Part shown: positions 1 through 64,000 of the stretch, piece after piece
Numbering within the stretch: position 1 is the first letter of the stretch
Layout of the letters: every line of letters starts with the position of its first letter
DNA from: Acidobacteriota bacterium
GTDB taxonomy: Bacteria > Acidobacteriota > Thermoanaerobaculia > Multivoradales > JAHZIX01
Assembly: GCA_034211275.1 (NCBI GenBank)
Contig: JAXHTF010000006.1
Coordinates: 17,361-81,360 of the forward strand
Reading direction: 5' to 3'
DNA length: 64,000 bases
Made by a program: the position numbers and the translations under genes
The notes under the pieces: generated by a model
Told to the model about the DNA's origin: nothing
Database searches by the model: none
Seen by the model: the letters and a program-made list of their open reading frames with translations, nothing else

Positions 1-214
1 TGCGGGTCATGCCGGCGATGGAGGCGTAGACCAGATCCCGATAGGTGACGTCCCCGCCGTAGTTCTCGTGGGCCTTGGTGAGAAGCTCGGTGTAGAGCCT
101 CATGGAGTCCCGGGTCTCGGCGGTGAGGGCCTGGAGGTGGGTAGCGTAGAGGCCGCCCACGACGAGGCTGAGGACGAAGACGAGGATGGAAAAATTGCGC
201 CAGGCTTTCATCAT
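1..214 (-). CDS. S41-family C-terminal processing peptidase, N-terminal fragment only; the gene continues beyond the window start.
   Basis: Minus-strand translation from ATGATG at 209-214 gives MMKAWRNFSILVFVLSLVVGGLYA...LYTELLTKAHENYGGDVTYRDLVYASIAGMT. This is a signal anchor followed by the YvD..d...L...Ai.GM motif typical of the Prc/CtpA N-terminal region. AGGA lies 9 nt upstream. Confidence 0.4.
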   Translation of the reverse strand, partial: MMKAWRNFSILVFVLSLVVGGLYATHLQALTAETRDSMRLYTELLTKAHENYGGDVTYRDLVYASIAGMTR

Positions 215-291
215 GGTGGGCATCCTAACATCGGGATTGGTCAGCTTGACTTTCCTGTTCTACCGCCGGAAGATGCTTCGCGGGAGAACTC

Positions 292-693
292 ATGTTTGGT
301 CTTGGATTTCCGGAAGTCGCGTTCATCATCGTCTTGGCCCTGCTCATCTTCGGCCCCAAACGGTTGCCGGAGCTGGGGCGCACCCTGGGCAAGGGGCTGG
401 GCGAGTTCCGGCGCGCTTCCAACGATCTCAAGCGCACGTTCAACGCGGAGCTGAGCCTGGACGACGACGAGGAGCGGCCGGCTTTGTCTCGCCGTTCGCT
501 GCGGGAAGGCGACTCGCCGGCGGAGCCTCGGGTCCGGAACGCTCCGGACGAGAACTTGCCGGATCTGCGGGAGCCACGAGAGCCGAGAGAGGGGCGGGTC
601 GCCCGCGGCTCGGTGACGCCTGCCGACTCCTCCCGGACCGACGGCGAGGGCTCTAGCTCCCCCGACAGGGCTCCCGACGCCGACGAAAGCTGA
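292..693 (+). CDS. Twin-arginine translocase TatA/TatB-family subunit (133 aa; the length is more TatB-like).
   Basis: N-terminus MFGLGFPEVAFIIVLALLIFGPKRLPELGRTLGKGLGEFRRA is a TM helix followed by an amphipathic hinge with the Tat signature. The C-terminus is acidic and Pro-rich. tatC lies immediately downstream. Confidence 0.75.
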   Translation: MFGLGFPEVAFIIVLALLIFGPKRLPELGRTLGKGLGEFRRASNDLKRTFNAELSLDDDEERPALSRRSLREGDSPAEPRVRNAPDENLPDLREPREPREGRVARGSVTPADSSRTDGEGSSSPDRAPDADES

Positions 694-740
694 GCGGCCC
701 GCCACGCCTGAGAGCTCATCCCATTGATTTCCTCGCACCG

Positions 741-1649
741 ATGACATCCGATCCGCCCAAGCCCCCGGACCCATCTCGACCGGACCGATCTGCCCAAGAC
801 CGGTCTGCTCCAGGCCGGTCCCTGTCGGCCAAATCCAAGCTGGAGGACTCTCAGCTTCCCGCTGTCCCTCCCGACGGCGGCAATGGCGACGAGGAGCTGC
901 CGGCGATGTCGTTGGTGGAGCACCTGGAGGAGCTGCGGGGGAGGATTTTCCGCTCGTTGATCGCCTTCGCTCTGGCGTTCATGGTGTGTTGGACGTTTCA
1001 CCGCGAGATCTTCAACTTCCTCAAGGCCCCCATCGAACCCTATTTGCCCGGTGATCAGAAGCTCAGCTTCTTCTCGGTCAGCGAGCCGTTTTTGCTCTAT
1101 TTCAAAACGGCGGCCCTGGCGGCGATATTCCTCGCCTCGCCTTATTTCCTCACCCAGCTCTGGGGCTTCGTGTCGCCGGGGCTGTACCAGAAGGAGAAGC
1201 GCTACGCCGTTCCCTTCATTCTGGTCAGCACCTTCTTCTTCCTCGCTGGCGGTGCTTTCGCGTACTTCGTAGCCTTCCCCTTCGCGGTGGAGTTCCTCCT
1301 CGGCATGGGCGAAGAGTTCCAGGCGGTGATCGCCGCGAGTCAGTACCTGCGCTTCTTGATGACGGTGATTCTGGGCCTGGGGCTGATGTTCGAGCTGCCG
1401 GTGTTGATCTTCCTGCTCTCGATGCTGGGGCTGGTGACTTCGAGCTTCCTGATGCGCCATTTCCGCTGGGCGGTGCTGATCATCTTCATCGCCGCGGCGG
1501 TGATCACGCCGACCCCGGACATCGTCAACCTCTGCCTCTTCGCGGTGCCCACCATCCTGCTCTACCTGCTGGGCACGGGGGCGGCGTGGATGGTGGAGCG
1601 CTCCCGGCGCAAACGCCAGGAGGAGGCGGAGGAGCCTTCCGGGGATTGA
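741..1649 (+). CDS. tatC: Sec-independent protein translocase TatC.
   Basis: 302 aa, polytopic. SLVEHLEELRGRI...FLKAPIEPYLP...PYFLTQLWGFVSPGLY...ELPVLIFLL are TatC signature blocks. The true start may be the internal Met near 906. Confidence 0.85.
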   Translation: MTSDPPKPPDPSRPDRSAQDRSAPGRSLSAKSKLEDSQLPAVPPDGGNGDEELPAMSLVEHLEELRGRIFRSLIAFALAFMVCWTFHREIFNFLKAPIEPYLPGDQKLSFFSVSEPFLLYFKTAALAAIFLASPYFLTQLWGFVSPGLYQKEKRYAVPFILVSTFFFLAGGAFAYFVAFPFAVEFLLGMGEEFQAVIAASQYLRFLMTVILGLGLMFELPVLIFLLSMLGLVTSSFLMRHFRWAVLIIFIAAAVITPTPDIVNLCLFAVPTILLYLLGTGAAWMVERSRRKRQEEAEEPSGD

Positions 1650-1757
1650 TTCTCCTGGTCGGCTAGTGTCCCAGTTTGAACTCGCTCAGGCCTCGGCGCC
1701 TCGGAGTCCTCGCTCCATTCAAACTGGGCCACTATCCTGTGCCTCTTTCGGGCCTCT

Positions 1758-3779
1758 TCAGAGATACCCCAGGGCGCGCAGGCGCTCGATGTCCTCTTCG
1801 GTGAGGTCCGCGGGGAGGGCCGTGTCGGTCTCTCGGCGGGTTTGGAGCCAGCCTTGGAGAGCCCGGTGGAGCTCGTCCTCTACCGCCAGACCGGTGCCCG
1901 CCAGGTTGTTCTCCTCACCGGGATCTGTCCGTAGGTCGAAGAGATAACGGCCGTCCTCGTAGAAGTTGTTGCCCATACTGACCATGTAGGAATGGTCGCG
2001 GGTGCGGATGCGGGTGCCCAGGGCGTGGGAGTGCTCGCTGAACACGGCCCGGTGGCTACGCTCCTCGCCGTCGGCGATGGCGCGCAGATCGGTGCCGTCG
2101 CTCTCCGGAGCCTCCAGGCCGGCGGCGGCGAGGAGGGTGGGGAAGACGTCGACGTTCTGTACCAACTCCTCGAAGCGCCGTCCGGTGCCTTCGGCTCCTG
2201 GCCAGCGCACCATCAGCGGCACGTGGACGGTGGTCTCGAAGAGTCCGTGGTGGCCATAGCGCACGCCGTGGTCGGCGAGGTTTTCGCCGTGGTCCGCGAT
2301 GAAGACCACGAGGGTGTTCTCCAGCAGGCCGCGGGAGCGGAGAAAGTCCATCAGCCGGTCCACCTGGCGGTCCAGATAGCTCACTTCGCCGGCGTAGAGC
2401 TCGCTGCTGCCCCCCAGGGGCATGTAGGTATAGCTGGGCCAGCCGGGGGTGCGGTGGAGCAGCCACCGGTCCACCGGCGCGAGGCCGTAGGAGCGGTCCG
2501 GGTGGAAGCCCAGGCCAAAGGGGGCCGGCGGCGTGTGAGGGGTGTGGGGATCGAACATGTGCAGCCAGGCGAAGAACGGGGCGTCGCCGTTCTCGGTGTG
2601 CTCGGCGATCCAATCCATGCCCATATCCGCCACCAGCTCGGCGGCGAAGTGGAGGCCGGAGACGGTGACCTCGTCGAAGCCCTGGCCGAGCCCCGAATTG
2701 CGGTGGCGCAGGTGGCGGGCAGCGATGACGGCGAGGGTGTCGTAGCCGGCGTCGGAGAAGACCTCGGCTAGGGTGGTGTAGCTGTCCGGCAGCGGGGTCG
2801 TGAGGTCGTAGATGCCGTGGTTCTTGCCGTAGAGGCCGGTCATCAGCGAGATGAAGCTGGGGTTGGTGACGTTGAAGCAGGAGGTGGCGTTGAGCCAGAC
2901 GTCGCTCTCCTTCGCCAGCCGGTCGAGGCCGGGGGTCAGGCTGGGGCTGGCACCATAGGCTCCCAGGTGGTCGGCACGCAGCGTATCGGCGCCGATGAGC
3001 AGGATGTTGGGGCGTTGGGCGGAGGCGTTTTGGCGAGCCTCGCCGGCCTTGGAATCCTTGGAGAGTGGCGCCCGATAGTAGACCGCGGGGCTGACCCACT
3101 GAGCCCGGCGGGGCCGCGGCCGTTGGGCCACGGGCTCTTCCATCTCGGCGTCCAGCAGCAGCTCGATGGTCTGGCCGGCGAAGGCTTCGAGGCTGACGGT
3201 CACCGCCGCCTGGGCCGGCAGCGCTCGCACCCGCACCCATTCTTCGTGCAGAACTTGCTCCTCCGCCCCGCCTTGGGAAGGCTCACCGAGGGCCCGGGCG
3301 GAGACGCGGTAGAGGGTGGCCCAGGGGTGGCGGCGGTCGACCAGGGGGATGAAGGAGAAGTAGGGCTGATCTCCCACCTCGACGGTGAAGACCAGGCGGC
3401 TGCCGGCGACCTGCTGCAGGGCGCGCACCTCGGAGGCGGCCAGGCGCGGAATCTGTTGGCGTTGGAATGCCGTTACCTTGTCGAGCTCGCGGACCTCGTT
3501 GGCTCCCAGATAGACGACCTGTCGGGACCAGGCTTTCTGCTGCCCCAGCTCTTCCGGCTGGTAGGCGATGGAGGGATCGTCGAGCCAGAGGTCGTGGCGA
3601 TGCCAGGCCTCGCTGCCGTCGGTCTGAGGTGCCTCGCCGGATCTCGGAGTTTCGGCTGCCGACGGTCCGTTCTCGCCGGGAGGGCCGCCACAGGCGAGCA
3701 GGAGCATCAGGGCTCCGGCCAGGACGATGGACCAGGCGACGGCTGCCGCGGAATTGGGGATGCAAGCTCGGTGATTCAT
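1758..3779 (-). CDS. Sulfatase-family (arylsulfatase-like) secreted protein with an N-terminal extra domain.
   Basis: Core NILLIGADTLRADHLGAYG...SCFNVTNPSFISLMTGLYGKNHG...PFFAWLHMFDPHTPH (sulfatase/alkaline-phosphatase superfamily). The N-terminus has a signal peptide and lipobox-like LLLACGG. The ORF track starts it at 3833; the MNHRACIP Met at 3779 is preferred. Confidence 0.8.
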   Translation of the reverse strand: MNHRACIPNSAAAVAWSIVLAGALMLLLACGGPPGENGPSAAETPRSGEAPQTDGSEAWHRHDLWLDDPSIAYQPEELGQQKAWSRQVVYLGANEVRELDKVTAFQRQQIPRLAASEVRALQQVAGSRLVFTVEVGDQPYFSFIPLVDRRHPWATLYRVSARALGEPSQGGAEEQVLHEEWVRVRALPAQAAVTVSLEAFAGQTIELLLDAEMEEPVAQRPRPRRAQWVSPAVYYRAPLSKDSKAGEARQNASAQRPNILLIGADTLRADHLGAYGASPSLTPGLDRLAKESDVWLNATSCFNVTNPSFISLMTGLYGKNHGIYDLTTPLPDSYTTLAEVFSDAGYDTLAVIAARHLRHRNSGLGQGFDEVTVSGLHFAAELVADMGMDWIAEHTENGDAPFFAWLHMFDPHTPHTPPAPFGLGFHPDRSYGLAPVDRWLLHRTPGWPSYTYMPLGGSSELYAGEVSYLDRQVDRLMDFLRSRGLLENTLVVFIADHGENLADHGVRYGHHGLFETTVHVPLMVRWPGAEGTGRRFEELVQNVDVFPTLLAAAGLEAPESDGTDLRAIADGEERSHRAVFSEHSHALGTRIRTRDHSYMVSMGNNFYEDGRYLFDLRTDPGEENNLAGTGLAVEDELHRALQGWLQTRRETDTALPADLTEEDIERLRALGYL

Positions 3780-3879
3780 GGTGATGGCTCGGTAGCTCCT
3801 GAGGGGTGACTCGGGTGCCGAGGTGTCCGGCATGTCTGGCGGCGGATCTTAGCAGGACCCCCCGAGGTGTCCCGGCGAA

Positions 3880-4449
3880 TCAATCCTGGTAAAAGGGCGC
3901 GATGGCTTCCTGCCACTGGCCCCGGGCCTGGAGGACGGCTTCCACCGCTTCCCGCACGCAGCCTTGGCCGCCGGGGCGGTGGAGCACACGGTGGGCCAGC
4001 TGGCGGACCTCGGTGGCGGCGTCGGCGGGGCAGAGGGCCAGGCCCACCCGGCCCAGAACTCCAAGATCCGGCAGGTCGTCTCCAATGAAGGCCACGGCTT
4101 CGAGGGGAACTCCCGTCTCCTCCAGCAGGCTCTCCAGGGCGGCGACTTTGTTTCCCTGGCCCAGGAGAACGCGGTCGAGGCCGAGCTCGCCGGCGCGCAC
4201 CTCCACCGCCCGGTTGCCCCGGGCGGAGAGCAATCCCACCTGAATCCCGCAGCGCCGCGCGAGCTTGAGGGCCAGGCCGTCGCGGGCGTGGAAGCGCTTG
4301 GTCTCCTCCCCCTCGGGGCCGTAGACCATGCGGCCATCGGTGAGCACGCCGTCGACGTCGGTGAGCAGCCAGGCGAGCCCTCGGGCTCGTTGACGGAAGG
4401 TTTCGTCGTCGAGGGCTCGTGGGGTGGCGGCGGTGGGTTGATGGGGCAT
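3880..4449 (-). CDS. kdsC: 3-deoxy-D-manno-octulosonate-8-phosphate phosphatase KdsC (HAD superfamily).
   Basis: LLTDVDGVLTDGRMVY...KRFHARDG...LSARGNRAV...AFIGDDLPDLGVL carries the HAD motifs I-III in KdsC spacing. It sits in a kds operon context. Confidence 0.8.
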   Translation of the reverse strand: MPHQPTAATPRALDDETFRQRARGLAWLLTDVDGVLTDGRMVYGPEGEETKRFHARDGLALKLARRCGIQVGLLSARGNRAVEVRAGELGLDRVLLGQGNKVAALESLLEETGVPLEAVAFIGDDLPDLGVLGRVGLALCPADAATEVRQLAHRVLHRPGGQGCVREAVEAVLQARGQWQEAIAPFYQD

Positions 4450-4521
4450 GGACGTTGGGTGTGGCGAGAACGTTGGGTGTGGAGAGGACGCAGTGGTGCT
4501 CGGGACAGGCCCGGGGGAGGC

Positions 4522-5196
4522 TCAGTCGTCGTCGCCATGTTTGACGCCGGTCTTGGCAGAGGCGTCGGATTCTTGGGTCGGGGTGGTGTGCTCAGCTTCC
4601 GGCTGGGCCGCCGGTAGCCAGAATTTCTTCGGCACCGCCAGCTCCCGCTGCTGGGATTGGGGTAGCTCGCGGTCGGGGCGCAGCTCATCCTCGAGCTCGC
4701 GCAGGCCGCTGCCGCGGAAGTTGCCGCGGATTTTCACTGTGCGGTGCACCGTGCGCTGGTAGGAGACCACCTCACCGTCGAAGGGCATGCCCAGCTCCTC
4801 GCCACCGAAGTGGTCCAGGGCCTCGCCGCTCTCGTCGTCGATGTCGCCGGGCAAGCGGCGGTCCGAGCCGTGGGGGAGCCTGCCGCCTCTGCCGGTCTTG
4901 CGCCGCCGGACGGTGGCGGAGGCGCTTTGGTGCTGGTGCACTTCGATGCTGTTGCCGCCGCGGCGGGCGTAGAGGTCCTGCTGCGCTTCGAGATCCGCCA
5001 CCAATTCTTCGTGACCGCCGCGGGTCTGCCGGCGCACGGTGCCGGAGCGATGATCGCTGTGGCGTAGCTCGTCGTTGCCTCCGGATCGTAGGGACGAAAG
5101 GATGTTCGAGAGAAAGGATTGTAGGGGATTGGAATCAGAGCTCATGGAACCTCCATCGAATGATCGATGCGACGACGGCATCATACCGTGCTCCAT
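4522..5196 (-). CDS. Hypothetical protein between kdsD and kdsC; a charged C-terminus ends in DDD.
   Basis: Minus-strand ORF in the operon frame gap. No recognisable motif. The Ser/Thr-rich N-terminal part of the 267-aa ORF overlaps the kdsD 3' end and is probably not translated. Met at 5196 is chosen as the start. Confidence 0.3.
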   Translation of the reverse strand: MEHGMMPSSHRSFDGGSMSSDSNPLQSFLSNILSSLRSGGNDELRHSDHRSGTVRRQTRGGHEELVADLEAQQDLYARRGGNSIEVHQHQSASATVRRRKTGRGGRLPHGSDRRLPGDIDDESGEALDHFGGEELGMPFDGEVVSYQRTVHRTVKIRGNFRGSGLRELEDELRPDRELPQSQQRELAVPKKFWLPAAQPEAEHTTPTQESDASAKTGVKHGDDD

Positions 5197-5260
5197 CGAC
5201 GATGAGGTGTCAGGACCAGAGAAGCGGCCGGGACGGGTGACAGGGATTGAGGACGGGGAC

Positions 5261-6268
5261 TCAGAAAAGCTCCAGCCCCCAGAGCTGGTGCAGGTGGACG
5301 AGGCCCAGGAGCTGATGGTCTTCACCGACGACGAAGAGGGAGGTGATGCGGTGGTCCTCCATCTCCTTGAGGGCCGCCGGTGCCAGCTCGTCGGGCTGGA
5401 TGGTCAGGGGGGAGGGATGAAGACAATCACCGGCGGTGCGGTGGAGAAGCTCGCCGTCGGTTTCGAGGCGGCGGCGTAGATCGCCGTCGGAGATGCAGCC
5501 CAGCAACCGCCCGCCCTCGTCGGTGACGGCGGTGATGCCCAAGCCTTTGCGGCTCATCTCGTAAATGGCCTCGCGCATGGGCGTGCTCTCGGTGACCCGG
5601 GGGAGGGCGTCGCCGGCGTGCATCAGGTCGTGTACCTTGAGCAGGCGTTTGCCCAGTCGCCCACCGGGATGCAGTCGGGCGAAGTCCTCCGGGGTGAAGC
5701 CCCGGGCCTCCAGCAGCGCCATGGCCAGGGCGTCGGCGAGGGCGAGGGTGGCGGTGGTGGAGGCGGTGGGAGCGAGGTTCAAGGGGCAGGCCTCGCGGTC
5801 GATGGGAACCGGCAGGTGCAGGTCGGCGGCGAGGGCCAACGGGCTGCCGGCGCTGCCGGTGATGGCGATGAGGGGGACTCCCAGACGCTTGAGGGTTTGT
5901 ACCAGTCGCAGCAGCTCCTCGGTGGTGCCGGAGTAAGAGGCGGCGAGGACGACGTCGCCGGGGACGATCATCCCCAGGTCACCGTGGATGGCCTCCGCGG
6001 GGTGGAGAAAGAGGGATGGGGTGCCGGTGGAGGCGAGGGTGGCGGCGACCTTCTTCATCACCAATCCGCTCTTCCCCATGCCGCTGCACACGACGCGCCC
6101 GGGGGCCTCCCGGATCATCGCCACGGCGCGGTCGAAGTTGCCGTCGAGGTGGGGGAGCAGGCCGAGGATGGCCCCGGCCTCGATCTCCAGCACCTGCCGG
6201 GCGACCTCCCTGGGGGAGCGGGATTTGGCTTCTGGGCTTGCTGGTTTCGGGTTGTCCAGATCGGTCAT
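5261..6268 (-). CDS. kdsD: Arabinose-5-phosphate isomerase KdsD/KpsF (SIS domain plus tandem CBS).
   Basis: VVCSGMGKSGLVMKKVAATLASTGTPSLFLHPAEAIHGDLGMI (SIS) followed by CBS pairs. The ATG at 6268 (MTDLDNPK) was verified in sequence. The ORF-track start at 6535 is an upstream out-of-context extension. Confidence 0.85.
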   Translation of the reverse strand: MTDLDNPKPASPEAKSRSPREVARQVLEIEAGAILGLLPHLDGNFDRAVAMIREAPGRVVCSGMGKSGLVMKKVAATLASTGTPSLFLHPAEAIHGDLGMIVPGDVVLAASYSGTTEELLRLVQTLKRLGVPLIAITGSAGSPLALAADLHLPVPIDREACPLNLAPTASTTATLALADALAMALLEARGFTPEDFARLHPGGRLGKRLLKVHDLMHAGDALPRVTESTPMREAIYEMSRKGLGITAVTDEGGRLLGCISDGDLRRRLETDGELLHRTAGDCLHPSPLTIQPDELAPAALKEMEDHRITSLFVVGEDHQLLGLVHLHQLWGLELF

Positions 6269-6302
6269 CGGTGGTGGGTTCCTGCGGGGAACAGCTCGGT
6301 TC

Positions 6303-9785
<3,483 letters not shown>

Positions 9786-9849
9786 ATCCAACGATACGGT
9801 CCCGGGGGAAAGGCTGTCAACCGGGGGTTGAGGGGCTCGTTGGGAGAGC

Positions 9850-11245
9850 CAGCAGTGGATTTCAACACTTGGGTGCCCCGTTCTCCTCAACCCATCAACA
9901 CTTGGGTCCCACTCCGACGCTGCCTCGACCGGATCAGGCGATTTCGAAGCGCATCTCGCCTTTCTTGCCCATGATTTGAAAAAAGGTGAGCGATCCCGGC
10001 CCCTTTTGCCCTCTTGGAGGAGTGAAAGGAGTTCTAGATGAAACAGACGATCCGATTCATTCCCTTTGGCGGAGCTCTGGTCTTGGTCACTCACCGGTGC
10101 TTCCAGGCCCGCTTCCTGCTCACCCCGACCGGTCAACTGAACCAGCTGGCCAAGGCCATCGTCGCCCGCGCCGCGAAGCGGGCTGGAGTAGAGGTCGTAG
10201 TCGTCCTGATCTTCGGCAACCACGTCCATCTGCTGCTTCGGGTCCCGGATGCCGAGGCCATGGCCGAGTTCATGAACTACTTTGCGGGCAATTTGGCCCG
10301 GGAGGCCGGCCGTCTTCACGATTGGTCGGGCAAGTTTTGGCACCGTCAGTATTCCTACTCGGTGGTGGCGGACGACGAAGCCTCCCAGGCCCAGGTTCTC
10401 CGCTACCTCTTGGCTCACGGCTGCAAAGAAGATCTGGTCGCCAGTCCTCTCCATTGGCCCGGCCTTCATCCAGCGTCGATGATTCTGGAAGGCCCGATGC
10501 ACCGGGGCATCTGGGTCAATCGCACCGCTCTTTGCCGCGCCCGTCACAACCGCCCGGCTTCTCCTCCCGACCCTCGGGACTACGAGGAGGAAGAGATTCT
10601 TCACCTCAGCCAGCTACCCTGCTGGGCGGATCTATCCTGGGAGGAGTACCAGGCTCGAGTGAGGGCTCTGGTCAAGGAGATCGAGGAGGGAACCCGAGCC
10701 CGACACCGGCGCGACGGCACTCGGCCCGTGGGGCGCCGGAGGGTGCTGGCGCAGGACCCTCATGGCGCACCCAAGAAGCCAAAGAAGGGGCCGGGGCGCT
10801 TGATCATCGCGGCTTCGGAGGCGGTGCAGGAAGTGTTTGAAGACGCCTATCGCCAGGTCGTCGAAGCCTTCGCGACGGCCTCGGCGAAGCTGCGGGCTGG
10901 GAATCGAAGAGTGCAGTTCCCGGTCGGGACTTTTCCACCGGCCCTGCCCTTCGTGCGAGGTCCAGCGGCGGCACTCACTGGCTGACGGGCTGGCTGAACC
11001 GAGCCTGAGAATTCTCACCACCGAAGCAAAAAGAAATTTTAGGCCATCCATCCGGTGGCCCGGGAGAGGTGCGCCTTGGAAGGCCCCAGCGGGCGGTCGT
11101 AGGAGCTCTGCGGCGGTAGTTTGCCCTGTCAATGAGGCGGTGCGGGTTAGGTTTGGGGCAGATCTTGGTCTTGCTGGGACTGGAGGGGGTGGGGAAGGCG
11201 GATAATTCCGGCGAGTTTCCAACAAGTGGGTGCCTTGATCTGAGG
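9850..11245. mobile_element. IS200/IS605-like (Y1 HUH transposase) element with subterminal repeats, inserted between kdsB and the ubiB-like gene.
   Basis: The transposase ORF 10038-10985 is flanked on the left by tandem tcaacacttgggtgcc / tcaacacttgggtccc (9858-9905) plus a GGGTTGAGG/CCTCAACCC hairpin, and on the right by caacaagtgggtgcc (about 11226-11240). Boundaries are approximate. Confidence 0.5.
10038..10985 (+). CDS. Y1 HUH transposase (IS200-like / REP-associated tyrosine transposase family, COG1943-like).
   Basis: HUH motif GNHVHLLL and a Tyr motif KFWHRQYSYSVV (compare fWQrgYyd). 315 aa, with a long basic C-terminus. Confidence 0.65.
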   Translation: MKQTIRFIPFGGALVLVTHRCFQARFLLTPTGQLNQLAKAIVARAAKRAGVEVVVVLIFGNHVHLLLRVPDAEAMAEFMNYFAGNLAREAGRLHDWSGKFWHRQYSYSVVADDEASQAQVLRYLLAHGCKEDLVASPLHWPGLHPASMILEGPMHRGIWVNRTALCRARHNRPASPPDPRDYEEEEILHLSQLPCWADLSWEEYQARVRALVKEIEEGTRARHRRDGTRPVGRRRVLAQDPHGAPKKPKKGPGRLIIAASEAVQEVFEDAYRQVVEAFATASAKLRAGNRRVQFPVGTFPPALPFVRGPAAALTG

Positions 11246-11311
11246 AGGACCAGAAGGTGGGTGGCCTTTTGGGACGATGAGGTCGCGTAGGATAGTCGGG
11301 ATCGCCGCCCG

Positions 11312-13024
11312 ATGGCGGCGCAGGGGAGGTTTTTCTTGATTCAGCGCAAATCCAGCACTCTTGGACGGACATATCGCCACGCCCAGCGGTATCGGCAGAT
11401 TCTAGGAGTGCTGCTCAAACACGGGTATTACGACACCCTCAAGAGTCTGAAGATCGAGCAGTACTTGGATGGCGGGTTGCGGCGGTTCAAGGGGCCGCCG
11501 GAGCAGCAGGCGTTGAATCGGGCGGAGCGCTTTCGGCGGGTTTTGGAGGAGTTGGGACCCACTTTCGTAAAAGCGGGGCAGCTGCTGTCGACGCGGCCGG
11601 ATCTGCTGCCGGTGGACATCCTGGAGCAGCTGGCGAAGCTGCAGGACGAGGTGGCGCCGTTCGACTTCGAGCAGGTTCGGGAGATCGTGGAGGAGGAGCT
11701 GGAGGCGCCGCTGGAGCAGTATTTCGCCAGTTTCGAGGTGCAGCCGTTGGCGGCGGCGTCCATCGGCCAGGTGCATCGGGCGGTGACGGTGGAGGGGCAG
11801 GAGGTGGTGGTGAAGGTGCGCCGCCCAGGGGTGGCGGCCACGGTGGGGGTGGACCTGGAGATCATGCTCAACCTGGCCCAGCTGGTGGAGCACCGCATTG
11901 AAGGTTGGGACGTGCACCAGCCGTCCAAGGTGGTGGAGGAGCTGGCGGTGTCGTTGGAGCGCGAGCTCGACTACCGCATGGAGGCGGCGAATCAGGAGCA
12001 TTTTGCCTGGCAGTTCCGCGGCCAGTCGAAAGTGCGGGTGCCGGCGGTGTTGCGGCCGTTGACCACCGAGGCGGTGCTCACCATGGAGTACGTGGAGGGC
12101 ACCAAGGCCTCGGACCTGGAGGCGCTGCGGCGGCTGGAGCGGGATCCGAAGCGCCTGGCCACCACCGCCGCGGAGCTCACCATGCGTCAGATCTTCGACT
12201 TCGGCTTCTTCCATGGGGATCCTCACCCGGGCAATCTTCTGGTGCTCGACGACGGAACTCTGTGCTACCTCGATTTCGGCATGATGGGCCGGATCAATCG
12301 CTCGACCCGAGAGAGCTTTGCGGAGCTGATGCTGGGCATCGTGCGCCGGGACAGCCAGCGCATGCGGGACGGCTTGATGGAGCTCTGCCGGCAGCAGGGG
12401 GAAGTGGACACGGCGGCGCTGGAGCGGGAGCTCTCCGAATTTGCGGATCGCCACTTCTTTCAGCCCCTCAAGACCCTCAAGCTGGGGGACGTGCTGCAGC
12501 AGCTCTTGGAGCTGGCGGCGCGCCATCGCCTGGGGATCCCGGCGGACCTCTTCATGATGATCAAGGCTCTGGCCAATATCGAAGGGCTGTGCCGCCGGCT
12601 CGACCCGGAGTTCCAGATCGCCCAGCACGCGGTGCCTTTCCTGCACCGCATCCAGCTCGAGCGCTTGCATCCGAAGCGCCTGGCCCTCGACCTGGTGGAC
12701 GCCGGTGGTGAATCCCTGGCGCTGCTGCGGGAGGTTCCCGGTGAGCTGCGCAAGACCCTGGTGCAGATCCGCCGCGGCCGGGCGAAGGTGGGCTTCGAGT
12801 TGCTGGGCCTCACCCCCCTCAACGCCACCCTCGACCGGGTGAGCAACGTGCTGGCCTTCGCCATCGTGCTGGCGGCGTTGATCATCGGCTCTTCGCTGAT
12901 GGTGTTGGCCGGGGTGCCGCCGTTGTGGAACGGCATTCCCCTCATCGGTCTCGCCGGCTTCGTGGTGGCGGGGGTGATGGGGTTCTGGCTGTTGGCGTCG
13001 ATCCTGCGCCATGGGCGCATGTGA
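11312..13024 (+). CDS. UbiB/ABC1 (AarF) atypical kinase family protein with a C-terminal TM segment.
   Basis: LGPTFVKAGQLLSTRPDLLP...FASFEVQPLAAASIGQVHRA...FFHGDPHPGNLLV...YLDFGMMG are the ABC1-kinase signature blocks. Confidence 0.85.
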   Translation: MAAQGRFFLIQRKSSTLGRTYRHAQRYRQILGVLLKHGYYDTLKSLKIEQYLDGGLRRFKGPPEQQALNRAERFRRVLEELGPTFVKAGQLLSTRPDLLPVDILEQLAKLQDEVAPFDFEQVREIVEEELEAPLEQYFASFEVQPLAAASIGQVHRAVTVEGQEVVVKVRRPGVAATVGVDLEIMLNLAQLVEHRIEGWDVHQPSKVVEELAVSLERELDYRMEAANQEHFAWQFRGQSKVRVPAVLRPLTTEAVLTMEYVEGTKASDLEALRRLERDPKRLATTAAELTMRQIFDFGFFHGDPHPGNLLVLDDGTLCYLDFGMMGRINRSTRESFAELMLGIVRRDSQRMRDGLMELCRQQGEVDTAALERELSEFADRHFFQPLKTLKLGDVLQQLLELAARHRLGIPADLFMMIKALANIEGLCRRLDPEFQIAQHAVPFLHRIQLERLHPKRLALDLVDAGGESLALLREVPGELRKTLVQIRRGRAKVGFELLGLTPLNATLDRVSNVLAFAIVLAALIIGSSLMVLAGVPPLWNGIPLIGLAGFVVAGVMGFWLLASILRHGRM

Positions 13025-13096
13025 GGCGGCAGCACCGCGGGAGCTCCGGGACCAGTACAATGAGTGACCCGGAGGAGAGTGCTCCAGAGGAATGAG

Positions 13097-14232
<1,136 letters not shown>

Positions 14233-14236
<4 letters not shown>

Positions 14237-15303
14237 CCCCGAAGGAGGCAGCCGCCGGAGCAGGGACCTCCCGCAGGGAAGGACGCTTTCTGCGCGGCGC
14301 AGTGCGGCTGACGCTGGGGTTGGTGGTGGTGGCTTTGCTGATCACCGGTGGGCGCTGGCTCTTCGGCGGCTCGCCCGCCACCGGTGACGCGCAGTGGATC
14401 TGGGCGCCGAGCCTCGATCCGGCCAACACCGAGCCGGCGGTGTACTTCGCCTTCCGCGACTTTCAGCTCGACGCCCGGCCCGAGCAGGCCCGGCTGCTGA
14501 TTCAGGCGGAAGAGGAGTACCGCGTCTGGATCAACGGCCGGCCGGTGGGCAGCAACGTCTTTCACCAGCAGGCCCCGCTGGACGTCTACCGCATCGAGAA
14601 GCTCTTGCTCCCGGGGGGCAATCGGCTGTTGGTGGAATTGCGCAGCAGCTTCGGCGGCGGCGGCCTGCTGGCGTCTCTGGAAGCCGGCGGGGAGGACGGG
14701 GAGCTTCGGCCGGTGGTGGTCACCGACGGTGCCTGGCGGGTCAGCCGGGAGTGGCAGCCGGGGCTGCTGGGAGGCTGGACGAGCCCTCAGGAGGCGGAGC
14801 CGGTGCGGGTCTGGGGCCGCCCCCCCATCGGCCGCTGGGGGGTTCCGAAGCTGGGGCCGGAGCGGCCGGTGACGGCGTTGTTGAAGCAAGGTTCGATGCT
14901 TCCGAAGCCTTGGGTCGCGAGTCTTCAGAGGGAGAGCCCGGTGCGCGCCCAGAGCCGCTGGGAAGAGCCGGTGGTGGGGTACCTGAGCCTCGAGCTGGAG
15001 CCCGGCAGTGGCCGGATCGGGCTGGTGGTACCGGCGCAAGACGAACCTGCGGTGGCGGTGATGGTGGCGCTGGGCGCTTCGCGTTGGGTCGACGCCCGGC
15101 CCCGACGCTGGCGGCGGGCGGAAATCCTCGGGCTGGACGGAGTGGTGGCGGCGTCGGTCCTCGAGCTGCCTCCGGCCACCCGCAGCGCCTTGCTCAGCCC
15201 GGCGGAGCTGCCTCCGTCCACCCTCCTGGGGATCCACACACCGCCGTCACCGACGCCGCTGCATCAGCGGGTGCGCCGGATCCTGCGCGACTCGTCTTCT
15301 TGA
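14233..15303 (+). CDS. Hypothetical membrane-anchored protein; WIWAP...RVWINGRPVG resembles glycoside-hydrolase/rhamnosidase N-terminal beta-sandwich domains.
   Basis: ORF with a signal anchor LTLGLVVVALLITGG. The TTG start overlaps the corA stop; an internal GTG near 14298 is an alternative start. No catalytic motif was recognised. Confidence 0.45.
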
Positions 15304-15325
15304 GAGCAGGGTCCTGAGAGCGGGC

Positions 15326-16012
15326 TCAGCCGTCGATGGGCCTGATGGGATCGAAGCTATCCACCTTGGTCAGTCGCCCGTTCTCGAAGCGATAGACCTT
15401 GCCACGGTCGAAATACCACCAGGCGCCCTCGCCGGCCCGCGGTTCCTCGACCTTGTCCGGCCGTCCCTGCTCCTGGTAGACGCGCTTCTCGTCGTCGCTG
15501 TCCAGGGCCGCCAGGAAGCGGCGGAAGGTCTCGAGGAAGCTGGTGTCGTCGATCACCAGGGGAGTGACCACCGGGCTGCCGGTGAGAGTCTGGTCGGAGA
15601 TGTCCTTGCGCAGCAGCACCCGCAGATGCTCACCGTCGTGGCGCCGCACCGGAATCGTCACCAATAGCTCGAAGCCGTTGTAGTACTCGTTCCACGGCCA
15701 GCGGATGCGGTATTCACCGCTGCTGTTGGTGGTGCTGCTGACGCGGAAATCGTCGACCCGGGTGCGCCGCAGCTTGCGGTAATTGAATTTGTTGCGGCTG
15801 GCTTCCAGGACCACCTGCACATCGGCGATGGGAACTCCCTCGCCGTCGGTGACCAGGCCGGTGAATTGCACCGGTTCGCCCTTCTGATAGGCGTCGGCCT
15901 CGGCCGGGGCGGCCCAGAGCAGAACCAATCCCAGGCACACCGCACCGGCGGACAGAAGCAAGCAGCGCAGGAGGCGCGCCGAGCTGTGGCGGGCCGAGCT
16001 GTGGGGGACCAT
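15326..16012 (-). CDS. Hypothetical secreted protein with a carboxypeptidase-regulatory-like (CarboxypepD_reg) beta-sandwich.
   Basis: Signal peptide LLRCLLLSAGAVCLGLVLLWAAPAEA, then VQFTGLVTDGEGVPIADVQVVLEASRN...SGEYRIRW. Start is taken at the Met at 16012 (cat verified). Confidence 0.5.
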   Translation of the reverse strand: MVPHSSARHSSARLLRCLLLSAGAVCLGLVLLWAAPAEADAYQKGEPVQFTGLVTDGEGVPIADVQVVLEASRNKFNYRKLRRTRVDDFRVSSTTNSSGEYRIRWPWNEYYNGFELLVTIPVRRHDGEHLRVLLRKDISDQTLTGSPVVTPLVIDDTSFLETFRRFLAALDSDDEKRVYQEQGRPDKVEEPRAGEGAWWYFDRGKVYRFENGRLTKVDSFDPIRPIDG

Positions 16013-16134
16013 TGCTGGCTGCGGCGGGCAGCCCGAGGGAGCAGCGGAGCGGTGGTCGGAAGACGCGGGGCGAGGGGCGAGCCAGGGATTGGGCATGGGC
16101 GGGTCGGTCCTTTTGCGGTCCTTCGGTAGGGGCA

Positions 16135-16830
16135 TCAGCTCTCTCCCTGCCACTCGATGTCGCGGGGAGCGGTGAAGACGTCGCGGCCCTCCACCTCCTG
16201 GTAATTCTCCAGCTCGAAGGTGGTGGTGCCGCCGTCGGCGTCGCGGTAGCGGATGCCGACGATGCGATGAGTCTGGGGGCGCACCATGAAGGCCGCCTCC
16301 CGCAGGCGCTCGGTGGTCACATGGGGCTCGAGGAGGATCTCCAGCGCGCCATCGGCGCCTTCCTCCACGGTGGCCTGGTAGCGCCGCCGCAGCTCACCGG
16401 TGGAGAGTAGCAGCAGGTCCAGTCCGGGCTCGTCCTCCGGATCCACCAGGTAGCGCCGGCCGCTGCCGTCCTCCGGATTCCAAGCATGAACCACCCCGCC
16501 GCAAATCAAATAGCTTTCCGGATACGGCTCGGAGTACTCTACTCGCAGGCAGTCCGGGAGCTCCATGAACATCCGGCCGCTCCGCTCTTCGGCGGTATCG
16601 AACCCCGCCGGCACATAGCTCTGATCGAAGTCGGCGCTGAGGATGCCAGCGGTTTCGCTGGCGGCCCGCACTTGCTCCAGGGTCTCCCAGGGGTCGCTGC
16701 CTTCCGCAGCTGCAGGGCTTCCCCAGAGGCCCCACAGCAGGAGTACGGCGAGGCCGAGAGGAGCGAAGCGGTGAGGGCGGGGCTGGGAGGAAGAGCGCAA
16801 TCGTTGCAAGGCTTGGCGTGATCTACCCAT
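16135..16830 (-). CDS. LolA-like outer-membrane lipoprotein carrier / DUF-type periplasmic protein.
   Basis: Signal peptide then [33 protein letters not shown]...[36 protein letters not shown], a LolA-like fold signature. Start is the Met at 16830. Confidence 0.55.
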
Positions 16831-16907
16831 AGAGCCGCAGTCTATCCCAGGGCTCTCGATGGGAGGAGACGCTCGCCTCGAGCCCACTGCCGGAAAGACC
16901 GGCGGGA

Positions 16908-18488
16908 TCAATGCCGGAAGTGCCGCGTTCCGGTGTGGACCAGCGCAATGCCGTGCTCGTCGGCGGCGGCGATGACCTCGCCGTCTCGCTTGCTGCCCCC
17001 GGGCTGGATCACCGCCGTCACCCCCGCCTGCGCCAGGGCGTCCAGGCCGTCCCGGAAGGGAAAGAAGGCGTCGGAGGCGGCGGCGCAGCCTGCCGTCGGC
17101 AACTGGGCCTTCTTCACCGCCAGCTCGCAGGAGTCGACACGGCTCATCTGGCCGGCGCCGATGCCCACCGTCTGATGCTGGTTGGCGAGAACGATGGCGT
17201 TGGACTTGACGTAGCGGCAGACCTTCCAGGCCAGCTCCAGGGCTTGGCGCTCCTCCTCCGTGGGCTGGCGCTGGGTGGGATAGGTCCAGGTCTCGGCGTC
17301 GTCCTCCCGGGCGTCCACCTCCTGAGCCAGCATGCCGCCGGCCACGGAACGCAGGTCCAGCTCGGCGCCGGGCTCGAAGAGCGGTGCCTTGATCAGGCGC
17401 CGGGCCTTCTTCTTCGCCATCCGAGCGAGGGCGTCCTTCTTGAATCCGGGGGCGATCACCACCTCCACGAAGAGCTTGTTCATCAGCTCCGCCACGGCAT
17501 CATTGACCGGCCGGTTGAGGGCGATGATGGAGCCGAAGGCGGAGACCGGGTCGGTGGCCAGGGCGCGCTCGTAGGCGACCTTCAGCTGGTGTCCCCAGCC
17601 GACGCCACAGGGATTGTTGTGCTTGACGATGACCACCGCCGGCTGGCTGAATTGGGACACCATCTTGCGGGCCGCGTCGGCGTCCAGCAGATTGTTCCAG
17701 GACAGCTCCTTGCCCTGCAGCTGCTCCATGCCGCCGAAGAGCCCAGCGCCGTCGCGGTGGCGATAGACGGCAGCCCGCTGGTGCGGATTCTCGCCATAGC
17801 GGGGAACCATCTCCCGCTCCAGGCCGACCTCCAGCTGCTCGGGGAAGCTGGCCTCCTGGGCGGCTTTCGCGGCATCCGCCTCGTCCTCCCCATCCGCCAG
17901 CTGCTCTCCCAGCCACTCTCCGATGGCGCGGTCGTAGTGCGCCGTGTGGCGGAAGGCTTCCAGAGCCAACCGCCGGCGCATGGCTTCCGGCACCGCGCCC
18001 TGGCTCTCCTGCAAGGCCGCCAACACCTCGGCGTAATCCTCCGGCCGCACCACCACGGCGACTCCGCTGTGATTCTTCGCTGCCGCCCGGATCATCCCCG
18101 GCCCACCGATGTCGATCATCTCCACCACTTCCTCGTAAGTGGCATCGTCCGCGGCGGCGGTGCGCTCGAAGGGATAGAGGTTCACCGCCACCAGGTCGAT
18201 GGGGATGATGCCGTGCTCCTTGAGCTGGCCCAGGTGCGCGGCGCGGGCGCGGTCCGCCAGGATGCCGCCGTGGATGCGCGGGTGCAGCGTCTTGACCCGG
18301 CCGTCGAGGATCTCCGGGAAGCCGGTGGCCTCCGAGACCCGGACCACCGGAATCTCCTTCTCCTCGAGGAATGCGGCGGTGCCGCCGGTGGACAGAATCT
18401 CGATTCCCAGCTCGTGGAGACCGCGGGCGAAGGCGGCGAGGCCGGATTTGTCGGAAACGGAGATCAGAGCGCGGCGAATGGGGAGCAT
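16908..18488 (-). CDS. purH: Bifunctional AICAR transformylase / IMP cyclohydrolase PurH.
   Basis: 526 aa, [17 protein letters not shown]...ILSTGGTA...[16 protein letters not shown] is canonical PurH. Confidence 0.95.
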
Positions 18489-18633
18489 GGTGGCCTCCTC
18501 AATAGATGTCGAATCGAAACGTCACCCAGGTCCGTCCCCGGGGGCCGTCCTCAAAGCCGTCAATATAGTCGATCTGCGATGGTGAAGTCCCGGAATCCCG
18601 GCCGAGAGCTCTGCGGCGCAGAGCGAGAATGGC

Positions 18634-19443
18634 TCAGCGAGCCGTCTTGGCGGCGATCTTCGGGATCACCACCAGCCGCTCACCGCGCACCGGCAACCCC
18701 ACCCGCGAGTCCGCGCCCCCGGCCTGCACCCAGATCCAGCGCAGCACCTCGGCGACGTCGGTGATGGCGTGGCTGTAGGAGAGGGCGGCGATGGCGAAGG
18801 CGGTGGAACGATCGTCGAAATAGCGCCGGCCGTCGATCTCGCCGATACGCTGATACTCGTCCCCCACCCGCGGATAGAGCCTGCGGCTGCGGCTCAGGGT
18901 CTCCTCCAGCATGGGCCTCAAATCATCCGAGCGCTGCACCGCCGGCCGCAGCCCGTAAAAGACCGTGCGCACCCGCGGCTGGGCGCTCTCCAGATAGCGA
19001 GCGAAGTCGGCAAAATAAGTGCCCTCGCCGGGATCGGCGGCGGAAGTGTTGAGTGGGAAGTTGGCGTCCGCCAAGTAGTGGGAGACCACCCCCAACCGGT
19101 AGACGATCTCTTCCATGGGCCGATGGGCCCGGATCGCCGCCACCGCTCCGCCGACCTCGTAGAGGATCACCTCGTCCAGCTGGCCGCCTCGTTCATCGAT
19201 GCGGTGGCGCTCCGCCTGACCGTCCTGGAACGCCGCCAGCACGCCCTTGCGGTACTCCCCCTGATGCTTGGCGATCTGCCGCACCAAATCCGGCGGCGCC
19301 AACCCCGCCGCAGTCTCGGCGATGGTCACCTGACTCCCCGGCGTCCACGCCGCCGCCGGCAGCGCCACGGTCGCTCCAAGCGCCCACAGCACCACCACCA
19401 TCCAGCCCGAATGACGCCTCCCCACCGCGTTCTTTTCGCTCAT
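18634..19443 (-). CDS. Hypothetical secreted protein.
   Basis: 269 aa with signal peptide WMVVVLWALGATVALPAAAW. The mature N-terminal Trp is reminiscent of zinc PLC/P1-nuclease-type proteins, but no further motifs could be confirmed. Confidence 0.45.
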   Translation of the reverse strand: MSEKNAVGRRHSGWMVVVLWALGATVALPAAAWTPGSQVTIAETAAGLAPPDLVRQIAKHQGEYRKGVLAAFQDGQAERHRIDERGGQLDEVILYEVGGAVAAIRAHRPMEEIVYRLGVVSHYLADANFPLNTSAADPGEGTYFADFARYLESAQPRVRTVFYGLRPAVQRSDDLRPMLEETLSRSRRLYPRVGDEYQRIGEIDGRRYFDDRSTAFAIAALSYSHAITDVAEVLRWIWVQAGGADSRVGLPVRGERLVVIPKIAAKTAR

Positions 19444-19550
19444 GCCCGCATTCTACAGCCAATCGGCCTCCTACCGCCCTCCCGGCAAACAGCACCCGCA
19501 CCTCTTGACGTCCCTCGCCGTTCTGCATACACTCTCGCCTCTGACGGTTG

Positions 19551-19626
19551 CCTAGGTAGCTCAGTTGGTAGAGCACGCGACTGAAAATCGCGGTGTCGGT
19601 GGTTCGATTCCGCCCCTGGGCACCAT
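19551..19626 (+). tRNA. tRNA-Phe (anticodon GAA), including encoded CCA.
   Basis: gcctaggtagctcagttggtagagcacgcgactGAAaatcgcggtgtcggtggttcgattccgcccctgggcacca forms a canonical cloverleaf with anticodon loop cuGAAaa. Confidence 0.9.
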
Positions 19627-19693
19627 TTCAATCTCCCAGAATCAACAGTTTGCGTCGGATATAGAGGTCCTCCTTGGAGGGCCTTTTTTGGTT
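19580..19693. repeat. attL: left copy of a ~110-bp direct repeat (tRNA-Phe 3' half plus ~65 bp downstream).
   Basis: gactgaaaatcgcggtgtcggtggttcgattccgcccctgggcaccatttcaatctccca is identical to 52375-52434. The following ~50 bp (…gaggtcctccttggagggccttttttggt) are near-identical to 52441-52488. Confidence 0.85.
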
Positions 19694-19975
19694 TGCCTGA
19701 CCACCGGACGAGCCTTGCGAGCAAGCCGGGGTGCTCGAGCCTCTTGGGTTTGTCGATTCTTGTCCCTTGGACTCCAAGAACAGGAAACGGAAATGCAGCT
19801 ACTGTGAGGTCGTCCTGTAGTTGTCTGATTCTGCCTTTAGGAGCGCCTCATTTTTTAAGGTTCCGAAGTAGCCTGAACGAGCCGGGGCACGGAGCCTCAA
19901 GTGTCGATAGGGCGTCCAAGCCAACGAATGGCCATCATGGCCCGTAGAGCTAGAGAGAGTTGGGAGGTGTGTCCG

Positions 19976-22900
19976 ATGGCTGGAAGAGAGGGAGGGGTCG
20001 TAGTGGCCAGGTGGGTTGGCTTTCTCGGTGGAATGGCGGTTCTCTGGGGGGCAGTTTTCCCTGGAGCGTTGCTGGCAAGTAACCCACTACGAGCGGCGGC
20101 CGAGCAAGCCGAGAGTCGTGAGGTTGAGGGGCGCGTGCCGATCTTCGCGGACGGCTTTGAGAGCGGCGATTATTTTGCCTGGTCTCAGGCGGTGTTTGAT
20201 ACGCCGGACAACACCCCACCAAGCCTCACCATCACAGCTCCAGTAGCTCCCGTCCTCTTTAACGAGCACATCGTCCCCATCGAGCTCGTTTATTCTGACG
20301 ATGACTCCGGAGTCGCTCTGAACAGCTTGGCCGTCCATGTCGATGGAATTCCGATTACGAGTAGCTGCGCAATTCAAGCCGGTACAGCGAGCTGTGAAAG
20401 CTTCTATCTCGGTGCAGGGAGTCACTCGATCTCCGCATCGATCTGGGATCAAGCCGGACACCGGACGGATGCCGCCCGCTCGGTGACGATTATTCGGGAC
20501 ATCAGCCCTCCGGTAATCACCCTCATAACGCCCCCCGAGGAGAATGCGCTTTTCGCGACACCGACGCTCCTGGTCACCGGCACGGTATCGGACGCCGATG
20601 AAGTCGCCGATGTCTTGGTCAGTGCAGAGCCAATTCCCCTCACCGACGACCCTCCTCAGCAAGAGCGCCTCGTGCAGTCGATCCGAGGCAGGATCGAGGG
20701 CGACACCTTCTCTGGGGAGGTGCCCCTTGGCGAAGGGTTGAATCTGGTCGTGGTGCGGGCTTTTGATCGAGCCGGCAATGAGGCGGTCGTTTCGAGGTTC
20801 GCCACGCGCGACTCCACTGCCCCGACCCTCGCCATCGAGTCGCCGCAAAGTGGAGCGGTGGTGAACGTGGACCAGGTCCTGGTCACGGGGCAAGCGTTTG
20901 ACGAGGCGCATGAGGTCACGCTCTCGGTCGGCGGTGTTCCTACGCCTCTGGACCTGCGCTCCTTTGCTGCGACCGTGCCCCTTTCTGAGGGTATGAATGC
21001 TGTCCTGGTCGAGGTTATAGATGAGGCCGGCAATACGACGTCCGAGACGCTTCAGGTCGAGCGGCTGACGATTCCTACCGTCACCATCACGAGCCCCACT
21101 TACGGTACGCGGGTCGGTGTAGCAGCAGTAGAAGTCCTGGGCACCGTCTCCGATCCCAACGCGAGCGTCCGCGTGAATGGCGTTGTGGCGACGACAGGTG
21201 GCGGCACCTTCCAGGCGACGATCCCGCTCAACCCCGGAGGTACCTTGATTGCCGCAGTCGCCACCAGTGCTTCGGGCGCTCAGGCGACCTCCAAGACGAA
21301 GGTCTTCCGGGATCTGAGCGCACCTCGCATCGCGGTCACCTCGCCCGCTGATGGCAGCACGGTGCACCAAGCGGCGATTCCTGTGGTGGGCCTGGTCAAC
21401 GATGTGGTGCCCGGAACCGTCGATGCGGTCGATGTGAACGTCTGGGTCAACGGGCAGCCTGCGCAGGTGGCGAACCGGTCGTTCTTACTCCCGGATCTCG
21501 TCCTCTCCCCAGGGGATAACGACATCACGGTCACCGCTGAGGACGTTGCGGGGAATCTCACCAGCGAGACTGTGACCGTTCACTATGAGCCACTCGTGGG
21601 CGCGCGTATCGAGAGGCTTTCTGGAAATCTGCAAAGCGCCGTCATCGAAACGCCCGTGGGCGCTCCCCTGGTGGTCCGAGTCCTCGACCCGGCTGACCAG
21701 CCAGTTGAAGGTGCTGTGGTCGTCTTCCGCGTGGCGCAGGGCAATGGCAGCGTGGGAGCGGGCTCGCGAACCACCTCCGTGCTCACGGATGCGAACGGCG
21801 AAGCTGCGACGCCCTATCAGCTGGGAACGCGGGCCGGCGTCGGGAATCAACGGGTGATCGCAGAAGCTGCGGGTTATGTGGGCAGTGCTGAGTTCCTTGC
21901 GACGGCGTTACCCGGCCCACCGGCCTACCTCCATGTCGACGCCGGCGGCCAGCAGCGTGGTGCCGCGCTTCAACTGCTGCCGGATCCCATGTCCGTGGTG
22001 GTCACAGATGCTGGATTCAACCGCTTGCCGGGTATAGAGGTTGAATATCAGGTAGCGCAAGGTCAGGCGGTTTTCGAAGAGACAGCGACGCCGACACTCT
22101 CGATGCTCACGGACGCAGATGGACGGGCAGCAGCCCAGGTCCGCCTCGGAGCGGAAGAGGGGGTGGCCAATGTGGTGATCGAGGTCGCGCTCCCCGGCAA
22201 TCCCACCGCGAGCCCCGCTACCTTCGTCGCCTCGACATTCGCTGCGGGGAATCCGGCTCTAACCCGAATCTCCGGAATCGTCCTGGACAATGCGAGCGAA
22301 CCGGTTCCCGGTGTCACCCTTAGCTTGGCTGGGACCAGTCATAGCACGCAGGCCAACGAGGACGGCCTCTTCAGTCTTGCAGGGGTTCCGGTGGGCACGT
22401 TCCACCTTGAAGCGGATGGCAGCACGGCGACGCGGCCGGGCACCTGGCCACATCTGGAGTTCGAGATCACGACCATTCCTGGTCGGGAAAACACTCTGGG
22501 CATGCCCATCTTCCTCTTGCCCTTGGATACGGAGCGAGGGCTTCAGGTCTCAGCGACCGAGGGCGGAACCTTGACGCTGCCCGAGCTTCCCGGATTCTCC
22601 CTGACCGTCGACCCAGGATCCGTCACCTTCCCGGACGGTACACAGGAGGGTACGGTCAGCGTCACCCTCGTGCATGGCGATAAGGTGCCGAAAGTGCCGA
22701 ACTTCGGTCAGCAGCCAACCTTCCTGCTCACGATCCAACCTGCGGGCGCCCTCTTCGATCCCCCGGCAAGCCTCTCCATGCCGAACGTGGATGCGCTGGC
22801 ACCGGGTACGGTGACGGAGCTCTACTCCTTCGACCACGACCTCGGCTCCTTTGTCAGCATCGGCCCCGGGACGGTGAGCGAAGATGGGACGATGGTGGTA

Positions 22901-24430
22901 GCGGATCCCGGGGTGGGGATCCTCAAGGCCGGCTGGCATTGCGGTGGCAATCCAGCGCCTACCGGTACGCCCCACGACTGCCCGCAGTGCAAGGTGTGTG
23001 ATGGGAGTCGGTGTGTTCCGGGGTGTGATCTCGAGGAAGGTACGGAGCCAGCACCCGTCTTGGGCGAGACTGCATTCGAGGTCGAGGGAGCGTGCCTCTG
23101 TGATGATGGGAACCCTTGTACTTTCAATGACCGCTGTGACACGGGGCCTTGTATCGGGACACACATCAACATCGATTCTGTTCTCGCCTCCGTAGACGGG
23201 GGACCTGGTCCTCTAGAACTTCCTCTCGTAGGAACCAGCACGCGCGAGGTCGAGTTTGTCTCCCAGCCTAGTCCGTCCGACCATGGCTGCCCGGACCTTC
23301 GCTATACCTGGCAAACAGGTGACGGTGGCTACTATCGGGATTCACTGACGCTGCATAGCTACTCCAGAGTGGGTACGTTCAAGCCCACAGCGACGATTAC
23401 ATGTGGATCTTGCCCGTTCGAGACGGCGAGCAAGACGCTCGATGTAGAGGTCTTTCCGCTTGCTATTCGTCTGGAGCAGGAGGGAGATATCGAGATCAGT
23501 ACAGATGGGAAATACACCGAAGATGCGACGATTCGGGTAACGGCTGTTAATGCTGATACCGGTGAGGTAGTGGAAGATTTCCAAGGAATGGTAAGTATTG
23601 AGGAGCGACCTCGTCCACGGGTTGGAACAGTCTACGACAAGTTCGCAGGAGAGCTGCCTGCGGCAGTACAGATTACCGCTGGCGGAACCGCTACCTTTCT
23701 TGCGAGATCCCAAGTCAATCATCAGAGCGGACGCGCTCCGACCTCGGCCCTACTAACAGTACCTGACATGCCCCTCTATGGCGGGCAGGAGCTGGAGGTT
23801 GAGCAATGGGTAGATACAGGGCCAGTAGATCCCCGTTCGCAGGGTGCAGTATATGATTGGCTTGAGCATCGGCTTCGAGATTTGTTTGTGGATTTCTCTT
23901 CCAACCTGGCAGTCAATCCTGCTTTGGAAACGATCAGTCACTATGAAGTCGACGAAAATCTGTCCGCCGTAGGGCAAACTCAGCTCACTCACACACCGAC
24001 CTCAGTGGTTGTGTTTAATCCTCTGGCGGCTACAAATATGAGAGTGCCAGGTACTCAGTCGCTCTCGCGCTGTAGCGACGAAGCGAGAGAGGATTTAGCG
24101 GTAACTTTGATTCATGAGGCGCGACATTCCTACCACGACTATCTGACGACTCTCGATTTGGCAGCGCCTGACGATTTTGATGGGCGTCCGAACAACGATG
24201 ACGATCAGGATTGGCTTGTAGAGGTCGTGCCGGCCGGATTGTGCCCTTGTGACTTTCTAGTCGATACATCCTTGCCAAGGAATGGCTGCGACTACGAAGC
24301 AGGTAACGGAGCAGGGCTTGTCGTCGAGGACTTAACCTTCCTCGGTGATGCAATCGTGGATGATCAGATCGAGGCATTCTATGTGTGGGAGATGGATGCT
24401 GTTCAGTTCTCCATTCAGCACAGCCCCTGA
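19976..24430 (+). CDS. Giant secreted repeat protein (~1484 aa) with multiple Ig-like/Big-type beta-sandwich repeats, a CarboxypepD_reg-like segment, a Cys-rich module and a C-terminal HEARH (HExxH-like) motif.
   Basis: GGAGG-ATG at 19976. Signal/TM segment FLGGMAVLWGAVFPGALLA. Reiterated x(I/V)T(S/A)PxxGxxV modules. CGGNPAPTGTPHDCPQCKVCDGSRCVPGCD...CLCDDGNPCTFNDRCDTGPC. LAVTLIHEARHSYHDY near the end. Confidence 0.7.
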   Translation: MAGREGGVVVARWVGFLGGMAVLWGAVFPGALLASNPLRAAAEQAESREVEGRVPIFADGFESGDYFAWSQAVFDTPDNTPPSLTITAPVAPVLFNEHIVPIELVYSDDDSGVALNSLAVHVDGIPITSSCAIQAGTASCESFYLGAGSHSISASIWDQAGHRTDAARSVTIIRDISPPVITLITPPEENALFATPTLLVTGTVSDADEVADVLVSAEPIPLTDDPPQQERLVQSIRGRIEGDTFSGEVPLGEGLNLVVVRAFDRAGNEAVVSRFATRDSTAPTLAIESPQSGAVVNVDQVLVTGQAFDEAHEVTLSVGGVPTPLDLRSFAATVPLSEGMNAVLVEVIDEAGNTTSETLQVERLTIPTVTITSPTYGTRVGVAAVEVLGTVSDPNASVRVNGVVATTGGGTFQATIPLNPGGTLIAAVATSASGAQATSKTKVFRDLSAPRIAVTSPADGSTVHQAAIPVVGLVNDVVPGTVDAVDVNVWVNGQPAQVANRSFLLPDLVLSPGDNDITVTAEDVAGNLTSETVTVHYEPLVGARIERLSGNLQSAVIETPVGAPLVVRVLDPADQPVEGAVVVFRVAQGNGSVGAGSRTTSVLTDANGEAATPYQLGTRAGVGNQRVIAEAAGYVGSAEFLATALPGPPAYLHVDAGGQQRGAALQLLPDPMSVVVTDAGFNRLPGIEVEYQVAQGQAVFEETATPTLSMLTDADGRAAAQVRLGAEEGVANVVIEVALPGNPTASPATFVASTFAAGNPALTRISGIVLDNASEPVPGVTLSLAGTSHSTQANEDGLFSLAGVPVGTFHLEADGSTATRPGTWPHLEFEITTIPGRENTLGMPIFLLPLDTERGLQVSATEGGTLTLPELPGFSLTVDPGSVTFPDGTQEGTVSVTLVHGDKVPKVPNFGQQPTFLLTIQPAGALFDPPASLSMPNVDALAPGTVTELYSFDHDLGSFVSIGPGTVSEDGTMVVADPGVGILKAGWHCGGNPAPTGTPHDCPQCKVCDGSRCVPGCDLEEGTEPAPVLGETAFEVEGACLCDDGNPCTFNDRCDTGPCIGTHINIDSVLASVDGGPGPLELPLVGTSTREVEFVSQPSPSDHGCPDLRYTWQTGDGGYYRDSLTLHSYSRVGTFKPTATITCGSCPFETASKTLDVEVFPLAIRLEQEGDIEISTDGKYTEDATIRVTAVNADTGEVVEDFQGMVSIEERPRPRVGTVYDKFAGELPAAVQITAGGTATFLARSQVNHQSGRAPTSALLTVPDMPLYGGQELEVEQWVDTGPVDPRSQGAVYDWLEHRLRDLFVDFSSNLAVNPALETISHYEVDENLSAVGQTQLTHTPTSVVVFNPLAATNMRVPGTQSLSRCSDEAREDLAVTLIHEARHSYHDYLTTLDLAAPDDFDGRPNNDDDQDWLVEVVPAGLCPCDFLVDTSLPRNGCDYEAGNGAGLVVEDLTFLGDAIVDDQIEAFYVWEMDAVQFSIQHSP

Positions 24431-24439
24431 GGAGGTCTA

Positions 24440-25423
24440 GTGAGATATTTGGCGTGTACTTTTCTTGCAGTACTTCTCGTGTGTTTGGTCTCGGCCCCTT
24501 CTGAGGCCTCAAGAATACGCCCTGATCCGATAGCTGACGAGCTGCGTAGTGTGTCCCGTCTTGCGAAATGCGGTGGGCAGTATGAACAAGGGCTGATGGC
24601 TCTGAAGGCTGCTATTGATGACCCTTCTCTTGATCCACGCCATCGAGCTCTCGCTGTGGCGCTTCTCGGCGACCTTTTTCTGGAGAGGTCTGATTTCGAG
24701 AAGGAAGGATACTTCATGATGCTTGCGACTCGGGGCCTCTCCGATCCAGATTTTGATGCGGTTGTCCCGGACTCCTTCCAGCAAGCCTCAAGAATTAGTG
24801 TAGAGAAGCTTGATCGCCCTAAAGCTCAGGAAAGCCGCCTCGTTGATCTTGTGAGTGCGCGGTTTGCTGACATTCCCATGGATCTAACAAGGGAGTGGGC
24901 AGCGAGGGAGCTTTGTGATCGGGGATCGGCGAGAGCGGAAGACAGCCTGCGGAGTGCCCTGGGGCCTCGGCTCGATGTGCGAGACCAAGAAGAAATCGAG
25001 TTATGTGGTCGGAAGGTAGCACTCTTGCTGGAATATGAAGATCCGAAGGACGCCTTTCTGATGGCGCTTTCTGAGATGCGCTCGGCGGATCTGGGCGAGC
25101 TTAATTCTCAGTCAGCAAACGAACTCCAACGCTGGGCCGTCGAAGGCCTTCTGCAACTTGATCCTGAGCTCGGTGAGAAGGAACTGCGGTCTATTGTCGC
25201 CGATTCCAATTGGAAATCGAGTGCTCGCAGTCAAGCGATCCGGAGACTGAAAGATCTAGGGTATCAGTATGAAGCCTTGGTCGAGATCGGCGTTGATCCT
25301 ATGGCTCTGATCCGGGAGCGTATCTATCCACTGAGCTACTACCAAGAGCGCGGAATCCCAATGGACCCGTGCGCCAGGCCGATTCCTTTGGCCTCGGAAG
25401 CGTCTGAAGAGACTGACTCCTGA
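24440..25423 (+). CDS. Hypothetical secreted protein, alpha-helical repeat (HEAT/TPR-like).
   Basis: Signal peptide MRYLACTFLAVLLVCLVSAPSEA. Repeated helical hairpins. No enzymatic motif. Confidence 0.5.
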   Translation: MRYLACTFLAVLLVCLVSAPSEASRIRPDPIADELRSVSRLAKCGGQYEQGLMALKAAIDDPSLDPRHRALAVALLGDLFLERSDFEKEGYFMMLATRGLSDPDFDAVVPDSFQQASRISVEKLDRPKAQESRLVDLVSARFADIPMDLTREWAARELCDRGSARAEDSLRSALGPRLDVRDQEEIELCGRKVALLLEYEDPKDAFLMALSEMRSADLGELNSQSANELQRWAVEGLLQLDPELGEKELRSIVADSNWKSSARSQAIRRLKDLGYQYEALVEIGVDPMALIRERIYPLSYYQERGIPMDPCARPIPLASEASEETDS

Positions 25424-25497
25424 GCGCTTTGAGAAGACAAGAGCGGGCTCTTGCAGTCTCCGACCACCAGTGCAAGGACTTGGGAAGGGAGTGAGGA

Positions 25498-28400
25498 ATG
25501 ACAGTGCTGAGATGGACTGGGATCGTGCTTGCCGGCTTGATAGCGCTCTGTGCGACCGCAAGGGCAAGTGCAGAACTCGACTCCTCCTGCCTCATCAGCG
25601 CTCTGAACCGGACGGCTCCGGTGGAAGCGGACGGGACGTGGGTCTTGCCGAATGTGCCGGCGAATCTGGGCAAGGTGCGGCTGCGGGCGACCTGTATTCG
25701 AGATGGCGTTGTTTCCACCGGCCAATCCGAGTTCATCGAGGTGCCAACGGATGGGGTGATCGAGGTGGCGGAGATTCGCTTTGATGTGAGCGAGCCGGTG
25801 CCGGAGCGCCTCGTGCTCAGTGCACCGACCACTTCCTTGACCACCGCTGGACAGACCGTGCAGCTCAACGCGACCGCTACCTATCCGGGTGGCAGCGATG
25901 TGGACGTGAGTACAGCGTCCGCTGGGACCACCTATCGCTCCAGCATGGCGACGGTGGCAAGCGTGGATCCCGATGGACTCGTCACCGCGGCAGCCAGCGG
26001 TACGGTCCTCGTGAGCGCGGTCAACGAGGGAGCGCTGGGGCTCTTGCGGCTATCTGTCGTGCTCTCAGGGGACAGCGATGGCGATGGGCTGCCGGATGAT
26101 TTCGAGCTCGCTAACGGGCTCGATCCCAACAATCCCGACGATGCGTTGCTCGACCATGACCAGGATGGGTTCTCCACCCTGGAGGAGTACCAGCAAGGGC
26201 TCGATCCCTTCGATAGCGATACGGACGATGACCAGCTGCTCGACGGCGCCGAGGTCGGGACCTGGGGCACCAATCCCCTCCTCTTCGATACTGACGGCGA
26301 CGGCCTCTCGGACGGCCTCGAGGTGGCGACGGGGAGTGACCCGCTGGACCGGCTGAGCTTCAACCTCGCTGCGGCGTTGGAGTCCATCACGGTGCTGCCG
26401 GACAGCTTCACCATCATCTACAACACGATTCTCGGCGAAGCCTCCCGGCAGCTGACGGTGACCGGACAGCTCATCGACGGCAACCAGCTCGACATCACCT
26501 CGGACTTTTACGGCACCTCCTACACCTCGGACGATCTGCTCGTGGCCAATTTCGGGGCGGAGCCCGGGCGTGTTTTTGCCGGGGAGGACGGCGTCACCAC
26601 CGTCACCGCGACCTGTAGCGGGTTCAGCGCTCAGGCAGATGTCACGGTGGAGAGCTTCGCGCCCATTGCTCTTTCCTTCCTGGCGCTCGGTGGAACGCCG
26701 CGGGCGGTGGCCCTGGACGGGACTCACGCCTACGCTGCCATGGGGCGCCCGGGACTCAAGATCGTCGATGTCAGCGACCCTGAGCTTCCCTTCGAGGCTG
26801 CTCGCATCTATGTCTCCTCCCCGCCGCCCTTCCGGGAGTACCGCGCGGTTTCCGATGTCGCGGTGCAGGACGGCATGGCCTATGTCGCAGCGGACGGACT
26901 GGCCGTGATCGATGTGACCGTGCCGGCCGCTCCAGTGCAGATTGCCTTCCTCTTGCCACCGGACATGAGCGCAGAGTCGGTGGCCGTTCGGGGGCATCGA
27001 GTGCTCGTCGGCGGGAGTGGCTTCCAGGGAGACCCGGGAGCCCTTGCCCTTATCGATATCAGCGACCCCGTGACCCCAGTGCTTCTCGGAATGGTCGGCC
27101 TGCCCGGGCAAGTCGAGGATGTGCTCTTTGCAGGGCAGTACGCGATTGCCGCGACGGGCTCTGCCGGCGTTCAGGTGGTCGATCTGGCGAACGAAGCGGC
27201 ACCCGAGGTGGTCGGCTCAACGCATACCCGCTCGAATAGTCGCTCCAGTGCGGTGGGGCTGGCGCTCGCGGGCGAGCAGGTCCTGGTGGCTGACGGTGGC
27301 CGGTACGGACTGCCAGGCGAAAAGCCGGGTGGGCTCCGCGTGATCGATCTGGCCGACCCGGCCAATCCCGCCCTCGTAGGGAGCACGAACAATCAGTTCG
27401 GTCTGACCGCTGTCGCTTGGGATGGCACGCTAGCGCTCGCTGCGGACTACTTCTTCGTCAATGGCGTGCCGGTCTTCCGCTTGGGGGAGACGGCGCCGCT
27501 GTGGACCGGCCTGGTGGACTTTTCCGGGCCGCCCAGTGGGCGAGACGACAACGGAGTCGATCTGGCGGTCGGGGGAGGGTTGGTGTACCTGGTCGGCAAT
27601 GAAGGCTCCACCGGTTCAGGAGGGCTTCATATCGGTCGCTACCTGATTCCCTTCGACGCCGAAGGCGTTCCGCCAACGGTGACCTTGACGGCTCCCGCCG
27701 AGGGAACGTTGGTGCCGGAGCGGCAGTGGGTCCAGGTCGCAGCGGATGCCAGCGATGACATCTTCGTGCAGTCCGTGACGTTCTCGCTGGACGGTCAGCC
27801 GGTGCGGGAGGACTTCGCGCCGCCGTATAGCGCCCGTATTCCGGTTCCGGCCGGCGTGGCCTCTGTCACTGTGACAGCGCAAGCCCGGGACGCTGGGGGC
27901 AATGTGTCGCCGGTTGCTTCAGTCGAGCTCGGCATTGAGCCCAACAGCGCACCCGTTGCCACGATTCTGGCGCCTCAGGACGGTTTGGGGGTGCAGGGGG
28001 GCGAGGTGATCTCCACGGTCGTCCAGGCGACGGACGATGTCGAGGTGGATCGGGTGGAGTTCTATGTCGATGGAGCGCTGGTTGGAACCGATGATCGTGG
28101 CCCCTCCTACCAGACCTTTCTGAATCTCGGATCCGCCCCTGGTACCTACCAACTCACTGCTCTTGCCTACGACGACGTTGGTCCCTCCGCGCCTGCGGGT
28201 CCGGTCTCGCTCGTTGTCGTGCCGGACGATCCGCCACAGGCCCAGGTACTGGAGCCGGCGGAAGGGGCTGAAGTCATCGCCTTCTCCTTGATCGATGTCC
28301 TCGCAGGAGCCAGTGATGCCGTGGGGATCGACCGCGTGGACTTCTACCAGGATGGCGCCCTGGTTGGCTCCGACTTTTCCGGGCCGGACTACCGAGCGAC

Positions 28401-29376
28401 GCTCGCGACGCCGGGGCCCGGAGCGGTGTTGGAGCTCTGGGTAGTGGCCTACGACACCGCTGGGCAGGAGACGATGTCGACGGTCAACGAGGTCACAGTG
28501 GTCGCCGATCCGTTGACGGCAGTGACGGGCGTGGTCGTGGGGCTCGCAGATGAGCCCTTCGCTAGCGCCACCGTCTCTGCGCGAACGAATGAGGGCACGA
28601 CCGTCAGCGGAATGAGCGATAGCAGCGGAGAGTTTCTCGTGGAGCAGGTCCCTGCGGCTCAGGGAGATCTCTCGGTCTCGGTCGTCGCGCTGCAAGATGG
28701 GGAAGAGCTGCGGGCGAGCTTGCCGGAGCCGGTCTCGCCGGCAGCGGGGGGCGTCGTGGACGTAGGCGTCCTCGCGCTGTACTACGCAGTGCCGGGCACG
28801 CTGCTACGAGGTGTGGTCGAGGATGACGCAGGGAATCCTGTGCCCGATGCTCAGGTGGCGGTGCATGATCGTTTCCAGCGCCAAGAAACCATCACGGACA
28901 GCTCCGGAGAGTTCGTCTTCTCGCGCTTCCCGGTGTATCCGGGAACCCGCTTCTATCTCTCCGCCGAAGCGACCCTGAGCAGTGTGCTCTACCGAGGGAA
29001 ACTGCCCAATGTCATTCCCAATCCCATCGGCGATACCGATGCCGGCGTGCTGACCCTCGCGCCCGAGGCCGGCGGTGATCCGCTGACTACGGCGATGGGT
29101 ACCGTTCTGGACGAGGAAGGAGCCCCACTGCCGGACTTCGAAGTCGTGGTGACCTCCGACAGCGTCCTTGTGGTGACGATGACAGATGCAAGCGGTCAGT
29201 ACACGGTGCCGGATCTGCCGGCTCTAGATGGCGGCCTCGTCGCTGCGGCCAGCGGGGTCGTCGATGGACAGTCCTATCGCGAGGCGACCGAGGATCCTGC
29301 GGCACCTGTACCTGGTGGGACGACAGTCCTCGATACGCTCTATCCCTTTGGCGAGGACGGTGGGGGTGATGGATAG
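25498..29376 (+). CDS. Giant secreted surface protein (1292 aa) with thrombospondin-type-3-like Ca-binding Asp repeats, LVIVD/beta-propeller-like repeats and many Ig-like/CarboxypepD_reg-like modules.
   Basis: Signal peptide. DSDGDGLPDDFELANGLDPNNPDDALLDHDQDGFSTLEEYQQGLDPFDSDTDDDQLLDGAEV...FDTDGDGLSDGLEV (TSP3-like). Repeated GxAYVA..GLAVIDV..P / LALIDISDP / VQVVDLAN / LRVIDLADP (LVIVD-like). Serial Big-like units. Confidence 0.7.
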   Translation: MTVLRWTGIVLAGLIALCATARASAELDSSCLISALNRTAPVEADGTWVLPNVPANLGKVRLRATCIRDGVVSTGQSEFIEVPTDGVIEVAEIRFDVSEPVPERLVLSAPTTSLTTAGQTVQLNATATYPGGSDVDVSTASAGTTYRSSMATVASVDPDGLVTAAASGTVLVSAVNEGALGLLRLSVVLSGDSDGDGLPDDFELANGLDPNNPDDALLDHDQDGFSTLEEYQQGLDPFDSDTDDDQLLDGAEVGTWGTNPLLFDTDGDGLSDGLEVATGSDPLDRLSFNLAAALESITVLPDSFTIIYNTILGEASRQLTVTGQLIDGNQLDITSDFYGTSYTSDDLLVANFGAEPGRVFAGEDGVTTVTATCSGFSAQADVTVESFAPIALSFLALGGTPRAVALDGTHAYAAMGRPGLKIVDVSDPELPFEAARIYVSSPPPFREYRAVSDVAVQDGMAYVAADGLAVIDVTVPAAPVQIAFLLPPDMSAESVAVRGHRVLVGGSGFQGDPGALALIDISDPVTPVLLGMVGLPGQVEDVLFAGQYAIAATGSAGVQVVDLANEAAPEVVGSTHTRSNSRSSAVGLALAGEQVLVADGGRYGLPGEKPGGLRVIDLADPANPALVGSTNNQFGLTAVAWDGTLALAADYFFVNGVPVFRLGETAPLWTGLVDFSGPPSGRDDNGVDLAVGGGLVYLVGNEGSTGSGGLHIGRYLIPFDAEGVPPTVTLTAPAEGTLVPERQWVQVAADASDDIFVQSVTFSLDGQPVREDFAPPYSARIPVPAGVASVTVTAQARDAGGNVSPVASVELGIEPNSAPVATILAPQDGLGVQGGEVISTVVQATDDVEVDRVEFYVDGALVGTDDRGPSYQTFLNLGSAPGTYQLTALAYDDVGPSAPAGPVSLVVVPDDPPQAQVLEPAEGAEVIAFSLIDVLAGASDAVGIDRVDFYQDGALVGSDFSGPDYRATLATPGPGAVLELWVVAYDTAGQETMSTVNEVTVVADPLTAVTGVVVGLADEPFASATVSARTNEGTTVSGMSDSSGEFLVEQVPAAQGDLSVSVVALQDGEELRASLPEPVSPAAGGVVDVGVLALYYAVPGTLLRGVVEDDAGNPVPDAQVAVHDRFQRQETITDSSGEFVFSRFPVYPGTRFYLSAEATLSSVLYRGKLPNVIPNPIGDTDAGVLTLAPEAGGDPLTTAMGTVLDEEGAPLPDFEVVVTSDSVLVVTMTDASGQYTVPDLPALDGGLVAAASGVVDGQSYREATEDPAAPVPGGTTVLDTLYPFGEDGGGDG

Positions 29377-29479
29377 CTCGGAGACGCGAGTGAGCCGGGG
29401 ATTCTCTTAGGCAGGGTGTTCCGCCTCGACAGGCTGTTGTCTTCCTTAGCGGTGTCTGTCGGCTGTCTACGCTAGGGTT

Positions 29480-29737
29480 ATGGCTGCATCTTCCGAGGCC
29501 CCACCAATGGCGACCCTGACCATCGAGCTGGCTTCCATTCCGCCGGTGCTCAACGATCCGGAGTTCACGCGCTATCTGATCGCCGGATCGCTCTACACCA
29601 AGGGCCTGCTCTCCGGAGAGCAGGCGCGGCAGTTGACGGGCGACGTACGGCGCGTCTTCGAGGAGAAGATGGCTACCTATGGGTTCCCGATCATGCCGGA
29701 TGCCGAGGTAGATATCCTTTCAGAGCTGAATGCCTAG
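29480..29737 (+). CDS. UPF0175-family small protein (antitoxin-like helical fold).
   Basis: 85 aa, AGSLYTKGLLSGEQARQLTGDVRRVFEEKMATYGFPI resembles the UPF0175 consensus (ALeLYkeGklSlgkAAELAG..r.eF...L...GI). Confidence 0.5.
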   Translation: MAASSEAPPMATLTIELASIPPVLNDPEFTRYLIAGSLYTKGLLSGEQARQLTGDVRRVFEEKMATYGFPIMPDAEVDILSELNA

Positions 29738-29841
29738 GTACGGCGCTTTCGTCGCCGATGCCAGTCCCCCGACCCCTCGCTCGACAAGCCGCCCATGGGG
29801 TCGCGACGAGCGGCGCACTCTGCTGGAAGGAGAAGCACAGG

Positions 29842-30657
29842 ATGTCGGTAAGCGAAGCCTCGGATCGTCTGTTGACTTCAGGCCCGCGGGCACTTTCCGA
29901 TATAGAGCTCCTGAGCGTGATTCTCGGCCACCGGTCGGAGATGCCGGAGCAGGTCGCTGAGCACCTGCTGGCGGGACCAGACGCCTGGTCCGAGCTGGTT
30001 CTGGCCGATTCAGCGGTGCACGAACGACCAGATCTCCAGCCCGCTGAAGCTGGTGTCGTGGCGGCGACCCTTGAGCTGGGCAGACGCCTTGCCGAACGGC
30101 GCATCCCCAAACGCAGACCACTTTCGAAGCCCCGGGCGCTCACGACCTATCTCGACCTCCGCTACGGGTACCGAGATCAGGAAGTCCTCGGCGCTTTGTA
30201 TTTGGACGCTCGCCACCGGCTACTCAGCGAGACGGAGATCTTCCGCGGGACGCAGAACCGTACCAGTGTTGAACCGGGACCAATCCTCCGCAAAGGGCTA
30301 CTGCAGGGTGCGGCCAGCGTGGTGATCTTCCACACGCACCCCAGTGGGAATCCCGCCGCCAGCGCCGCCGACATCGCCTTCACCCGCCGCCTGGCGCAGT
30401 CGGCGGATATCGTTGGGCTCAAGCTGGTCGATCACCTCATTCTGGGGCGCGGAGGGCGCTGGATGTCTTTGCTCAAGCGCGCATGGGTCACGGGACCTCG
30501 GCGCAAGCGCAAGTCGCCGCCGCCGAAATCGAAGGCCGCGAAGCCGAAGTACCGCCATCCCGAGACCGGAGAGACCTGGGCCGGGCGGGGCAGCATGGCG
30601 CGTTGGTTGCGGCTGGAGCTGGAGGCTGGGCGGTCGCTGGATGAGTTCCGGGTCTGA
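29842..30657 (+). CDS. RadC-like JAB/MPN-domain protein fused to an H-NS-type C-terminal DNA-binding domain.
   Basis: AGGAG-N9-ATG at 29842. RadC N-terminal SDIELLSVILG, JAMM motif VVIFHTHPSGNPAASAADIAFTRRL, then a basic linker and KYRHPETGETWAGRGSMARWL...GRSLDEFRV (H-NS C-terminus: KYrdPeTGkTWtGRGr.P.Wi...Gk.lddFli). Confidence 0.7.
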   Translation: MSVSEASDRLLTSGPRALSDIELLSVILGHRSEMPEQVAEHLLAGPDAWSELVLADSAVHERPDLQPAEAGVVAATLELGRRLAERRIPKRRPLSKPRALTTYLDLRYGYRDQEVLGALYLDARHRLLSETEIFRGTQNRTSVEPGPILRKGLLQGAASVVIFHTHPSGNPAASAADIAFTRRLAQSADIVGLKLVDHLILGRGGRWMSLLKRAWVTGPRRKRKSPPPKSKAAKPKYRHPETGETWAGRGSMARWLRLELEAGRSLDEFRV

Positions 30658-30779
30658 GCTTCTCTGAATCGCCGTCTGACTGCTGCGAGCGCCGCCGGAT
30701 ATGCTCGTTTCGCTGAGATGGTGGAGTAGTCTGCTCTCACTCTAATCTCTTTGCTCTGCGCTTCCGCCTTCCCCTCCGC

Positions 30780-32090
30780 TTGGCCAGTTTCCTGGGCACT
30801 CCCTTTCGCTGGCTCTTCGGGATCTTCCGCTCGCACATCCACGGCGACGCCCGCTTCATGCGCTGGTGGGAGCGCCGGCGGTTTCTGCATCCGCGGCACC
30901 ATGGGCTGGTGCTCGGCCGGAATCAGCGGCTCAGCCGGCAGGACTCGTTCAAGAATCTGGCGCTGGTGGCGCCGACGGGATCAGGGAAGACCACGCGGTA
31001 TGTGATTCCCAACGTGTTGCAGGTCGAGGGCTCGGTGGTGGTGACCGATCCCTCCGGAGAGATCCACCAGCACACTGCGGAGCCGCTGCGAGCCCGCGGG
31101 TTCGGGATCCAGGTGCTCCAGCCGGCGAAGCTCGGGGAGAGTGCCCGCTTCAATCCTCTGATGTACTGGCAATCACCCCAAGAGCTCCGCCAGCTGGCGA
31201 CGCAGCTTGGTATGGCCACGCAGGGGCGCTCCTCCGATCCGTTCTGGACGACCTCGGCGATTAACCTGCTTTTCGTGTTGCTCACCGCTCTCCGCAACGT
31301 CGAAGACCGTCGACGCCACACGCTCGGACATCTACGGGATCTCTTGAACCAGTGTGGTGCGGCGGAGGGTCAAGACTTCGAGCGCTTCATGGCCCGGTAC
31401 CTGGCGATGGAGAAGCGGGTCTGGAGCGAGTACCAAGCCTTCCGCGGGCAGGATCCGAAAGTGGCCGCCTCGATCACTTCCAGCGCCCGGGCTGCGCTGG
31501 AGCTGTGGAGCGATCCGGATATCTGCGCCCTCACCAGCGAGCACACCATCGACCTGGCGGCGCTTCGGCAGCAGCGCACGGCTATCTACCTCATCGTGCC
31601 AGAGCACCAGATCCGCTACTTCGGTCCCCTGCTCAACCTCTTCTACTCCGCTTGCTTCAACCGCTGCCTGGTCAGCGGGCACGCACCTGAGGAAGAGCCG
31701 GTCTATTTCCTCCTCGATGAGTTCGGGAACCTCGGCTACGTTCACAACTTCGCTAGCGTCATCACCACCCTGCGCAAGCGACGGTGCTCCATCAGCCTGA
31801 TCCTCCAGGATCTGTCCCAACTCCGTGCCATCTACGGCCCCGACGAAGCCCGCACCATCTTCTCCGGCGGCTGCGCCAATAAGCTCTTCTACGGTGGGCT
31901 CGACTTGGAAACGGCTGAGTATGTCGAGCGCGCCCTCGGCAAGCGCACCGAATACGACACCGTCTTCGGCGGGATCAGTGATCGCGCTCGGACGGTGGCG
32001 GTGCCGCTGATGACGGCGGATCAGGTGCGGAGGATGCGTTGGGGAGAGGCGGTGTTGTTGGCGGGGAAGGAGAGGCCGATACAAATCTAG
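30780..32090 (+). CDS. Type IV coupling protein-like ATPase (VirD4/TraG/TraD family) lacking an N-terminal membrane anchor.
   Basis: Walker A LALVAPTGSGKTTRYVIPNVL, Walker B/DE VYFLLDEFGNLGY, C-terminal ...LILQDLSQLRAIYG...SGGCANKLFYGGLD. No TM helices. The track start is TTG at 30780; ATG at 30858 is an alternative. Confidence 0.65.
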   Translation: MASFLGTPFRWLFGIFRSHIHGDARFMRWWERRRFLHPRHHGLVLGRNQRLSRQDSFKNLALVAPTGSGKTTRYVIPNVLQVEGSVVVTDPSGEIHQHTAEPLRARGFGIQVLQPAKLGESARFNPLMYWQSPQELRQLATQLGMATQGRSSDPFWTTSAINLLFVLLTALRNVEDRRRHTLGHLRDLLNQCGAAEGQDFERFMARYLAMEKRVWSEYQAFRGQDPKVAASITSSARAALELWSDPDICALTSEHTIDLAALRQQRTAIYLIVPEHQIRYFGPLLNLFYSACFNRCLVSGHAPEEEPVYFLLDEFGNLGYVHNFASVITTLRKRRCSISLILQDLSQLRAIYGPDEARTIFSGGCANKLFYGGLDLETAEYVERALGKRTEYDTVFGGISDRARTVAVPLMTADQVRRMRWGEAVLLAGKERPIQI

Positions 32091-32121
32091 ACTACGGCCG
32101 GCTCGTTCGAGTTCAGTCCGG

Positions 32122-33696
32122 TCAGAGTGCCCTTGAGAGCATTTCTTTGAAGCGTTCCAGGGCGATAGCTATCGGTCCGGCAAAATCCCCTGCCGTGTCC
32201 TTGAGCTGTCCGAGGAGAGCAAGAATCTGCTGTACTCGATTCCAGTCCATCTCCTTCTTCTTGACCTCCTCTTCGAGCCCCTTAGCCTCGGTGAGCGCTT
32301 GCCTAGACTGCTCGCTAGGCTTACTGTCATGCCATCTTCCAATCCAGGTCTTTAGGTCCTGGATATCAGTCAAGAGGAACTCCACCTTCTCAAGGGTGAT
32401 TTCTCCTCGAATGTTGTCGCCTTTGTAAACGATTATCGTCTTTGCGTGGAAAGTGTCGCCTTCGTATTTACCCCTCATTGCGCCGATTTCCTCTCTTGGT
32501 TGGTTGCTGTCAGATGACAGCTGTGGTGGAAACTTAGAAACCCATTCGGGGACTCGAAGAGGGCCGACTACTCTGGTTTGCTCTTTGCTCACCTTTGGAT
32601 TACTTCGCTCGCGCTCGAGACAATCTGCGAGCTCTTTGAAACGTTTGCTGGACTCTTCGTGGCTGGAGTCCTCAGGAGCCTCGAGGAAGAAGTTCATGAA
32701 TCCATGCTCTTGCTCGTCAGAGTGAATCTTCGTTGTGTTGCCGACTCTCCATATGTCGATCTCTCCAAAGCATTTTGTAATGTCGTGAAGCAATCCACGA
32801 GTGGTGTGAGCGCCTTCAGGTTCGTTGACGAACGTATAGGAGAATTGTACGCCTCGGAACCTGTGGAGCTGCCCCGGGGGTAAAATCGAAATTCGAAGAA
32901 TATGGCTATGAATATCTATTGATGCAAGGGCATAGATCGTTTCGTTGTAGCAAGGGGCGCCGCAGATATTCAGTACGATGTCTCTCCAGAGAGATGTCTT
33001 CGTAATTGATATGCCACGGGCTACGCATTCACCCTCGATAAATTTATCTCGTGCTCTCCGTTCCCTTTCTTCTGGGCTGTTCGCGTGCCCCCACTCGTCG
33101 AACTCTTGGATTTCTCTAGTGTAGGTCTTGTAGCGGTAGTAGTCTCGAAGGTGCCGATAGCTGACTCGTTTAAGGTCAGGATGGTCTCTGTCTGGTGGAA
33201 ATAAAAACTTATTTCTTGCTTCATGGTTAGCTACAAGAATTCGATTTTTGGCGTAGTCTGCCGCTTCTCTTGAGCGGCTCTCGGCAGTTTTGAGGCTAGC
33301 GTCCGCTGTTTCTCGCACTTTCTGGCAGTCTAGGATGATATTCCAGAGCGCAGAGCGATGTCCGCTTCGGACAACGTTCGTAGTTAGAATGTTCATTCCG
33401 ACATCTTCGCTTGTTAGAATCTCCGTAATCCTCTGGAGAGATCCGGGGCGATGGCTCATGTTGACATTGAACCTTACTAAGTAAGGCCAAAGTTCTGTGC
33501 GGAATGGGCTTACTATTATGTCGTGTCGGTTAGGGAAGGTTTTGTAGTCTTCTAAGATGTCGCCGCTTTCGTCTCTTCGAGGAGGGTAATACAGGCAGTA
33601 GACTTGGCCTCCAGTCTCAATGCCGAGTGGGCGAAGAAGGTAATCCTCTATGAGGAGCTGGTTCCCTTGGATCTTAATCAAGTCACCGTAGATCAT
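32122..33696 (-). CDS. Hypothetical protein (524 aa), low GC; last gene of a three-gene cargo operon.
   Basis: No recognisable catalytic motif. It has a possible ACT-like segment (GSLQRITEILTSEDVGMNILTTNVV) and an R-x5-H match (RILVANH). Local GC is ~50% against ~68% in the host. Confidence 0.5.
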   Translation of the reverse strand: MIYGDLIKIQGNQLLIEDYLLRPLGIETGGQVYCLYYPPRRDESGDILEDYKTFPNRHDIIVSPFRTELWPYLVRFNVNMSHRPGSLQRITEILTSEDVGMNILTTNVVRSGHRSALWNIILDCQKVRETADASLKTAESRSREAADYAKNRILVANHEARNKFLFPPDRDHPDLKRVSYRHLRDYYRYKTYTREIQEFDEWGHANSPEERERRARDKFIEGECVARGISITKTSLWRDIVLNICGAPCYNETIYALASIDIHSHILRISILPPGQLHRFRGVQFSYTFVNEPEGAHTTRGLLHDITKCFGEIDIWRVGNTTKIHSDEQEHGFMNFFLEAPEDSSHEESSKRFKELADCLERERSNPKVSKEQTRVVGPLRVPEWVSKFPPQLSSDSNQPREEIGAMRGKYEGDTFHAKTIIVYKGDNIRGEITLEKVEFLLTDIQDLKTWIGRWHDSKPSEQSRQALTEAKGLEEEVKKKEMDWNRVQQILALLGQLKDTAGDFAGPIAIALERFKEMLSRAL

Positions 33697-33750
33697 CGTT
33701 CCTTAGCTCTCCTGCCTAACGGGTTCTGTTCTTTTTTGCGGTCTTCGAGG

Positions 33751-34509
33751 TTACTCTGAGTTTGAGCACATCAGTTTGCCTACAAGCCTGTTTAAGAGTT
33801 CCTCATCCTCTGGAGACAAGTCCCCGAGAGCTTTCAGGCTACTTCGCAGTTTGAGTAGCTCTTCGCGAGCCCAGAAAAGCTTCTCGCTTTTTAAGTCAAG
33901 AATATTCAGGAGAAGTCGGTGTTTCTCTGACGCATCTAGTTCACGGAGAACCTCCAGTTTTTCACCTTTGTAGTACCGTTCTCTTAGATTATTCGTCTCC
34001 TTGATGGCGTTATAGATAGATCTGAGCGCTGGTAGTGCTGCTTGCATACTGGTCGAAAGTGCCGGCTCATCTTCACTTCTACTTTCACTGAGATGGGGTA
34101 CAAGCTTCTCGAGTAGGGTGCCGACAAGTTCAAAGTTCTTGCTGTGGAGTAGCTGCTCTTCAGTGAAGCCTGTCCAGTAAAGAGTTTCGGCGCTTAGAGG
34201 AGGGTGAAACTCGAGCTTGCATGAGATCTGAGCAAGGCCCTGACGATCAAAAAGTCCAGTCTTGAACAAAGACAGAGCAATGTGTTTGTCGCTCCATACT
34301 TGGACGGGCTCAGGAGTGGATTCCAAGAGTCTGCGAACCTCTTGGCGACGTTCTGATACTTGCTCTAGAAGCAACTGAAGCTGATCCCGCAGGTAGGTGA
34401 GGCGATCAAGTTCCTCTAGCGCATTGTGTGCAGGGTGCGCGAGCAGGGGAAGGGCGTTGTGCTCCTGTGGGCCCGGGGCGACAGCCTCGGGGAGTTCCGA
34501 TGTTGACAT
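33751..34509 (-). CDS. Hypothetical coiled-coil protein (252 aa); middle gene of the cargo operon.
   Basis: Heptad-rich LEELDRLTYLRDQLQLLLEQVSERRQEVRRLLE. No known domain. Confidence 0.45.
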   Translation of the reverse strand: MSTSELPEAVAPGPQEHNALPLLAHPAHNALEELDRLTYLRDQLQLLLEQVSERRQEVRRLLESTPEPVQVWSDKHIALSLFKTGLFDRQGLAQISCKLEFHPPLSAETLYWTGFTEEQLLHSKNFELVGTLLEKLVPHLSESRSEDEPALSTSMQAALPALRSIYNAIKETNNLRERYYKGEKLEVLRELDASEKHRLLLNILDLKSEKLFWAREELLKLRSSLKALGDLSPEDEELLNRLVGKLMCSNSE

Positions 34510-34571
34510 ATTTCATTTGGGTAAAATAGCGAAGAGCTTAGAGTACGGAAGCGACTCTCTGATTGTCAAGG

Positions 34572-34772
34572 TTATTTTCTTTCCTGGGCGTTAAGGAGCT
34601 TGGCGAGGGACTTTGCCTGAGCAAGTGCCCGTTGCGCTACGCACTCCGGTCCATCTAAATAGGTTCCGGGTTCTACTTCTCTGGCTAGGAGTCCGGCCAT
34701 CGCGAGGCCAGCTAAGAAGGTGAGCTGGTCAATCTCTGCTTTCGAAGCTGCTCGATCTTCTTGCTTGGGCAT
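34572..34772 (-). CDS. Hypothetical small protein (66 aa); first gene of the cargo operon.
   Basis: ORF with a 62-nt gap to the next gene on the same strand. Small helical. Confidence 0.3.
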   Translation of the reverse strand: MPKQEDRAASKAEIDQLTFLAGLAMAGLLAREVEPGTYLDGPECVAQRALAQAKSLAKLLNAQERK

Positions 34773-35011
34773 TGGGCGCTACTCGCTTAGATATTCCAAT
34801 AAGTGGATATTCGCCACTCGTGCTGAAGCCGATGGCACAGTGATGTCGCTAGTTAGTGAAGGGATCGTAACACAAAAGATTCTGAAAGGTGACTGTGGCA
34901 AGGGTGGCGCTTTGAGAGAGTGATGATCTTGAGCATCGGGTGGGTCTGGAGCTCGTATTGAAGGGCTTCCGATCCGAGGCTCAAGAGTTTCTCTCTGTAC
35001 CGCAGCAGGCG

Positions 35012-35584
35012 TCATTTCTCTTCAGAGTGGAGCTCCTTGCGCACCCAGAGCCTCACTCCCGCCACTGTCAACTCATACAGATCCACATCCAGCTCGCCTT
35101 CGACCTGCCGATACTCATACACCTGCCACGGCGGCTCATCCCGTTCGGCGTGGTGCGCGAAGCTGGAGTACGGGTTGTCGGGGAGAAGAGCGCTCAAAGG
35201 AAGATCGAGATCGTCGAGGAGATCTTCAACTACTTGGAGGGCGCTCCGGGCACGTGCTTCGCCCAGGTAGCTGATCACCAGGGCGCTGAGGGACTCGATG
35301 CGAGTGCGGAGGTTGTCGAGAGTGAGGCCGTTGAGGTCCAGGCCGTAGTCGTCGCCGTATTCCTCCAGAATGGTGAGCTGCTCGTCGAGGTCGAGGTCGA
35401 TGACCAGGCACTCGTCGAGCGCCCAGTCTTCCAGGGCTTCGCGGCACTCTTCGAGCGTGGCGCGGGGATCGTGACGGAGGCGGTATTCGATGAGTTCGAG
35501 CTGGCGGGCGCAGGCTGTGTCGATAGCTTCGTTGGCAGCTGCGCTGAGATGAGGATGGTGGGAGTCGAGAGAAGCGAGGGACAT
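35012..35584 (-). CDS. Highly acidic hypothetical protein (190 aa) immediately downstream of the relaxase gene.
   Basis: Asp/Glu/Leu-rich (DLDLDEQLTILEEYGDDYGLDLNGLTLDNL...DLLDDLDLPL). Confidence 0.45.
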   Translation of the reverse strand: MSLASLDSHHPHLSAAANEAIDTACARQLELIEYRLRHDPRATLEECREALEDWALDECLVIDLDLDEQLTILEEYGDDYGLDLNGLTLDNLRTRIESLSALVISYLGEARARSALQVVEDLLDDLDLPLSALLPDNPYSSFAHHAERDEPPWQVYEYRQVEGELDVDLYELTVAGVRLWVRKELHSEEK

Positions 35585-35622
35585 GTGAGGAAGGGTGAGA
35601 GGGTAAGAAGAACGGGAGAGAA

Positions 35623-36474
35623 TCAGCGCTCCCGGTCGCGAGATTGGGGCTTTTTGGCTGGAGGCGCACGGGAGCGGTCGAGCGAGGAATTGGGAAGCTC
35701 CGGCGCAAGCCGCCAGGCCTGACGCGCGCGCTCAAAGGTCTCGGCGAGCCCCAGCGTCGTCAGCCGATAGCGTCGACCACTGCGCAGATCCTCGACGCCG
35801 ATGGTCTTGCCCCGCTGGTAGAGGCGGAGGCCCTGCTGAAGGAGGCGCTGGTAGCACTCGGCGCCCGACCATGACCGGCTGAGCTCCTGCTGGATCAGTT
35901 CACATAGGACTTGCTTGCGACTGGGCGCTCGCTCTCCACGCCGGCGACGCTCTTGTTCTGCCCGCGTCTCGTGTTGCTTGCTTCGCGAACGGGGTCCTTG
36001 CGCCAGGGAGTGGCTCAGCTGCGGATAGCGCTGCTTCTGGTACTGCTCCAGCTGCTGTTGTACCTGGCGGAACTCTCGTCTCGACAACCGCAGGCGCTGC
36101 GAGCTGCCGACGTTGTTGGCGGAGATCACCAGGTGAACGTGCGGGTTGTCCGCATCGAAGTGAGCGCGACCGTAGGCCAGGGCGTACGGAGCCCGCAGCT
36201 CCAGGTACCGGCGGGTCAGGTCTGTCAGATCCTCAGGGGCGAGCTGATCTCGATCCCCCGGTGCAAAGCTCAGCACCTCGTGGTAGAGCACGTTCCCGTT
36301 CTTGCGCGGTGGCAGGAGATGGGCGTTGTGCAGGAACTCCCGCCGGATCGCTTCGGGTGAACCGTGTCCTCCGAAGTTGTGGAGGAGTGGAGTGCTGGCT
36401 TCTTGGGGCCGGTCGATGTAGCTCAGCAGCTGGCCGAAGCTGATGCTCTTACGCGCCATCGACTTGATGATCAT
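35623..36474 (-). CDS. Relaxase/mobilization nuclease (MobA/VirD2-like, HUH).
   Basis: MIIKSMARKSISFGQLLSYI... NVLYHEVLSFAP ... NPHVHLVISANNV is the Relaxase/Mobilisation nuclease domain pattern with its His cluster. Start is the Met at 36474 (cat verified), overlapping the mobC end. Confidence 0.75.
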   Translation of the reverse strand: MIIKSMARKSISFGQLLSYIDRPQEASTPLLHNFGGHGSPEAIRREFLHNAHLLPPRKNGNVLYHEVLSFAPGDRDQLAPEDLTDLTRRYLELRAPYALAYGRAHFDADNPHVHLVISANNVGSSQRLRLSRREFRQVQQQLEQYQKQRYPQLSHSLAQGPRSRSKQHETRAEQERRRRGERAPSRKQVLCELIQQELSRSWSGAECYQRLLQQGLRLYQRGKTIGVEDLRSGRRYRLTTLGLAETFERARQAWRLAPELPNSSLDRSRAPPAKKPQSRDRER

Positions 36475-36841
36475 GAGCCTGGCTATCGCTGGGAAGTTCC
36501 TCGAGGGTCTTCTGGAGCACGCCGACCACGCGCTCCAGCGTGAGCACGAGCTTGCCAGCGTTGCGCAGGTCTTGGTGGGTGACCCGCTGGAAGGAGTTGG
36601 CATGCGCCGCCATCTGGTTGAGGTTGGTGCCGACGCGACGAATCTCCTGGATCATCTGCCCCAGGTGCTTCTGGAGAGAGTCCGGCAGCATCGTGCGTCG
36701 CTGGCAGTAGGCGATGGCCGCATCCCGTAGGAAGGGCGCGAGCTTTGCGCCGAAGCTCCGGGCGGTGGTGAGCAGCAGCTCGTGCTGGTGGGGGTAAAGG
36801 TTGCAGGTGACGCGGTGCGTGTAGGTGCCGTGCAAGGCCAT
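36449..36841 (-). CDS. mobC: MobC-family relaxosome accessory protein.
   Basis: EIRRVGTNLNQMAAHAN matches the MobC signature (IRRIGNNLNQIAR..N). It sits upstream of and overlaps the relaxase gene. Confidence 0.7.
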   Translation of the reverse strand: MALHGTYTHRVTCNLYPHQHELLLTTARSFGAKLAPFLRDAAIAYCQRRTMLPDSLQKHLGQMIQEIRRVGTNLNQMAAHANSFQRVTHQDLRNAGKLVLTLERVVGVLQKTLEELPSDSQAHDHQVDGA

Positions 36842-37084
36842 GGGGAAGGGGGTGAAAGGGCAATGCCAGCACCGTATCCCCTGATGACCGCAAAACCGGT
36901 GGATTCGGCAGCCGAGACCATGAACTCGGGGGGTTCTTCCTCGAAGGAAAGGCCGTCCGTGGTCACGCGCCTGCGCGCAGAGCGCTCAAGGGCGACACGC
37001 CAGTACTGCTGTTGCCTTGCCGGCGCTGACTCTCCGGGAGCACGAAGCCGCAGAGATCAGTCTACGCCCCGAAGTATTAAGGAT

Positions 37085-37300
37085 TTGTTAAAAATCCAGA
37101 CTTTCTGGCTGCACCGCGCCGGGGGTCGAGGGGGCCGTCCCCCTCGCAAGATTAGGGCGCCCTGCGGCCGGGCAATTGGCAGCGGACTCTGTCCGGAAGC
37201 CGAATTGCAATCTTGCCCCCTCCCGAGCCTTGCAAGCGGAGGGGCCACCGCGAAGCCGGGCGCACCATGTGCGGTTCCTGGCTTGCCCGGTCGCGCGGCT
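37085..37300. promoter_or_regulatory. Candidate oriT / mobC promoter region.
   Basis: Intergenic region upstream of mobC with an AT-rich tract (ttgttaaaaatccagac), a perfect 8-bp inverted repeat cgaggggg-ccgt-ccccctcg (37127-37146), and a second IR cccctccc…ggagggg (~37205-37245). Confidence 0.35.
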
Positions 37301-37384
37301 GTGCCCCCAACTTACCTATTGCCTGGTTTCTACGGAGTCATCTAAAAGCCCGCTATAGGTGAACCTCTCTTCTTTGCCGAGAGA

Positions 37385-37960
37385 TCAGGTCGTCCTCTCG
37401 CTATCTATGATCACCTGCTGTGTCGCGCATTCAGATATATCGCCCGGGAGATGCAAAATCCCAGGCCACGATTCGCTCTGAAGTCCGGCTCGAACATAGT
37501 ATTCGAACAAGGTCTCCCCGTTTGGGCCGACAATACAAATTGCGATTTCCTTAGTCTCGCCGGGCTTGCCTTCGAGCCAGTTCACTTGAGCTCGCCAAGA
37601 TTTCGTCTGGCGACTGATGCTCGCCGCGGGCTGCTGTGGCCAGTAGATTCGCTGACTGCCGTCTCCTTCTACGGTACATACCCAAAGCTGGAGGTCTTTA
37701 GGGAGGTGCTGAAAAGTCCCGTGGACTCGGAAAGAGCGATGTACCTTTTCGCCTGGTCGAGGAGATGTGATCTGAATCAATGCTTCCGTGTCTAGATCTG
37801 CCACTGAAGTTGATTTGCTAGCCAAGCCTGCAAGCTGATTCCGAAGGGCTTCTATCCTATGTTTTAGAAGAAAGATTACAGCCGATCCGGCTAGCAGCAG
37901 CAGTGCTACGACAGGAGGCCATCCGACCCAGTCTGAGAGGGCTTGGAGTTCCGTCAACAT
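37385..37960 (-). CDS. Hypothetical membrane-anchored protein (191 aa), low GC.
   Basis: N-terminal TM helix WPPVVALLLLAGSAVIFLL, then a soluble domain. No motif. Confidence 0.45.
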   Translation of the reverse strand: MLTELQALSDWVGWPPVVALLLLAGSAVIFLLKHRIEALRNQLAGLASKSTSVADLDTEALIQITSPRPGEKVHRSFRVHGTFQHLPKDLQLWVCTVEGDGSQRIYWPQQPAASISRQTKSWRAQVNWLEGKPGETKEIAICIVGPNGETLFEYYVRAGLQSESWPGILHLPGDISECATQQVIIDSERTT

Positions 37961-38227
37961 CTAAATCCTTCCTAGAGTAATCCCTTTGGTAGGAGGCTGG
38001 TTGCTAGGCTCATCTCCAGTGTTGCTGCTCTCAGGCTTGCCTCGTCCAAGAAATGAGACTCTTGAAAGTATTGACGCGTCACGAGGCGGCCTTTTGGCCA
38101 ATACTGCAGTTCGCTCCATATATTGCCGATTATCATTGGGGTGGCCCGAACGGAAGATGTCCTGACTGTTTGGTGCTGGGAACTCAATGGCTCTGTTAGG
38201 CGGGTCGCCCCCAAGATGTAGCTTCAC
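37961..38227 (-). CDS. Hypothetical small protein (88 aa).
   Basis: ORF abutting the previous gene (stop/start adjacent). Low GC. Confidence 0.25.
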   Translation of the reverse strand: MKLHLGGDPPNRAIEFPAPNSQDIFRSGHPNDNRQYMERTAVLAKRPPRDASILSRVSFLGRGKPESSNTGDEPSNQPPTKGITLGRI

Positions 38228-38461
38228 CTGAGGTATTAAGTCCTTGCGCCTGCTCGCAGACCATGAAACTATAGCGTAATTGGTCTAAATAGCGAGCTAC
38301 GTGCCTATTTTGCGCCTGCTACGTCCTGTTCGCAGGACTGCTAAGGTCTTAGCAGCACTTTGAAAGTGCTCGGGTCCGTAACTCAGGCGAGTCTTGCACG
38401 CCGAGGCTGCGGTTGTAGCGGCGAGCGAGCGGAATTATGGACATATCTAAGGACCGAAGTG

Positions 38462-39883
38462 ATGATTGTGCCAGGTCGAAGCCTCTTGGCTCAGGTTCTT
38501 TTCCTGCTCGGGCTCTTTTCGATCCATGGGACAGGTCTTCAAGCGAGTGAGACAGATTTCGTTGTCCCTACAAGCCGTCTCAACCTGCGCGTATGTCCAA
38601 GTGTAGACGGGTGCAGAGTTATTGAGACCCTGGAGCCAGGCCGTGTTCTAGAGGTTACCGGGGCGCAAGGAGAATGGCTAGAAGTTCTGACGGTGGAAGG
38701 TCAAGCTTCTGGTTGGGTGCACGGTGCTTATACTTCTCCTTCTGACCCCCCGTCTCAGCAACTTGGATCCGAAGAAGCGGTTGTGAATGGAGAGCCGTTC
38801 TCAGGCACCTGGCTCAACATTGCCGCTCTCTTAGTAGCCCTACTTCTAATGGCTCATATGGGATCCAATATGAGTCAAGGTCTTAGCTTTGCAAAATTGG
38901 GGATCCTCATTGCATTTAGTGGGTTACTTGGTGTTGTTCTTATACTGAATCAGTTTGGGCCGCTGCTGCAGCATTGGGTGCCTCCGTCGTTGCGGCTTCA
39001 AAAGCTAGATTTTCTTTGGGAGCCAGACCTACTCGCCGCTACTGAGGTAGGGTACACGGGCTTTCTACTGATACTGGCGGCTCTTGTATTCTCTACGTGG
39101 TTGTCTGCTCCGAGTAAAAGTGGGTGTAAGTCGTCTTTTCTCCAGGGTTTGGCTCTGGGGTTCCTGGCCGTGCCCGCGACTGCTGTGGCAGGCGCCTTGG
39201 GCTGGTTGGCCTTGAGAATTTTACTCTTCCTGTTCGTCGTTCTCGGAGTGATTCTAGTTCCTGTAGTCTGGATACTTGAGCACATAGTTGGGCCAGTGCT
39301 GCAGTGGCTTGCGACGCCACTGATATGGCTTTGGGAGAACGGTCTTAGGGATGTCGTGATCTGGCTTCTGACGCCAGTTAGATGGCTAGTAGAGACCATT
39401 CTGGCCCCAATTTCAAAATTCTTGGCAAAGTATGTTTTTATACCCCTTGGCAAGTTTGCGCTTCGAGTCTCGGTAGCACTCCTTCTACTCTTGCCGGTGT
39501 GCTTACCAGGCACGGCACTCATCAGCTCCTTCCGCACCGCGCTACGGGATCCCTTTGACTCCGTAGGCCTGTTTTCCCATGGGGTCGGGGTTGGCTTTGC
39601 ACTCTTCGACTGCGTACTCTTATCGGTACTAGCTGAGGCTGGAGTGCTCACTTCGACCCCACCCTTGAGCCTCACGTTGCTCGTTGGACTGGCCTTGGTA
39701 GGTATGGCGAGGCTGCTAATTCTTCGACTGTCTGGTCTAGAAGGAGGTGAGGACCCTCCTTTGAAGGTAAAGATTTTTCTTTACCTCCGTAGGTCTTGGA
39801 TCGAGGCTGTATTGAATGGCGTTCTGGGGCCAACTGTAATGATTCTTAGGATTGTGGCACTTGACTCTGATTCCTCTGATTAG
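38462..39883 (+). CDS. Hypothetical polytopic membrane protein with an N-terminal bacterial SH3-like domain.
   Basis: ATG at 38462 (MIVPGRSLLAQVLFLLGLFS signal), then RLNLRVCPSVDGCRVIETLEPGRVLEVTGAQGEWLEVL...GWVHGAY (SH3b-like), then at least 8 predicted TM helices. Confidence 0.5.
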   Translation: MIVPGRSLLAQVLFLLGLFSIHGTGLQASETDFVVPTSRLNLRVCPSVDGCRVIETLEPGRVLEVTGAQGEWLEVLTVEGQASGWVHGAYTSPSDPPSQQLGSEEAVVNGEPFSGTWLNIAALLVALLLMAHMGSNMSQGLSFAKLGILIAFSGLLGVVLILNQFGPLLQHWVPPSLRLQKLDFLWEPDLLAATEVGYTGFLLILAALVFSTWLSAPSKSGCKSSFLQGLALGFLAVPATAVAGALGWLALRILLFLFVVLGVILVPVVWILEHIVGPVLQWLATPLIWLWENGLRDVVIWLLTPVRWLVETILAPISKFLAKYVFIPLGKFALRVSVALLLLLPVCLPGTALISSFRTALRDPFDSVGLFSHGVGVGFALFDCVLLSVLAEAGVLTSTPPLSLTLLVGLALVGMARLLILRLSGLEGGEDPPLKVKIFLYLRRSWIEAVLNGVLGPTVMILRIVALDSDSSD

Positions 39884-40067
39884 AAGCCTATGTGTTGTTT
39901 TTGGCTGAGCTTTGTGTAGGTACTGTAAGCGAGGAATTGGAAGATCCCATCCTTGTATTTTCATCTACCATTGGCTAATGGGGGCGCTTGAGGGATGCCA
40001 AAGCTCTGCGGTCGTCGGTGGGCTTTTGCGGCACGTTTGGACGCGCTTTGACGCAGTATAGTCACTG

Positions 40068-41885
40068 CTATTGAGGTTTGATGTCAGGCATGAGGTTATA
40101 AGGAATATAGTATCCTGATATGAGCAGTGTGTGCCCGCTTTTTCCATCCTCGGGCAGGGCTAAGTCCTTGGGTACTTGGAAGGTGACTTCCTCTCCCTTT
40201 CGGAGAGTGAGGTAGTGGCCGTCGATACGGTGTAACTCACTGAGTTCGGATAGGGGAACTGCGGAGTCGGTTGGCTGAGAGCAGTCAGTGCAGATTGCTA
40301 GATAATCCAAGAAGGAGACTTCATCTTCTTCTTCTGAGAGAGTGAATTCCGTTACTCCCAGTGGGAGGGTGATTGAGTCCGTCATCTGAAACGTCCGGGT
40401 TACAGCCTCTGGGAAAACTGGTCGCAACCGAACTCTTTTTGCGTTCTTGGTGGCATAGAGGATCGGGCAGGAACCTTTTGCAAAGCCTCCCCGAACAAGG
40501 ACATTGGTTGGGTCGAAGCGACGGACAGAAAGAGAAGAGCGGGCTTTTCCAAAGCTTGCTACTATATGGTCAACGCGCCAGGAGGACCCTAGAATGTAGC
40601 TGTCCGTGATGTTCTTGAAGAAGGCCTTCTGGTCCAGTAGCTCCTTCGAGACTTCTCGAGACTTGAGGATGGCCTCTCGGTTTTGATCGATTCCGAGTAG
40701 AAACTGTATCCCAACTGCGTCGCCTGGGTACTCAGCCCACCATCTCTGTGGGAGATCCCGCTCCAAGAGTATGTTCTCTGCACCCCGATCTCCATATCTA
40801 CCATTCGATCCTAGTCTGAACTCGATTTGGAGGGGCACGAGAAGGTGTTCTCCTGGGAGCAGCTCTTCCAAGGGTACTTTCTGGGGATCAGGGTCGCTTG
40901 CCTCGAAGGCGTCGGTTTGTTCTTCTGGGCTTGTTAGCGTGAATGCCTTTCTTGATATAGATCTTGACAGAAGTCGCTCAATTGCCACTGGCTGATCGCT
41001 CACGTTTTCTATATCTAGAGAAAGCAGGGAGACCTCGCGCTGGAGTATATGCCCCGAGTAAGTGCCCCAGCTCTCTGAGAAGCGAGCCAGAAAAAGATCT
41101 TTTGGCGGGGAATCCACTGACAAGAGAGCGCGGGTAAGAGGGTCGTTAAGGTATTGAGTTGCTTCTTCTGGGCTTAGGGTGCCAAGAAAATAGAAGTCGA
41201 AGGGTCTAAGGGGCTGCTTGAGAATCTGGGCGCGATCATCTGGGGCAATAGTCCAGTAGGGGCTATCAAGCAGGCGTTTCTCAAGAGTTGATGCCTCTAC
41301 GTTCTTGATTAGAGGGCCTGCTCTAAGGGGCCTCAAAGATCCGAATAGGGGTTCTCGCAAGCGTCGCCATTCGTCCCTGTCGACGACTCCTGGTATATCT
41401 TTAAAGAATTCTTCCTCTCCTTTATTTCCCATGAAAACATTCATGGCGTCATATGGTAGCCGATGCTCTGGCGCATGAGCACTAATGCCTCCGCGCATCT
41501 TAGTTGCGCCCTTGATGGTGTACCTGATGACCTCTTCTAGATCCTTGAAAATGTCATTTTTTAACCAGTATGGTTCGAATAGAAAACCCTCCTTCTCGGA
41601 GAATGCATAGCCCTTCAGGGCGCGATCAAGAAGCAGTAGGCCATCTAGGCGAAGGTAGGATATTCGGAGATCCCTGTCTTGTGGTCCGGAAGCCTCATCC
41701 AATTTGTCGAAGTTTGCCTTGCCCATTCTACTATTTCTTGCTGAGTCATTGGGGCAGGATCCAGTGAGAAACAAGACCAAAGAGATCGCCGGGCCGAGCA
41801 CTCCTGCAATGCATCCAATATAAGTGGCTTTGGAAGGCAAATGCCATTTATTCCACTGTGTGCGTGTGGGGATGAGTTTCTTCAT
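40068..41885 (-). CDS. Hypothetical large membrane-anchored protein (605 aa), low GC (~48%).
   Basis: N-terminal TM helix YIGCIAGVLGPAISLVLFLTG. The large domain has no motif I can assign. Confidence 0.5.
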   Translation of the reverse strand: MKKLIPTRTQWNKWHLPSKATYIGCIAGVLGPAISLVLFLTGSCPNDSARNSRMGKANFDKLDEASGPQDRDLRISYLRLDGLLLLDRALKGYAFSEKEGFLFEPYWLKNDIFKDLEEVIRYTIKGATKMRGGISAHAPEHRLPYDAMNVFMGNKGEEEFFKDIPGVVDRDEWRRLREPLFGSLRPLRAGPLIKNVEASTLEKRLLDSPYWTIAPDDRAQILKQPLRPFDFYFLGTLSPEEATQYLNDPLTRALLSVDSPPKDLFLARFSESWGTYSGHILQREVSLLSLDIENVSDQPVAIERLLSRSISRKAFTLTSPEEQTDAFEASDPDPQKVPLEELLPGEHLLVPLQIEFRLGSNGRYGDRGAENILLERDLPQRWWAEYPGDAVGIQFLLGIDQNREAILKSREVSKELLDQKAFFKNITDSYILGSSWRVDHIVASFGKARSSLSVRRFDPTNVLVRGGFAKGSCPILYATKNAKRVRLRPVFPEAVTRTFQMTDSITLPLGVTEFTLSEEEDEVSFLDYLAICTDCSQPTDSAVPLSELSELHRIDGHYLTLRKGEEVTFQVPKDLALPEDGKSGHTLLISGYYIPYNLMPDIKPQ

Positions 41886-42035
41886 GAGGTTCTTTCGGAA
41901 TACTTCCTGGAAGACTCAACTGACTCTCCGGTAGCAGGAAACTGAGGCTGCCCGGTAGCCAAAGGAATAGGCTCCTGATTCGACTAGTCAGCGAGACTAG
42001 GGCAAAGTGGGGTTCGCCTCTTTCCCTGAATTGTA

Positions 42036-43160
42036 ATGCCTCTAAATATAAACCTCCTTCCCAAAGATCTTACCACTCTCCGCCAAAACACCCACTGGCG
42101 TGACCTCTTCAGCGCCCTCCAGATCCAAAAGGATCCGAAGAAGTCCAAAGGCTCGGATTGGTGGGGCAAGAGCCCCTTCCGGCCGCAGGAGAACACTGCG
42201 TCGTTCCACATGAACGCCCGGGGCTGGTACTGCCACGCTACCGGTCAGGGTGGTGGGCCAATCGAGCTTTTGCAGCGGCTGCATCCAGGGATGAGCTGCT
42301 ACGACGCCGGACGTTGGCTCCTAGATCATGGTGTGAGTCGCATTGTCGAAGGAGTGCGCGAGGAAGTCGCGGCTGCTGAGAGTGAGCCGGAGGAGGAAGT
42401 CCGTGAGAATCCACCGATCCGGCAGGATCTTAGGTCGCAGCTCGCGCCCGTGCATCCCAGCTTCGAAGAGCGTGGGATTCCTGCGCAGACGTTAGAGATT
42501 CTCGGTGCTGGGTACTTGGAGCGTCCGCCGCGGAAGAGTGGTAAGCCCGATCCGATGAACCAGCGGCTGGTCTTCCAGATTCGCTCGCTCCGGTCGAACG
42601 ACGCCGGCGACCTGGTGCCGGTGATCGTGGGGCATATGGGACGCGCTACCAGCGTCGAGCAGGCGGAGCAGGACGGCAAGTGGTGGACATACGGTGGGTT
42701 CCGCAAGAGTTTGGAGCTCTACAACGTGGATCTCGCGGTCTTGAATCCGGAAGCGCGGGCTCAAGCGGCGGAGACCGGCCATGTCCTGGTGGTCGAGGGC
42801 TGCTTCGATGTTGCCAAGCTCTACGCCGCGGGGATCAAGAACGTCGTGGCCTTATTCGGCAGTCGGCTGAGCGAGCGCCAAGCCGAGCTGCTGGCGACGT
42901 TAGCTGAAGAAGTTGGTGTCGAGCGCCTGCGCTTCTTTCTGGATCGCGATGAAGCTGGCCAGCAAGGGACGGCGTCCGCTCAGGAGCTGCTCCTTCGAGC
43001 GCCGGAGGAGAATCCTGGTCTCGTGGTCGACTCCTTCGACTGGGGGCAATCCTGGCAGTCTCCTGTCCGTGGAGCCGTGCAGATCCCTGCCTCGATCACC
43101 GATCCCTGCGACTTCTCTCTGGGGCAGCTGCAATGGCTGCGTGCGGAGGGCCTTCTCTAA
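42036..43160 (+). CDS. DNA primase (CHC2 zinc finger plus TOPRIM), mobile-element type.
   Basis: SKGSDWWGKSPFRPQENTASFHMNARGWYCHATGQGG (CHC2 zinc finger), and VLVVEGCFDVAKLYAAGIKNVVALFG (TOPRIM E...D). Confidence 0.75.
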   Translation: MPLNINLLPKDLTTLRQNTHWRDLFSALQIQKDPKKSKGSDWWGKSPFRPQENTASFHMNARGWYCHATGQGGGPIELLQRLHPGMSCYDAGRWLLDHGVSRIVEGVREEVAAAESEPEEEVRENPPIRQDLRSQLAPVHPSFEERGIPAQTLEILGAGYLERPPRKSGKPDPMNQRLVFQIRSLRSNDAGDLVPVIVGHMGRATSVEQAEQDGKWWTYGGFRKSLELYNVDLAVLNPEARAQAAETGHVLVVEGCFDVAKLYAAGIKNVVALFGSRLSERQAELLATLAEEVGVERLRFFLDRDEAGQQGTASAQELLLRAPEENPGLVVDSFDWGQSWQSPVRGAVQIPASITDPCDFSLGQLQWLRAEGLL

Positions 43161-43170
43161 CTTTCCCTTC

Positions 43171-44058
43171 TTGAAGACTTCTTCTCTCCATCGAGAATTC
43201 CGGCAATACGCTCTCGCTGATCGTGGCCTCCAGCCGCGGACCGTTCGCGACATCGTGACCATCGTTGGTCGACTGACCGCCTTCAGCCGCACAGAGCGGC
43301 TCGCCAAGCTCACCACGCCGCTCATCCAGAGCTTCCTGCGGCATGGACGGATGGAGAAGGGCTGGGGCACTCGGACCTTCCGACTCTATCGCCAGTACCT
43401 GAAGGCTTACTTCGAGTGGTGCGTCCGAGCTGGCTATCTTGCGGAGAATCCCGTATCCCCCATCGAGAAGCCGCGGCTCCCTCAAAGCCTGCCGCGGTGC
43501 CTCTCTCATCGGGAAGCCCGTCAGGTGCTCTACGCTGCGCGCCACGCCTCCTGGCCAACCGAGCTCCAGCGCTGCCGCAGCGAAGCGATGGTGGCGACGT
43601 TCCTTATGACTGGTGTGCGCCGGGCAGAGCTCCTCCGGCTCGAGGTGGCGGATCTCAGTTTTCGGGCTGGGACGATGACGATCCGCGCCGGCAAAGCTCG
43701 GAAGGATCGGACCATTCCGCTCCATCCCCAGCTGGTGCCGATCCTGCTGGGCTACCTGGAGGAGAAAGGGCGCCAGAAGAGGGAGTCGCTGTTCCTGTTC
43801 TCCAGCATGCGTTCCGAGAAGCCGCTCACCGCGAAGAACCTCTACGCCATCCTGGAGCGCGTCGCCCGCAAGGCTCGCGTCAAGTTCACGCCCCACATGC
43901 TCCGCCATACCTTCGGTCGCGAGCTCGTCGAGGCGGATTTCAACGTGTACAAGCTCAAGGAGGTGATGGGGCATGCCAGCGTAGCGACGACGCAGAGCTA
44001 CGTGGCGCTGTCCTCGAAGAGCATCAAGGAGAGTTTCGAGCAAACGAGAATTTATTGA
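43171..44058 (+). CDS. Tyrosine recombinase (XerC/XerD-like phage integrase family), the second on the island.
   Basis: N-terminal SAM-like LHREFRQYALADRGLQPRTVRD...; catalytic region ...RAGKARKDRTIPL...HMLRHTFGRELV...GHASVATTQSYV (R..H-R-Y). The start is uncertain: TTG at 43171 or GTG at 43141 just after the primase stop. Confidence 0.7.
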   Translation: MKTSSLHREFRQYALADRGLQPRTVRDIVTIVGRLTAFSRTERLAKLTTPLIQSFLRHGRMEKGWGTRTFRLYRQYLKAYFEWCVRAGYLAENPVSPIEKPRLPQSLPRCLSHREARQVLYAARHASWPTELQRCRSEAMVATFLMTGVRRAELLRLEVADLSFRAGTMTIRAGKARKDRTIPLHPQLVPILLGYLEEKGRQKRESLFLFSSMRSEKPLTAKNLYAILERVARKARVKFTPHMLRHTFGRELVEADFNVYKLKEVMGHASVATTQSYVALSSKSIKESFEQTRIY

Positions 44059-44188
44059 GACGAAGCCGCTAGGAGGCTTCAGCCGCCAAGCCGGACCGCT
44101 GACGAGCTGGCTGGTTGAAAAGCCAGCTGCTCTATCTCCAGAAGCTGAGAGAGTTGAGCAGGTGACTGCAATCGCCAATCAACCATGG

Positions 44189-46471
44189 TCAAGCTAGTCC
44201 CGTCAATCGCTGTGAGCCTCCAGAGCGATCACTGTGTGACTGTGCGGCAGATCGCAGCAGGGCTTCCATTTCTTTGAAATGCGCCGGGGCTACTGATTTA
44301 ATAAGCGTCATCACATCCGCCATGACCGGCTGAGCTTCTGAGAGCTGAGACATATCTTGGTCGGCCGAGGACTCGAAATCTTCATTGTGAGAGAATGCAT
44401 GAGTGAATCTTACAATCCTAGTTGCCCGAACTGGCTCGCCATGGGAGAGTTCCTCGATTGCTCTTTCGAAGCTAGACCTGCGTGTGGGTCTGTGAAAACT
44501 AATGAATGCCTCTAGAAGGCGGCGCGCAGTATTGGGGAGATGACAAATTTCCTGATCGTGCAATGAGTCAGCCTGGGCCGCCGAGTGCACTATAGAAAAT
44601 AAGTAGTGATATTCAGATTCGAAAGTTCTGAGTAGGTAGTCCAGGGGCTGGAGAACTGCTTTACGCTCTCCGCTCGAATCAAGAAGAGCCTTCAGGGAGT
44701 AAAGGGAGCTGTTCTTCCTGTCTCCCAGGAACCACCTGCGAACGAGTCGAAAGAACGTGAAGTTGTGCGTCAAGATGAAAAGCTGCTTCGCCCCTACTGT
44801 CTTCGCGCGGATGAAGCTGAAGGCATTGAAGAGCGCATTCGAATCAAGGCTTGAGACGGGGTCATCTAGTACAACAATACCCTCCGAGACCTGGAAGGTC
44901 TGATCATGGAGACTCTGGAGGAAATAGAGAAGAGCGATTGCGGTGCGCTCACCTTCACTAAGACCCGTTGCTACAGATGTACCCGACCTAACTATCTGGT
45001 ATCCTTTCCCGAAAAGTTCAAAGCTTAGCTCGTCTCGGCCTAAGTACCTTCTAAGGTCTTTCGTGAGCTGTTCGGCTGAGAAGCTATGGGGATCAACGCG
45101 GCTCTTGATCTCCTTGACCTTCTCTTCAAGCTTCTGGATAGCCTTCCTGGAGGTCTTCTCATTCTCTCTGCATGCCTGTAGATCCTTCAAGAGCTGTGAG
45201 CGCTCATCTCCAGCCTCTGCAATGTGATGCTCTTCAATCTCTTTGCAAGCGCTATCCGCTCTGTCCTGGAGCGACTTCGTCTGCTGGTTGTGACTCAAGA
45301 TAATTGCATTAATAGACGCAATAGAGGAAGCCAGGTCAAGCTGAGTGTGAGCAGGAGGAATGGCAGGCGTCGAAAAAGGATTTGCTCGCTTCTCCTCCAA
45401 GCAGGCCTGGATTATCTCTAGCCTCTCAAGGTATGCCTCGATTTGTTCCTTGAGCTTGGCGCTTGCGGAGCGGTAGGAGTCAAGGTGATCCTGATACAAT
45501 TCTCCCTCTGTCGGAAGAGTATGTCTCACCAGAGTCTCGCGAGAGGTTGCTATTCCTTCCAGCTGCCTTTCTATGTCCTCCGTGAGCTGTCTGTGGCCCT
45601 GAGCAAAATAGTCTTCAAGTGCTTTGAGTCGCTCCTCTTCCAAGTGGTTGCCGCAGAAGCCGCACTGTTCCGCTTGGATGGCACGATGTAGCTGAAGGCC
45701 AGTGTCAACCCAGTTTCGCAAGTCTGAATTACTCTCCAAGGCCTCCATGGACTGCCGGGTTATGCTTCGGCTGAGAACCTCAGAAGCCGCTTCTTCAATA
45801 GAAGAGATGTTTGGATCCTGAATTGAAACGCTGTGCAGGTCGGGCCGCGGTTGCTGATTCTTTGTATGGGCAAGCGCCTTTAGTTCATCATCAGTTCTGA
45901 CCAGCTCGGACATAGGCCTACTGGACAGTTCGTCTGCTCGTCGTTCGTAGTCGTTTCGCTTGTAGTGTTGGTAACTCGGATTCCCGAGGAGCCGATCTTT
46001 GATTGCCTTTGCGGTGTCCTGCTGGTGTTTAGCCCAAGCGTTGTTTGCGGTCTTGGTTTCATTCTCGGCCTGAATCAGCTTCTTTCGCTCTTCCCTGAGC
46101 AGACTGGAGATCTCTTCCAGTTCTTTTTGATCAGCGATGTTCTCCTGTCCGAGAAAGACAATCCCGGGCATTCCTGACGGATTAAAGACGTTCTTCTCGA
46201 CGAAGCTCTTGGTGAAGACTTTGATTGGGATCTGCTCCAGCGCAGCCTCATTGCTGCTGTTAATCTTCTGGTTCTCAAGCTGAACCTCAAAAGAGCTGTT
46301 AGGGTTCTGAGTTCCAGTCTCGATCTGTCGCATGATCTCGACTAGAGAGGTCTTGCCGGCTCCGTTCCATCCGTAGATAAGGTTGTAGCGGCTGAAATCA
46401 TCGAGGCCAGGAGGCCAACTGAAATCTTGGAATAGGGCCGGTGCTTGAATTCGGAGAAATTGCTTGATCAT
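44189..46471 (-). CDS. RloC/PrrC-like AAA_13-family ABC ATPase (putative anticodon nuclease / abortive-infection protein) with a CxxC zinc hook.
   Basis: 760 aa. Walker A LIYGWNGAGKTSL. A long coiled coil carries AEQCGFCGNHLEE (CxxC). ABC signature/Walker B SEGERTAIALLYFL...GIVVLDDPVSSLDSNALFNAFSFI...LFILTHN. C-terminal HLPNTARRLLEAFISFH...FTHAFSHNED gives Arg/Glu/His spacing like the PrrC ACNase triad. GC is ~45%. Confidence 0.6.
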   Translation of the reverse strand: MIKQFLRIQAPALFQDFSWPPGLDDFSRYNLIYGWNGAGKTSLVEIMRQIETGTQNPNSSFEVQLENQKINSSNEAALEQIPIKVFTKSFVEKNVFNPSGMPGIVFLGQENIADQKELEEISSLLREERKKLIQAENETKTANNAWAKHQQDTAKAIKDRLLGNPSYQHYKRNDYERRADELSSRPMSELVRTDDELKALAHTKNQQPRPDLHSVSIQDPNISSIEEAASEVLSRSITRQSMEALESNSDLRNWVDTGLQLHRAIQAEQCGFCGNHLEEERLKALEDYFAQGHRQLTEDIERQLEGIATSRETLVRHTLPTEGELYQDHLDSYRSASAKLKEQIEAYLERLEIIQACLEEKRANPFSTPAIPPAHTQLDLASSIASINAIILSHNQQTKSLQDRADSACKEIEEHHIAEAGDERSQLLKDLQACRENEKTSRKAIQKLEEKVKEIKSRVDPHSFSAEQLTKDLRRYLGRDELSFELFGKGYQIVRSGTSVATGLSEGERTAIALLYFLQSLHDQTFQVSEGIVVLDDPVSSLDSNALFNAFSFIRAKTVGAKQLFILTHNFTFFRLVRRWFLGDRKNSSLYSLKALLDSSGERKAVLQPLDYLLRTFESEYHYLFSIVHSAAQADSLHDQEICHLPNTARRLLEAFISFHRPTRRSSFERAIEELSHGEPVRATRIVRFTHAFSHNEDFESSADQDMSQLSEAQPVMADVMTLIKSVAPAHFKEMEALLRSAAQSHSDRSGGSQRLTGLA

Positions 46472-46732
46472 GACTAGGTGGAATCATAATGCAAGAAGAT
46501 GGCATCCGAAAAGGGCATCTTAGGTGCTAGAAGATGGTAGCCTTGAGAAAATCAACATCGAGCCGGCATTTCTGGTTGACGCGCGGGTGGAGGAGAAGCT
46601 ACCTTACAGGTACTCAAGGCGAGTCTTGTGGTCACAAGTCCAGCCGAGCTTCACTTTCAAAAATCACCGGAAACCCGCATCCAGCCTACTGATTCGTGGC
46701 TTCGCCCAGGTCCGTTCTGGCTGGGGGTCGTG

Positions 46733-46765
46733 TGGTCGCAGGTTCAAGTCCTGTCTCCCCGACCA
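46733..46765 (+). other. Orphan tRNA 3'-end fragment (T-arm, acceptor 3' strand, ACCA), probably an att-site remnant.
   Basis: tcgcaggttcaagtcctgtctccccgacca has a T-loop TTCAAGT and ends in CCA. No matching 5' acceptor strand (cggggag) was found within 120 nt upstream. It lies 100 nt upstream of the third recombinase gene. Confidence 0.5.
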
Positions 46766-46866
46766 AAATCCCCTCCAACAGCGGCTTTCCGGGCGATTCA
46801 AGGGAAGAGATCAGGGCCCCGGTGACCACATGACCGAGTCATGAGGTCACTCTAACCCCTCTTCCC

Positions 46867-47769
46867 ATGCCCTCTGAATTGCGCACCTGGCACGAAGCTT
46901 TCTGCCAGCACTGCCTGGTCATGAAGCGCCAGTCGCCCTACACGGTCCGCGGGTACCGCGACACCCTCAATAGCTTCGTCAAGTACACCGGCGCAGCGGC
47001 CCTCGCCGATGTGACGCTGGCGAAGGTGGAGTCCTGGATCATGACCGGGACGACGCAGTGCCAGTGGTCACCGGTGACCAGCCGGGGCCGCATCAAGTAC
47101 ATGATCCTGTTCGCCAAGTGGTTGGTGAGCCGGGGGCATCTGGAGTCGAATCCGCTGGAGGGAATTAGCCTGCCCTCTATCCCGAAGAAGATTCCGCGGT
47201 CCCTGTCGCGGGAGCAGGCTGAGCAGCTTCTGCGCTTCGCCCGGAACTTTTCCTTCCAGACAGAGTTCGAAGGTGCCCGTGCCTACGCAATTCTGGCGAC
47301 CTTCATTTACACCGGCATCCGCAAGAGAGAGCTCCGCGAGCTGGAGCTCCGTGACGTCGATCTAGAGAACGGGATCCTCGCGGTGAGGGAGGGAAAGGGG
47401 GCCAAGGATCGGATGGTCGCCATCCCGCCCCAGCTGGCCTTGGTCCTGCGCGAGTACCTGAAGCACCGCCGCAGTCCGAGATATCAGCAGCTTCCGTACT
47501 TCTTCGTCGGAGCTACGGCCCTAGGTGGTGTCGGCAACGAGGCAATCCGTCGCTTGGTGAAGAAGCTCCGAGATGCCAGCGGCATCTACTTCGCGCCCCA
47601 CATGCTCCGGCACACCTATGCCACGCTGATGCTGGAAGGCGGCTGCGACCTGTTCAGCCTCTCGAAGCTGCTGGGGCACGCGGATATCAAGACGACTACG
47701 GTGTACCTGTCCGCTTCGGTGAGGCACCTTCAGAAGGAGGTGTTGAAGCATCCGGTTGTCGTTCACTAG
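46867..47769 (+). CDS. Tyrosine recombinase (XerC/D-like), the third on the island.
   Basis: 300 aa, ...AILATFIYTGIRKRELRELELRDV...GKGAKDRMVAIP...HMLRHTYATLML...GHADIKTTTVYL gives the R-H-R-Y catalytic set. Confidence 0.75.
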   Translation: MPSELRTWHEAFCQHCLVMKRQSPYTVRGYRDTLNSFVKYTGAAALADVTLAKVESWIMTGTTQCQWSPVTSRGRIKYMILFAKWLVSRGHLESNPLEGISLPSIPKKIPRSLSREQAEQLLRFARNFSFQTEFEGARAYAILATFIYTGIRKRELRELELRDVDLENGILAVREGKGAKDRMVAIPPQLALVLREYLKHRRSPRYQQLPYFFVGATALGGVGNEAIRRLVKKLRDASGIYFAPHMLRHTYATLMLEGGCDLFSLSKLLGHADIKTTTVYLSASVRHLQKEVLKHPVVVH

Positions 47770-47891
47770 AGGTGCCAAACTCGTGAGAGCCCCGAAATAC
47801 GGCTTACTGATGGTATATTCTTGTTCAGGCTTGAAAACAATGAGGCACTACGAGAAAGATAGGTCCTGAGCAGGAGTGACAGGGTAGCTCT

Positions 47892-49601
47892 GTGAAAAGA
47901 GTGAGACGAAAGAGAGAGAGACAGTTCAAGGGGGCCAAGTCAGCTACGAGGCAAGCCTTATTTCTATTGAAGGCATGCGACCTAGATTGGCTCTGGAAGT
48001 TCTGTGCCCTCATTTCCTGTCATGATCTATTTGGGCCAACACTTGCTGAGGGTGCCAATGCCCTTTATGTCAATTTCGCCAAGACTAGGGCTCTTGTTGA
48101 TCTTGTGCTGAAGTCCGGGGCCAGAGATGATGTGGATAAAATACTCCATATGGAAGAGGTGCGAGATCTCCTTAACTTGCTAGTTGATGTCCAAAATGAT
48201 CCAGAGGTTTTCAAGAGCGCAGAAAAGGCGAAGGGGACTCCGGCGGCGGCTTTTGAGTTCCATCGATCTATGTGCAGGCTAGGTAGCAATCAGACTGCTG
48301 ACCAGGAGGGGGTTTTCTGGAATGCAGCAGGTCGACTAATTGCTAAATGGGAGCTCCTGCCTCTTGAGAACCAGAGCCTACTTCCTAGTCGAGAACGACA
48401 GCGCGTCTTGGAGGTAGCTCATAGGATTCCTGAAGTTCTTGGTGCTGAGATATCGGAACTGAGTCTGGTCTGCTTGGCAATATTTCAGGTGTATAGGGAT
48501 GCCTACGCGAATCTTTCTCGCACACTTCCCGTCATACCGCACGAGGCTTTTTGCAGCCAATATGAGAAAAGGCAAGCACTTGATCAGCTGATGACGGCTC
48601 TGGAGGCTGGGGGATTCAGCGATCTATTGGTGATAAATCCCCGTCGTCTCCGGGAAATGCTTCGCGATAAGGAAGGCTTGGTTGATTCCTATCTTTCTCT
48701 CTTCAGTCGGTCTGTTGAGGAGCTTCGCTCGCTGCAGAAGGATTATTCTGTGGGTCAGTCACCTCACTACAGCCGAGATTTGAGCGTGCTTGATCGCTTT
48801 CCGCTTGTTAGGAGGGCCGATGGAACCTATATCGTGCCGAATGTCCGGTTTCTTTTGAAAAGTTTCGTTCCCAATGTCGAGTTCACCCTGGTTGAGCTTC
48901 TAGGTGACAATTTCTGGCACGCGAACGGGGCGACTCAAGAGGCTTATCTTCTAAAGCTACTCTCGGCCCGTCTTCCAGGATACACGCTGGTGGAAGAGCG
49001 AGCCTATGGAAAGCAGGAACTCCGGGGACCTGATGTCACTATTGTTGATGCTCAGGCGGAAGGTCTAATACTTGTGGAGTCGAAAGGAAAGAGGATTGGG
49101 GCGAGAACGAGGTTTGTTATGTCTGATGATCTTCTTGATGACAACCTGAAGGTCGCCTACTCTGCTCTACAAGGCCTGCCGGTGAAATTTGAGGCTTTAT
49201 TGAGTGGCATCCCAGAGTATGCTGATGCCCAAGATGCTCTAGATTCCGCGCGGTCGAACTCCCCGATTTGTGTTGTGGTTATGAACGACTCGGTCATGAT
49301 GATGAGCGAGCTGATTCGTATGTTGATTGCCATGAATCCTGAGCACCAACTTCAGGGGTTTCCTTTTCAATTTTGCATTGTCGGAATCGGAGCCTTCGAG
49401 CTAGCAGTGGAAGTGGCGAGTAGGAATGGTAGCTCGTTGTACAGGTTGCTTTCCCAGCACTGGGAGAGAAGCGCCGAGATCGATCCTGGGAGAGGCTCTG
49501 CTGACCTGTTTGGTGGATTCTGGCCGGATACGGAGCCGGCTTTTGGGGCAGAGTTACTTAGGGCGAGGCTGAAGAGTAGGCTTGGCGATCTCGTTGCGTG
49601 A
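47892..49601 (+). CDS. Hypothetical protein (569 aa) with a C-terminal PD-(D/E)xK nuclease-like motif, low GC.
   Basis: ...RGPDVTIVDAQAEGLILVESKGKRIGA matches the D-x(n)-(D/E)-x-K restriction-endonuclease-fold core. The N-terminal 380 aa are unassigned. GC is ~48%. Confidence 0.5.
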   Translation: MKRVRRKRERQFKGAKSATRQALFLLKACDLDWLWKFCALISCHDLFGPTLAEGANALYVNFAKTRALVDLVLKSGARDDVDKILHMEEVRDLLNLLVDVQNDPEVFKSAEKAKGTPAAAFEFHRSMCRLGSNQTADQEGVFWNAAGRLIAKWELLPLENQSLLPSRERQRVLEVAHRIPEVLGAEISELSLVCLAIFQVYRDAYANLSRTLPVIPHEAFCSQYEKRQALDQLMTALEAGGFSDLLVINPRRLREMLRDKEGLVDSYLSLFSRSVEELRSLQKDYSVGQSPHYSRDLSVLDRFPLVRRADGTYIVPNVRFLLKSFVPNVEFTLVELLGDNFWHANGATQEAYLLKLLSARLPGYTLVEERAYGKQELRGPDVTIVDAQAEGLILVESKGKRIGARTRFVMSDDLLDDNLKVAYSALQGLPVKFEALLSGIPEYADAQDALDSARSNSPICVVVMNDSVMMMSELIRMLIAMNPEHQLQGFPFQFCIVGIGAFELAVEVASRNGSSLYRLLSQHWERSAEIDPGRGSADLFGGFWPDTEPAFGAELLRARLKSRLGDLVA

Positions 49602-49830
49602 TCTCCTGGTTCTGGGCTCGGATGAGAATGCGCCTGGCTGAGAGGATGAGCGGGTGCCTTCGCGTGCTGGGTGGTGAGACGATGGTTCTGAATCAATTTG
49701 GCAGCAAGGCTCGGCGCAATGGCTAGCAAGAGATCCTTCCTTGTTGGATTATTCTGGAGCAAGATGATCTGTCTTGGGGGGTATTGTGGGAATAGGAAGA
49801 GAAATTTCTGATATCGGTGGGAGGTGATTA

Positions 49831-50766
49831 TTGAAAACGATTTGGAGGGTGTTGAGGGTTTCTCTGGGCTGGCTATCTCGTTTGTTCATGGGGTTCATCA
49901 AGCTACCCAAGAGAGGATGGCTTTCCTACGCGCGATGGGCTGAGAGGCATCGGGGCGGGATACCCGCTATCCAGCTCCTTTCTAGCGTGGCTTTTGCTGT
50001 TATGTCGGTCATAGTCTCTTCTCTTGCGATTAATCTCGCCCGGGAGCAGAATCTTCTGGTTGAGCGCCAGGTGCAGCTTGCGGATGAGCAGGGTGAGCTT
50101 GCGAATAGGCAGCTCGCTCTGGCTGAGGCTCAGATCAAGCCGAAGATCAGGTTAAGATACAGATCAGAGTGTAAGAGTGGAGAAGTCTGTCCTTTCGGAG
50201 ACTACGACTGTGTCGAGTTTTGGAACGATTCTGGGCCTCTCGAAGGTCTCAATGTAATGCAGCATAGCTTTCTATTGGTGAGTCGAAATGATAGGCCTAA
50301 TGAAGAAGTACGTTATGTTCCTATGTACTATCTTCAGTCGAGGCAGCTGACGGGGGCCGGTCGGGGGTTACTTGGTACTTTCTGCGCTTTTATGAAGGAG
50401 GTGAATTCTCGCAATAGAACGGCGAAAGTCGAGAAGATAAGATCTTCCCTCTGGGAGAGAGGGGTATTCAATATTGACGTGAGAGTTGTGCTTAATTTCT
50501 TGTACGTAGATCTTCTCGGGAGGAAATATGATGAGTTCTACTTGGCTCCTGCGGGGGCCTTTTGGTCTGGAGATCTACCGGCTACCATACTTTCCCCTGA
50601 AGAGGCTAAGCAGGCTTGGGAGATGGGTTTTGCAGAGCCTTGGTTCGGTGATCCTGTGATGCTAGGTAACGCACTTGACACAATTGATCATAATTATTTA
50701 GAGCGGAACTGGGACAGCTTACCGGTGGTGCGGCAGCCTCTATTAGAGACCTTGCAGGTTCGCTAG
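49831..50766 (+). CDS. Hypothetical membrane-anchored protein (311 aa) downstream of the nuclease-like gene.
   Basis: TM helix IQLLSSVAFAVMSVIVSSLAINLA, then a coiled-coil stretch. No motif. Confidence 0.45.
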   Translation: MKTIWRVLRVSLGWLSRLFMGFIKLPKRGWLSYARWAERHRGGIPAIQLLSSVAFAVMSVIVSSLAINLAREQNLLVERQVQLADEQGELANRQLALAEAQIKPKIRLRYRSECKSGEVCPFGDYDCVEFWNDSGPLEGLNVMQHSFLLVSRNDRPNEEVRYVPMYYLQSRQLTGAGRGLLGTFCAFMKEVNSRNRTAKVEKIRSSLWERGVFNIDVRVVLNFLYVDLLGRKYDEFYLAPAGAFWSGDLPATILSPEEAKQAWEMGFAEPWFGDPVMLGNALDTIDHNYLERNWDSLPVVRQPLLETLQVR

Positions 50767-51009
50767 GGGACGTTTTATCTCCTAGATCAGGTTCTCCTTA
50801 TTGATGTCGATTGTAAGAGTTTTAGGGAGGATCGCAGGCGCTTTATCTTTGCTGAGATTCAGCGACCGAATTGGTCCTAGAGTGATAGAGGGGAAGTCTA
50901 TTACGAAGGCAGTGAAGGTGGCCCCAATTCTTTTTCCGAACAAGACAAGTTGATCACCGAGTGGGATACTCAGAGGAAAAGCAGGAGAGCCGGAAGGCAA
51001 TGAACGCGT

Positions 51010-52170
51010 TTACTCGTAGGCTCTCAAAGCCGCCGCCAACTCCCCCGACACCCTCTCTGCCGCCTCCTTGAGGGGATCATCCGCCAGATGCGCATACCGC
51101 GCCGTAGTCGCGGGCTGGGTATGCCCCAGAAGCCGGCCGATGATGGGCAGGCCAATCCCAGCGCCGGCGGCGAAGGCGGCGTGAGTGTGGCGGAGATCGT
51201 GGAGGCGGACGTCTTCGAGGCCTGCCGCGGTTCGGATGCGGTCCCAGGGGCGCTGGAGGCCGACTAGGCGCTGGCCCTTGCGGTAGCCGGCGCAGACGAA
51301 AGGGTTGTCCTCGCGTCGGGGCGCTTCCACCAAGAGCTGCAATGCGGCGGCGCCGAGGCGAATCACTTTCTGGCCGGTCTTCGAGTCCGGCAGCCTCAGA
51401 CAGCCCTGCTCGAAATCCACGAAGGACCACTGGAGCTCCAGGATCTCGTTGCGGCGAGCGCCGGTGAGGATCAGCAGGCGGATGGCGAGGAGGGCTGAGG
51501 GATGCTCGGTCTCATGGCGCTCGGCCTCGGTGAGGGCCTCGCCCAGGCGACCGAGCTCGGCTGCGGAGAGGAATCGCTCGCGCTTCTGTTCCTTGTAGCG
51601 TTCCACGTGGCGGCAGGGATTCGAGTTGAGGGGGCGGAGGCCCCAGCGCTCGGCGAGGTTGAACATCTTCGAAAGCAGCGCCAGGACCCTGTTGGCCTGG
51701 GTTCGCTTTTGGCGCATCTCGTAGTGCAGGGTCGAGATCTGCTCCAATTGGATGTCTGTGACCCGGCGCTTGCCGAGCTGCGGGAGGACATAGAGGCGCA
51801 GGAGCCGCTCATCGGTCTGAGCGCTGGAGGCCTTCTTCTTGACCCGGGCGTGCTCCTCCAGATAGCGCTCCGCCAGATCAGCCACGGTGGGGGCGCGGCG
51901 CTGGTCCTGCCGGACCTGGCCCGGATCGTTGCCGAGAGTGACTTCCGCCAGGACCTTCCGAGCCCGGTCACGGGCCTGCTCGATGGTCAGGACTCCGTAG
52001 CGGCCCAGGGAGAGGAATCGCTTGCGGCGCCCAACGCGGTAGGAGACCAGGAAGTACTTCTTGCCCGACGGGTAGATGCGGACTCCAAAAGCCGGGAGAG
52101 TGTCGTCCCAACGGTAGTCTGTGCCTCCCTCATAGGTGGCGGAGTCGAGGGCGGTCTTGGTCAGTCTCAT
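51010..52170 (-). CDS. Site-specific tyrosine integrase (P4-like, DUF4102-type N-terminus) of the island.
   Basis: MRLTKTALDSATYEGGTDYRWDDTLPAFGVRIYPSGKKYFLVSYRVGRRKRFLSLGRYGVLTIEQARDRARK (P4-type arm-binding N-terminus). Catalytic ...HDLRHTHAAFA...GHTQPATTARYAH. The ATG at 52170 was verified. The longer track ORF (to 52422) reads antisense through the tRNA-derived repeat. Confidence 0.85.
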   Translation of the reverse strand: MRLTKTALDSATYEGGTDYRWDDTLPAFGVRIYPSGKKYFLVSYRVGRRKRFLSLGRYGVLTIEQARDRARKVLAEVTLGNDPGQVRQDQRRAPTVADLAERYLEEHARVKKKASSAQTDERLLRLYVLPQLGKRRVTDIQLEQISTLHYEMRQKRTQANRVLALLSKMFNLAERWGLRPLNSNPCRHVERYKEQKRERFLSAAELGRLGEALTEAERHETEHPSALLAIRLLILTGARRNEILELQWSFVDFEQGCLRLPDSKTGQKVIRLGAAALQLLVEAPRREDNPFVCAGYRKGQRLVGLQRPWDRIRTAAGLEDVRLHDLRHTHAAFAAGAGIGLPIIGRLLGHTQPATTARYAHLADDPLKEAAERVSGELAAALRAYE

Positions 52171-52374
52171 GGGGCATCTCCAGGTCGAGCGGCCAGGTCC
52201 GAGATCGAGGCTCGCGCAACCAGTGCGCAACCAAAACGCAACCAGGATAGGCCGAAATCCATGGTGCAAGCTCGCTGTCCATGGCTCGAAGGCTAGCACA
52301 TAAGTATAGTAATTAGAGAGACTTAAGAGGTCTTGTCGTAGTTGATCGAAATCTGTGTAAGACGCCTGTTCGAG

Positions 52375-52488
52375 GACTGAAAATCGCGGTGTCGGTGGTT
52401 CGATTCCGCCCCTGGGCACCATTTCAATCTCCCAAAAAGCAAGAGCTTGTGTCCGATACGAAGGTCCTCCTTGGAGGGCCTTTTTTGG
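52375..52488. repeat. attR: right copy of the tRNA-Phe-derived direct repeat.
   Basis: Matches tRNA-Phe from the anticodon loop to the 3' end plus downstream sequence; see attL. Confidence 0.85.
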
Positions 52489-52560
52489 TGCTTGGGCTGA
52501 AGGGACTTGGTCCGGAGGGGCTCGAGTGGGAGCGTCTCGTGGCGTTTCTGAGAACCCTAG

Positions 52561-54771
52561 CTACCGAGTCTCTGCGGCTCCCGAGGCCGACTCGCCTGAG
52601 GCCCCAACGCCCTGCTCTCCCTCCCCACCCTCCTCCGGCAGTCCCGCCCGCAACTCTTTGACCTGCACGTAGGCGCTGTAGCGGTCGGAGATGTGGCGGA
52701 CGTAGTCGACGGTTTCTTGGCAGCGGCAGTAGCCGTAGCGGGCGCGGCGGGCGTATTCGCGTTGGGAGAGGAGGACGATGACTTTCTCGACGTTATCGAA
52801 CCAGACGTCCGGGTCGTAGCCCAGCTCCCGGGCCAGGCGGCGGCCGTCGCGGACGTGGCCGTGGCCGGCGTTGTAGGCGGCGAGGGCGAAGCGCAGGCGT
52901 TCGGCGAAGGGGAGGGAGGGCTCGAAGCGCTGCATCAGCCAGTTGAGATATTGGGTGCCGGCGGCGATGGAGACCGCGGGGTCGCGGAGGTCGCCTCGGA
53001 CCTTCATGTGGCGGGCGGTGCGGGGCATGATCTGCATCAGGCCGATGGCGCCGGCCCAGCTGCGGGCTTGGGGATCGAAGCGCGATTCTTGGTAGGCCTG
53101 GCTGGCCAACAGCCGCCAGTCGAACTCCTCTTCGCCGCCGTATTGCTGGAAGAGGGGGTCGAAGGGGCTGATCCGTCCGGCGTCGGCGAGGGTCGCGTTG
53201 AGGCGGTCGGTGACGAGGTTCCGGTCGCCGAAGTACTTCTCCTTGAGCACGGCGAGAAACTCCGACTTGCGCTGGCGAAGGAGGAAGGCGTCGACGGCCG
53301 CGCGGAGCTCTTCGTCCTCGGGGCGCGTCGCCCAGGCGATCTCCCGCGGTGGGCCGAGGGGGAAGGCGGATTCGATGTCGTCGCGGTGGGCGAGCTCGAT
53401 GTCCAGCTCGTTGCTGTTGACCACCACCTGGTCGTAGGTGCCGTCGGCGAGGGCGTCGAGGAGCTCGAGGGTCTCGACCTCCGGGGGGAGCCCCTCGACG
53501 GCGAAGCCGTGCTCTTTCTCCAGGGCTTCGAGGCTCTCGCGGTGAGCGCCGTCGGCGTGCACCGGCACCGTCCTGCCGGCAAGATCCTCCGGGGTCGCGA
53601 CCGCCTGAGGGTCGCCGGTGCGCACCACCACCAACTCACTAGCGTAGTTGTAGGGCTGGCTGAAGGCGACCTGCCGGAGGCGCTTGGGGCTGACCGCGAA
53701 GGAGGCGGCAATGAGATCCCCTTCGCCGGCTCGGAGGGCGGGGATCAGCCGGTCCGGCTGGCGTTGGACGCGAATCTGCAGGCGCACGCCGAGGGAGCGG
53801 GCGAAGCGGCGGGCGAGCTCGTATTCGAAGCCCATCTGCGCGCCGCGGTAGAGGAAATAGGTCGCCGGTGTGTTGCGGGTGAGGACGCGGAGCACTCCCC
53901 GCTGGCGGATTTCCTCCAGGTCTCCCAGCAGCGGCCCGGCGAGGTCGGCGGTGAGAGCGCTTTCGTGGAGGAAGCGGTCCGCGGCTTCCTTCAGCTGCCG
54001 TCCGTTGGGGCGCAGGGCCCAGGCGATGGGGCGGTCCTCGGTGATGGGGAAGACGGCCTCGACCCCGCCTTGGTAGCGCTGGAAAGCTTCGACCAGGTCT
54101 TCGTCGGCGATGGTGGCTGCGAGCTTTCCCTGGGCGATGCGGTAGAGCAGCTGCTCATCGTCCAGATGCTCTGGAGCCCGTTGAATGATCGGCCCTCCGT
54201 CGTCCCGCTGCAGCTCGCCGAGGCTGTCCCCGTAGGTGCCGTCGGCGGGAAGGGTAATCTCCAGGCCGTTGAGAAGGTGAGCGAGATCTTCCTCGGTCTC
54301 AACGGGAGGTGAGCCTTCGGGCAGCACCAGGACTTCCCGGACGTGATCCACCGGAATCGAGAACAAGAAGCGCTCGCGCCGGTCGGAGGTGACCTTTACC
54401 CGCGCCGCAACGAGGTCTCCGCGGCCCTCCGCCAGCGCGTCCAGCAGCTGGTCCCGGGGCCGCTGGACGATCACCGGCTCGAGCCCCAGGCGGGCGGCGA
54501 AGGCCTTCGCCACCTGCAGCTCGAGGTCGAGGGGGAAGGCTTCGGAGGCCAGCCGGTCGGCGCGGCGCGGCGGCACCAGGATGCGCAGCAGCCCGCGCTC
54601 TTCCAGCCTCGAAAGGTCGCCGCGCTCCGAATACTCGGGGGGTGGGGAGGTGTTCTCGCCGCATCCGGCGACCAGAGCTGGCAGGGCAATCAGGGCCAGC
54701 AGGCTCAGGATGGCGATGGCGGAGAGATCCCGCGGGGCGGGGCCGAAGGCTGTCGAAGGATTTGCAGGCAC
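52561..54771 (-). CDS. MltF-like membrane-bound lytic murein transglycosylase (two SBP_bac_3 domains plus a C-terminal SLT domain), lipoprotein.
   Basis: Lipobox LVAGC. Two periplasmic solute-binding-like domains. C-terminal ...GAIGLMQIMPRTARHMKV...AAYNAGHGHV (SLT family-1 motifs). Confidence 0.8.
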   Translation of the reverse strand: MPANPSTAFGPAPRDLSAIAILSLLALIALPALVAGCGENTSPPPEYSERGDLSRLEERGLLRILVPPRRADRLASEAFPLDLELQVAKAFAARLGLEPVIVQRPRDQLLDALAEGRGDLVAARVKVTSDRRERFLFSIPVDHVREVLVLPEGSPPVETEEDLAHLLNGLEITLPADGTYGDSLGELQRDDGGPIIQRAPEHLDDEQLLYRIAQGKLAATIADEDLVEAFQRYQGGVEAVFPITEDRPIAWALRPNGRQLKEAADRFLHESALTADLAGPLLGDLEEIRQRGVLRVLTRNTPATYFLYRGAQMGFEYELARRFARSLGVRLQIRVQRQPDRLIPALRAGEGDLIAASFAVSPKRLRQVAFSQPYNYASELVVVRTGDPQAVATPEDLAGRTVPVHADGAHRESLEALEKEHGFAVEGLPPEVETLELLDALADGTYDQVVVNSNELDIELAHRDDIESAFPLGPPREIAWATRPEDEELRAAVDAFLLRQRKSEFLAVLKEKYFGDRNLVTDRLNATLADAGRISPFDPLFQQYGGEEEFDWRLLASQAYQESRFDPQARSWAGAIGLMQIMPRTARHMKVRGDLRDPAVSIAAGTQYLNWLMQRFEPSLPFAERLRFALAAYNAGHGHVRDGRRLARELGYDPDVWFDNVEKVIVLLSQREYARRARYGYCRCQETVDYVRHISDRYSAYVQVKELRAGLPEEGGEGEQGVGASGESASGAAETR

Positions 54772-54971
54772 AGAGGGAAGAGCATATCAGCCCTTCCCGT
54801 GGGCGCTCCGGCGGCAGCCGCGAGAAGCGGTGATGCCTTCCGGGAATGGCTTTCTCTCAGGCACTGCAGTATTGTCTTAGTTAGCTTTTTCGACAAGACG
54901 ATCTGTGGCCGGTGGGAGGCCCGTGGAGGCCTTTGCCATCGGGGGCACGCCGGCCCCACAGGAGGTACGCC

Positions 54972-56438
54972 ATGGCTCACCGCACTCCGCAGCAGGCACA
55001 GGCTCTCGAAAGGCTTCACCGACATGGCCGGCAACAGCTGGCGGCTCGGCCCGCGGCGAAGACGTCCGTCACGGGTTTAGGGAGGTTTCTCGTCGAGAGC
55101 GAAGAGCAGCTCATCGCCTTGATGAACGATACGGCTCCGCCAACGGGTGGGGAGGTTGAGTTCGGGATGGTTCTCTATTGGATCCACAACGACTTGCCCA
55201 GCGACCCCTTCTTCCGCTGGCTGGCCTCCCTCTTCCCGCCGACCCAGATCACCCCGGAGGAGGTCGCGCGGTGGGAGAAGATCTGGCAAGGGCCGGGGGT
55301 GGTGGCGCCGGACGGTACTCTGGTCGGCTATGGCACGTTCGAGCAGCTCGACAAGGGCTGGCTGTATTCGACGGTGCTCTATTTGCTGACCATCCTTACC
55401 AGCGAGCTACCCAAGGCGCCCTTCGGCACCAGTCCTGCGGAGATCTCGGTGGGCTCCGGCTCGGCGCTGCGCATCGCGGTGATCGGGGATTGGGGCACCG
55501 GGGCCTGGAACGACGGCGGCACCCAGGGGCCGGCGGCGGAGATCATGCAGCAGATCGAAGCCCTGACGCCGCAGCCGGATCTGGTGATTCACGTTGGCGA
55601 CGTGTACTACTCCGGTACCGGCGATCTTCCGTGGGTGGTGAGTCTCGCCATGACAGCGCTGAGCGCGGAGATCGGCGTTCCGTTCCTTTCCGACGAGGAG
55701 ACTGTGCGCCTGGTGAATTCTTGGTGGTGCGGGGGCAAGGCGGGCAATAGCTTCACCCTCAATTCGAACCACGAGATGTATTCGGCCGCCCGAGGCTATT
55801 TCCACGACGGGTTGGAAGCTGCGGTCTTCGGCGCTCAAAAGAACACCAGCTATTTTGCCCTGAGCTTTCAGGATTGGGTGATCCTGGGGCTCGACTCCGC
55901 CTACTATTCGAATTCCTTCGCGGTGATGGAAGGTCGGCTGCAGGATGCGGACCACACGGAGCAGGTGCAGTGGGTGCAGAGCCTCGATCTCCAGGGCAAG
56001 CGGGTGATCGTTCTGACCCACCACACCGGCCTGACCTACGATGGGCAGCCCATCACCAGCACCGAGCCGACTCTCTGGGACGATGTGAAAGAAGCGTTGG
56101 GAGGAAAGGGACCCGATTATTGGTATTGGGGTCACGTGCACAATGGCATCGTCTATACGGCGAACGCCTTGGGCGGCACCAAGGCTCGCTGCCTGGGGCA
56201 TGGGGCACTGCCGTTCGGCAACGCTTACTTCTGGCAGAACGGCCAGAAGCACGATCTGGGGCAGAGTCCCTCGGTGGAGTATTACGCCCACACTCCCAAG
56301 CCCAATCCCCACCATAATCCCCGCTGGGACAACCGCGTGCTCAACGGCTTCGCCCTCTTGACCCTGGGCCCCGGAACCCTCACCGAGGCGTTTTACGAGC
56401 AGGGGAATCCTCGGCCCGTTTGGACTGCGAGCTCCTAG
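54972..56438 (+). CDS. Calcineurin-like metallophosphoesterase.
   Basis: GGAGG-N6-ATG at 54972. LRIAVIGDWGTG...LVIHVGDVYYSG...GNHE ... VLTHH ... WGHVHN are the metallophosphoesterase motifs I-V. Confidence 0.75.
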   Translation: MAHRTPQQAQALERLHRHGRQQLAARPAAKTSVTGLGRFLVESEEQLIALMNDTAPPTGGEVEFGMVLYWIHNDLPSDPFFRWLASLFPPTQITPEEVARWEKIWQGPGVVAPDGTLVGYGTFEQLDKGWLYSTVLYLLTILTSELPKAPFGTSPAEISVGSGSALRIAVIGDWGTGAWNDGGTQGPAAEIMQQIEALTPQPDLVIHVGDVYYSGTGDLPWVVSLAMTALSAEIGVPFLSDEETVRLVNSWWCGGKAGNSFTLNSNHEMYSAARGYFHDGLEAAVFGAQKNTSYFALSFQDWVILGLDSAYYSNSFAVMEGRLQDADHTEQVQWVQSLDLQGKRVIVLTHHTGLTYDGQPITSTEPTLWDDVKEALGGKGPDYWYWGHVHNGIVYTANALGGTKARCLGHGALPFGNAYFWQNGQKHDLGQSPSVEYYAHTPKPNPHHNPRWDNRVLNGFALLTLGPGTLTEAFYEQGNPRPVWTASS

Positions 56439-56441
56439 TGC

Positions 56442-56591
56442 CCCGTGGTAAAAGTCGAGCCGCGCTCCGAGCGGCCCTTTTCCGCCGAATCTTCGTTCGA
56501 AAACCTCGCCGATACCAGCATCGCGGCGGTTTTCCGGCCTTGATTCGACGAAAAATTCCTCGCTCTCGCTGGCGTCTGACTTTTACCACGG
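56442..56591. repeat. MITE-like ~150-bp element with 14-bp terminal inverted repeats, copy 1.
   Basis: TIRs ccgtggtaaaagtc … gacttttaccacgg. Internal hairpins gaaaacctcgccg…cggcggttttc. A second copy (~95% identical over 98 bp) lies at 63903-64000. Confidence 0.6.
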
Positions 56592-56644
56592 TCTGCTAGC
56601 CGGCGCGATCTCGAAGTGGGGCGAGTCCGCGGTAGGATCCGCCC

Positions 56645-57229
56645 ATGAAGACCAAGACCAAGGAAGCGCTCCAGGAGGCTCTCTTCGAGGCCGGATTCGT
56701 GGTGCTCGGCGTGGTGCTGGCGTTGGCGGCCAACGAGTGGCGGCAGAGCCGGGCGGATGCGGCGCAGGCCGAGGCGGCGTTGGCGACCATGGTCCAGGAG
56801 CTGGAGGGAAACCGCCAGCTGGTGGCGGATTCGCTGGCCTACCACGAGGAGCTACTGGCGATGATCCAGGGGGAGCACGAAGAGGGCTGGGAGCCTTCGC
56901 CGCGGAACTTCCCCCGAGGCTTCATCTATCCGGCTCAGCTGCAGCAGACCGCCTGGAGCACCGCCAACGCCACCGGCGCCCTCACCCACATGGACTATGC
57001 GGTGGTGGTGGAGCTCTCCGGCGTATACCAGGCCCAGGAGCTCTACCGCTGGCAATCCTCCAGCGCCGGGGAGTTGGTCTACGAAGCGTTGTTCAAAGAG
57101 GGCATCGACGCCATCGCCGCCAACTACCGCAACCTCGGCACCGTTCTCTCCACCTTCCGCTACCGCGAGCAGGCGTTGTTGGAGCTCTACGACCGGACGT
57201 TGGTGAATCTGCAGCAGGCTTCGGGCTAG
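56645..57229 (+). CDS. Hypothetical membrane-anchored protein (194 aa).
   Basis: N-terminal TM FEAGFVVLGVVLALAANEW, then a helical domain. No motif. Confidence 0.45.
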   Translation: MKTKTKEALQEALFEAGFVVLGVVLALAANEWRQSRADAAQAEAALATMVQELEGNRQLVADSLAYHEELLAMIQGEHEEGWEPSPRNFPRGFIYPAQLQQTAWSTANATGALTHMDYAVVVELSGVYQAQELYRWQSSSAGELVYEALFKEGIDAIAANYRNLGTVLSTFRYREQALLELYDRTLVNLQQASG

Positions 57230-57879
57230 CCGGCTCGCTCCTCTTCGTCCGGAAGCTCGGTGGTCCTGCCGATCCTGCCAGCGGTCAAGATCAAGCCCAA
57301 CACCGCCCCCGCATTGGCCAGAGCCATGTCCTTGTGGGCGTCCCAGATATCGCCCTGGGTGCCCAGATAGGCCATTCCCAGGTCGCCGCCGAAGATCATG
57401 GCGGCGGCCCATTCGATGAGCTCGAAGAGGGTCGAAGCGGCGATCAGCAGGCACAAGGGCACCAGCCAGCTCCACGGCTTGCGGCCCCCCAGGGTGGGGC
57501 CGGTGAGCTCCCGCAGCGGCAGCGCCAGCAGCAGGCCGAAGGTGAAGTGGATGACCCGGTCGAAGTTGTTGCGCTCCCAGCCCACCAGCTGGTTGAAGGA
57601 GCTGCCGGTGAGGGTCTCGAACCAGCGGTCGTAGGGCACCTCGGCGTAGGTGTGGTGGGCGCCGATCTCGTGCAGGCAAAGGAAGAGGAAGATCAGGGTG
57701 TAGGACAGGTTCGAAAGTCGCTGCCGCCGATACAGTGCCACCAGCACGGGCACCGCCACCACCACCAGCACATTCTCCAGCGCCCAATCCTCCCGATACC
57801 AGGGATCGATGGCGAGAGCGATCCAAACCGCTGCGAAGAGGGCGGCGAGGATCCAAGGGTAGCGCTGGGACGTGGGCAT
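57226..57879 (-). CDS. DUF2238/YjdF-like integral membrane protein.
   Basis: 217 aa, 5-6 TM helices, LCLHEIGAHHTYAEVPYDRW...NNFDRVIHFTFGLLL is typical of the DUF2238 family. Confidence 0.55.
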   Translation of the reverse strand: MPTSQRYPWILAALFAAVWIALAIDPWYREDWALENVLVVVAVPVLVALYRRQRLSNLSYTLIFLFLCLHEIGAHHTYAEVPYDRWFETLTGSSFNQLVGWERNNFDRVIHFTFGLLLALPLRELTGPTLGGRKPWSWLVPLCLLIAASTLFELIEWAAAMIFGGDLGMAYLGTQGDIWDAHKDMALANAGAVLGLILTAGRIGRTTELPDEEERAG

Positions 57880-58093
57880 GGCTCGGTCTCCAGAAAGCCC
57901 CCTGGAAGGCTGTCGCGGCCGCGCTGGTCTGCTCGCCGGGGCCGGCGATCGATGCCCTAGAGGGTCTTTACCGGCAGTATACTGACCTTAGGATCCCGGT
58001 GGCCGCCGCGAGCCTTCGCCCCGGCACCGCCCCAGCTGCCAACAATCTTAGATTGCCAACGAGCGCACGAACCAAACGACGAGGAACTGTCCC

Positions 58094-58540
58094 GTGGGAA
58101 GAATCTTTCGCTACCTGCTGATCGCTCTCGTGGTGCTCTTTCTGGGCCTTCAGGTGGTCCCGGTGGAACGCACCAACCCACCGGTGGAGGGAGAGATCCC
58201 GGCGCCGCCGGAGGTCCGGGAAATCCTCCGCCGCGCCTGCTACGACTGCCACTCCAACGAGACCGTCTGGCCCTGGTACTCCTACGTCGCCCCGGTCTCA
58301 TTCCTGGTCGCCCGGGACGTGAAGGAGGGCCGCGAAGAGCTCAACTTCTCCACCTGGTCCCGCCTCTCCGCCAAGCGGCAGAACCACATCCTGGAAGAGG
58401 TCTGGGAAGAGGTCGAGGAAGGCGAGATGCCCCTCCCCATCTACCTCCCCACCCACCCCGAAGCCCGCTTGACCCCCCAAGACCGCGCCACCCTCCGCAA
58501 CTGGACCCGTGCCGCCCGCGGTGGGCGGGATCGGGACTGA
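58094..58540 (+). CDS. Haem-binding-domain protein (PF14376-like), membrane-anchored.
   Basis: N-terminal TM, then EVREILRRACYDCHSNETVWPWYSYVAPVSFLV (CxxCH-like CYDCHS block). Confidence 0.55.
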   Translation: MGRIFRYLLIALVVLFLGLQVVPVERTNPPVEGEIPAPPEVREILRRACYDCHSNETVWPWYSYVAPVSFLVARDVKEGREELNFSTWSRLSAKRQNHILEEVWEEVEEGEMPLPIYLPTHPEARLTPQDRATLRNWTRAARGGRDRD

Positions 58541-58670
58541 AGATCTCGTACCCGGGGGCTTGCGCCTCGGGCTAGATGCCTCCGCCCCTCCGGGGCTTGG
58601 GAATTGTTCGGATCTCGCACTGATCCGTAGCGGTTAGACTGCGTGTTGCCCCTCAGCCGGGAGGAAATCG

Positions 58671-59117
58671 ATGAGAAGAAGCACAGTATGCGGTCTCGTC
58701 TTGATCGCAGCCATAGTTCAGCTCGGCGGTGGCCAGACGATGGCGGCGCCGGACCAGAAAGGACAGACGAATATGCGGGTCCACTATCTGGAAATCGTGT
58801 GCCACGACGTAGCTGCGCAGCTCGAAGCATTGGAGCGGATCCATGGTTTGTCTTTTGGTCCACCGGTGGCCGATCTTGGCCAGGCACGAGTCGCCGAGGC
58901 TTCAGATGGGAGTTTGATCGGAGTGCGCGCACCGCTGGCCGAGCACGAGCAGCCGATCATCCGGACCTATCTGGAGGTTGAAGACATCACCAGAGCCGTC
59001 CAGGACGCGGAAGCAGCTGGTGCAATGATCGCGTACCCTCCGACCCAACAAGGCGATACCGGTACCTGGGCGATCTACATTCTCGGCGATGTCCAGGTCG
59101 GCCTGTGGCAGCGGTAG
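58671..59117 (+). CDS. VOC (glyoxalase/bleomycin-resistance/dioxygenase) family protein with a signal peptide.
   Basis: MRVHYLEIVCHDVAAQLEALERIHGLSFGP ... IRTYLEVEDITRAVQDAEAAGAMIAYPP ... WAIYILGDVQVGLWQ shows the paired betaalphabetabetabeta module pattern. Confidence 0.6.
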   Translation: MRRSTVCGLVLIAAIVQLGGGQTMAAPDQKGQTNMRVHYLEIVCHDVAAQLEALERIHGLSFGPPVADLGQARVAEASDGSLIGVRAPLAEHEQPIIRTYLEVEDITRAVQDAEAAGAMIAYPPTQQGDTGTWAIYILGDVQVGLWQR

Positions 59118-59244
59118 CCGAAGATATGGAGCCTCTGCGGGTATAACTTCCCAAGGTGCCGAAATCGAGGCGATGGGTACGGCGCTGTGCCTCATCCTTT
59201 AGGGCTTTGTCTCTCCGGGACACGGGCCGCTTTTTCTTTACCCC

Positions 59245-59272
59245 TTGACATCGATCAATCTTCTGGTATCCT
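59245..59272 (+). promoter_or_regulatory. Sigma70-like promoter (TTGACA-N16-TATCCT) driving the small ORF below.
   Basis: ccccTTGACAtcgatcaatcttctggTATCCTcc. An RBS AAGGA follows 29 nt later. Confidence 0.35.
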
Positions 59273-59300
59273 CCGCCTCCTGTCCGAAAGGAAACAACTC

Positions 59301-59399
59301 ATGTGCGCTTTTGATTACAGACTCCCGACCAGCCCCCGACCCTGCGGCAAGACTGCGCGTTTGGATCGGATCAGAGGAGCAAAGCGCCTTGAAGGTTAG
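59301..59399 (+). CDS. Small ORF (32 codons: MCAFDYRLPTSPRPCGKTARLDRIRGAKRLEG) between its own promoter and an intrinsic terminator.
   Basis: AAGGAaacaactcATG. The stop TAG at 59397-59399 is followed 40 nt later by a strong terminator. The ORF has two Cys and a basic C-terminus. Confidence 0.3.
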   Translation: MCAFDYRLPTSPRPCGKTARLDRIRGAKRLEG

Positions 59400-59440
59400 A
59401 GCATAGATTTCTCCACCTGCAGTTCTCAGGTGAGTCACTA

Positions 59441-59490
59441 GAAGCCTTCCAGGGTGCCCGCCCCGGAAGGCTTTTGTGGTTTTTGCTCCT
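59441..59490 (+). terminator. Rho-independent terminator.
   Basis: gaagccttcc-agggtgcccgcccc-ggaaggcttt forms a 9/10 stem, followed by tgtggtttttgctcctgttttttt. Confidence 0.65.
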
Positions 59491-59710
59491 GTTTTTTTGC
59501 TCAGGCTTCCATCGATCCCTCGGGGGCTCGGTGACGACAGGAGAGGTGTGTCTTCTGAAAGGAATTGAACGGGATTGGAGTGAAGTATTGAAACGAGATT
59601 CTGGCTCCCTTCGGTGAGCCGTAAGAGATATCCCCGGGCCAGCGGGATGCTCGCCTCACGTTGGTGATCGGTAGGGCATTTTCCGTTCATGGATTCGAAG
59701 CCGGAGATAT

Positions 59711-59772
59711 GACGCGATGGGTTCGCGCAGCTTGAAACGCTGTGACCGCAAGGTCTGGGGTTCGATTCCCCA
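59711..59772 (+). other. tRNA-like 3' fragment (anticodon-arm-like GAA loop, T-arm TGGGG-TTCGATT-CCCCA) abutting the next tRNA-like gene.
   Basis: gcagc-ttGAAac-gctgt then …tgggg ttcgatt cccca followed directly by ccgtgat. No matching 5' acceptor strand is found upstream, and the variable region is an atypical 12 nt. Confidence 0.3.
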
Positions 59773-59846
59773 CCGTGATTAGCTCAACTGGTTAGAGCAC
59801 CGAACTATTACTTCGGATGTTGTGGGTTCAACTCCCGCATCACGAC
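59773..59846 (+). tRNA. tRNA-like gene with a canonical cloverleaf but a non-standard anticodon (AUU by my parse) and a C1·A72 mismatch; a possible unusual tRNA or pseudo-tRNA.
   Basis: ccgtgat-ta-gctc-aactggtta-gagc-a-ccgaa-ctATTac-ttcgg-atgtt-gtggg-ttcaact-cccgc-atcacga-c. 74 nt, with perfect D, anticodon and T stems. No encoded CCA. Confidence 0.45.
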
Positions 59847-60351
59847 CGCTGTTTGTCCAACAGCCATCGCACTCGAATCGAAGGGGACGACCGCCGCGGT
59901 GGGCGGGGCTGCCCAAGCTTCGGACTGGCTCCCTTGGATTTGGGCCTTCGGGCTCGAGTCTGGAGGACCGGTTCTTCGGCTCCGGGCCGCCCCGCCCTCC
60001 GCGCCCGCCGGCAAGGCGAGCCTCGGCTCTCTTTCCGGCAGCGCCGTAGGCCGCCCTGCAGCGCGTGGATACCGCTTCCTCGGAAGCTCCGGACACCGGC
60101 GACCCGCGCCCAGGCTTTGTTCCTGGAGCGCCGGCGCCGGTGGCAAGGAGCTGCCCGAGGTCGCTCAAGCGTCGCTCCGTGGCCCAAGCGTGGTGCCCGT
60201 AGCGGTCGTCCCCGGACGTTCCTTCGCTGATCCAAATGGGTTCGAAGTTGGTTTGTGGAGAGGAACCGGCTGAGCTGGATCTTCTCCGAACGATGTCCTC
60301 GCCCCCGGTTCTGCCGGGACTCTGAAACCACGCCGCAACACACAAGGAGGT

Positions 60352-61464
60352 ATGACCATGTTGCTGATTCGTCGGTTCAAGATTCAAACCCACGAGCGGG
60401 GCCTCCTGTTCCGCGACGGGGTTGCCGAAGCGGTGCTGGAGCCGGGTGTTCATTGGATGTTCGATCCGCTGCGTCGGGTGCGGGTGGAGACGGTCTCCGT
60501 CCGTGAGGTGGCCTTCCGCCACGCTGACCTCGCGGTCTTCCATCGTCGGGGCCTGTTGAAGGGCTCGGCGTTGGTGCTTGACCTGGTGGACAGCCAGCGG
60601 GCGTTGATCTGGGTGGACGGCCGTTTCCACGGCATCCTCCGTCCCGGTCTCCACGCCTTCTGGACCGTCTTCCACGAGGTGCGCTCCGAGGTAGTGGAGG
60701 TCGGGGACGGGCGCTTCGAGCACCCGCAGCTGACCACCATTCTCAACGCTCCCGGCTCCGCGAAGGTCCTGGAGTCGGCCCAGGTGGAAGCCGGTACCGC
60801 CGCGCTGCTCTACCGGCAGGGGCGGTTCCTCGAGCGCCTGGAGCCCGGCCGCTACGCGCTGTGGCGGGACGCCGGTCTCCTGCGGGTGCTGCACGTCGAC
60901 CTGCGGGCCCAGACCGCCGACGTCGCCGGTCAGGAAATCATGACCGCCGACAAGGTGACCCTGCGGCTCAACGCCGCGGTGACCTACCGGGTCGAGGACC
61001 CCCGGCGTTTCGCCGAGGCGTCCAACGACGGTCATCAGGGGCTGTACCGTGAAACGCAGCTGGCGCTGCGCTCCATCGTCGGTACCCGCACTCTGGACCA
61101 GCTGCTCGACGACCGGGAGGCTCTGGCTGGGGAGGTGGAGGAGGTGCTACGGCCTAAGATCACCTCCCTCGGTCTGGAGCTGGTGGCCTTCGGTATCCGC
61201 GATCTGATCCTGCCGGGTGAGATGCGGGTGCTGATGAACCGGGTCACCGAGGCCCGCAAGGCCGCGGAGGCGAACCTCATCGCCCGGCGCGAAGAGACCG
61301 CCGCCATGCGCTCCCAGGCCAACACCGCCCGGATCTTCGAATCCAATCCCATGCTCATGAAGCTGCGGGAGCTCGAGGTCCTGGAAAAGGTGGCCGACCG
61401 CGCCAACCTCAGCGTCGTCCTCGGCGAGACTGGTCTCTCCGAGCGCGTGCTGAAGATGATCTGA
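60352..61464 (+). CDS. SPFH/band-7 (slipin/flotillin-like) family protein with a C-terminal coiled coil.
   Basis: AAGGAGG-N5-ATG. 370 aa. FKIQTHERGLLFRDG... the SPFH core, then a long coiled coil ...KAAEANLIARREETAAMRSQANTARIF. Confidence 0.65.
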   Translation: MTMLLIRRFKIQTHERGLLFRDGVAEAVLEPGVHWMFDPLRRVRVETVSVREVAFRHADLAVFHRRGLLKGSALVLDLVDSQRALIWVDGRFHGILRPGLHAFWTVFHEVRSEVVEVGDGRFEHPQLTTILNAPGSAKVLESAQVEAGTAALLYRQGRFLERLEPGRYALWRDAGLLRVLHVDLRAQTADVAGQEIMTADKVTLRLNAAVTYRVEDPRRFAEASNDGHQGLYRETQLALRSIVGTRTLDQLLDDREALAGEVEEVLRPKITSLGLELVAFGIRDLILPGEMRVLMNRVTEARKAAEANLIARREETAAMRSQANTARIFESNPMLMKLRELEVLEKVADRANLSVVLGETGLSERVLKMI

Positions 61465-61545
61465 GGGCGTCGGGGTGTTCGCCCCTTCGGTTTTGGAAGA
61501 CTGCCGCCCGGGGAGGTTTTTGCCTTCCTGGGCGGTTTTTTGGTG
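61303..61545. repeat. Direct repeat copy A (~245 bp): last 54 codons of the SPFH gene plus its terminator.
   Basis: ~95% identical to 62853-63098. Includes the terminator hairpin ccgcccggggagg…ccttcctgggcgg followed by TTTTTT. Confidence 0.8.
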
Positions 61546-61751
61546 CAGCCTCAGTCGTGGGCCTGGTCTGCTCAGTCTCCGAGATCGAGCGTCGCCCGTG
61601 CGACGCCGGCTCGTGTAGCATCAGGAGTCAGTGTGGAGCACCTTTCCCGGTAGAGCGAATCATCGTCACGCCCTCGCATGAGGACGTTGACAGACCTCGC
61701 TCCTGAGGCTTGTGGAGCTGGTGGCAGGCTGAGGAGCACAGCACAGGCCGA

Positions 61752-62642
61752 TCAAGAGCTGGTCGCCTCAGGTACCTTGCCCAGGCTCTGAATCACTTCG
61801 GGAGTTGTGATCAGGATGGGTGTTAGCTGGTCGACGGTTTCGCTCCTATCCCCTTTGTCATCGACCGCGAAGCTGACGCCGTCCACCCGCACAGCCGCTG
61901 TCTCGCCGCATCCTGAGCACAGCCAATTGTGCACTCGAAGTATGACCGAGTCGTATTCCGTTGCATAGGCAAGCTGTGCCAGCTCGCTGACCTCTCCAGC
62001 CCTGAGTCGAGCGAATTGCTGTTCTGACTCGGGCATCTGGAGCCCGGGCGCATTCTGCTTCGTGGACGCCGTACACCATGAGCTGCACTTTTCGCAGAAG
62101 ACATAGTCACTCGCGAGTCTGGATGCGATCCAGGGCGTGCCGACAATCACGACCAGAGCTTCAATGCCCCAGAAGATCCAGAGGATTGTCCCCTTGGGGG
62201 TCCAACTCTTGAGGGTGTACCAACCCTCGGCGTTGATGGCCACAGCAATGTCCTTGATCGTCAGTGGAGAAAGCAAAAGGCCCACGAGTGACCCCTCGAA
62301 GTTCGCCGTTGAACGAGCGATCAAAGCGTACTCAAACGCTGCCCATGAAAAATAAAAGGCCAGTAGCCCAACTACCAGCCCAAGTGCCTTGATGAATAGA
62401 GGGTTACGGCATTGTGAGATCTTGCAGGCCCACGCGGTTGAATAACCCAAGGCTGCTGCCAATGCGCCGAGGATGAACACCGAGATGTAGCCGACTATCG
62501 GGAGGTAGACCAGAAGGTAGCCGTACGCGACAGCGAGAACGACTGCGGCAGCTACCGACAGGGCAGGTGCTAGGAGCGGCGAGAGGCCGAGGTTTCCTGA
62601 TGGCTGATACACACTCCCGGTTGGTAGAGCTTGGTGTTGCAT
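61752..62642 (-). CDS. Hypothetical polytopic membrane protein with a C-terminal Cys-rich (zinc-ribbon-like) tail; located between the 245-bp direct repeats.
   Basis: Start is taken at the Met at 62642 (MQHQALPTG…; cat verified). 6-7 TM helices. C-terminal ...CEKCSSWC... and ...CSGCGETAAVRVDG. The longer track ORF starts at TTG 62828. Confidence 0.5.
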   Translation of the reverse strand: MQHQALPTGSVYQPSGNLGLSPLLAPALSVAAAVVLAVAYGYLLVYLPIVGYISVFILGALAAALGYSTAWACKISQCRNPLFIKALGLVVGLLAFYFSWAAFEYALIARSTANFEGSLVGLLLSPLTIKDIAVAINAEGWYTLKSWTPKGTILWIFWGIEALVVIVGTPWIASRLASDYVFCEKCSSWCTASTKQNAPGLQMPESEQQFARLRAGEVSELAQLAYATEYDSVILRVHNWLCSGCGETAAVRVDGVSFAVDDKGDRSETVDQLTPILITTPEVIQSLGKVPEATSS

Positions 62643-62852
62643 AGAAACTCCTGAACTGGCTGGCAGCATTCGTCTACTCCTCGGGAAGCGGACGGAGCGG
62701 AACGCTTTGTGGATGGTCGGTCGGCTCGAAAAATGTCGATGAAGTGCAAACCTCATCAGGTCGAATTTCGAGCCGACCCAAAAAATGCCGAAGAGTTCAG
62801 AATACAGCTCGTAGCTCTTATGTGTCAATATTTATCTTCTGAAGAGATCGTC

Positions 62853-63098
62853 GCCATGCGCTCCCAGGCCAACACCGCCCGGATCTTCGAGTCCAAGCCG
62901 ATGCTGATGAAGCTGAGGGAGCTCGAGGTCCTGGGAAAGGTGGCCGACCGCGCCAACCTCAGCGTCGTTCTCGGCGAGACCGGTCTCTCCGAGCGTGTGC
63001 TGAAGATGATCTGAGGGCGTCGGGGTGTTCGCCCCGTCGGTCTTGGAGGACTGCCGCCCGGGGAGGTTTTTGCCTTCCTGGGCGGCTTCTTTTTGGTG
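62853..63098. repeat. Direct repeat copy B; it also creates an ORF fragment (62709-63014) ending with a duplicated SPFH C-terminus.
   Basis: ...AMRSQANTARIFESKPMLMKLRELEVLGKVADRANLSVVLGETGLSERVLKMI* is almost identical to the SPFH C-terminus and is followed by the same terminator. Confidence 0.8.
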
Positions 63099-63301
63099 TG
63101 CTGGGTAGCAGGGCTGCTCCGCCCAGATTCCAACCTTGAGGCTGCCTATGTGGCAGGCTGATATCTGCCTACGCGACCTCGGTCTGCGCTGGATAGCCAG
63201 CAGAGAGTACCCAGTCTGGGTTGCGCGCCGGTTTACCGCGGCGCTTGCCTGATTGCACGTAATCACGGTTAGCGGTATAGTTGCTTCGAGGTGGCTCAGT
63301 A

Positions 63302-63598
63302 GTGATTGTTTCTTTTGGTGACAAGGCGACGGAAGACCTCTTCCACAATCGGAAGACCCGCAGGGTTCGGCAGTACCCGCCGGAGATACTCCGTGCCGCG
63401 TTGCAGCAACTCGACATGCTGAACTCCTCTCGCGACCTGCGGGACCTTCGTTCACCCCCGGGGAACCGACTTGAGCTCCTCAGGGGAGATCTCAAGGGCT
63501 TCCACAGCATTCGAATCAACAACCGTTGGCGCTTGATCTTCGTGTGGAAGGGCGCCGATGCTCACGACGTCCGCATCGTCGATTACCACCGCGACTGA
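63302..63598 (+). CDS. higB: HigB-type (RelE/ParE superfamily) toxin.
   Basis: VIVSFGDKATEDLF...LKGFHSIRINNRWRLIFVWKGADAHDVRIVDYH matches plasmid-maintenance killer HigB (SIRIN.QWRI.F.W......V.I.DYH). Start is probably GTG at 63302; the track start is TTG at 63281. Confidence 0.7.
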   Translation: MIVSFGDKATEDLFHNRKTRRVRQYPPEILRAALQQLDMLNSSRDLRDLRSPPGNRLELLRGDLKGFHSIRINNRWRLIFVWKGADAHDVRIVDYHRD

Positions 63599-63610
63599 AA
63601 GGTAGGAACA

Positions 63611-63898
63611 ATGCTACCCGAGAACCGAATCCCTACTCATCCCGGAGAGATTCTTCAGGAGCACTTTCTGGAACCTTTAGAGCTAACCCAGGTCGCCCTC
63701 GCTGAGCACCTCGGGGTCCCGGTACAGCGAATCAACGAGATTGTTCGTGGTAAGCGGGGTGTTACTCCTGCAACCGCCTGGCTCCTGTCTCAAGCTTTTG
63801 ACACCACCCCAGAGTTTTGGATCAGCCTGCAGGCGAACCATGACCTGGCAGTCAATCGCCCCAGCAAGGAGATTCCTCGCTTGCAGAGGGCTGGCTAG
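63611..63898 (+). CDS. higA: HigA antitoxin (XRE-type HTH).
   Basis: IPTHPGEILQEHFLEPLELTQVALAEHLGVPVQRINEIVRGKRGVTPATAWLLSQAFDTTPEFWISLQANHDL matches the HigA family. It begins 12 nt after higB. Confidence 0.75.
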   Translation: MLPENRIPTHPGEILQEHFLEPLELTQVALAEHLGVPVQRINEIVRGKRGVTPATAWLLSQAFDTTPEFWISLQANHDLAVNRPSKEIPRLQRAG

Positions 63899-63902
63899 CA
63901 GC

Positions 63903-64000
63903 CCGTGGTGAAAGTCGAGCCGCGCTGCGAGCGGCCCTTTTCCGCCGAATCTTCGTTCGAAAACCTCGCCGATACCCGCATCGCCTGCGGTTTTCTGGCC
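63903..64000. repeat. MITE-like element copy 2 (truncated by the window end).
   Basis: ccgtggtgaaagtcgagccgcgctgcgagcggcccttttccgccgaatcttcgttcgaaaacctcgccgatacccgcatcgcctgcggttttctggcc, compared with 56442-56540. Confidence 0.6.

Follow-up and report, generated by a model that had tools for sequence, protein, structure and literature searches.

A probable integrative mobilizable element with its own coupling protein at tRNA-Phe in an uncultured Acidobacteriota bacterium

We analyzed a window of 64,000 nucleotides from an uncultured, soil-type Acidobacteriota bacterium, in which an intact tRNA-Phe(GAA) gene is accompanied by a distant second copy of its 3′ half (Table 1). The two copies form a direct repeat (91% identity over 115 aligned nt, with one indel) that consists of an identical 60-nt core, spanning from the anticodon stem/loop to the 3′ CCA plus 13 nt, and a further stretch of about 55 nt at ~82% identity, which includes a homologous but diverged terminator hairpin. 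This bears out the original prediction that the 3′ half of the gene had been duplicated together with downstream sequence. A 25-nt probe from the core, allowing up to 3 mismatches, gave 2 matches versus 0.00 expected, and blastn-short detected no degenerate copies inside the interval; the repeat has only two copies. Both flanks are housekeeping chromosome, with tatC, pyrG, ubiB, corA, and purH on the left and an mltF-like gene on the right. The collections searched contained no close genome and yielded no empty site, the closest relatives of the flanks being only 33–50% identical. The contigs of the source sample end at the att repeat.

Table 1 Features of the tRNA-Phe locus and the interval between the repeats
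Feature	Position	Strand	Basis
tRNA-Phe(GAA), intact, probable integration target	19550–19625	+	ARAGORN; Rfam RF00005, 68.6 bits
attL repeat	19579–19692	+	Exact 60-nt core 19579–19638, then trailer/terminator hairpin
Ig-like/Glucodextran_B/CarboxypepD_reg surface protein, 1509 aa, cargo	19901–24430	+	Pfam
Signal-peptide/lipoprotein-like protein, 327 aa, weak HEAT repeats, block A	24440–25423	+	
Big_7/LVIVD/TSP3/CarboxypepD_reg surface protein, 1292 aa, cargo	25498–29376	+	Pfam
UPF0175 antitoxin-like small protein	29480–29737	+	Pfam
RadC-like JAB domain fused to H-NS C-terminal DNA-binding domain	29758–30657	+	Pfam; L031
VirD4/TraG-type coupling protein (T4CP), 436 aa, backbone	30780–32090	+	Pfam PF02534/PF12696/PF10412
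Block B, uncharacterised: 524-aa protein (32122–33696) and 252-aa protein (33751–34509)	32122–34509	-	
Acidic protein, 190 aa, backbone, downstream of relaxase	35012–35584	-	L034 equivalent
Relaxase, MobA/VirD2 nuclease domain, about 283 aa	35623–36474	-	Pfam PF03432
MobC/NikA-like relaxosome accessory protein	36449–36841	-	PF05713; relatives
Candidate oriT	37120–37216	+	Alignments, folding
Block C, TM protein, 191 aa	37385–37960	-	
Block C, SH3 and polytopic membrane protein, 507 aa	38360–39883	+	
Block C, TM-anchored beta-sandwich protein, 605 aa	40068–41885	-	
Toprim/CHC2 zinc-ribbon primase, backbone	42036–43160	+	Domain search; relatives
Xer-like tyrosine recombinase TR1	43141–44058	+	Pfam
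Block D, AAA_13 ATPase, 760 aa	44189–46471	-	Pfam 4.4e-149; PADLOC
tRNA 3′-end-like fragment (T-arm, acceptor strand, CCA)	46741–46765	+	Pattern; weak Rfam
Xer-like tyrosine recombinase TR2	46867–47769	+	Domain search
Block E, 569-aa protein, PD-(D/E)xK-like motif	47892–49601	+	
Block E, single-TM protein, 311 aa, uncharacterised	49831–50766	+	
P4-type tyrosine integrase, 386 aa, full catalytic domain	51010–52170	-	Pfam
attR repeat	52375–52489	+	Core 52375–52434, then trailer and terminator

The anticipated P4-type integrase gene lies 205 bp inside the right repeat and encodes Arm-DNA-bind_3, Phage_int_M, and Phage_integrase domains, its true start being M85 of the ORF. All proposed constituents of a mobilization module were identified between the repeats, namely MobC, the relaxase, an oriT-like inverted repeat, the T4CP, and a primase. 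The relaxase contains the motif HFDADNPHVH (HxDxxxPHxH), while a PDB search with it returned only a weak motif match to MobM. The T4CP, which is 100% identical to a protein on an 81-kb contig of an NCBI Acidobacteriota MAG, has both Walker A and Walker B motifs and is closest in sequence to VirD4/Cag5-type proteins (Cag5 match); as had been suspected from the sequence, it lacks a membrane anchor, a hydropathy scan finding no transmembrane or hydrophobic segment. Also as foreseen, no T4SS mating-pore component was present among all the ORFs scanned in the interval. The candidate oriT comprises a hairpin (37127–37146) followed by an inverted repeat (37172–37180/37200–37208) that ends at CAATCTTGC (37208–37216). 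The sequence of the inverted repeat varies among four family members, each of which folds and abuts CAATCTTGC, itself invariant across the family, and the DNA fold has a z of -3.7. The conserved hairpin followed by CAATCTTGC is likely to be oriT, and conservation points to CAATCTTGC as the probable nick site.

Relatives of the backbone were found on contigs from Thermoanaerobaculia and other metagenomes, and we compared L026/L031 (from a Thermoanaerobaculia MAG), L029/L033, and L034. They share the gene order and orientation T4CP ... relaxase-mobC-oriT-primase-int, with identities to our element of 64% for the integrase and T4CP, 48–56% for the relaxase, and 53–57% for the primase. The 190-aa acidic protein is 44% identical to the equivalent gene product of L034, and L031 has an H-NS gene upstream of the T4CP, in the slot occupied here by the RadC/H-NS fusion. 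The conserved backbone consists of an H-NS-like gene, the VirD4 T4CP without a transmembrane domain (TMD), relaxase, MobC, the hairpin with CAATCTTGC, the Toprim primase, and the integrase. In every integrase relative inspected (homologues are 55–64% identical), int is preceded, at a distance of 180–200 bp, by a partial tRNA 3′ half on the other strand, with no intact tRNA at that position. The partial copy begins at the anticodon loop, exactly as in our element, and is tRNA-Phe in three loci and a tRNA-Thr-like fragment in the three others. The shared backbone order and the partial-tRNA/integrase geometry support site-specific integration, and their recurrence in independent relatives upholds the predicted attL-island-int-attR structure of an integrative mobilizable element (IME).

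The interval is distinct in composition (57.7% vs. 65.6% GC), and GC3 is 0.51–0.57 in cargo genes, 0.72–0.84 in backbone genes, and 0.80–0.89 in flanking host genes. The GC/GC3 scan reproduced the predicted mosaic but revealed five low-GC blocks rather than four (A to E: 23200–25450, 32100–34900, 37300–42000, 44100–46700, and 47750–50950). Four of the five occupy gaps between modules, and two such gaps are closed in relatives, where the modules are contiguous; in L026/L029 the primase and integrase genes overlap tail-to-tail, whereas they are 7.85 kb apart here. Since two low-GC blocks sit where the relatives' backbone modules adjoin, repeated acquisition of cargo is supported. The view of this cargo as mostly defence genes stacked in the low-GC blocks is not established. 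Block A comprises the C-terminal ~400 aa of the 1509-aa Ig-like protein, with an HExxH motif, together with the lipoprotein-like protein, and none of the block C products, which are membrane or extracytoplasmic proteins, has a recognizable defence domain. The two block B proteins had no match in Pfam, PADLOC, PHROGs, or the PDB, and the AF2 model for this block was unusable. Several uncharacterised cargo proteins outside the blocks with defence candidates are membrane-anchored.

Only two cargo genes look defence-like from their sequences. The 760-aa ATPase of block D matches PDC-S06, a candidate single-gene system that is itself only predicted, over its full length (6.2e-211); it was the sole PADLOC match among about 12 cargo genes. 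The 569-aa protein of block E bears a PD-(D/E)xK-like motif (PDVTIVD...VESKGK), and its similarity to the GapS1-like NCBIfam model NF047931 is distant and sub-threshold (31 bits vs. a cutoff of 320); a search of 5.8 G proteins yielded just two sequences. Both genes adjoin a small Xer-like recombinase, TR1 or TR2 (29% identical to each other), and are nested between the primase and the integrase. TR1 is absent from the equivalent position of relatives, and residues 170–299 in the C-terminal part of TR2 are 80% identical to a relative in L037. About 100 bp upstream of TR2 lies the tRNA 3′-end-like fragment, whose Rfam support as a tRNA is weak; the 3′-end pattern occurs three times in the window (tRNA-Phe, attR, and this fragment) versus 0.00 expected. 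GMT islands carry GAPS1, with which the block E protein shares the PD-(D/E)xK core, among their defence cargo (bioRxiv 10.1101/2023.03.28.534373). In both cases, single-gene defence candidates form variable cargo in fixed slots of a mobile element; unlike the GMT trio, each candidate here is paired with a recombinase.

We consider it probable that 19579–52489 is an IME of about 32.7–33 kb that entered the chromosomal tRNA-Phe gene by site-specific recombination within its 3′ half. The original observation is confirmed, and its interpretation as a whole is partly supported. Under the integration model, the present 3′ half of the tRNA-Phe gene is element-derived. The trailer and terminator hairpin following the attL core are the element-borne copy, and attR is the displaced 3′ half of the host gene with its native trailer and terminator. 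The integrase would join attL to attR and release a circle, whose attP would bear the tRNA 3′ half and the element's own terminator; because attP brings both, the tRNA gene would be left intact by integration. MobC and the relaxase would nick at the conserved CAATCTTGC beside the hairpin, and the soluble T4CP would hand the DNA bound by the relaxase to a co-resident conjugative element, a putative helper whose mating pore would stand in for the one that the island lacks. In the recipient, the primase would start complementary-strand synthesis and the integrase would insert the circle into tRNA-Phe. The cargo of ~50% GC would have built up in the gaps between backbone modules.

IMEs are defined by an integrase and a relaxase, in some cases also a coupling protein (PMC12084326), and Firmicutes IMEs encoding all three have been catalogued (Guedon et al. 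2017). As that catalogue is represented in PMC7434980 and PMC12084326, our element resembles its members in having a tyrosine integrase, att repeats, its own relaxase, a MobC-type protein, oriT, and its own VirD4-like T4CP in the absence of VirB4/pore genes; composite or nested ('matryoshka') structures also occur among them. It differs in its Acidobacteriota host, in the Toprim primase and H-NS-domain protein of its module set, in having its integrase at the opposite end from the intact tRNA, and in being known from sequence alone. Although TMD-less T4CPs are a recognised subgroup, the TMD is essential in canonical VirD4-type proteins (PMC7434980), which counts against the IME reading. The coupling ATPase TraJ of pIP501, which likewise has no membrane anchor, works with the adjacent small membrane protein TraI (PMC7434980), whereas no such partner is evident beside the element's T4CP; this and the lack of a recognizable excisionase/RDF gene in the element also weigh against that reading. 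The mobilizable plasmid CloDF13 (MOBC1) supplies its own T4CP (PMC7434980) and uses a foreign pore, as our element would.

Other islands with P4-type integrases reside at tRNA genes, including pheV/pheU of Enterobacteria and, for ICEMlSymR7A, phe-tRNA. Our element shares with these islands the Arm-DNA-bind_3 (DUF4102) integrase N-terminus, a tRNA 3′ half as a target that the element rebuilds, and a direct repeat marking the far end. Unlike in them, the integrase adjoins the displaced partial tRNA on the opposite strand, here and in all relatives, and the att homology reaches into the trailer and terminator.

It is possible, if rather unlikely, that a former IME has become a fixed island, a domesticated cargo carrier that has lost excision and transfer. 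This would fit the unrecognised excisionase, a T4CP with neither anchor nor partner, cargo amounting to about 60% of the length, nested recombinase modules that interrupt the backbone, and the single state seen in the one sample containing the element; however, the 60-nt att cores remain identical, the oriT-like element is intact, and none of the genes for the integrase, relaxase, MobC, T4CP, and primase has a frameshift, their products all being full-length with their motifs preserved. An origin as a degenerate ICE, whose T4SS genes were deleted or replaced by low-GC blocks, is improbable. Relaxase and T4CP are both present, as in ICEs, and low-GC blocks do separate the modules, but L031, L033, and L034, which carry much less cargo, likewise have neither VirB4 nor any other pore gene at the corresponding positions, and the best 120 T4CP homologues are all short (395–562 aa), with no TMD in any of the 16 sequences read. 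Given these T4CPs and the absence of a T4SS from the relatives' modules, the pore-less state appears ancestral to the family. A prophage or phage satellite at tRNA-Phe could bring a P4-type integrase and a primase, but is very unlikely with capsid, terminase, and tail genes absent, relaxase, MobC, and T4CP present, and no PHROG family matched in a scan of ten uncharacterised cargo ORFs. We give hardly any credence to a local duplication or dispersed repeat unrelated to integration, with ordinary chromosome between the copies: the repeat runs about 55 nt past the tRNA into the terminator, longer than many att cores, but only two copies exist, a partial copy with the same anticodon-loop start adjoins homologous integrases in five independent loci, and an interval of distinct composition lies between housekeeping flanks.

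As an IME, the element is an ordinary, though previously undescribed, representative of an already known type of mobile element, since it carries genes for excising itself and for using the mating machinery of another element, along with imported low-GC genes. We speculate that its H-NS-domain protein may silence the AT-richer cargo.

The 3′ part of the tRNA-Phe gene, from the anticodon stem and loop onward, is present again at 52375, and an alignment of the copies spans 115 nt, with 91% identity and one indel. Their first 60 nt, which we call the att core, are identical (19579-19638 and 52375-52434), and the ~55 nt beyond match at ~82% and include a terminator hairpin common to both copies (GGTCCTCCTTGGAGGGCC followed by a T-run). 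A 25-nt core probe, allowing up to 3 mismatches, hit two places in the window against an expectation of 0.00, and short-word blastn revealed no decayed internal copies of the repeat. Because there are only two core sites and no decayed internal copies, we regard the interval as one element, not a tandem array. The original prediction of a duplicated tRNA-Phe 3′ half in an attL-island-integrase-attR arrangement is borne out by the core at both ends and the integrase beside attR; nor is the core a dispersed repeat family, as the probe found only the two att sites. Housekeeping chromosomal genes flank the island on both sides. When an empty site was sought with the right-flank MltF-like protein in genome and metagenome contig collections, the best relatives were 33-50% identical and none had an adjacent tRNA; exact matches to the proteins of the two flank genes were confined to short Logan contigs from a single run (SRR24907501), which stop at the repeat and so say nothing about empty or circular forms.

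To the right of the island, a tRNA at 59773-59846 (Rfam, 58.4 bits) has the very unusual anticodon ATT and is directly preceded by a piece resembling a tRNA 3′ half (…GGTTCGATTCCCCACC, 59759-59775); the segment 59728-59846 may represent a further att remnant or a pair of tRNA pseudogenes. The same side also carries direct repeats of 251 nt (61291-61541 and 62841-63091, 94%) and 90 nt (56435-56524 and 63895-63984, 93%), the latter spanning a gene 3′ end and terminator and so hinting at paralogous genes or at duplication of a small unit.

The integrase is of the P4 type, combining an Arm-DNA-bind_3 domain (PF13356, 3.3e-16) with a complete R..HxxR..Y catalytic domain (PF00589, 8e-20, profile positions 10-170 of 172) in which ARRNE, HDLRH and RYAH are seen. 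Its long ORF extends into the tRNA fragment, the real start being M85, 205 bp from attR. Homologues at 55-64% identity are abundant, the top named match coming from Thermoanaerobaculia. In every integrase locus inspected, the strand opposite the integrase carries a tRNA 3′-end fragment 180-200 bp upstream of it, and an intact tRNA was found beside none of the relatives' integrases at these loci. The fragment derives from tRNA-Phe and begins at GACTGAAAATC in the window and in the related contigs L026 and L029, and is tRNA-Thr(CGT)-like, beginning at the structurally equivalent GATTCGTAATC, in L030, L035 and L036. The recurrent fragment and its start position point to the product of an integrase clade that crosses over on the anticodon-loop side, with the tRNA 3′ half in attP; that the repeat arose by chance or duplication is very unlikely, since the same geometry of integrase and partial tRNA recurs across the loci inspected. 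The position of the integrase beside a displaced fragment is thereby shown to be a family trait. In the more familiar layout of tRNA islands the integrase adjoins the intact tRNA, whereas in this integrase family it adjoins the displaced fragment. All integrase loci have a conserved ACTTAWGRGG motif, which lies 30-40 nt upstream of the partial tRNA (window 52325-52345; L029, L030, L035) and may serve as an arm-type site for the integrase or as the promoter of int.

Features of the tRNA-Phe island and its flanks (window positions)
Feature	Position	Strand	Evidence or content
Left flank, housekeeping chromosome			tatC, sulfatase, kpsF-like gene, pyrG, ubiB, corA, purH
tRNA-Phe(GAA), intact	19550-19625		ARAGORN and Rfam
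Low-GC block A	23200-25450		GC profile
VirD4/TraG coupling protein	30780-32090		Pfam
Low-GC block B	32100-34900		GC profile
Relaxase	35623-36474		Pfam PF03432; HFDADNPHVH
MobC/NikA-like protein	36449-36841		Pfam
oriT-region GC-rich hairpin	37127-37146		start of conserved segment
Low-GC block C	37300-42000		GC profile
Primase	42036-43160		Pfam; Toprim and zinc-ribbon
Low-GC block D	44100-46700		GC profile
tRNA T-arm/acceptor/CCA-like fragment	46741-46765		GGTTCAAGTCCTGTCTCCCCGACCA; ~100 bp upstream of recombinase TR2
Low-GC block E	47750-50950		GC profile
P4-type integrase	51010-52170	-	386 aa; Arm-DNA-bind_3, Phage_int_M, Phage_integrase (Pfam)
RadC-JAB/H-NS fusion gene and UPF0175 antitoxin-like gene	inside island		Pfam
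Right flank, housekeeping chromosome			mltF-like gene, metallophosphoesterase

A 300-nt GC profile resolved five low-GC blocks where four had been predicted. The mosaic composition itself was confirmed by a bimodal gene-wise GC3, with values of 0.80-0.89 for host flank genes, 0.72-0.84 for the backbone (coupling protein, relaxase, MobC, primase and integrase) and two small Xer-like tyrosine recombinases, TR1 and TR2, and 0.51-0.57 for cargo genes. The window coupling protein has an identical counterpart on an 81-kb contig of an Acidobacteriota MAG at NCBI; apart from this, the window's proteins were confined to short Logan contigs of a single run. Relatives share the order and orientation of the window, namely H-NS gene, coupling protein, variable cargo (ECF sigma factor, Ser/Thr kinase-TPR protein, CARDB), relaxase, MobC/NikA, primase and integrase. 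Primase and integrase overlap tail-to-tail in L026 and L029 and stand 7.85 kb apart in the window, and the gap between MobC and primase is ~40-280 bp in relatives versus 5.2 kb here. Because both gaps are tight in relatives, blocks C, D and E were inserted into a backbone that already existed; block B occupies the family's usual cargo slot. In two relatives (L033, 1685-7363; L034, 20418-21296 / L035, 11220-19636), a second module comprising HTH_17, Replic_Relax and a TrwB-like ATPase of ~850 aa lies beside the backbone-type module, and in L035 it is this second module that adjoins the P4-type integrase. The second module may represent a tandem partner or else a helper element.

The mobilization module had been predicted to comprise MobC, a MobA-like relaxase, a primase and an oriT-like inverted repeat. 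All were recovered, the three proteins by Pfam and the repeat by its folding across the family. The relaxase assignment draws on the PF03432 domain and a 3-His motif, and a PDB search gave a weak MobM motif match. As predicted, no mating-pore apparatus was seen: Pfam scans of all substantial ORFs between 19.6 and 52.4 kb found no VirB4 or other T4SS pore genes, and the modules of the relatives L031, L033 and L034 were equally devoid of them. Searches of plasmid DNA and proteins gave matches only to H-NS or distant recombinases.

Four family members share a conserved non-coding segment upstream of mobC. Its first feature is a GC-rich hairpin whose stem in L033 shows compensatory changes (CGAAGGGG/CCCCTTCG versus CGAGGGGG/CCCCCTCG), followed by an inverted repeat that differs in sequence in all four members, folds in each and ends at the invariant CAATCTTGC (37208-37216). 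Folded as single-stranded DNA, the region gave z = -3.7. In oriTs of the RP4/Ti type, an inverted repeat is followed by an ATCCTG-like nick region. The inverted repeat with CAATCTTGC is a candidate oriT, such that the element appears to possess its own relaxase and oriT, as expected of an integrative mobilizable element (IME); the nick position is one that we infer. Rfam contained no known RNA matching the region, and scanning for promoters and terminators revealed no enrichment. Two ORFs hereabouts are probably spurious: 36782-37345 overlaps the conserved non-coding segment, and 34940-35722 is antisense to the gene for a 190-aa acidic protein (35012-35584, minus strand) and has no Pfam, PADLOC or NCBIfam match.

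The coupling protein has a VirD4-type domain (PF02534, 1.4e-64; PF12696, 1.1e-24), with Walker A and B motifs GSGKT and LLDEFG and a match to Cag5. An ATPase of this kind without a membrane anchor had been proposed, and indeed the protein has no hydrophobic segment that could form an N-terminal transmembrane domain (TMD), a stop codon lying directly upstream of the ORF. The best 120 homologues are all 395-562 aa long, and in each of the 16 sequences read the N-terminus falls just before Walker A, with no anchor. Because the anchor is missing from the window protein and from the homologues read, we place it with the TMD-less coupling proteins. Truncation by block B was considered and rejected: homologue C-termini are variable and equally short, so the window protein is not obviously truncated. 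TMD-less coupling proteins are a recognised subgroup, in which TraJ of pIP501 works with a small membrane partner, and mobilizable plasmids with their own coupling protein exist, such as CloDF13 (PMC7434980). IMEs are defined by an integrase and a relaxase, sometimes with a coupling protein (PMC12084326). The architecture of the island is thus of a known kind.

The island has a site-specific recombinase and flanking att repeats at tRNA-Phe, as an IME should, and its best-supported reading, which we consider likely, is a helper-dependent IME. On the basis of its gene set and knowledge of these families, it would excise, be nicked at oriT, dock to a foreign pore, be primed and re-integrate. A fixed island that no longer moves is a less probable but live alternative, consistent with our recognising neither an excisionase-type factor nor a helper for it. 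Descent from an integrative and conjugative element that lost its pore genes by decay is unlikely, as cargo-poor relatives also lack these genes. A prophage or satellite is likewise unlikely, as there are no phage genes and none of ten uncharacterised cargo ORFs matched PHROGs. We found no description of this IME family in the searchable literature.

Stacked defence-like cargo had been predicted for the island, and this is supported for only two of the five blocks, those with the PDC-S06 and GapS1-like genes. The only PADLOC match in the cargo is a 760-aa AAA_13 protein assigned to the candidate system PDC-S06 (PDLC04894, E = 6.2e-211, residues 1-738 against profile positions 1-737 of 740). 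The literature that we found treats PDC-S06 as a prediction and reports no validated anti-phage activity. A 569-aa protein scored 31.3 bits against GapS1 (NF047931), far below the cutoff of 320, and the alignment falls across the region that holds the PD-(D/E)xK site in GAPS1 (bioRxiv 10.1101/2023.03.28.534373); a D...ExK-like motif, PDVTIVD...VESKGK, occurs at residues 380-400. By sequence, the protein would at best be a distant relative of GapS1, not a member. Among 5.8 billion proteins it has one other relative, 48% identical, on the unrelated contig L037, whose gene is also low-GC within high-GC surroundings and follows a tyrosine recombinase 80% identical to the C-terminal part of TR2 (46867-47769, plus strand). 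The search pattern for the tRNA-like fragment upstream of TR2 has three occurrences in the window (at tRNA-Phe, at attR and at 46741-46765), with none expected. Rfam support for this fragment as a tRNA is weak; its CCCCGACCA end resembles tRNA-Pro. An ORF overlapping it (46524-46844) is probably spurious.

We read TR2 and the GapS1-like gene as a small recombinase-linked module nested in the IME and, by analogy, TR1 (43141-44058, plus strand) and PDC-S06 may be another. Direct or inverted repeats flanking these modules were limited to weak, chance-level pairs, and scans of viral contigs with TR1 and TR2 were uninformative. That TR1 with PDC-S06, and the tRNA-like fragment with TR2 and the GapS1-like gene, are miniature integrative defence cassettes that move independently and lodge within larger mobile elements is a speculation that we consider improbable; if true, it would mean recombinase-driven stacking of immunity genes on an IME family with an anchor-less coupling protein that uses an as yet undescribed transfer apparatus in Acidobacteriota. 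On the matching Logan contig L010 (3142-4224, equivalent to window 43096-44178, minus strand), the gene annotated in the public record is an antisense 360-aa ORF, not TR1. TR1 has a Pfam E-value of 9e-33 on the plus strand, and the antisense call is a high-GC gene-calling artefact.

Block A (23200-25423 for its genes) consists of a lipoprotein and the low-GC last ~400 aa of an Ig-like surface protein of 1509 aa. GC content of the latter drops from ~63% to ~52% over these residues, which include an HExxH motif (IHEARH), and the signal-peptide lipoprotein, with HEAT-like repeats, follows directly. This arrangement is reminiscent of an effector domain swapped in at the C-terminus, with an immunity-like partner. 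Block B encodes uncharacterised proteins of 524 and 252 aa, the former with a single-sequence AF2 model of pLDDT 38. Block C has genes for three proteins: a small one with a TM segment, a polytopic membrane protein with SH3, and one of 605 aa that is TM-anchored (40068-41885). The last represents an uncharacterised family (196 representatives at E <= 1e-3) with an N-terminal TM helix, beta-sandwich domains and invariant GSCP and other motifs; it had no Pfam or PDB match, and its alignment-based AF2 model (pLDDT 77) predicts beta-sandwich domains with only generic structural neighbours. PDB sequence searches of the cargo proteins gave nothing meaningful.

This kind of element is already well known, and the locus leaves the current understanding of how such elements work unchanged; it is of interest chiefly for its conserved backbone, for the family of anchor-less VirD4 proteins and for the defence modules linked to recombinases. 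Acidobacteriota are a dominant, rarely cultured soil phylum and, to our knowledge, their mobile elements are poorly described. Together, this locus and the related ones define a recurring IME backbone of integrase, primase, MobC, relaxase with oriT, anchor-less VirD4 and H-NS-like protein, which targets the anticodon-loop side of tRNA genes. They pose the testable question of how a VirD4 that lacks a TMD can dock to the pore of a helper, and the backbone can be used to search metagenomes for cargo slots, candidate defence genes among them.

Follow-up and report, generated by a model that had tools for sequence, protein, structure and literature searches.

Few bacterial proteins without a known activity are as widespread as RadC, whose name is admittedly misleading. 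Full-length RadCs of the YicR type (TIGR00608, or PF20582 plus PF04002) are built of an HhH-like N-terminus and a JAB domain. The type usually seen on islands is the short, JAB-only form, which also occurs on prophages and conjugative elements; examples are YeeS, YkfG and YfjY of Escherichia coli. Neither an activity nor a substrate has been established for any RadC (PMC11981726). The family is linked to DNA by fusions of RadC to HhH, ArdC-N, DnaG and DinG (PMC3239186, PMC5512222), the fusions to ArdC-N being described for some RadC domains (PMC3239186), and RadC domains are also found in polyvalent proteins (PMC5512222).

The C-terminal domains of H-NS-family proteins contact DNA through an AT-hook-like motif. 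Bv3F-type domains, which carry RGR in this motif and are typical of high-GC hosts, insert it into the AT-rich minor groove (PMC8476142), and MvaT binds DNA with an asparagine at the groove-inserting position (PMC8476142). A DNA-binding module is combined with a zinc metallo-hydrolase in ArdC of the conjugative plasmid R388, which protects incoming DNA in the recipient cell (PMC7213743).

We analyzed a 64,000-nucleotide stretch (the window) of contig JAXHTF010000006.1 from an Acidobacteriota bacterium (assembly GCA_034211275.1), in which a full-length RadC is joined to an H-NS C-terminal domain. This combination is rare, conserved and so far undescribed.

The fusion gene and its protein

The fusion gene occupies positions 29842 to 30657 of the plus strand and encodes 271 amino acids plus a stop, as supported by Pfam and NCBIfam matches, the ribosome-binding site, homologue N-termini and an exact-sequence lookup. 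The first-pass annotation had started the gene at 29758. The 299-aa frame from 29758 to 30657 is indeed present, as is the 85-aa frame upstream of it (29480 to 29737), but the start of the fusion gene had to be moved 84 nt inward. ATG 29842 is almost certainly the real start, since a Shine-Dalgarno-like GGAAGGAG (29825 to 29832, plus strand; read from the sequence) lies 9 nt upstream and every homologue begins at the equivalent methionine. A 100%-identical database protein of 271 aa begins there as well. The NCBI call, MDY7091801.1, is shorter (246 aa) and is named "JAB domain-containing protein." A promoter/terminator scan of positions 29000 to 32300 yielded nothing promoter-like and a single terminator-like hairpin, which falls inside the coding sequence and is at chance level.

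The 299-aa frame matched the RadC family PF04002 over residues 123 to 240 (299-aa numbering) with an E value of 3e-31 and 108.3 bits against a cutoff of 22.1. TIGR00608 ("radc") was passed at 135.1 bits against a cutoff of 133.85, and the stricter equivalog NF000642 was not reached (156.8 against 180). A PDB sequence search found RadC 2QLC at 6e-12, and Foldseek aligned the JAB domain with the same structure at an E value of 5e-11, a TM score of 0.85 and an rmsd of 1.8 Å. The AlphaFold model of the whole protein had a pLDDT of 86, with a flexible linker.

The JAB domain covers residues 95 to 214 (30124 to 30483, plus strand; PF04002, Foldseek match to 2QLC, dN/dS of ~0.05 against the relative in locus L001). 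It contains the JAMM signature reported at first pass, including FHTHPSGNPAASAAD, as judged by PF04002, TIGR00608 and the alignment. The glutamate E114 lies in DQEV (codon at 30181 to 30183, plus strand), and the zinc-site motif HxHx7Sx2D reads H164-T-H166-PSGNPAA-S174-AA-D177 (30331 to 30372, plus strand). E114, H164, H166, S174 and D177 were invariant across 56 aligned sequences.

The N-terminal region (residues 1 to 94; 29842 to 30123, plus strand) is helical, with five helices in the AlphaFold model. It gave a weak UPF0758_N/HhH-like match (PF20582, 21.6 bits, below the 27.1-bit cutoff), and homologues P0002 to P0005 have precomputed PF20582 matches. Compared with housekeeping full-length RadCs, the N-terminus is about 17 aa shorter and the protein has a 2-aa deletion; in the alignment, both the truncation and the deletion are common to the fused family of the window. 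In other respects the likeness to full-length RadCs is close: the protein is 50 to 55% identical to RadCs of Thermoanaerobaculia and other Acidobacteriota, with the E...HxHx7Sx2D residues intact and the 2QLC fold. Judged from these matches, the protein is a RadC of the full-length type whose zinc-site motif is intact, extended by a basic linker and then an H-NS C-terminal domain, together about 57 aa. Short JAB-only proteins are also borne by mobile elements, whereas the window protein is long, HhH-containing and housekeeping-like.

Between RadC and the tail lies the Lys/Arg/Pro-rich linker noted at first pass (residues 215 to 233; 30484 to 30540, plus strand). It is predicted to be flexible (pLDDT of about 63 to 65), and a basic stretch resembling RRKVKPK recurs in it across the family. 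The tail itself (30541 to 30654, plus strand) contains KYRHPETGETWAGRGSMARWL...GRSLDEFRV and was correctly called an H-NS C-terminal domain. PF00816 (Histone_HNS) matched residues 263 to 299 (299-aa numbering) over the full profile, positions 1 to 38 of 38, with an E value of 1.8e-11 and 44 bits against a cutoff of 25.6. The PDB sequence search that hit RadC 2QLC also hit, independently, the Bv3F C-terminal domain 2L92 at 3.8e-4, and a profile of the tail found Ler (2LEV) at 4e-10 and Bv3F at 9e-8. Both the full-length and the tail-only AlphaFold models showed a β-hairpin plus a helix, and Foldseek matched the tail-only model to five PDB entries, all of them C-terminal domains of the H-NS family (Ler, Bv3F, H-NS and MvaT). 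By these sequence, profile and fold matches to the PDB, the similarity is not due to chance. As modeled, the tail is a complete, well-folded H-NS C-terminal domain of the Bv3F type.

Bv3F and Ler have the C-terminal fold and most signature residues (KYR.P.TG.TW.G.G....WL) in common with the fusion protein, and Ler resembles it further in that only the C-terminal domain is held in common with H-NS. Unlike these proteins, the fusion protein has an enzyme in place of the coiled-coil oligomerization domain. The N-terminal dimerization/oligomerization domain of H-NS is absent, the first 214 residues being RadC; therefore, the protein is not a member of the H-NS silencer family and carries the silencer's DNA-binding domain only. 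The same kind of tail is found on proteins with other N-terminal partners, namely ParB_N plus HTH_ParB (locus L061) and DUF6538 (locus L010), from Proteobacteria rather than Acidobacteriota. Thus, the H-NS C-terminal domain behaves as a portable DNA-binding module.

The first-pass description of the tail as almost motif-perfect does not hold at one position. In the AT-hook-like loop T245-W-A-G-R249-G-S251 (30574 to 30594, plus strand), the first arginine is kept and the second, groove-inserting arginine is replaced by serine, whereas every solved family member has arginine or lysine after G-x-G. The aligned loops read GVGR in Ler, GRGR in Bv3F and GQGR in H-NS and StpA, as opposed to GRGS in the fusion protein; at the groove-inserting position, solved relatives have VGR, RGR, QGR or RGK, as opposed to RGS. 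In the closest relative, P0002, the first arginine is lost too (GCGS), and across the tabulated fused proteins the second position is occupied by R, S, N, H, L or F. Going by these residues, the window's own subclade may bind DNA less strongly than a canonical AT-hook does, or in another way. Since MvaT binds DNA through asparagine at this site, loss of binding is not a necessary outcome of Ser251.

Distribution of the fusion and selection on it

At 90% identity, fused proteins formed about 33 clusters among 5.8 billion proteins (about 7 full-length and about 26 short-form), and all of the named clusters are from Acidobacteriota. Two of the best 80 RadC loci in a metagenome scan were fused, as were 2 of the best 80 tail loci in a genome scan. 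No separate H-NS-like frame was found near an unfused RadC in any of 78 loci. The literature search found no description of a RadC-H-NS fusion, and a 2025 PNAS paper on ParB, searched for H-NS fusions, has H-NS in its reference list only. The first-pass impression that the architecture is unusual is borne out by these figures. A tail-only profile search of the 5.8-billion set returned proteins of 100 aa or less and not the fused ones, and is therefore uninformative on architectures; it did establish that stand-alone H-NS proteins of the GRGRMAxWL type exist. The scan of viral contigs yielded no relatives and, therefore, no association with phages.

The short fused subgroup (about 26 clusters; for example, P0300, P0324 and P0319) ends in this same H-NS tail, and one protein, P0323, has two H-NS domains in tandem. 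The JAB domains of the window's family are 60% identical to those of unfused full-length RadCs and about 41% identical to those of the short fused forms, while the tails are near identical. None of 100 bootstraps recovered a clade of all fused proteins, and only 4 of 100 recovered the window's family as monophyletic from JAB columns alone, in a neighbor-joining tree of 122 columns that is poorly resolved; because of this low support, the grouping leans on the shared indels and the tail. By these comparisons, the same type of tail is carried by at least two RadC lineages.

Between the window and L001, pN and pS were 0.041 and 0.589 for the tail, 0.065 and 0.633 for the JAB domain, and 0.474 and 0.726 for the linker. 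The linker is the least constrained region, with a dN/dS of ~0.29; the dN/dS ratios are rough because, with dS above 1, the synonymous sites are almost saturated. As estimated from this pair, the tail is constrained as much as the catalytic domain, both being under strong purifying selection.

These data bear on two alternative explanations of the gene. The fusion could be an artefact or neutral, that is, a chimera produced by assembly or a frameshift, or a captured housekeeping radC with an idle tail. Such an origin would be in keeping with a sequence derived from a metagenome-assembled genome and with the generic 246-aa NCBI annotation. However, the same architecture occurs on many independent contigs (NCBI, JGI, ENA and Logan), the reading frame is continuous from RadC to the tail, the tail is under the selection described above, and the N-terminal truncation and the 2-aa deletion are derived features found family-wide. 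The chimera reading is effectively refuted by this evidence, and we regard an artefactual or neutral fusion as exceedingly improbable.

Alternatively, RadC could have replaced the H-NS coiled coil as an oligomerization scaffold, yielding an architectural or "stealth" nucleoid protein that coats or bridges AT-rich DNA and lowers the cost of the island. H-NS homologues are common on plasmids and islands (PMC7074111, PMC11796372), the tandem domains of P0323 would allow one polypeptide to bridge DNA, and RadC 2QLC was crystallized with eight chains. Oligomerization of RadC in solution, however, is putative. Moreover, the catalytic residues are all invariant and the JAB domain is strongly constrained, which indicates that enzymatic activity has been retained. 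We therefore consider a purely architectural role quite improbable.

The island and the neighboring genes

The fusion gene lies inside a 32.8-kb element inserted in tRNA-Phe, between 60-bp direct repeats. The target, tRNA-Phe (GAA), is at 19550 to 19625 (plus strand; ARAGORN, 68.6 bits with Rfam). The left repeat, attL (19579 to 19638), is perfect and consists of the 3' half of tRNA-Phe plus 13 nt, with weaker similarity running on to about 19692; the second copy, attR, is at 52375 to 52434, leaving about 32.8 kb between the repeats. Next to attR is a tyrosine integrase with an arm-binding domain (51010 to 52422, minus strand; PF00589, PF13356 and PF22022), which has a 61%-identical homologue in locus L003. 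A MobA/VirD2-like relaxase is encoded at 35623 to 36603 (minus strand; PF03432 at 46.6 bits, with a weak MobP1 match), and a primase is also encoded on the island. Housekeeping genes are found outside the repeats. The mobile-island context proposed at first pass is therefore confirmed and mapped by the tRNA-Phe target, the att repeats, the integrase, the relaxase and a coupling protein.

Among the open reading frames of the island, Pfam, NCBIfam and PADLOC recognized no mating-pair-formation type IV secretion system (VirB4-type ATPase and partners); several large frames match nothing. The island may be mobilizable only, or it may encode an unrecognized secretion system. Its composition is a mosaic, with cargo blocks of 47 to 54% GC at 32 to 35, 37.5 to 42, 44 to 46.5 and 47.5 to 51 kb in a host of 66 to 69% GC.

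Directly downstream of the fusion gene is a gene for a VirD4-like type IV coupling protein of 436 aa (30780 to 32090, plus strand; PF02534 at 219 bits), which scored 249.7 bits against a cutoff of 250 for the CD1115 family NF045973. This neighbor recurs in three related loci. Homologues are 89% identical in L001 and 67% identical in L003, and the copy in L091 starts about 160 bp after the fused gene. The fusion gene thus differs from genes for full-length RadCs in being placed beside a coupling-protein gene on a mobile island, not in a housekeeping locus. Short fused forms are not adjacent to coupling proteins, which confines the link with conjugation to the family of the window.

The upstream 85-aa gene (29480 to 29737, plus strand) passed PF03683 marginally, at 29.8 bits against a cutoff of 27.9, in agreement with its initial description as UPF0175-like. 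It is 46% identical to the UPF0175 protein of L001, where, in the 80%-identical relative, UPF0175 is located downstream of the fusion gene and is paired with a PIN toxin. In the window, only 104 nt separate the UPF0175 gene from the start of RadC-H-NS, leaving no room for a PIN frame. The gene is absent from L002 and L003. It is thus an orphan antitoxin homologue without a PIN partner and a nonconserved neighbor, and we rejected it as a functional partner of the fusion because its position is not conserved. The frames upstream of the fused gene in the window, L002, L084 and L088 are mutually unrelated; the only genes that paired up were UPF0175 (window and L001), RHH-like (L002 and L003) and DUF1249-like (L085 and L086).

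Candidate roles of a RadC proposed to be tethered to DNA

With moderate confidence, we propose that the gene encodes a DNA-tethered RadC hydrolase and belongs to the backbone of a mobilizable or conjugative element integrated at tRNA-Phe in its Acidobacteriota host. Through the tail and the basic linker, the enzyme would be fixed to the minor groove of duplex DNA that is curved or comparatively rich in AT. Where the host has 66 to 69% GC, such a target would be horizontally acquired DNA, including the element's own 47 to 54% GC cargo blocks. Lacking the H-NS oligomerization domain, the protein would form no silencing filaments; at most, it would be a competitor of such filaments, in the manner of Ler. 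From its tethered position, the JAB site would act locally on a DNA-associated substrate and might thereby help the element to become established, or its genes to be expressed, once transferred. Whatever is said of the enzyme over and above a zinc hydrolase fold whose site is intact, we infer.

The design resembles that of ArdC, in which DNA binding is likewise combined with a zinc metallo-hydrolase and which is also carried by a conjugative element. The analogy is functional only, as the domains are unrelated: ArdC has an N-domain that binds single-stranded DNA and a zincin, whereas the fusion combines a binder of the double-stranded minor groove with a JAB domain, and the Pfam and NCBIfam scans of the fusion protein gave no match to the ArdC family. 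Because ArdC shows the same logic, and because the fold and the HxHx7Sx2D motif are JAMM-peptidase-like, we lean slightly, and tentatively, toward a DNA-bound protein as the JAB substrate; a nucleic-acid substrate is slightly less favored.

With the same tethering, the JAB domain could process nucleic acids, as a nuclease or otherwise, in line with the proposal of Iyer and Aravind. In that case, the H-NS tail would join HhH, ArdC-N, DnaG and DinG as a further DNA-binding partner of RadC and would bring the enzyme to duplex DNA while the element undergoes conjugative processing, second-strand synthesis or recombination. On related DinG helicases, RadC stands in for a 3'-5' exonuclease, and most proteins with the deaminase-like fold act on nucleotides (PMC3239186, PMC5512222). 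The prediction of two DNA-binding modules in one protein, the HhH-like N-terminus and the H-NS tail, would suit such an enzyme, as would the primase and the relaxase on the same island. We view a nucleic-acid-processing enzyme as possible though on the unlikely side.

Among readings with a protein substrate, the first-pass annotation had suggested action on nucleoid or silencing complexes: the tail would bring a JAB peptidase to H-NS-like filaments, where it would degrade silencer or nucleoid proteins and de-repress island genes. This is a special case of the tethered hydrolase that we prefer. The low-GC cargo blocks in a GC-rich host are natural targets of a silencer, and stand-alone proteins with this type of tail occur in some Acidobacteriota genomes (L007 and L067). 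Anti-silencers with the H-NS C-terminal domain only (Ler) and island-encoded antagonists of H-NS are known (PMC7074111). The proposal, however, depends on RadC being a peptidase, an activity that is putative, with the literature debating nuclease against peptidase. Within the window, no resident H-NS-like silencer was seen, and stand-alone H-NS-like genes were few in Acidobacteriota genomes, as counted by a scan with tail-specific patterns rather than by a survey of H-NS in general. Competition for identical sites is also argued against by the degeneracy of the RGS loop. We thus consider counter-silencing by proteolysis unlikely. A broader form, in which RadC-H-NS would be a DNA-guided JAB peptidase that removes DNA-bound host proteins (xenogeneic silencers and restriction or defense factors) from AT-rich foreign DNA, seems to us equally doubtful. 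If true, it would represent counter-silencing or anti-defense by targeted proteolysis, and RadC proteins would gain their first known class of substrates.

Under the tethered hydrolase that we prefer, the tail should set the location of the enzyme, and this offers a practical handle: chromatin immunoprecipitation sequencing (ChIP-seq) or DNA pull-downs could reveal both the site of action and the substrate. The locus is also the basis for a family of elements, undescribed until now, that integrate at tRNA-Phe in the poorly studied Acidobacteriota. It extends the H-NS C-terminal domain to the mobile elements of this phylum, as a portable targeting module and not as a silencer. For the RadC family, the joining of RadC to a binder of the duplex minor groove is rare, is under strong purifying selection and is found in at least two lineages, and it therefore adds independent contextual evidence for RadC working at DNA. 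Thus, the fusion points to RadC as a protein that works on or at DNA.

Gene and domain structure of the RadC-H-NS protein

An ORF of 299 aa at 29758-30657 matched the RadC family in Pfam (PF04002, 3e-31, 108 bits), and its final 37 residues covered the entire Histone_HNS profile (PF00816, 1.8e-11, 44 bits versus a 25.6-bit cutoff). The TIGR00608 "radc" model scored 135.1 bits (cutoff, 133.85). The start was placed at the ATG at 29842, yielding a protein of 271 aa, because GGAAGGAG lies 9 nt upstream of this codon and an equivalent methionine begins all homologues. At NCBI the gene is annotated merely as a "JAB domain-containing protein" of 246 aa (MDY7091801.1); start choice differs among the NCBI, Logan, and JGI gene callers (246 or 271 aa). 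The RadC frame stays open for 393 codons, back to 29476 (29476-30654), overlapping the UPF0175 gene in another frame, with no start codon ahead of 29758.

In the numbering of the 271-aa protein, a helical region with a weak match to the HhH-like UPF0758_N domain (residues 1-94) is followed by a JAB domain with a complete JAMM signature (residues 95-214), a Lys/Arg/Pro-rich linker (residues 215-233), and the H-NS C-terminal domain (residues 234-271). The signature residues, E114 and H164-x-H166-x7-S174-x2-D177, were invariant in a 56-sequence alignment. The AlphaFold2 model was confident (pLDDT 86), with a linker of lower confidence and then a beta-hairpin and helix, and its JAB part superposed on Chlorobium RadC 2QLC (E 5e-11, TM 0.85). 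For the tail modeled alone (pLDDT 81), the PDB matches numbered just five, and each was a C-terminal domain of the H-NS family: Ler-DNA (2LEV, rmsd 1.6 Å), Bv3F (2L92), Salmonella H-NS (2L93), 1HNR, and MvaT (2MXE). Sequence searches concurred with the structural matches. The two ORFs and both domain calls of the first-pass annotation were borne out.

The tail (pN 0.041, pS 0.589) and the JAB domain (pN 0.065, pS 0.633) were the most constrained parts relative to the 80%-identical protein of the related locus L001, the N-terminal region (pN 0.224, pS 0.659) and the linker (pN 0.474, pS 0.726) being looser; with synonymous sites near saturation, the pN/pS ratios are rough.

Distribution and origin of the fusion

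Seven clusters among the best 120 whole-protein homologues combined PF04002 with PF00816; the remainder were ordinary RadCs of ~228 aa from Acidobacteriota and Thermoanaerobaculia (50-55% identity). Searched exhaustively with a profile, a set of 1.84 billion representatives yielded 46,232 RadC-like proteins, the top 150 of which included the window's family as a single representative, together with six clusters of short, JAB-only RadCs bearing the same tail. When the search was seeded with these short forms, 23 clusters with both domains were recovered, and the organism names given for them were solely Acidobacteria or Acidobacteriota MAGs. Across ~186,000 species-representative genomes, this tail type was encoded at 238 loci. 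It was attached to RadC in 2 of the best 80, both from Acidobacteriota; the others encoded either fusions to ParB and DUF6538 or conventional H-NS-like proteins (100-180 aa), the latter chiefly from Burkholderiales and Alphaproteobacteria. Fused RadCs occupied 2 of the best 80 RadC loci among 241 million metagenome records, and the viral collection contained no fused loci. Given these counts, and an estimated size of roughly 33 clusters at 90% identity, the architecture is rare, as had been proposed from the window alone, and, judged by the sequences sampled, appears to be restricted to one lineage. No description of a RadC and H-NS fusion was found in the literature searched; RadC fusions on record involve HhH, ArdC-N, DnaG primase, and DinG helicase (PMC3239186, PMC5512222, PMC11981726).

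The JAB domain of the window's family was 60% identical to unfused full-length RadCs and 41% identical to the short fused forms. Despite this divergence the tails were nearly alike (KPKYRHPETGETWAGRGSMARWLR in the window protein versus KPKFRHPETGETWAGRGHMARWLR in the short protein P0300). A bootstrapped neighbor-joining tree of JAB domains nested the window's family among unfused full-length RadCs, and a clade uniting all fused proteins appeared in 0 of 100 replicates. Because the JAB domains diverge, the tails are alike, and no fused clade was found, this short and weakly resolved tree tentatively suggests at least two acquisitions of the tail, or its transfer between RadC lineages.

Two short RadCs, P0323 (L085 3858-4793; from one of the six clusters) and P0337, have a tandem pair of H-NS C-terminal domains (GRGSRPRW and GRGSMAGW), through which one protein chain could touch DNA at two places. 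Tails of this type were also fused to ParB_N and HTH_ParB in Mitsuaria (L061 6111-8333) and to a DUF6538 protein in Accumulibacter (L010 6420-8150). A third partner, at L074 986-4429, was an otherwise unannotated frame open for 1148 codons from stop to stop. At the level of predicted proteins, these architectures mark the H-NS C-terminal domain as a portable add-on to several proteins that act on DNA.

The tRNA-Phe island and its relatives

The fused gene is carried by a complete integrative element at 19579-52434, with ~32.8 kb between 60-bp perfect direct repeats (19579-19638 and 52375-52434) that include the 3' half of tRNA-Phe (19550-19625). Beyond the 60 bp, a weaker, imperfect similarity extends across the terminator-like hairpin that follows the tRNA. 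Housekeeping genes for PurH, LolA, and CorA lie to the left, and an SBP_bac_3+SLT transglycosylase and a phosphoesterase to the right. The island encodes a VirD4-like coupling protein, a MobA/VirD2-like relaxase, a Toprim primase, and three tyrosine recombinases, one of which has an arm-binding domain and adjoins attR, along with three large Ig-repeat surface proteins, UPF0175, RadC-H-NS, and a candidate defense ATPase (PADLOC PDC-S06). No VirB4-type secretion ATPase was recognized within it; the island may therefore be mobilizable rather than self-transmissible, or may be served by an unrecognized transfer system. Its GC content is mosaic, with backbone genes at 62-66% and four cargo blocks at 47-54%.

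The surface-protein genes (19901-29376; 1509, 327, and 1292 aa) encode Ig-repeat, LVIVD, TSP3, and CarboxypepD_reg proteins. The two largest were 75-79% identical to those of L001 and the 327-aa protein 49%; all three genes were absent from the related loci L002 and L003. Such proteins are unusual as backbone or cargo of a mobile element and may be adhesins for mating. A low-GC block (~50% GC; 42913-47769) encodes the 760-aa AAA_13 ATPase (PDC-S06, 701 bits), and the extra tyrosine recombinase genes that bracket it (42913-44058 and 46867-47769) suggest that this cargo is a nested or cassette-like module; the first of these recombinase ORFs overlaps the primase ORF (42036-43160) by ~250 nt. In another low-GC block, a 569-aa protein (47892-49601) weakly matched the antiphage protein GapS1 (31 bits, far below the 320-bit cutoff), and nearby ORFs at 49831-50766, 40068-41885, and 32122-33696 had no match in any library. 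Outside the island, Rfam confirmed a tRNA at 59773-59847 (58 bits), for which ARAGORN gave tRNA-Asn and ATT, an unusual anticodon. The tRNA shares sequence with the start region of a minus-strand ORF (59779-61035); directly before the tRNA, at ~59760, lies a GGTTCGATTCCCCACC-like sequence resembling the 3' end of another tRNA.

The coupling-protein gene was a conserved neighbor of the fused gene (89% identical in L001 and 67% in L003), and in the related locus L091 it begins ~160 bp downstream, matching the window's arrangement. L003 also had a copy of the attR-side integrase (61% identical), and Replic_Relax and HTH_17 genes were present in L002 and L003. The upstream 85-aa ORF (29480-29737) had been likened to UPF0175, and this homology held marginally (PF03683, 29.8 bits versus a 27.9-bit cutoff). 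As a conserved partner, UPF0175 was rejected: its homologue in L001 (46% identical) lies downstream, paired with a PIN toxin, and none was found in L002 or L003. The window has no room for a PIN gene beside it. An RHH/CopG-like small protein adjoins the full-length RadC-H-NS gene at L002 2448-2657 (-) and L003 10451-10786 (-), the two being 65% identical.

The short fused forms had different contexts, comprising HTH_17 with an AAA_25 ATPase, many HTH_3/31 regulators, DUF1249, and runs of small genes without a Pfam match; no coupling protein was found near them. These surroundings, too, look like mobile elements. L084, L086, L087, and L089 share a two-gene arrangement within a few kilobases of the short RadC-H-NS gene, in which a TPR-like gene (~445 aa) precedes one of ~104 aa. 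This recurrence may mark another conserved gene module or element type.

Possible DNA contacts and function

Among H-NS C-terminal domains, the tail falls in the Bv3F-like "RGR" subgroup, which a review has linked to high-GC hosts (PMC8476142); the window flanks are 66-69% GC. The residue after G-x-G enters the minor groove (PMC8476142) and is always Arg or Lys in solved relatives (Ler, GVGR; Bv3F, GRGR; H-NS and StpA, GQGR; 2JR1, GRGK). The window protein, unlike every one of these, has Ser (GRGS). Its closest relative, P0002, has GCGS, and the tabulated fused proteins have R, S, N, H, L, or F at this position. The tail's description as "almost motif-perfect" was an overstatement. Within the window protein itself, the chief evidence against canonical binding of AT-rich minor grooves is this Ser, but it need not abolish binding, because MvaT binds DNA with Asn there (PMC8476142).

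The protein combines an intact, conserved zinc-hydrolase site with a DNA-binding fold of H-NS type, complete and under constraint, that is attached through a flexible basic linker; the protein lacks an H-NS oligomerization domain and is carried on a mobile-element backbone. The tail and linker would direct the enzyme to duplex DNA that is curved or comparatively AT-rich; in a high-GC host such DNA would be foreign, the island's own cargo included. There the JAB site would act on a bound substrate, and the element would gain from this. We lean slightly toward a protein substrate, because JAMM peptidases share this fold and motif and because ArdC, in which a DNA-binding domain is joined to a metalloprotease, provides a working precedent in conjugation (PMC7213743). 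The nuclease activity hypothesized by Iyer and Aravind for the RadC JAB domain is nearly as likely. The counter-silencing protease envisaged in the first-pass annotation, whose underlying observation was confirmed and whose interpretation was supported in part, would be a specific subcase of a tethered hydrolase. It is not directly supported: the window shows no resident silencer, and a peptidase activity of RadC is hypothetical.

What the fusion adds to the RadC family is an undescribed DNA-binding partner, and the Acidobacteriota elements that carry it are likewise an undescribed family; it is not a new kind of system. Its main value lies in the contextual evidence, and the experimental handle, that it offers on RadC function, a question of long standing.

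Follow-up and report, generated by a model that had tools for sequence, protein, structure and literature searches.

A stretch of 2.9 kb (~32110-35010) within the 64,000-nucleotide window that we analyzed from an Acidobacteriota contig is horizontally acquired cargo, and the largest of its three genes encodes a member of a previously undescribed protein family. The N-terminal ~350 residues of this family are modelled as a single-chain pseudo-dimer of two units, each a swapped hairpin followed by an ACT domain, and most members carry a C-terminal TIR domain behind this module. The reading that we favor, at a little short of even likelihood, is that the cassette is an acquired conflict module, either defence- or abortive-infection-like or addiction-like, built around a ligand-sensing switch. 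That its relatives are mostly TIR-fused gives an indirect basis for a defence reading; counting against a conflict module, no recognisable effector domain was found anywhere in the cassette.

The three genes lie on the minus strand and encode proteins of 524, 252 and 66 amino acids (p524, 32122-33696; p252, 33751-34509; p66, 34572-34772), with gaps of 54 nt (p524/p252) and 62 nt (p252/p66). Spacing and strand make them a candidate operon, and between the genes we found no consensus promoter or terminator. GC content is 0.47-0.53 over positions 32200-35000 and 0.62-0.66 in both flanks, and GC3 of the three genes is 0.51-0.55 compared with 0.72-0.84 in backbone genes (T4CP, relaxase, MobC, Toprim, integrases and RadC), which bears out the first-pass annotation's description of three co-directional genes at ~50% GC. 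For the 524- and 252-aa open reading frames, length at 50% GC rules out a chance origin. The 66-aa frame is unconvincing as a gene by length alone; its codon-usage score was 0.076, against 0.088 +/- 0.048 for windows taken in frame from the remaining low-GC genes, and only 1.6% of off-frame windows scored higher. Judged by codon usage, p66 is probably a real gene. A 239-nt non-coding leader (34773-35011; GC 0.52) upstream of p66 forms the left edge of the cassette and is presumed to hold the promoter region. An imperfect inverted repeat of 28 nt lies within it (34917-34996); we found no sigma-70 consensus in it and no Rfam element either there or in the remainder of the cassette. A rival 78-aa frame (34779-35015) overlapping the stop codon of the neighboring p190 gene was rejected, its codon usage being non-coding. 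Around the cassette we sought flanking repeats, a transposon and an attC-like structure, and found none.

The host of the cassette is an integrative mobilizable element of 32.8 kb that has inserted at tRNA-Phe (19550-19625). It is bounded by direct repeats, attL (19579-19692, plus strand), which comprises the 3' half of the tRNA and adjoining sequence, and attR (52375-52489), the two matching over 63 nt at 98% identity plus 58 nt at 83%; a P4-type integrase is encoded at 51010-52422. The proposal of an island is thus confirmed by its repeats. On one side p524 is convergent with a T4CP gene (30780-32090, plus strand; PF02534, E 1.4e-64). Upstream, on the same strand as the cassette, is a relaxase operon (35012-36841, minus strand; GC3 0.74-0.84) made up of MobC/NikA (36449-36841, minus strand, assigned by Pfam), a MobA/VirD2 relaxase (35623-36603, minus strand; PF03432, E 5e-12) and p190 (35012-35584, minus strand), a GC-rich gene for an acidic 190-aa protein. 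The cassette had been placed directly between the T4CP gene and the relaxase; this is correct on the T4CP side, whereas the p190 gene separates it from the relaxase.

Comparison with related loci showed that the cargo site is a variable slot where the T4CP gene and the relaxase operon face each other with their 3' ends. DNA homology with loci L009 and L004 stops at ~32080, ~10 nt before the T4CP stop codon, and the cassette's right edge is no more than ~10 nt from that codon. Relaxase and MobC are conserved in L005, L006, L012, L013, L016-L018 and L029. The equivalent slot is empty (~0.2 kb) in L007 and L017, where the relaxase gene is directly convergent with the T4CP gene, and holds only RadC in L005, L006 and L013. 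Elsewhere it is filled with a TIR gene, a 219-aa gene, ThsB_TIR and Fic (L018), with an ECF sigma factor, a Ser/Thr kinase-TPR protein and CARDB/M23 at 50% GC (L012), or with a gene for a 2512-aa surface protein (L009). An initial search of metagenomes that used one T4CP sequence gave no match. The contrast in GC and GC3, the break in homology and the other cargo of relatives together uphold the earlier view of the three genes as foreign cargo.

Such a position might also suit conjugation accessory proteins of the relaxosome, coupling or entry-exclusion kind, since the genes are flanked by the relaxase operon and the T4CP gene and share the relaxase strand, and P0003, the closest homologue of p524 (31% identity), adjoins a T4CP gene as well. 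We consider this extremely improbable. Among 86 T4CP-related loci, just one (L004, whose T4CP is 66% identical to that of the window and convergent with P0003) carries a p524 relative and none carries p252 or p66, and the relaxase and T4CP genes of L007 and L017 meet with no cassette between them. Furthermore, the composition of the cassette is unlike that of the backbone, relatives of p524 are TIR fusions with no relation to conjugation, and the lack of transmembrane segments in all three proteins argues against entry exclusion. Neither a housekeeping nor a conjugation-accessory identity, outcomes that the first-pass annotation had allowed for, emerged for any of the three.

The same annotation had described the proteins as devoid of recognisable domains, and for p524 this proved wrong. 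Its N-terminal 350 residues are modelled as a tandem ACT module (sensor module, residues 1-345; 32662-33696, minus strand) with ~190 relatives, counted as clusters at 50% identity in an exhaustive HMMER search. A word-indexed search with p524 had returned only p524 itself, a misleading result given those relatives. AlphaFold2 (AF2) run with the family alignment modelled residues 1-370 confidently; a single-sequence model (pLDDT 38) was useless. The model predicts two copies of a swapped-hairpin element (AbrB/MraZ-like) plus an ACT domain, with a helical insert of ~90 residues (~125-217) between the repeats, and p524 shows the beta-alpha-beta-beta-alpha-beta order of the ACT fold. The weak ACT-like stretch reported earlier was recovered as a match to PF13291 (ACT_4) at residues 71-108 (E 0.13; 13.4 bits, where the cutoff is 27). 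Some relatives do pass the Pfam ACT cutoff (P0012, for instance, scores 32.8 bits), and an ACT match at E<0.01 was obtained for 22 of 41 family members. All family-invariant sensor residues are kept in p524, and the glycines of both beta1-alpha1 loops are intact (G85, found in 110/140 members; G301, in 136/140).

The best structural matches to the module are tandem-ACT proteins (GcvR-like 1u8s, 2nyi, aspartate-kinase beta, the SerB ACT pair and the AHAS small subunit), which likewise have two ACT domains per chain and beta1-alpha1 glycine loops. p524 differs from them in the swapped hairpin before each ACT domain and in the helical insert; moreover, those proteins belong to amino-acid metabolism, whereas the context of p524 is a mobile element and a family of TIR fusions. 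A fold search of BFVD returned nothing significant, PDB sequence searches with p524, p252, p66 and the p524 C-terminus yielded only noise, and phage and plasmid collections held zero p524 family members. No description of an ACT-TIR or AbrB-TIR architecture was found in the literature.

NikR (RHH plus ACT-like) and SpoVT (AbrB plus GAF) are one-component, ligand-gated regulators in which a small beta or ribbon DNA-binding domain is joined to an ACT-like or GAF sensor, and MraZ is a swapped-hairpin barrel. By analogy, p524 could be a ligand-responsive regulator of the element, of NikR/SpoVT type, that makes the transcription of transfer or excision genes depend on a metabolite signal, with p252 and p66 as accessories. 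The beta-beta-alpha-beta-beta topology that AF2 places at residues 2-47 and again at 219-272 would suit such a role, as would the location of the cassette, directly downstream of the relaxase operon and co-oriented with it, and that of P0003, which also abuts a T4CP gene. We nevertheless judge it unlikely. Apart from L004 with its p524 relative, none of the other T4CP-related elements examined has the cassette, which argues that it is not a backbone regulator, and most relatives are TIR-fused, solitary genes remote from mobile-element genes. p524 has no match to the Pfam AbrB, SpoVT or MraZ families, and the consensus of the predicted hairpin, LPxDLLxPLxIxxGS, appears to lack the basic residues used by AbrB-type DNA binders.

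TIR domains are the hallmark effectors of several defence systems. In the p524 family a SARM1-like TIR domain is fused C-terminally in about one third to three quarters of relatives: Pfam TIR_2 is matched in 18/41 members at residues ~380-510, and an iterated local HMM detected the domain successively in 53, 63 and 112 of 149 members. The family profile matches the TIR domains of SARM1 and TIR-STING with E-values of 1e-8 to 1e-10, and the relatives' TIR domains also match PADLOC and NCBIfam TIR models. Most relatives place a TIR domain C-terminal to an N-terminal sensor, as do single-chain sensor-TIR defence proteins and candidates (TIR NADases of the SARM1, ThsB and TIR-STING type; the PADLOC candidate PDC-S66, retron-TIR and SAVED-TIR). 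Genes of the family likewise occur singly, some lying near NACHT, Mrr and methyltransferase genes; one long form has NACHT, Mrr-like and ParB-methyltransferase genes as neighbors, and several others lie among housekeeping genes outside defence islands, which, like the lack of family members in the phage and plasmid collections, speaks against a conflict role. For the TIR-bearing relatives themselves, a defence function is putative. p524 departs from these proteins in having no TIR domain, and the N-terminal module as a unit is unmatched in PADLOC, Pfam and NCBIfam; family members match PADLOC through their TIR domains only.

In p524, the place of the TIR domain is occupied by a unique C-terminal region of 179 residues (346-524 and the stop codon; 32122-32661, minus strand), which matched none of 149 family members. 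Residues ~386-460 are predicted to be disordered and to be followed by three helices (462-523), with low pLDDT. Pfam, PADLOC and NCBIfam gave no TIR match in p524. The alignment by MAFFT of W485 and Q489 with the family W-x3-E columns led us to consider a degenerate TIR, which we rejected: the catalytic glutamate is absent, the family TIR profile scored 0.2 bits, and the hhalign score of 12.7 against TIR lay within the range of shuffled sequences (8.5-20.3). The alignment of these two residues is probably due to chance because no TIR is detectable around them. We also rejected a HEPN nuclease. The R-x5-H motif noted in the first-pass annotation exists (R152..H158), but neither it nor R177..H182 is conserved in 140 relatives, and R75..H82, which is conserved, lies on strand beta1 of the first ACT domain.

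p524 falls within a subclade in which the TIR domain is mostly missing, the TIR-less forms numbering six or seven, and the gene neighborhoods of these relatives suggest where an output could come from. Behind TIR-less P0009 come genes for a 317-aa SEFIR/TIR_2 protein and a ParE-like protein, and P0004 and P0007 adjoin homologous proteins with two transmembrane segments (2-TM; E 3e-13). Output in the subclade thus appears to be supplied by separate genes, with SEFIR/TIR as the candidate partner of one relative and 2-TM proteins as those of two or three more. An identification of the 2-TM partner as 'putAbiC' was not confirmed, its only match being a sub-threshold one to DUF6082.

These neighborhoods bear on two further readings. 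In one, p524 is an anti-defence decoy that soaks up the trigger or ligand of a sensor-TIR protein in the recipient, or poisons its oligomers, and so protects establishment of the element. The sensor module is intact while the killing domain is missing, the gene is carried beside transfer genes on a mobilizable element, and P0003, which is TIR-less too, occupies the same slot in the related element L004. A decoy is nonetheless very unlikely: P0007 and P0009 adjoin putative effectors of their own (2-TM or SEFIR/TIR), as would fit split systems, an identity of 20-30% between p524 and any TIR-bearing member is low for a dominant-negative mimic, and no full-length family member was seen in the window. 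In the other, the cassette is a decayed, effector-less remnant that has lost its TIR and whose p524 tail, p252 and p66 are fast-evolving or de novo sequences without function. This accords with the absence of an effector domain, of homologues for all three of these parts, and of a confident, fully ordered structure for the C-terminus. Decay is still decidedly unlikely, as the three reading frames are intact, with in-frame codon usage in p66, and the family-invariant residues of the sensor persist; a TIR-less clade whose members have their own partners speaks for a working architecture rather than for decay.

The two smaller proteins gave few leads. p252 is acidic, soluble and helical, rich in leucine (20%) and glutamate (13%), with two short heptad-like stretches and no transmembrane segment; it is possibly a partner or output subunit. 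p66 is rich in alanine and leucine and also has no transmembrane segment (maximum KD19 hydropathy 1.33). A word-indexed search of 5.8 billion proteins returned p252 alone, and the same type of search with p66 returned only itself, from a Logan assembly, with no NCBI-sourced entry; for both proteins homology was assessed by this search, which remote homologues may escape. No homologue of either was found among the open reading frames of 91 related loci or adjoining the 10 family members whose context was read, and genes upstream of p524's TIR-less relatives showed no similarity to them. With no detectable homologue of p252 or p66, a recurring unit of the three genes was not seen, and the idea of a conserved three-gene system is unsupported; over those 10 contexts and 91 loci, they never occur together elsewhere. 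The candidacy as a novel defence system accordingly survives in part, through the foreign cargo and the TIR-fused relatives, and lacks support with respect to a three-gene unit.

We compared the cassette with known defence systems and, in agreement with the first-pass annotation, could assign none: none of the three proteins had a significant match in PADLOC, Pfam, NCBIfam or PHROGs. Against PADLOC-DB 2.0, p524 and p66 had zero matches and p252 matched only HamB (66 residues, E 0.025). P0009 with its separate SEFIR/TIR_2 gene resembles split TIR systems such as Thoeris (ThsA/ThsB), and ThsB-like TIR genes occupy the equivalent slot in L018. The window itself, by contrast, has no TIR domain anywhere in its 64 kb and no SIR2, SLOG or Macro partner, and p252 and p66 are unlike any Thoeris component.

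Under the favored reading of an acquired conflict module, the sensor module would act as a switch that senses a ligand or trigger. Long forms would use it to gate their C-terminal TIR NADase, and in the TIR-less subclade the output would be supplied separately by the adjacent SEFIR/TIR or 2-TM protein. In the present cassette, output might come from the helical C-terminal region of p524, from p252 and p66, or from both. A broader and rather doubtful proposal is that the doubled swapped-hairpin and ACT unit is a hitherto unrecognised, portable switch of prokaryotic conflict systems with interchangeable outputs, TIR in cis, SEFIR/TIR or 2-TM in trans and here a wholly new one formed by the p524 C-terminus with p252 and p66, which would make the cassette a novel defence or anti-defence system of three components on a mobilizable element. 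Since a unique tail and two orphan genes stand in for the TIR, a defence role for the cassette is plausible by association but unproven.

With no effector domain and two orphan partners, the cassette is the least interpretable member of its family, and its value is that of a lead rather than a result. The junction between the T4CP and relaxase genes is a cargo hotspot that carries TIR/Fic, signalling and surface-protein genes across relatives, so that it can serve as an anchor in the search for more cargo. If our reading of the family is true, a sensor module that as a unit is absent from Pfam, PADLOC and NCBIfam would repeatedly accompany TIR effectors, and an ACT sensor of the small-molecule type would join the repertoire of bacterial TIR immunity.

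The three minus-strand low-GC genes encode proteins of 524, 252 and 66 aa (p524, 32122-33696; p252, 33751-34509; p66, 34572-34772) separated by gaps of 54 and 62 nt, as the first-pass annotation had described. The low GC that it reported was likewise confirmed, at 0.47-0.53 over about 32200-35000 vs 0.62-0.66 on either side. This contrast is strongest at third codon positions, where GC (GC3) is 0.51-0.55 in the three genes and 0.72-0.84 in those for T4CP, relaxase, MobC, the 190-aa protein p190, Toprim, both integrases and RadC. The ORFs of p524 and p252 are too long to have arisen by chance. Because length alone was not convincing for p66, its codon usage was scored with a model trained on low-GC genes of the island. 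It scored 0.076, compared to 0.088 +/- 0.048 for true in-frame 66-codon windows, and only 1.6% of off-frame windows exceed it. A rival 78-aa ORF (34779-35015), within the 239-nt non-coding leader upstream of p66, scored below every true window. All three genes are therefore probably real.

The genes lie on a 32.8-kb island between two direct repeats covering the 3' half of tRNA-Phe (19579-19692 and 52375-52489, the latter being attR; 63 nt at 98% and 58 nt at 83% identity). The island encodes a P4-type integrase (51010-52422), a second integrase, a Toprim protein, MobC/NikA (36449-36841), a MobA/VirD2 relaxase (35623-36603) and a plus-strand T4CP (30780-32090). No type IV secretion genes were found among the ORFs scanned, and the island has the appearance of an integrative mobilizable element. 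Several patches of about 50% GC, one of which is the three-gene cassette, interrupt the backbone of about 64% GC. attR overlaps the annotated 5' end of the P4-type integrase ORF, so this gene probably starts at a more internal position. Elements of this family have a short T4CP (about 420-436 aa) that, by reading of the sequence, lacks an N-terminal transmembrane segment, as conserved in the related loci L004-L009. p190 (35012-35584, minus strand) is very acidic (pI 4.3), has backbone-like GC and lies downstream of the relaxase gene; among 91 loci a homologue occurs in L024 only. Possible identities are older cargo or an accessory protein of the relaxosome.

We fetched 86 loci encoding T4CP relatives and mapped the window proteins onto them. 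In related elements MobC-relaxase is convergent with T4CP, and the space between them varies. This slot is empty (about 0.2 kb) in L007 and L017. In L018, whose T4CP is 52% identical to that of the window, it holds minus-strand genes (11423-14449) for TIR_2 (181 aa), 219-aa, ThsB_TIR (186 aa) and Fic/DOC-wHTH (356 aa) proteins, which look like a compact candidate TIR/Fic defence cluster. The L012 slot (3421-9080, minus strand; T4CP 64% identical) has about 50% GC within a backbone of about 62% and encodes an ECF sigma factor, a Ser/Thr kinase-TPR protein (925 aa), a CARDB/M23 peptidase (450 aa) and a 187-aa protein. The L009 slot, beside a T4CP 89% identical and with upstream synteny kept, encodes a 2512-aa surface protein and a HEAT-repeat protein. 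RadC alone fills the slot in L005, L006 and L013; in the window it lies elsewhere (29758-30657, plus strand), as a RadC-like JAB domain (PF04002, E 3e-31) fused to a C-terminal H-NS DNA-binding domain (PF00816, E 2e-11) and preceded by a UPF0175 small protein (29480-29737). DNA homology of the window to L009 or L004 ends about 10 nt short of the T4CP stop codon, and neither repeats nor transposon ends were found flanking the cassette. Together these observations show a cassette of foreign origin carried as hotspot cargo, and not mobilization machinery. That the genes are conjugation accessories, as the first-pass annotation had allowed, is extremely unlikely, and the evidence speaks against it.

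p524 has no significant match in Pfam, PADLOC, NCBIfam or PHROGs, and a word-indexed search of 5.8 billion proteins returned only p524 itself, as a hypothetical protein of an Acidobacteriota MAG. Exhaustive phmmer against 1.84 billion cluster representatives found 190 relatives at E<=1e-3 (50 at E<=1e-10), mostly about 500 aa long, with homology limited to residues 1-~350 of p524 (the N-module). In an AlphaFold2 model built from a 150-sequence alignment (pTM 0.72), residues 1-370 are mostly at pLDDT >90, 386-460 are disordered and 462-523 form low-confidence helices. The model contains beta-beta-alpha-beta-beta elements at 2-47 and 219-272 and ACT domains at 73-178, followed by a helical insert, and 280-375. 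Top Foldseek matches in the PDB were tandem-ACT proteins (2nyi, GcvR-like 1u8s, SerB and aspartate-kinase regulatory domains), and profile-profile comparison aligned 8-155 in register with 223-361 (E 8e-4, probability 25%). We read the N-module as a putative internal duplication of a swapped-hairpin plus ACT unit, forming a single-chain pseudo-dimer. As a model-based assignment the ACT part is well supported, and an AbrB/MraZ-like identity for the predicted hairpin element is moderately supported. That p524 might instead regulate the element, in the manner of NikR or SpoVT, we consider unlikely.

These domains and relatives overturn the initial view that p524 has no recognisable domains, and the weak ACT match noted then was a true signal. 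The R-x5-H motif did not survive: R152/H158 vary freely in the family, as do R177/H182, and R75/H82, which are conserved, belong to a beta strand of an ACT domain. All strongly conserved family residues are kept in p524, among them W70 (140/140), G301 (136/140), R268 (135/140) and G332 (130/140), together with E330, D59, G85, R110, G112, H113 and R114; judged by sequence, the N-module looks functional.

Pfam TIR_2 occurs in 18 of 41 aligned family members, always C-terminally (about residues 380-510). Over successive rounds, a locally iterated TIR HMM detected TIR in 53, 63 and 112 of the 149 representatives, with possible over-reach in the last. In the PDB, the family profile matched SARM1 and TIR-STING TIR domains (E 1e-8 to 1e-10), and matches of members to PADLOC/NCBIfam models (PDC-S66, ThsB, SAVED-TIR, retron-TIR and Thoeris type III ThcB4) were all via TIR; there the N-module matched only the 136-aa 'hypothetical protein' model PRK08577, in its ACT portion. 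The literature searched held no description of an ACT-TIR or AbrB-ACT-TIR architecture. Genes for the long TIR-bearing forms stand alone, and their neighbourhoods are mixed: one in L001 adjoins NACHT, Mrr-like and ParB-methyltransferase genes, and others sit among ordinary genes.

By contrast, the last 179 residues of p524 match none of the 149 relatives. The family TIR HMM scored only 0.2 bits on p524, the hhalign score of 12.7 falls inside the shuffled range (8.5-20.3), and the whole 64-kb window encodes no TIR. MAFFT placed W485/Q489 under the TIR W-x3-E columns, which we regard as a chance alignment. The cassette could be a remnant lacking an effector, a distinctly doubtful prospect beside the retained family residues, or an anti-defence decoy, which is very improbable.

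A neighbour-joining tree of the N-module places p524 in a clade of seven members, six of them (P0003, P0004, P0007, P0009, P0077 and p524) without TIR. The closest relative, P0003 (31% identity), fills the same slot on a related element, where it is convergent with a T4CP that shares 66% identity with that of the window; its contig stops before its upstream region. An overlapping ORF precedes P0009, and downstream of P0009 come a separate gene for a 317-aa SEFIR/TIR_2 protein and a ParE-like gene. P0004 has an overlapping 269-aa gene upstream. A 2-TM protein gene precedes P0007, and another, divergently transcribed, lies beside P0004; the two proteins are homologous (BLASTP, E 3e-13). This 2-TM protein family (L002 2449-3207, minus; L011 122-757, plus; possibly L010 1-303, plus) shares the motif GxFGDxFGxxNALxSxLA, has only a sub-threshold Pfam match, to DUF6082, and may be a membrane effector partner.

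None of these partner genes resembles p252 or p66, for which no homologues were found in the word-indexed search, family libraries, PDB sequences or ORFs of the 91 loci. The acidic p252 (20% Leu, 13% Glu) lacks a TM segment; its earlier description as coiled-coil is at best partly right, because heptad-like sequence is confined to two short stretches. The hydrophobic stretch in the Ala/Leu-rich p66, at 14 residues, is too short for a TM helix. Because the genes were not found together elsewhere, the three-gene system first proposed is, on sequence comparison, currently unestablished.

Elsewhere on the island, between the Toprim and second integrase genes, a 760-aa AAA_13 ATPase (44189-46471, minus strand; PF13166, E 4e-149; GC 0.51) is likely another defence-type cargo gene; PF13166 also includes AbiEii/PrrC/RloC-like proteins. 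A 21-nt direct repeat (95% identity) in this gene (44320-44340) and the relaxase gene (35869-35889) may be chance. Further patches of about 50% GC (37385-41885 and 47892-50766) hold genes for three proteins without domains (605, 569 and 311 aa), a 507-aa SH3_3 protein that looks multi-TM and a 191-aa protein in which one segment is hydrophobic. These genes match the cassette in GC3 (0.51-0.57), which suggests cargo from similar donors. Directly after tRNA-Phe, inside the island, two giant plus-strand Ig-like/glucodextranase-B/PKD-repeat surface proteins (1509 and 1292 aa; 19901-24430 and 25498-29376) with a HEAT-repeat protein gene between them are unusual cargo for a mobilizable element; they are kept in L009 (2-7996) at 68-79% identity. 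ARAGORN called a plus-strand tRNA-Asn (59773-59847) with an unusual ATT anticodon, possibly a degenerate tRNA or a false positive; it overlaps a 418-aa ORF on the minus strand (59779-61035) at the 3' end of that ORF.

These results show that p524 carries an intact, family-typical sensor-like module. In its relatives this module appears usually coupled to TIR, in cis or occasionally encoded next door, and the p524 C-terminus, p252 and p66 appear unique. Because ACT domains are classic small-molecule sensors, the N-module would be a ligand or trigger switch, and the cassette a conflict module whose output would come from the novel C-terminus, p252/p66 or both, a reading we hold tentatively, at a little less than an even chance. 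The first-pass observation thus stands, and its interpretation as a defence or anti-defence system is partly supported. The cassette would be of the same kind as sensor-effector conflict genes on mobile elements, differing by its undescribed sensor module. The useful leads are the sensor-TIR family and the cargo hotspot, rather than the cassette itself.

Follow-up and report, generated by a model that had tools for sequence, protein, structure and literature searches.

A likely RloC cargo gene in the paired-recombinase attP module of a mobilizable island from an Acidobacteriota bacterium

Introduction

PrrC of E. coli is about 400 aa long and has no coiled-coil/zinc-hook insert. To our knowledge, it is always embedded in a type I restriction-modification (R-M; hsd) locus.

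RloC (COG4694; Geobacillus kaustophilus, Campylobacter jejuni) is composed of a split ABC ATPase and a coiled coil with a CxxC motif that is predicted to bind zinc. The G. kaustophilus enzyme, GkaRloC, excises the wobble nucleotide from tRNA, and its nuclease is activated by a DNA-dependent ATPase (PMC2610378, PMC3458546). The published RloC motif is R-X3-E-X36-52-H, where a Ser precedes the His, and the GkaRloC triad residues are R692/E696/H737 (PMC2610378).

The window analyzed here is a 64,000-nucleotide stretch of DNA from an Acidobacteriota bacterium. It encodes an RloC homologue of 760 aa between the genes of two Xer-type tyrosine recombinases, named 'RecA-like' and 'RecB-like'. These names are working labels, and RecA-like is unrelated to the RecA strand-exchange protein. 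The rloC gene is of an already known kind; the less familiar part is the paired-recombinase attP module. We regard it as likely that rloC encodes an RloC-family abortive-infection enzyme and is cargo in a conserved RecA/attP/RecB module of a mobilizable island.

The island

The island is a 32.8-kb integrative mobilizable element that sits in tRNA-Phe by means of a separate P4-type integrase. The integration target is tRNA-Phe(GAA), located with ARAGORN and Rfam at 19550..19625 (+). The attL repeat (19579-19641) is a 63-nt direct repeat, 98% identical to attR at 52375..52437 (+), which repeats the 3' half of tRNA-Phe from the anticodon loop through its end and past it. The P4-type integrase is encoded next to attR on the minus strand (51010..52170) and has an Arm-DNA-binding domain (Arm-DNA-bind_3, E 3e-16; Phage_integrase, E 8e-20). 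Its start is likely Met85 of a long ORF, the upstream part of which reads through the tRNA-Phe repeat. The island backbone includes a MobA/VirD2 relaxase, a T4 coupling protein, and RadC.

Slots in this island family hold type I R-M, PARIS-like, Gabija-like, ParE, HicA, Doc, and RloC genes. In the window, a second low-GC cargo slot lies between RecB-like and the P4-type integrase (47892..50766, +) and contains ORFs of 569 aa and 311 aa. Neither has a Pfam match, and the only other match is a weak one to GapS1 (31 bits, cut-off 320). In relative L088 this slot is occupied by a CHAT gene and in L172 by an AAA_15 and DUF4435 pair; L083 and L090 have nothing in it.

The recombinase module

A Toprim/DnaG-like primase (42036..43160, +; Pfam Toprim_4, E 3e-10) is the backbone gene that is always found 5' of the recombinase pair. 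The order of primase, then recombinase pair, is also observed in L082, L083, L085, L090, L091, and L172-L174.

RecA-like is a protein of 295 aa with a TTG start (43171..44058, +; Pfam Phage_integrase, E 5e-33 to 9e-33). Position 43171, not 43141 or 42913, is most likely the start because of the alignment with the L090 gene, which is 71% identical over 295 aa and has an equivalent start codon. RecB-like is composed of 300 aa (46867..47769, +; Pfam Phage_integrase, E 9e-29) and has 260 homologues, the nearest with 60-98% identity. The two proteins are 29% identical and encoded on the same strand. The Pfam matches bear out an earlier note on this DNA, which had placed rloC between two tyrosine recombinase genes of the same orientation.

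As a refuting condition, that note had named ordinary Xer paralogs that keep this position in all relatives. The genes do keep this position, but they are not the housekeeping XerC and XerD. RecA-like scores 155.5 bits on the NCBIfam XerC model and 139.3 bits on XerD, and RecB-like 173.2 and 155.4 bits (cut-offs 335 and 330); the whole range of 139-173 bits is far under the equivalog cut-offs of about 330. An integron integrase was rejected as well (integrase_gron, 61-92 bits against a cut-off of 265), and neither an attC-like repeat nor an inverted repeat bounding rloC was found at the locus. A Gamma-Mobile-Trio (GMT) island was rejected on its GmtY score of 18-31 bits (cut-off 340) and its GmtZ score of 15.5 bits, obtained for RecB-like only (cut-off 600). 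No equivalent of GmtX was identified.

The 3' half of tRNA-Pro(GGG) lies 101 nt upstream of the RecB-like ATG, at 46721..46765 (+). Read from the sequence as the attP core, it comprises 45 nt from the anticodon loop (CTGGGGG) to CCA. The earlier note had recognized a real tRNA 3' fragment at this place, although the span that it gave (46733-46765) is too short, and had considered it an orphan. More probably, the fragment is the intact attP of the RecA/RecB module. It is read this way because distant relatives are integrated as tRNA, RecB-like, cargo, RecA-like, and direct repeat. A tRNA half keeps its place between the two genes in every close relative; the tRNA-Pro half persists in L082-L090 and L172, whether or not rloC is there, almost base for base despite diverged flanks. 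Other lineages possess halves of Ile, Lys, Cys, Met, Thr, Arg, or Gly tRNAs at the equivalent place. A T-arm motif is found within 250 nt upstream in 54 of 78 RecB-like loci and in none of the control windows.

The attP core is accompanied by further sites. The palindrome GTGACCACATGAC-cga-GTCATGAGGTCAC (46822..46850, +) is 17-45 nt upstream of the RecB-like ATG and is probably a recombinase-binding or operator site. It is kept in L085, L086, L088, and L090; in L082 both arms are changed with the symmetry preserved (TGACCATACG...CGTATGGTCA). The half-site GTCTTGTGGTCAC (46623..46635, +), on the RecA-like side of attP, repeats the palindrome arm a third time. Alignments place this half-site about 45 nt past the RecA-like stop codon in empty relatives. 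We infer that RecA-like and RecB-like act jointly on attP.

The unit of primase, RecA-like, tRNA 3' half, and RecB-like is observed in about eleven related mobilizable islands. Nine of these relatives lack rloC, and in them only about 290 bp separates the two recombinase genes. The six that were measured, L082, L083, L085, L088, L091, and L092, have gaps of 284-289 bp, and L172-L174 have gaps of about 260-340 bp.

Integrated forms are observed in distant relatives, whose RecB-like proteins are only 37-40% identical. The order is tRNA or repeat, RecB-like, cargo, RecA-like, repeat; RecB-like adjoins the tRNA (attL) and RecA-like is at the attR end. L122 has a perfect 49-bp direct repeat that starts in the anticodon loop. 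Other direct repeats are 41 bp in L119, 30-34 bp in L163, 44 bp (89%) in L147, and 41 bp (83%) in L134. For the window and its close subfamily, no example integrated at tRNA-Pro was seen, and the site is unrecombined there.

RecA-like and RecB-like could also serve in Xer/cer-like multimer resolution of the excised, primase-replicated island, with the tRNA block and palindrome as the resolution site and rloC beside them by chance. The P4-type integrase already serves integration, and the primase and relaxase suggest a plasmid-like phase. Moreover, both recombinases are short, resemble Xer proteins, and lack an arm-binding domain, a dyad-symmetric site adjoins their genes, and only the unrecombined configuration is seen in this subfamily. 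We consider this role improbable. The block corresponds precisely to a tRNA 3' half that begins at the anticodon loop, and the tRNA identity varies by lineage, which would be pointless for a resolution site. Integration at tRNA genes is demonstrable in relatives, where the two recombinase genes are at the element ends, and no PLSDB plasmid carries a RecB-like relative at E 1e-30.

The RloC homologue

The rloC homologue is encoded on the minus strand (44189..46471). It is made up of a Rad50-like ABC ATPase, a coiled-coil/CxxC insert, and a C-terminal anticodon-nuclease domain, and its 760 aa are inside the published RloC size range of 658-897 aa. It matches Pfam AAA_13 over its full length (E 4e-149) and PADLOC PDC-S06 (E 6e-211). 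The C. jejuni 'RloC protein' P0090 is matched at E 9e-37 with 96% coverage and 22-23% identity, and many homologue matches carry the name 'wobble nucleotide-excising tRNase'. Identity to any other RloC found is only 22-41%.

The Walker A, CGFC, ABC signature, and D-loop that had been described for this ORF were all found. They were followed in alignments of 12 and 72 homologues. In the Walker A motif GWNGAGKTS (aa 34-42; 46346..46372, -), N36, G39, and K40 are invariant in both alignments; G34 is invariant among the 12 and nearly so among the 72. The zinc-hook motif is CGFC (aa 270-273; 45653..45664, -), where all 72 sequences share C270 and C273. The ABC signature LSEGE (aa 504-508) and the Walker B/D-loop IVVLDDPVSSLD (aa 532-543) lie at 44843..44962 (-), with LSEGERTAIAL at aa 504-514 and VVLDDPVSSLD at aa 533-543. 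Residues S505, E508, D536, D537, P538, S541, and D543 are invariant in the 72 homologues, as is the switch His, H569.

The anticodon-nuclease motif is R650-x3-E654-x40-S694-H695 (ARRLLEAF...FSH; 44387..44524, -). It provides the Arg/Glu/His triad whose spacing the earlier note had noticed. All four columns are invariant among the 12 homologues; among the 72, E654 is invariant and R650, S694, and H695 are kept in at least 90%.

The AF2 model (mean pLDDT 85.7) has a split ABC head, long helices flanking the CxxC, and a helical C-domain. Long helices span residues 109-160 and 279-477, and the loop that carries the CxxC is enclosed by helices 249-265 and 279-315. Among PDB folds, the best match is Rad50 (7zr1_C, E 4e-7). 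With this fold and the full-length RloC match, the proposed identity as an RloC-type zinc-hook ABC ATPase was upheld. By sequence and predicted fold, the gene is a divergent yet complete member of the RloC family.

PrrC has the ABC motifs and the Arg-Glu-His nuclease triad in common with this protein, and the PADLOC PrrC model aligns with aa 522-702 (E 3e-10), through the nuclease region. PrrC identity was rejected on the length of 760 aa, the coiled-coil insert, and the lack of a surrounding hsd locus. No Hsd or R-M domain was found in the 19 larger island ORFs scanned, which include all rloC neighbors.

It is quite unlikely that the protein is an AAA_13 ATPase of another role, e.g., in conjugative transfer or DNA repair, that has no anticodon-nuclease activity. 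Pfam AAA_13 is broad, transfer genes are present on the island, the predicted fold is closest to those of Rad50/SMC DNA-repair ATPases, and some RloC orthologues may be inactive (Davidov and Kaufmann, PMC2610378). However, the R-x3-E-x40-SH motif and the PN.ARRLLE.F and SH blocks around the triad are shared with bona fide RloC, and the PrrC model alignment covers the nuclease region. Because there are island relatives without the gene, rloC is dispensable for transfer.

rloC as a probable cargo insertion

The insertion is a low-GC segment of 2,538 bp (44059..46596, no strand assigned) that contains only rloC and its flanks. Its GC content is 0.514, compared to 0.62 in the flanking genes. The GC of rloC itself is 0.511, about 11 points under both recombinase genes. 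The earlier note had called it the lowest-GC gene in the window, a description that fails since five other island ORFs are at 0.497-0.509.

L088 is the closest empty relative (RecA-like 90%, RecB-like 89%, and P4-type integrase 91% identical). The earlier note had proposed to check whether the cassette is missing from otherwise identical islands; the rloC segment is absent from L088. With blastn, L088 1-571 corresponds to window 43488-44058 and L088 588-1751 to window 46597-47760, so the alignment breaks off at 44058 and resumes at 46597. The insertion boundary falls at the RecA-like stop codon, at a distance of 125 nt from the tRNA block and outside the conserved, putative binding-site repeats. 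Short imperfect repeats of the RecA-like 3' end are present at both junctions in the junction alignment; these would fit either an insertion of rloC or the emptying of a slot that was ancestrally filled.

Three lineages carry RloC in the slot: the window and L086, L090 (41% identical), and L111 (28% identical). Elsewhere, the RecA-attP slot contains HicA (L101), Fic/Doc (L143), or unknown ORFs (L145 and L122). Among RloC homologues at 80 loci from genomes, none is bracketed by recombinases; the recombinases are not general RloC partners. With RloC in the slot of three lineages, a functional link of the protein to the module is conceivable.

The reading of rloC as a nested integrative cassette, moved by the two flanking recombinases with the tRNA fragment as an att scar, is already largely refuted and very unlikely: rloC does lie exactly between two intact recombinase genes and beside a tRNA 3' fragment, has a foreign GC content, and belongs to a 2.5-kb segment that is variably present among close relatives, but repeat searches of the window found neither the second tRNA-Pro fragment copy expected at the other cassette end nor a repeat bracketing rloC, the pair and fragment stay adjacent in the nine rloC-less relatives, the boundary falls at the RecA-like stop away from the tRNA block, and the recombinases of integrated relatives delimit the entire element rather than the slot. 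What stands is a cargo hotspot by recombinase genes inside a larger island.

Proposed function

We infer the enzymatic activity, trigger, and anti-phage function of the RloC homologue. By homology to Geobacillus RloC, the Rad50-like ABC head and zinc-hook coiled coil would sense DNA ends or phage-associated DNA damage. ATP hydrolysis would then release the C-terminal anticodon nuclease (R650/E654/H695). The nuclease would cut out the tRNA wobble nucleotide, and translation would stop in the infected cell.

The 2.5-kb low-GC segment, with rloC alone, lies as probable cargo between the RecA-like stop and the attP region, itself formed by the tRNA-Pro(GGG) 3' half and the putative flanking binding-site repeats. 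The module is part of a mobilizable-island family with a relaxase, coupling protein, and RadC, whose members in this lineage also have a P4-type integrase. Since the P4-type integrase has put the island in tRNA-Phe, the RecA/RecB attP is left unrecombined, and its recombinase genes, still neighbors, seem to bracket rloC.

Comparison with known systems

The triad spacing of the 760-aa protein, R-X3-E-X40-S-H, is identical to that of GkaRloC when compared by published motif positions rather than by direct alignment. The gene is solitary, without a linked R-M system, as is usual for RloC in the 2008 paper (PMC2610378). The protein differs in a 20-residue C-terminal tail that is absent from homologues. 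The location within the integration module of a mobilizable island is a context absent from the 80 genomic RloC loci.

Similar to XerC/XerD and to TnpA/TnpB of Tn554, two paralogous tyrosine recombinases are encoded together with a dyad-symmetric site close by. The target here is a tRNA gene half instead of dif or att554.

P4-like satellite and P2 prophage hotspots and GMT islands also have conserved mobility genes that frame variable defense or toxin slots. GMT islands likewise use paired tyrosine recombinases, yet RecA-like and RecB-like score no more than 15-31 bits against the models for GmtY and GmtZ. The backbone here is different and is found in Acidobacteriota-type metagenomes.

Tycheposons are an example of tRNA-targeting elements with Xer-like integrases. 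They share short Xer-like recombinases beside a tRNA 3' half, with a primase along. As in tycheposons and other elements with anticodon-loop-type att sites, the att block spans the anticodon loop to the 3' end. Integrase lineage correlates with the targeted tRNA, and defense genes are among the cargo. Tycheposons have a single inward-facing integrase, whereas this module has a pair of paralogous recombinases that flank attP and therefore lie at opposite ends of the integrated element. In contrast to tycheposons, the module here is carried unrecombined in an island that owes its integration to a different, P4-type integrase.

An RloC homologue between two recombinase genes

The rloC gene (44189-46471, minus strand) encodes a 760-aa protein and lies between two plus-strand tyrosine recombinase genes. 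These are labelled here RecA-like and RecB-like; both are Xer-type, with no relation to the RecA strand-exchange protein. Pfam AAA_13 covers the 760-aa protein end to end (E 4e-149). PADLOC assigns it to candidate family PDC-S06 (E 6e-211), and residues 522-702 are also matched by the PADLOC model for PrrC (E 3e-10). In a large protein search, an identical protein is found in an Acidobacteriota MAG, and every other match has at most 36% identity. Many of the matches are named 'wobble nucleotide-excising tRNase', and Campylobacter jejuni RloC is among them (E 9e-37, 96% coverage). The closest relative found is the 759-aa RloC of contig L090, at 41% identity.

RloC was defined by Davidov and Kaufmann by its ABC motifs, a coiled-coil/zinc-hook insert, and an Arg-X3-Glu-X36-52-His triad in which Ser often precedes the His (PMC2610378). 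In Geobacillus RloC, the characterised reference enzyme, the triad is R692/E696/H737 (PMC2610378). The window protein possesses R650-X3-E654-X40-S694-H695, with the same spacing. Conservation was judged on two alignments, of 12 and 72 homologues. In both, the following are invariant or nearly so: G34, N36, G39, and K40 of Walker A; C270 and C273 of CGFC; S505, G507, and E508 of the ABC signature; D536, D537, S541, and D543 of Walker B and the D-loop, as well as H569; and R650, E654, S694, and H695. The earlier note had read the Walker A, CxxC, ABC signature, D-loop, and Arg-Glu-His triad from the sequence, and that reading holds. An AlphaFold model made from the 72-sequence alignment is confident (mean pLDDT 85.7). 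In it, the ABC head is split into residues 1-100 and 482-610, the CxxC loop sits between long helices, and residues 612-749 form a helical C-terminal domain. Among PDB structures, Rad50 matches the model best; SMC heads, RecN, a Lamassu (LmuACB) subunit, and AriA come next. A sequence search of the PDB returned no solved RloC or PrrC, and only a weak match to the Rad50 head.

On the basis of the family and profile matches, conserved motif columns, triad spacing, model, and fold matches, the 760-aa protein carries every sequence-level defining feature of RloC. The family is known, and the window protein is a new, divergent member. PrrC was also considered and is rejected, as the protein is too large, contains a coiled-coil insert, and has no hsd neighbours.

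The mechanism is likely that of Geobacillus RloC, by homology in all three steps (PMC2610378, PMC3458546). RloC would form a dimer via its ABC heads and zinc hooks. DNA-end binding and ATP hydrolysis would then free the C-terminal nuclease. The nuclease would excise the tRNA wobble nucleotide, so that translation stops and phage infection is aborted. For each of these steps the window protein has the required motifs, and they are conserved. Scans of the neighbouring genes with PADLOC, Pfam, and NCBIfam found no partner gene for RloC. Promoter and terminator scans gave counts no better than shuffled sequence. A hairpin at about 44106-44128, between the convergent RecA-like and rloC genes, does fold, but with a z-score of only -1.1 and no U-run behind it, it is not claimed as a terminator.

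The recombinases and the tRNA-Pro half

The RecA-like recombinase is a protein of 295 aa (43171-44058, plus strand). An open reading frame listed from 42913 overlaps the preceding primase gene; the gene is taken to begin at the TTG at 43171 because homologues align only from there. The RecB-like recombinase has 300 aa (46867-47769, plus strand). Both match Pfam Phage_integrase (E 9e-33 for RecA-like and 9e-29 for RecB-like) and keep the catalytic blocks, which confirms the two tyrosine recombinases of the earlier note. The two share 29% identity. Against the NCBI XerC/XerD models they score 139-173 bits, where the cut-offs are about 330. They are thus Xer-like, yet not housekeeping XerC/XerD.

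The tRNA fragment next to the second recombinase is also genuine. Read against ordinary tRNA-Pro genes, it is the 3' half of tRNA-Pro(GGG) (46721-46765, plus strand), 101 nt upstream of the RecB-like start. It is composed of the anticodon loop CTGGGGG, the 3' anticodon stem, variable loop, T-arm, acceptor strand, discriminator A, and CCA. Neither ARAGORN nor Rfam detects a complete tRNA at 46721-46765, and no complete tRNA-Pro(GGG) gene was found within the 64-kb window.

A 360-aa antisense open reading frame (43096-44178, minus strand; 3142-4224 in contig L001) overlies the RecA-like gene and matches no family. The gene call of the Logan contig gives this frame in place of the recombinase. 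It is probably spurious, an artefact of gene calling in GC-rich DNA. Such a miscall would conceal the recombinase from annotation-based screens.

A module conserved without rloC

RecB-like has a dense family of relatives. The contigs of eleven, with 60-98% identity, were examined, and nine have no rloC (L082, L083/84, L085, L088/89, L091, L092, L172-L174). The rloC segment is absent from these related elements, an absence that the earlier note had proposed looking for. In eight of these nine, the order is primase, 295-aa RecA-like, a short gap, and RecB-like; the L088/L089 contigs start within RecA-like, which puts the primase position outside the contig. Six relatives were measured and have a gap of 284-289 bp; in L172-L174 it spans about 260-340 bp.

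The tRNA half is located in this gap, and it stays near-identical between elements even where the intergenic DNA around it has diverged (alignment A2). A palindrome, GTGACCACATGAC-cga-GTCATG(T/A)GGTCAC, is conserved just upstream of the RecB-like start (window 46822-46850). Both of its arms are changed in L082, and the symmetry is retained. A third half-site (window 46623-46635) is conserved on the RecA-like side of attP, the site with the tRNA half. At the equivalent spot in L091, L092, L173, and L174 the tRNA half is Ile(GAT), and in more distant module lineages it is Lys, Cys, Met, Thr, Arg, or Gly. A T-arm motif on the plus strand occurs within 250 nt upstream of the start codon in 54 of the 78 RecB-like loci whose upstream sequence was long enough; in control windows 1.5 kb away the count is 0. 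The recombinases and the tRNA piece form one conserved module that is independent of RloC.

Other configurations also occur. L110 (7407-7480, Lys(CTT)) and L164 (anticodon TTA by ARAGORN) have a complete tRNA, not a half, between the RecA-like and RecB-like genes. A simple attP model alone does not account for these. A large RecB-like subgroup adjoins the block GAAGGAG.AGGTC.CCGGTTCAA.CCCGG.CAACGGCTC (L119 at about 440-520, L111 at about 7860-7950, L163 at about 7894-7930, and many others). The block has a T-arm, but neither ARAGORN nor Rfam calls it a tRNA.

The integrated form in distant relatives

The recombined form is seen in more distant relatives, whose RecB-like proteins are 37-40% identical. 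The RecB-like gene of L122 has a complete tRNA-Thr(TGT) 81 nt upstream of it. On the same strand, 6.5 kb beyond RecB-like, comes the RecA-like gene, and 1.3 kb past RecA-like is a perfect 49-bp repeat of the tRNA, starting in the anticodon loop. An equivalent layout is observed in L119 (41-bp exact repeat), L163 (30-34 bp), L147 (44 bp, 89%), and L134 (41 bp, 83%). The integrated element is therefore ordered attL (tRNA), RecB-like, cargo, RecA-like, attR. The circular or unrecombined form must then be RecA-like, attP, RecB-like, which is the window arrangement. The identity block from the anticodon loop is of the type shared with the island's own tRNA-Phe repeat. We infer that RecA-like and RecB-like act jointly on attP. 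A PLSDB search for RecB-like relatives returned none at E 1e-30.

Rfam LOOT RNA motifs are found in L119 (1929-2048, plus strand; 84 bits) and L147 (12464-12582, minus strand; 74 bits), where the gathering score is 46. Both are situated within small RecB...RecA integrative elements.

rloC as cargo

The closest relative without rloC is L088 (RecA-like 90%, RecB-like 89%, and P4 integrase 91% identity). It aligns to the window until 44058, the final base of the RecA-like stop codon, and resumes at 46597, with 16 nt in place of 2,538 nt. The segment 44059-46596 holds rloC alone, with 130 bp downstream and 125 bp upstream of the gene, and leaves the half-site, tRNA block, and palindrome undisturbed (alignment A5). 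Its GC content is 0.514, compared with 0.62 in both recombinase genes and the primase. The rloC gene is not the lowest-GC gene in the window, as had been stated; five other ORFs are slightly lower.

The segment fills the slot between the RecA-like stop codon and attP. L086/L087 bear the same rloC gene (L086 26-373), and L090 has its RloC at the matching place and orientation. In the far more distant module of L111 (RecB-like 41%, RecA-like 25%), an AAA_13/RloC gene of 28% identity lies between RecA-like and the tRNA-like block. Elsewhere the slot contains a HicA toxin gene and a small ORF beside it (L101), a Fic/Doc protein (L143), or ORFs without assigned function (L145, L122). Because RloC, HicA, Fic/Doc, and others occupy it in various elements, the slot is a recurrent cargo position, and toxin-type genes are favoured.

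With L086/L087, identity is 83% for RloC (N-terminal 116 residues) and 98% for RecB-like; with L090, it is 41% for RloC and 71% for both recombinases. RloC diverges much faster than the flanking backbone genes.

One proposal of the earlier note was that the arrangement is a nested integrative cassette, in which the tRNA piece would be the scar. This is not supported, as the module is kept without rloC, and the second tRNA-Pro copy that would mark the other cassette end was sought in the window and not found. The search for that second fragment, and for repeats in direct or inverted orientation on either side of rloC, gave only chance-level short matches. The other proposal, a defence hotspot delimited by recombinases, was right in spirit. 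Both slot junctions bear short imperfect copies of the RecA-like 3' end (ATCTATTGA-like), which fit either gain of rloC in the window lineage or its loss in the empty relatives.

Across 80 RloC loci from species-representative genomes, a tyrosine recombinase lies within 10 kb of the RloC homologue in 12 and recombinases bracket it in 0; the screen used phmmer with three queries and may miss distant recombinases. The association is therefore a property of the element family, not of RloC.

The tRNA-Phe island

The module lies in a 32.8-kb island, bounded on the left by tRNA-Phe (19550-19625) and on the right by a 63-nt repeat of the tRNA-Phe 3' half (52375-52437). A P4-type integrase with an arm-binding domain (51010-52170) is at the right end. 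The island encodes a MobA/VirD2 relaxase, a TraG/VirD4-type coupling protein, and a RadC-H-NS fusion, and is an integrative mobilizable element. Because integration here ran via the P4-type integrase at tRNA-Phe, the RecA-like/RecB-like attP is intact, and the recombinase genes therefore appear as brackets around rloC.

The backbone GC is 0.62-0.67, and cargo blocks are near 0.50 (32122-34509, 38360-41885, rloC, and 47892-50766). Among the relatives, the equivalent slots contain type I R-M in L083, ParE in L085, a PIN-domain protein in L082, Gabija-like OLD/UvrD genes in L173, a PARIS-like AAA_15+DUF4435 pair in L172, and a CHAT protease in L088. The element family is a defence carrier.

Several further features of the island and its surroundings were observed. 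Between RecB-like and the P4-type integrase, 47892-50766 has two ORFs of low GC, one of 569 aa and one of 311 aa, with no Pfam or PADLOC match; the 569-aa protein has a faint match to NCBIfam GapS1 (antiphage), at 31 bits against a cut-off of 320. Since CHAT or PARIS-like genes fill the equivalent slot in relatives, both are candidate new defence genes. The blocks 32122-34509 and 38360-41885 encode ORFs of 524, 252, and 605 aa and a 507-aa SH3/membrane protein, with SH3_3 as the sole family assignment. Two very large surface-type proteins of host-like GC (19901-29376; 1509 aa and 1292 aa) contain Glucodextranase-B, Big, CarboxypepD_reg, LVIVD, and TSP3 repeats. Such cargo is unusual compared with the roughly 20-kb relatives. 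The RadC-H-NS fusion is a single ORF (29758-30657) that joins a RadC-like JAB domain to an H-NS C-terminal DNA-binding domain. Past the 63-nt repeat, the DNA that follows tRNA-Phe, including its hairpin and T-run, is duplicated at the far end of the island (19635-19692 and 52432-52489, 83% identity); the element thus seems to bring along a tRNA terminator copy of its own.

A tRNA at 59773-59847 is called Asn with the unusual anticodon ATT by ARAGORN and scores 58 bits as an Rfam tRNA. A T-arm-like 3' end (GTTCGATTCCCCACC) is directly upstream. As GC drops at 59-60 kb and 62-63 kb of the window, the region 59760-59847 may be a further integration site.

Significance and comparison with known systems

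It is quite possible, if somewhat short of probable, that the pair of 'bracketing' recombinases defines a class of tRNA-targeting integrative elements that is widespread and, so far as the searches show, undescribed. In such elements, Xer-like paralogues would stand on either side of attP, one per end when integrated, with a tRNA target that differs by lineage. The distal recombinase-att junction would be a recurrent landing pad for abortive-infection and toxin genes (RloC in three lineages, HicA, and Doc), and the unrecombined window module would be a second, alternative integration system within a P4-integrase island. If so, the island could choose tRNA-Phe or tRNA-Pro, or drive rearrangements with the chromosomal tRNA-Pro gene.

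RloC gains a divergent Acidobacteriota-associated member that travels as mobilizable-island cargo, which helps explain the patchy distribution of RloC. More generally, two flanking recombinases need not be what mobilises a gene. The large Xer-like group that pipelines label 'XerC/XerD' gains a simple, testable anatomy, as tRNA-site integrases often paired around attP with defined cargo slots. This gives a rule to delimit such islands in metagenome-assembled genomes and to mine their slots for new defence and toxin genes.

A defence gene as mobile-element cargo is expected. We could not find in the open-access literature a description of paired Xer-like recombinases with a tRNA-half attP, lineage-specific tRNA targets, and a toxin slot; those papers hold nothing specific on paired tyrosine recombinases flanking a tRNA attP, which is weak evidence of novelty. 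The proteins of GMT islands are unrelated to RecA-like and RecB-like. Tycheposons have a single integrase, whereas the elements described here have paired recombinases.
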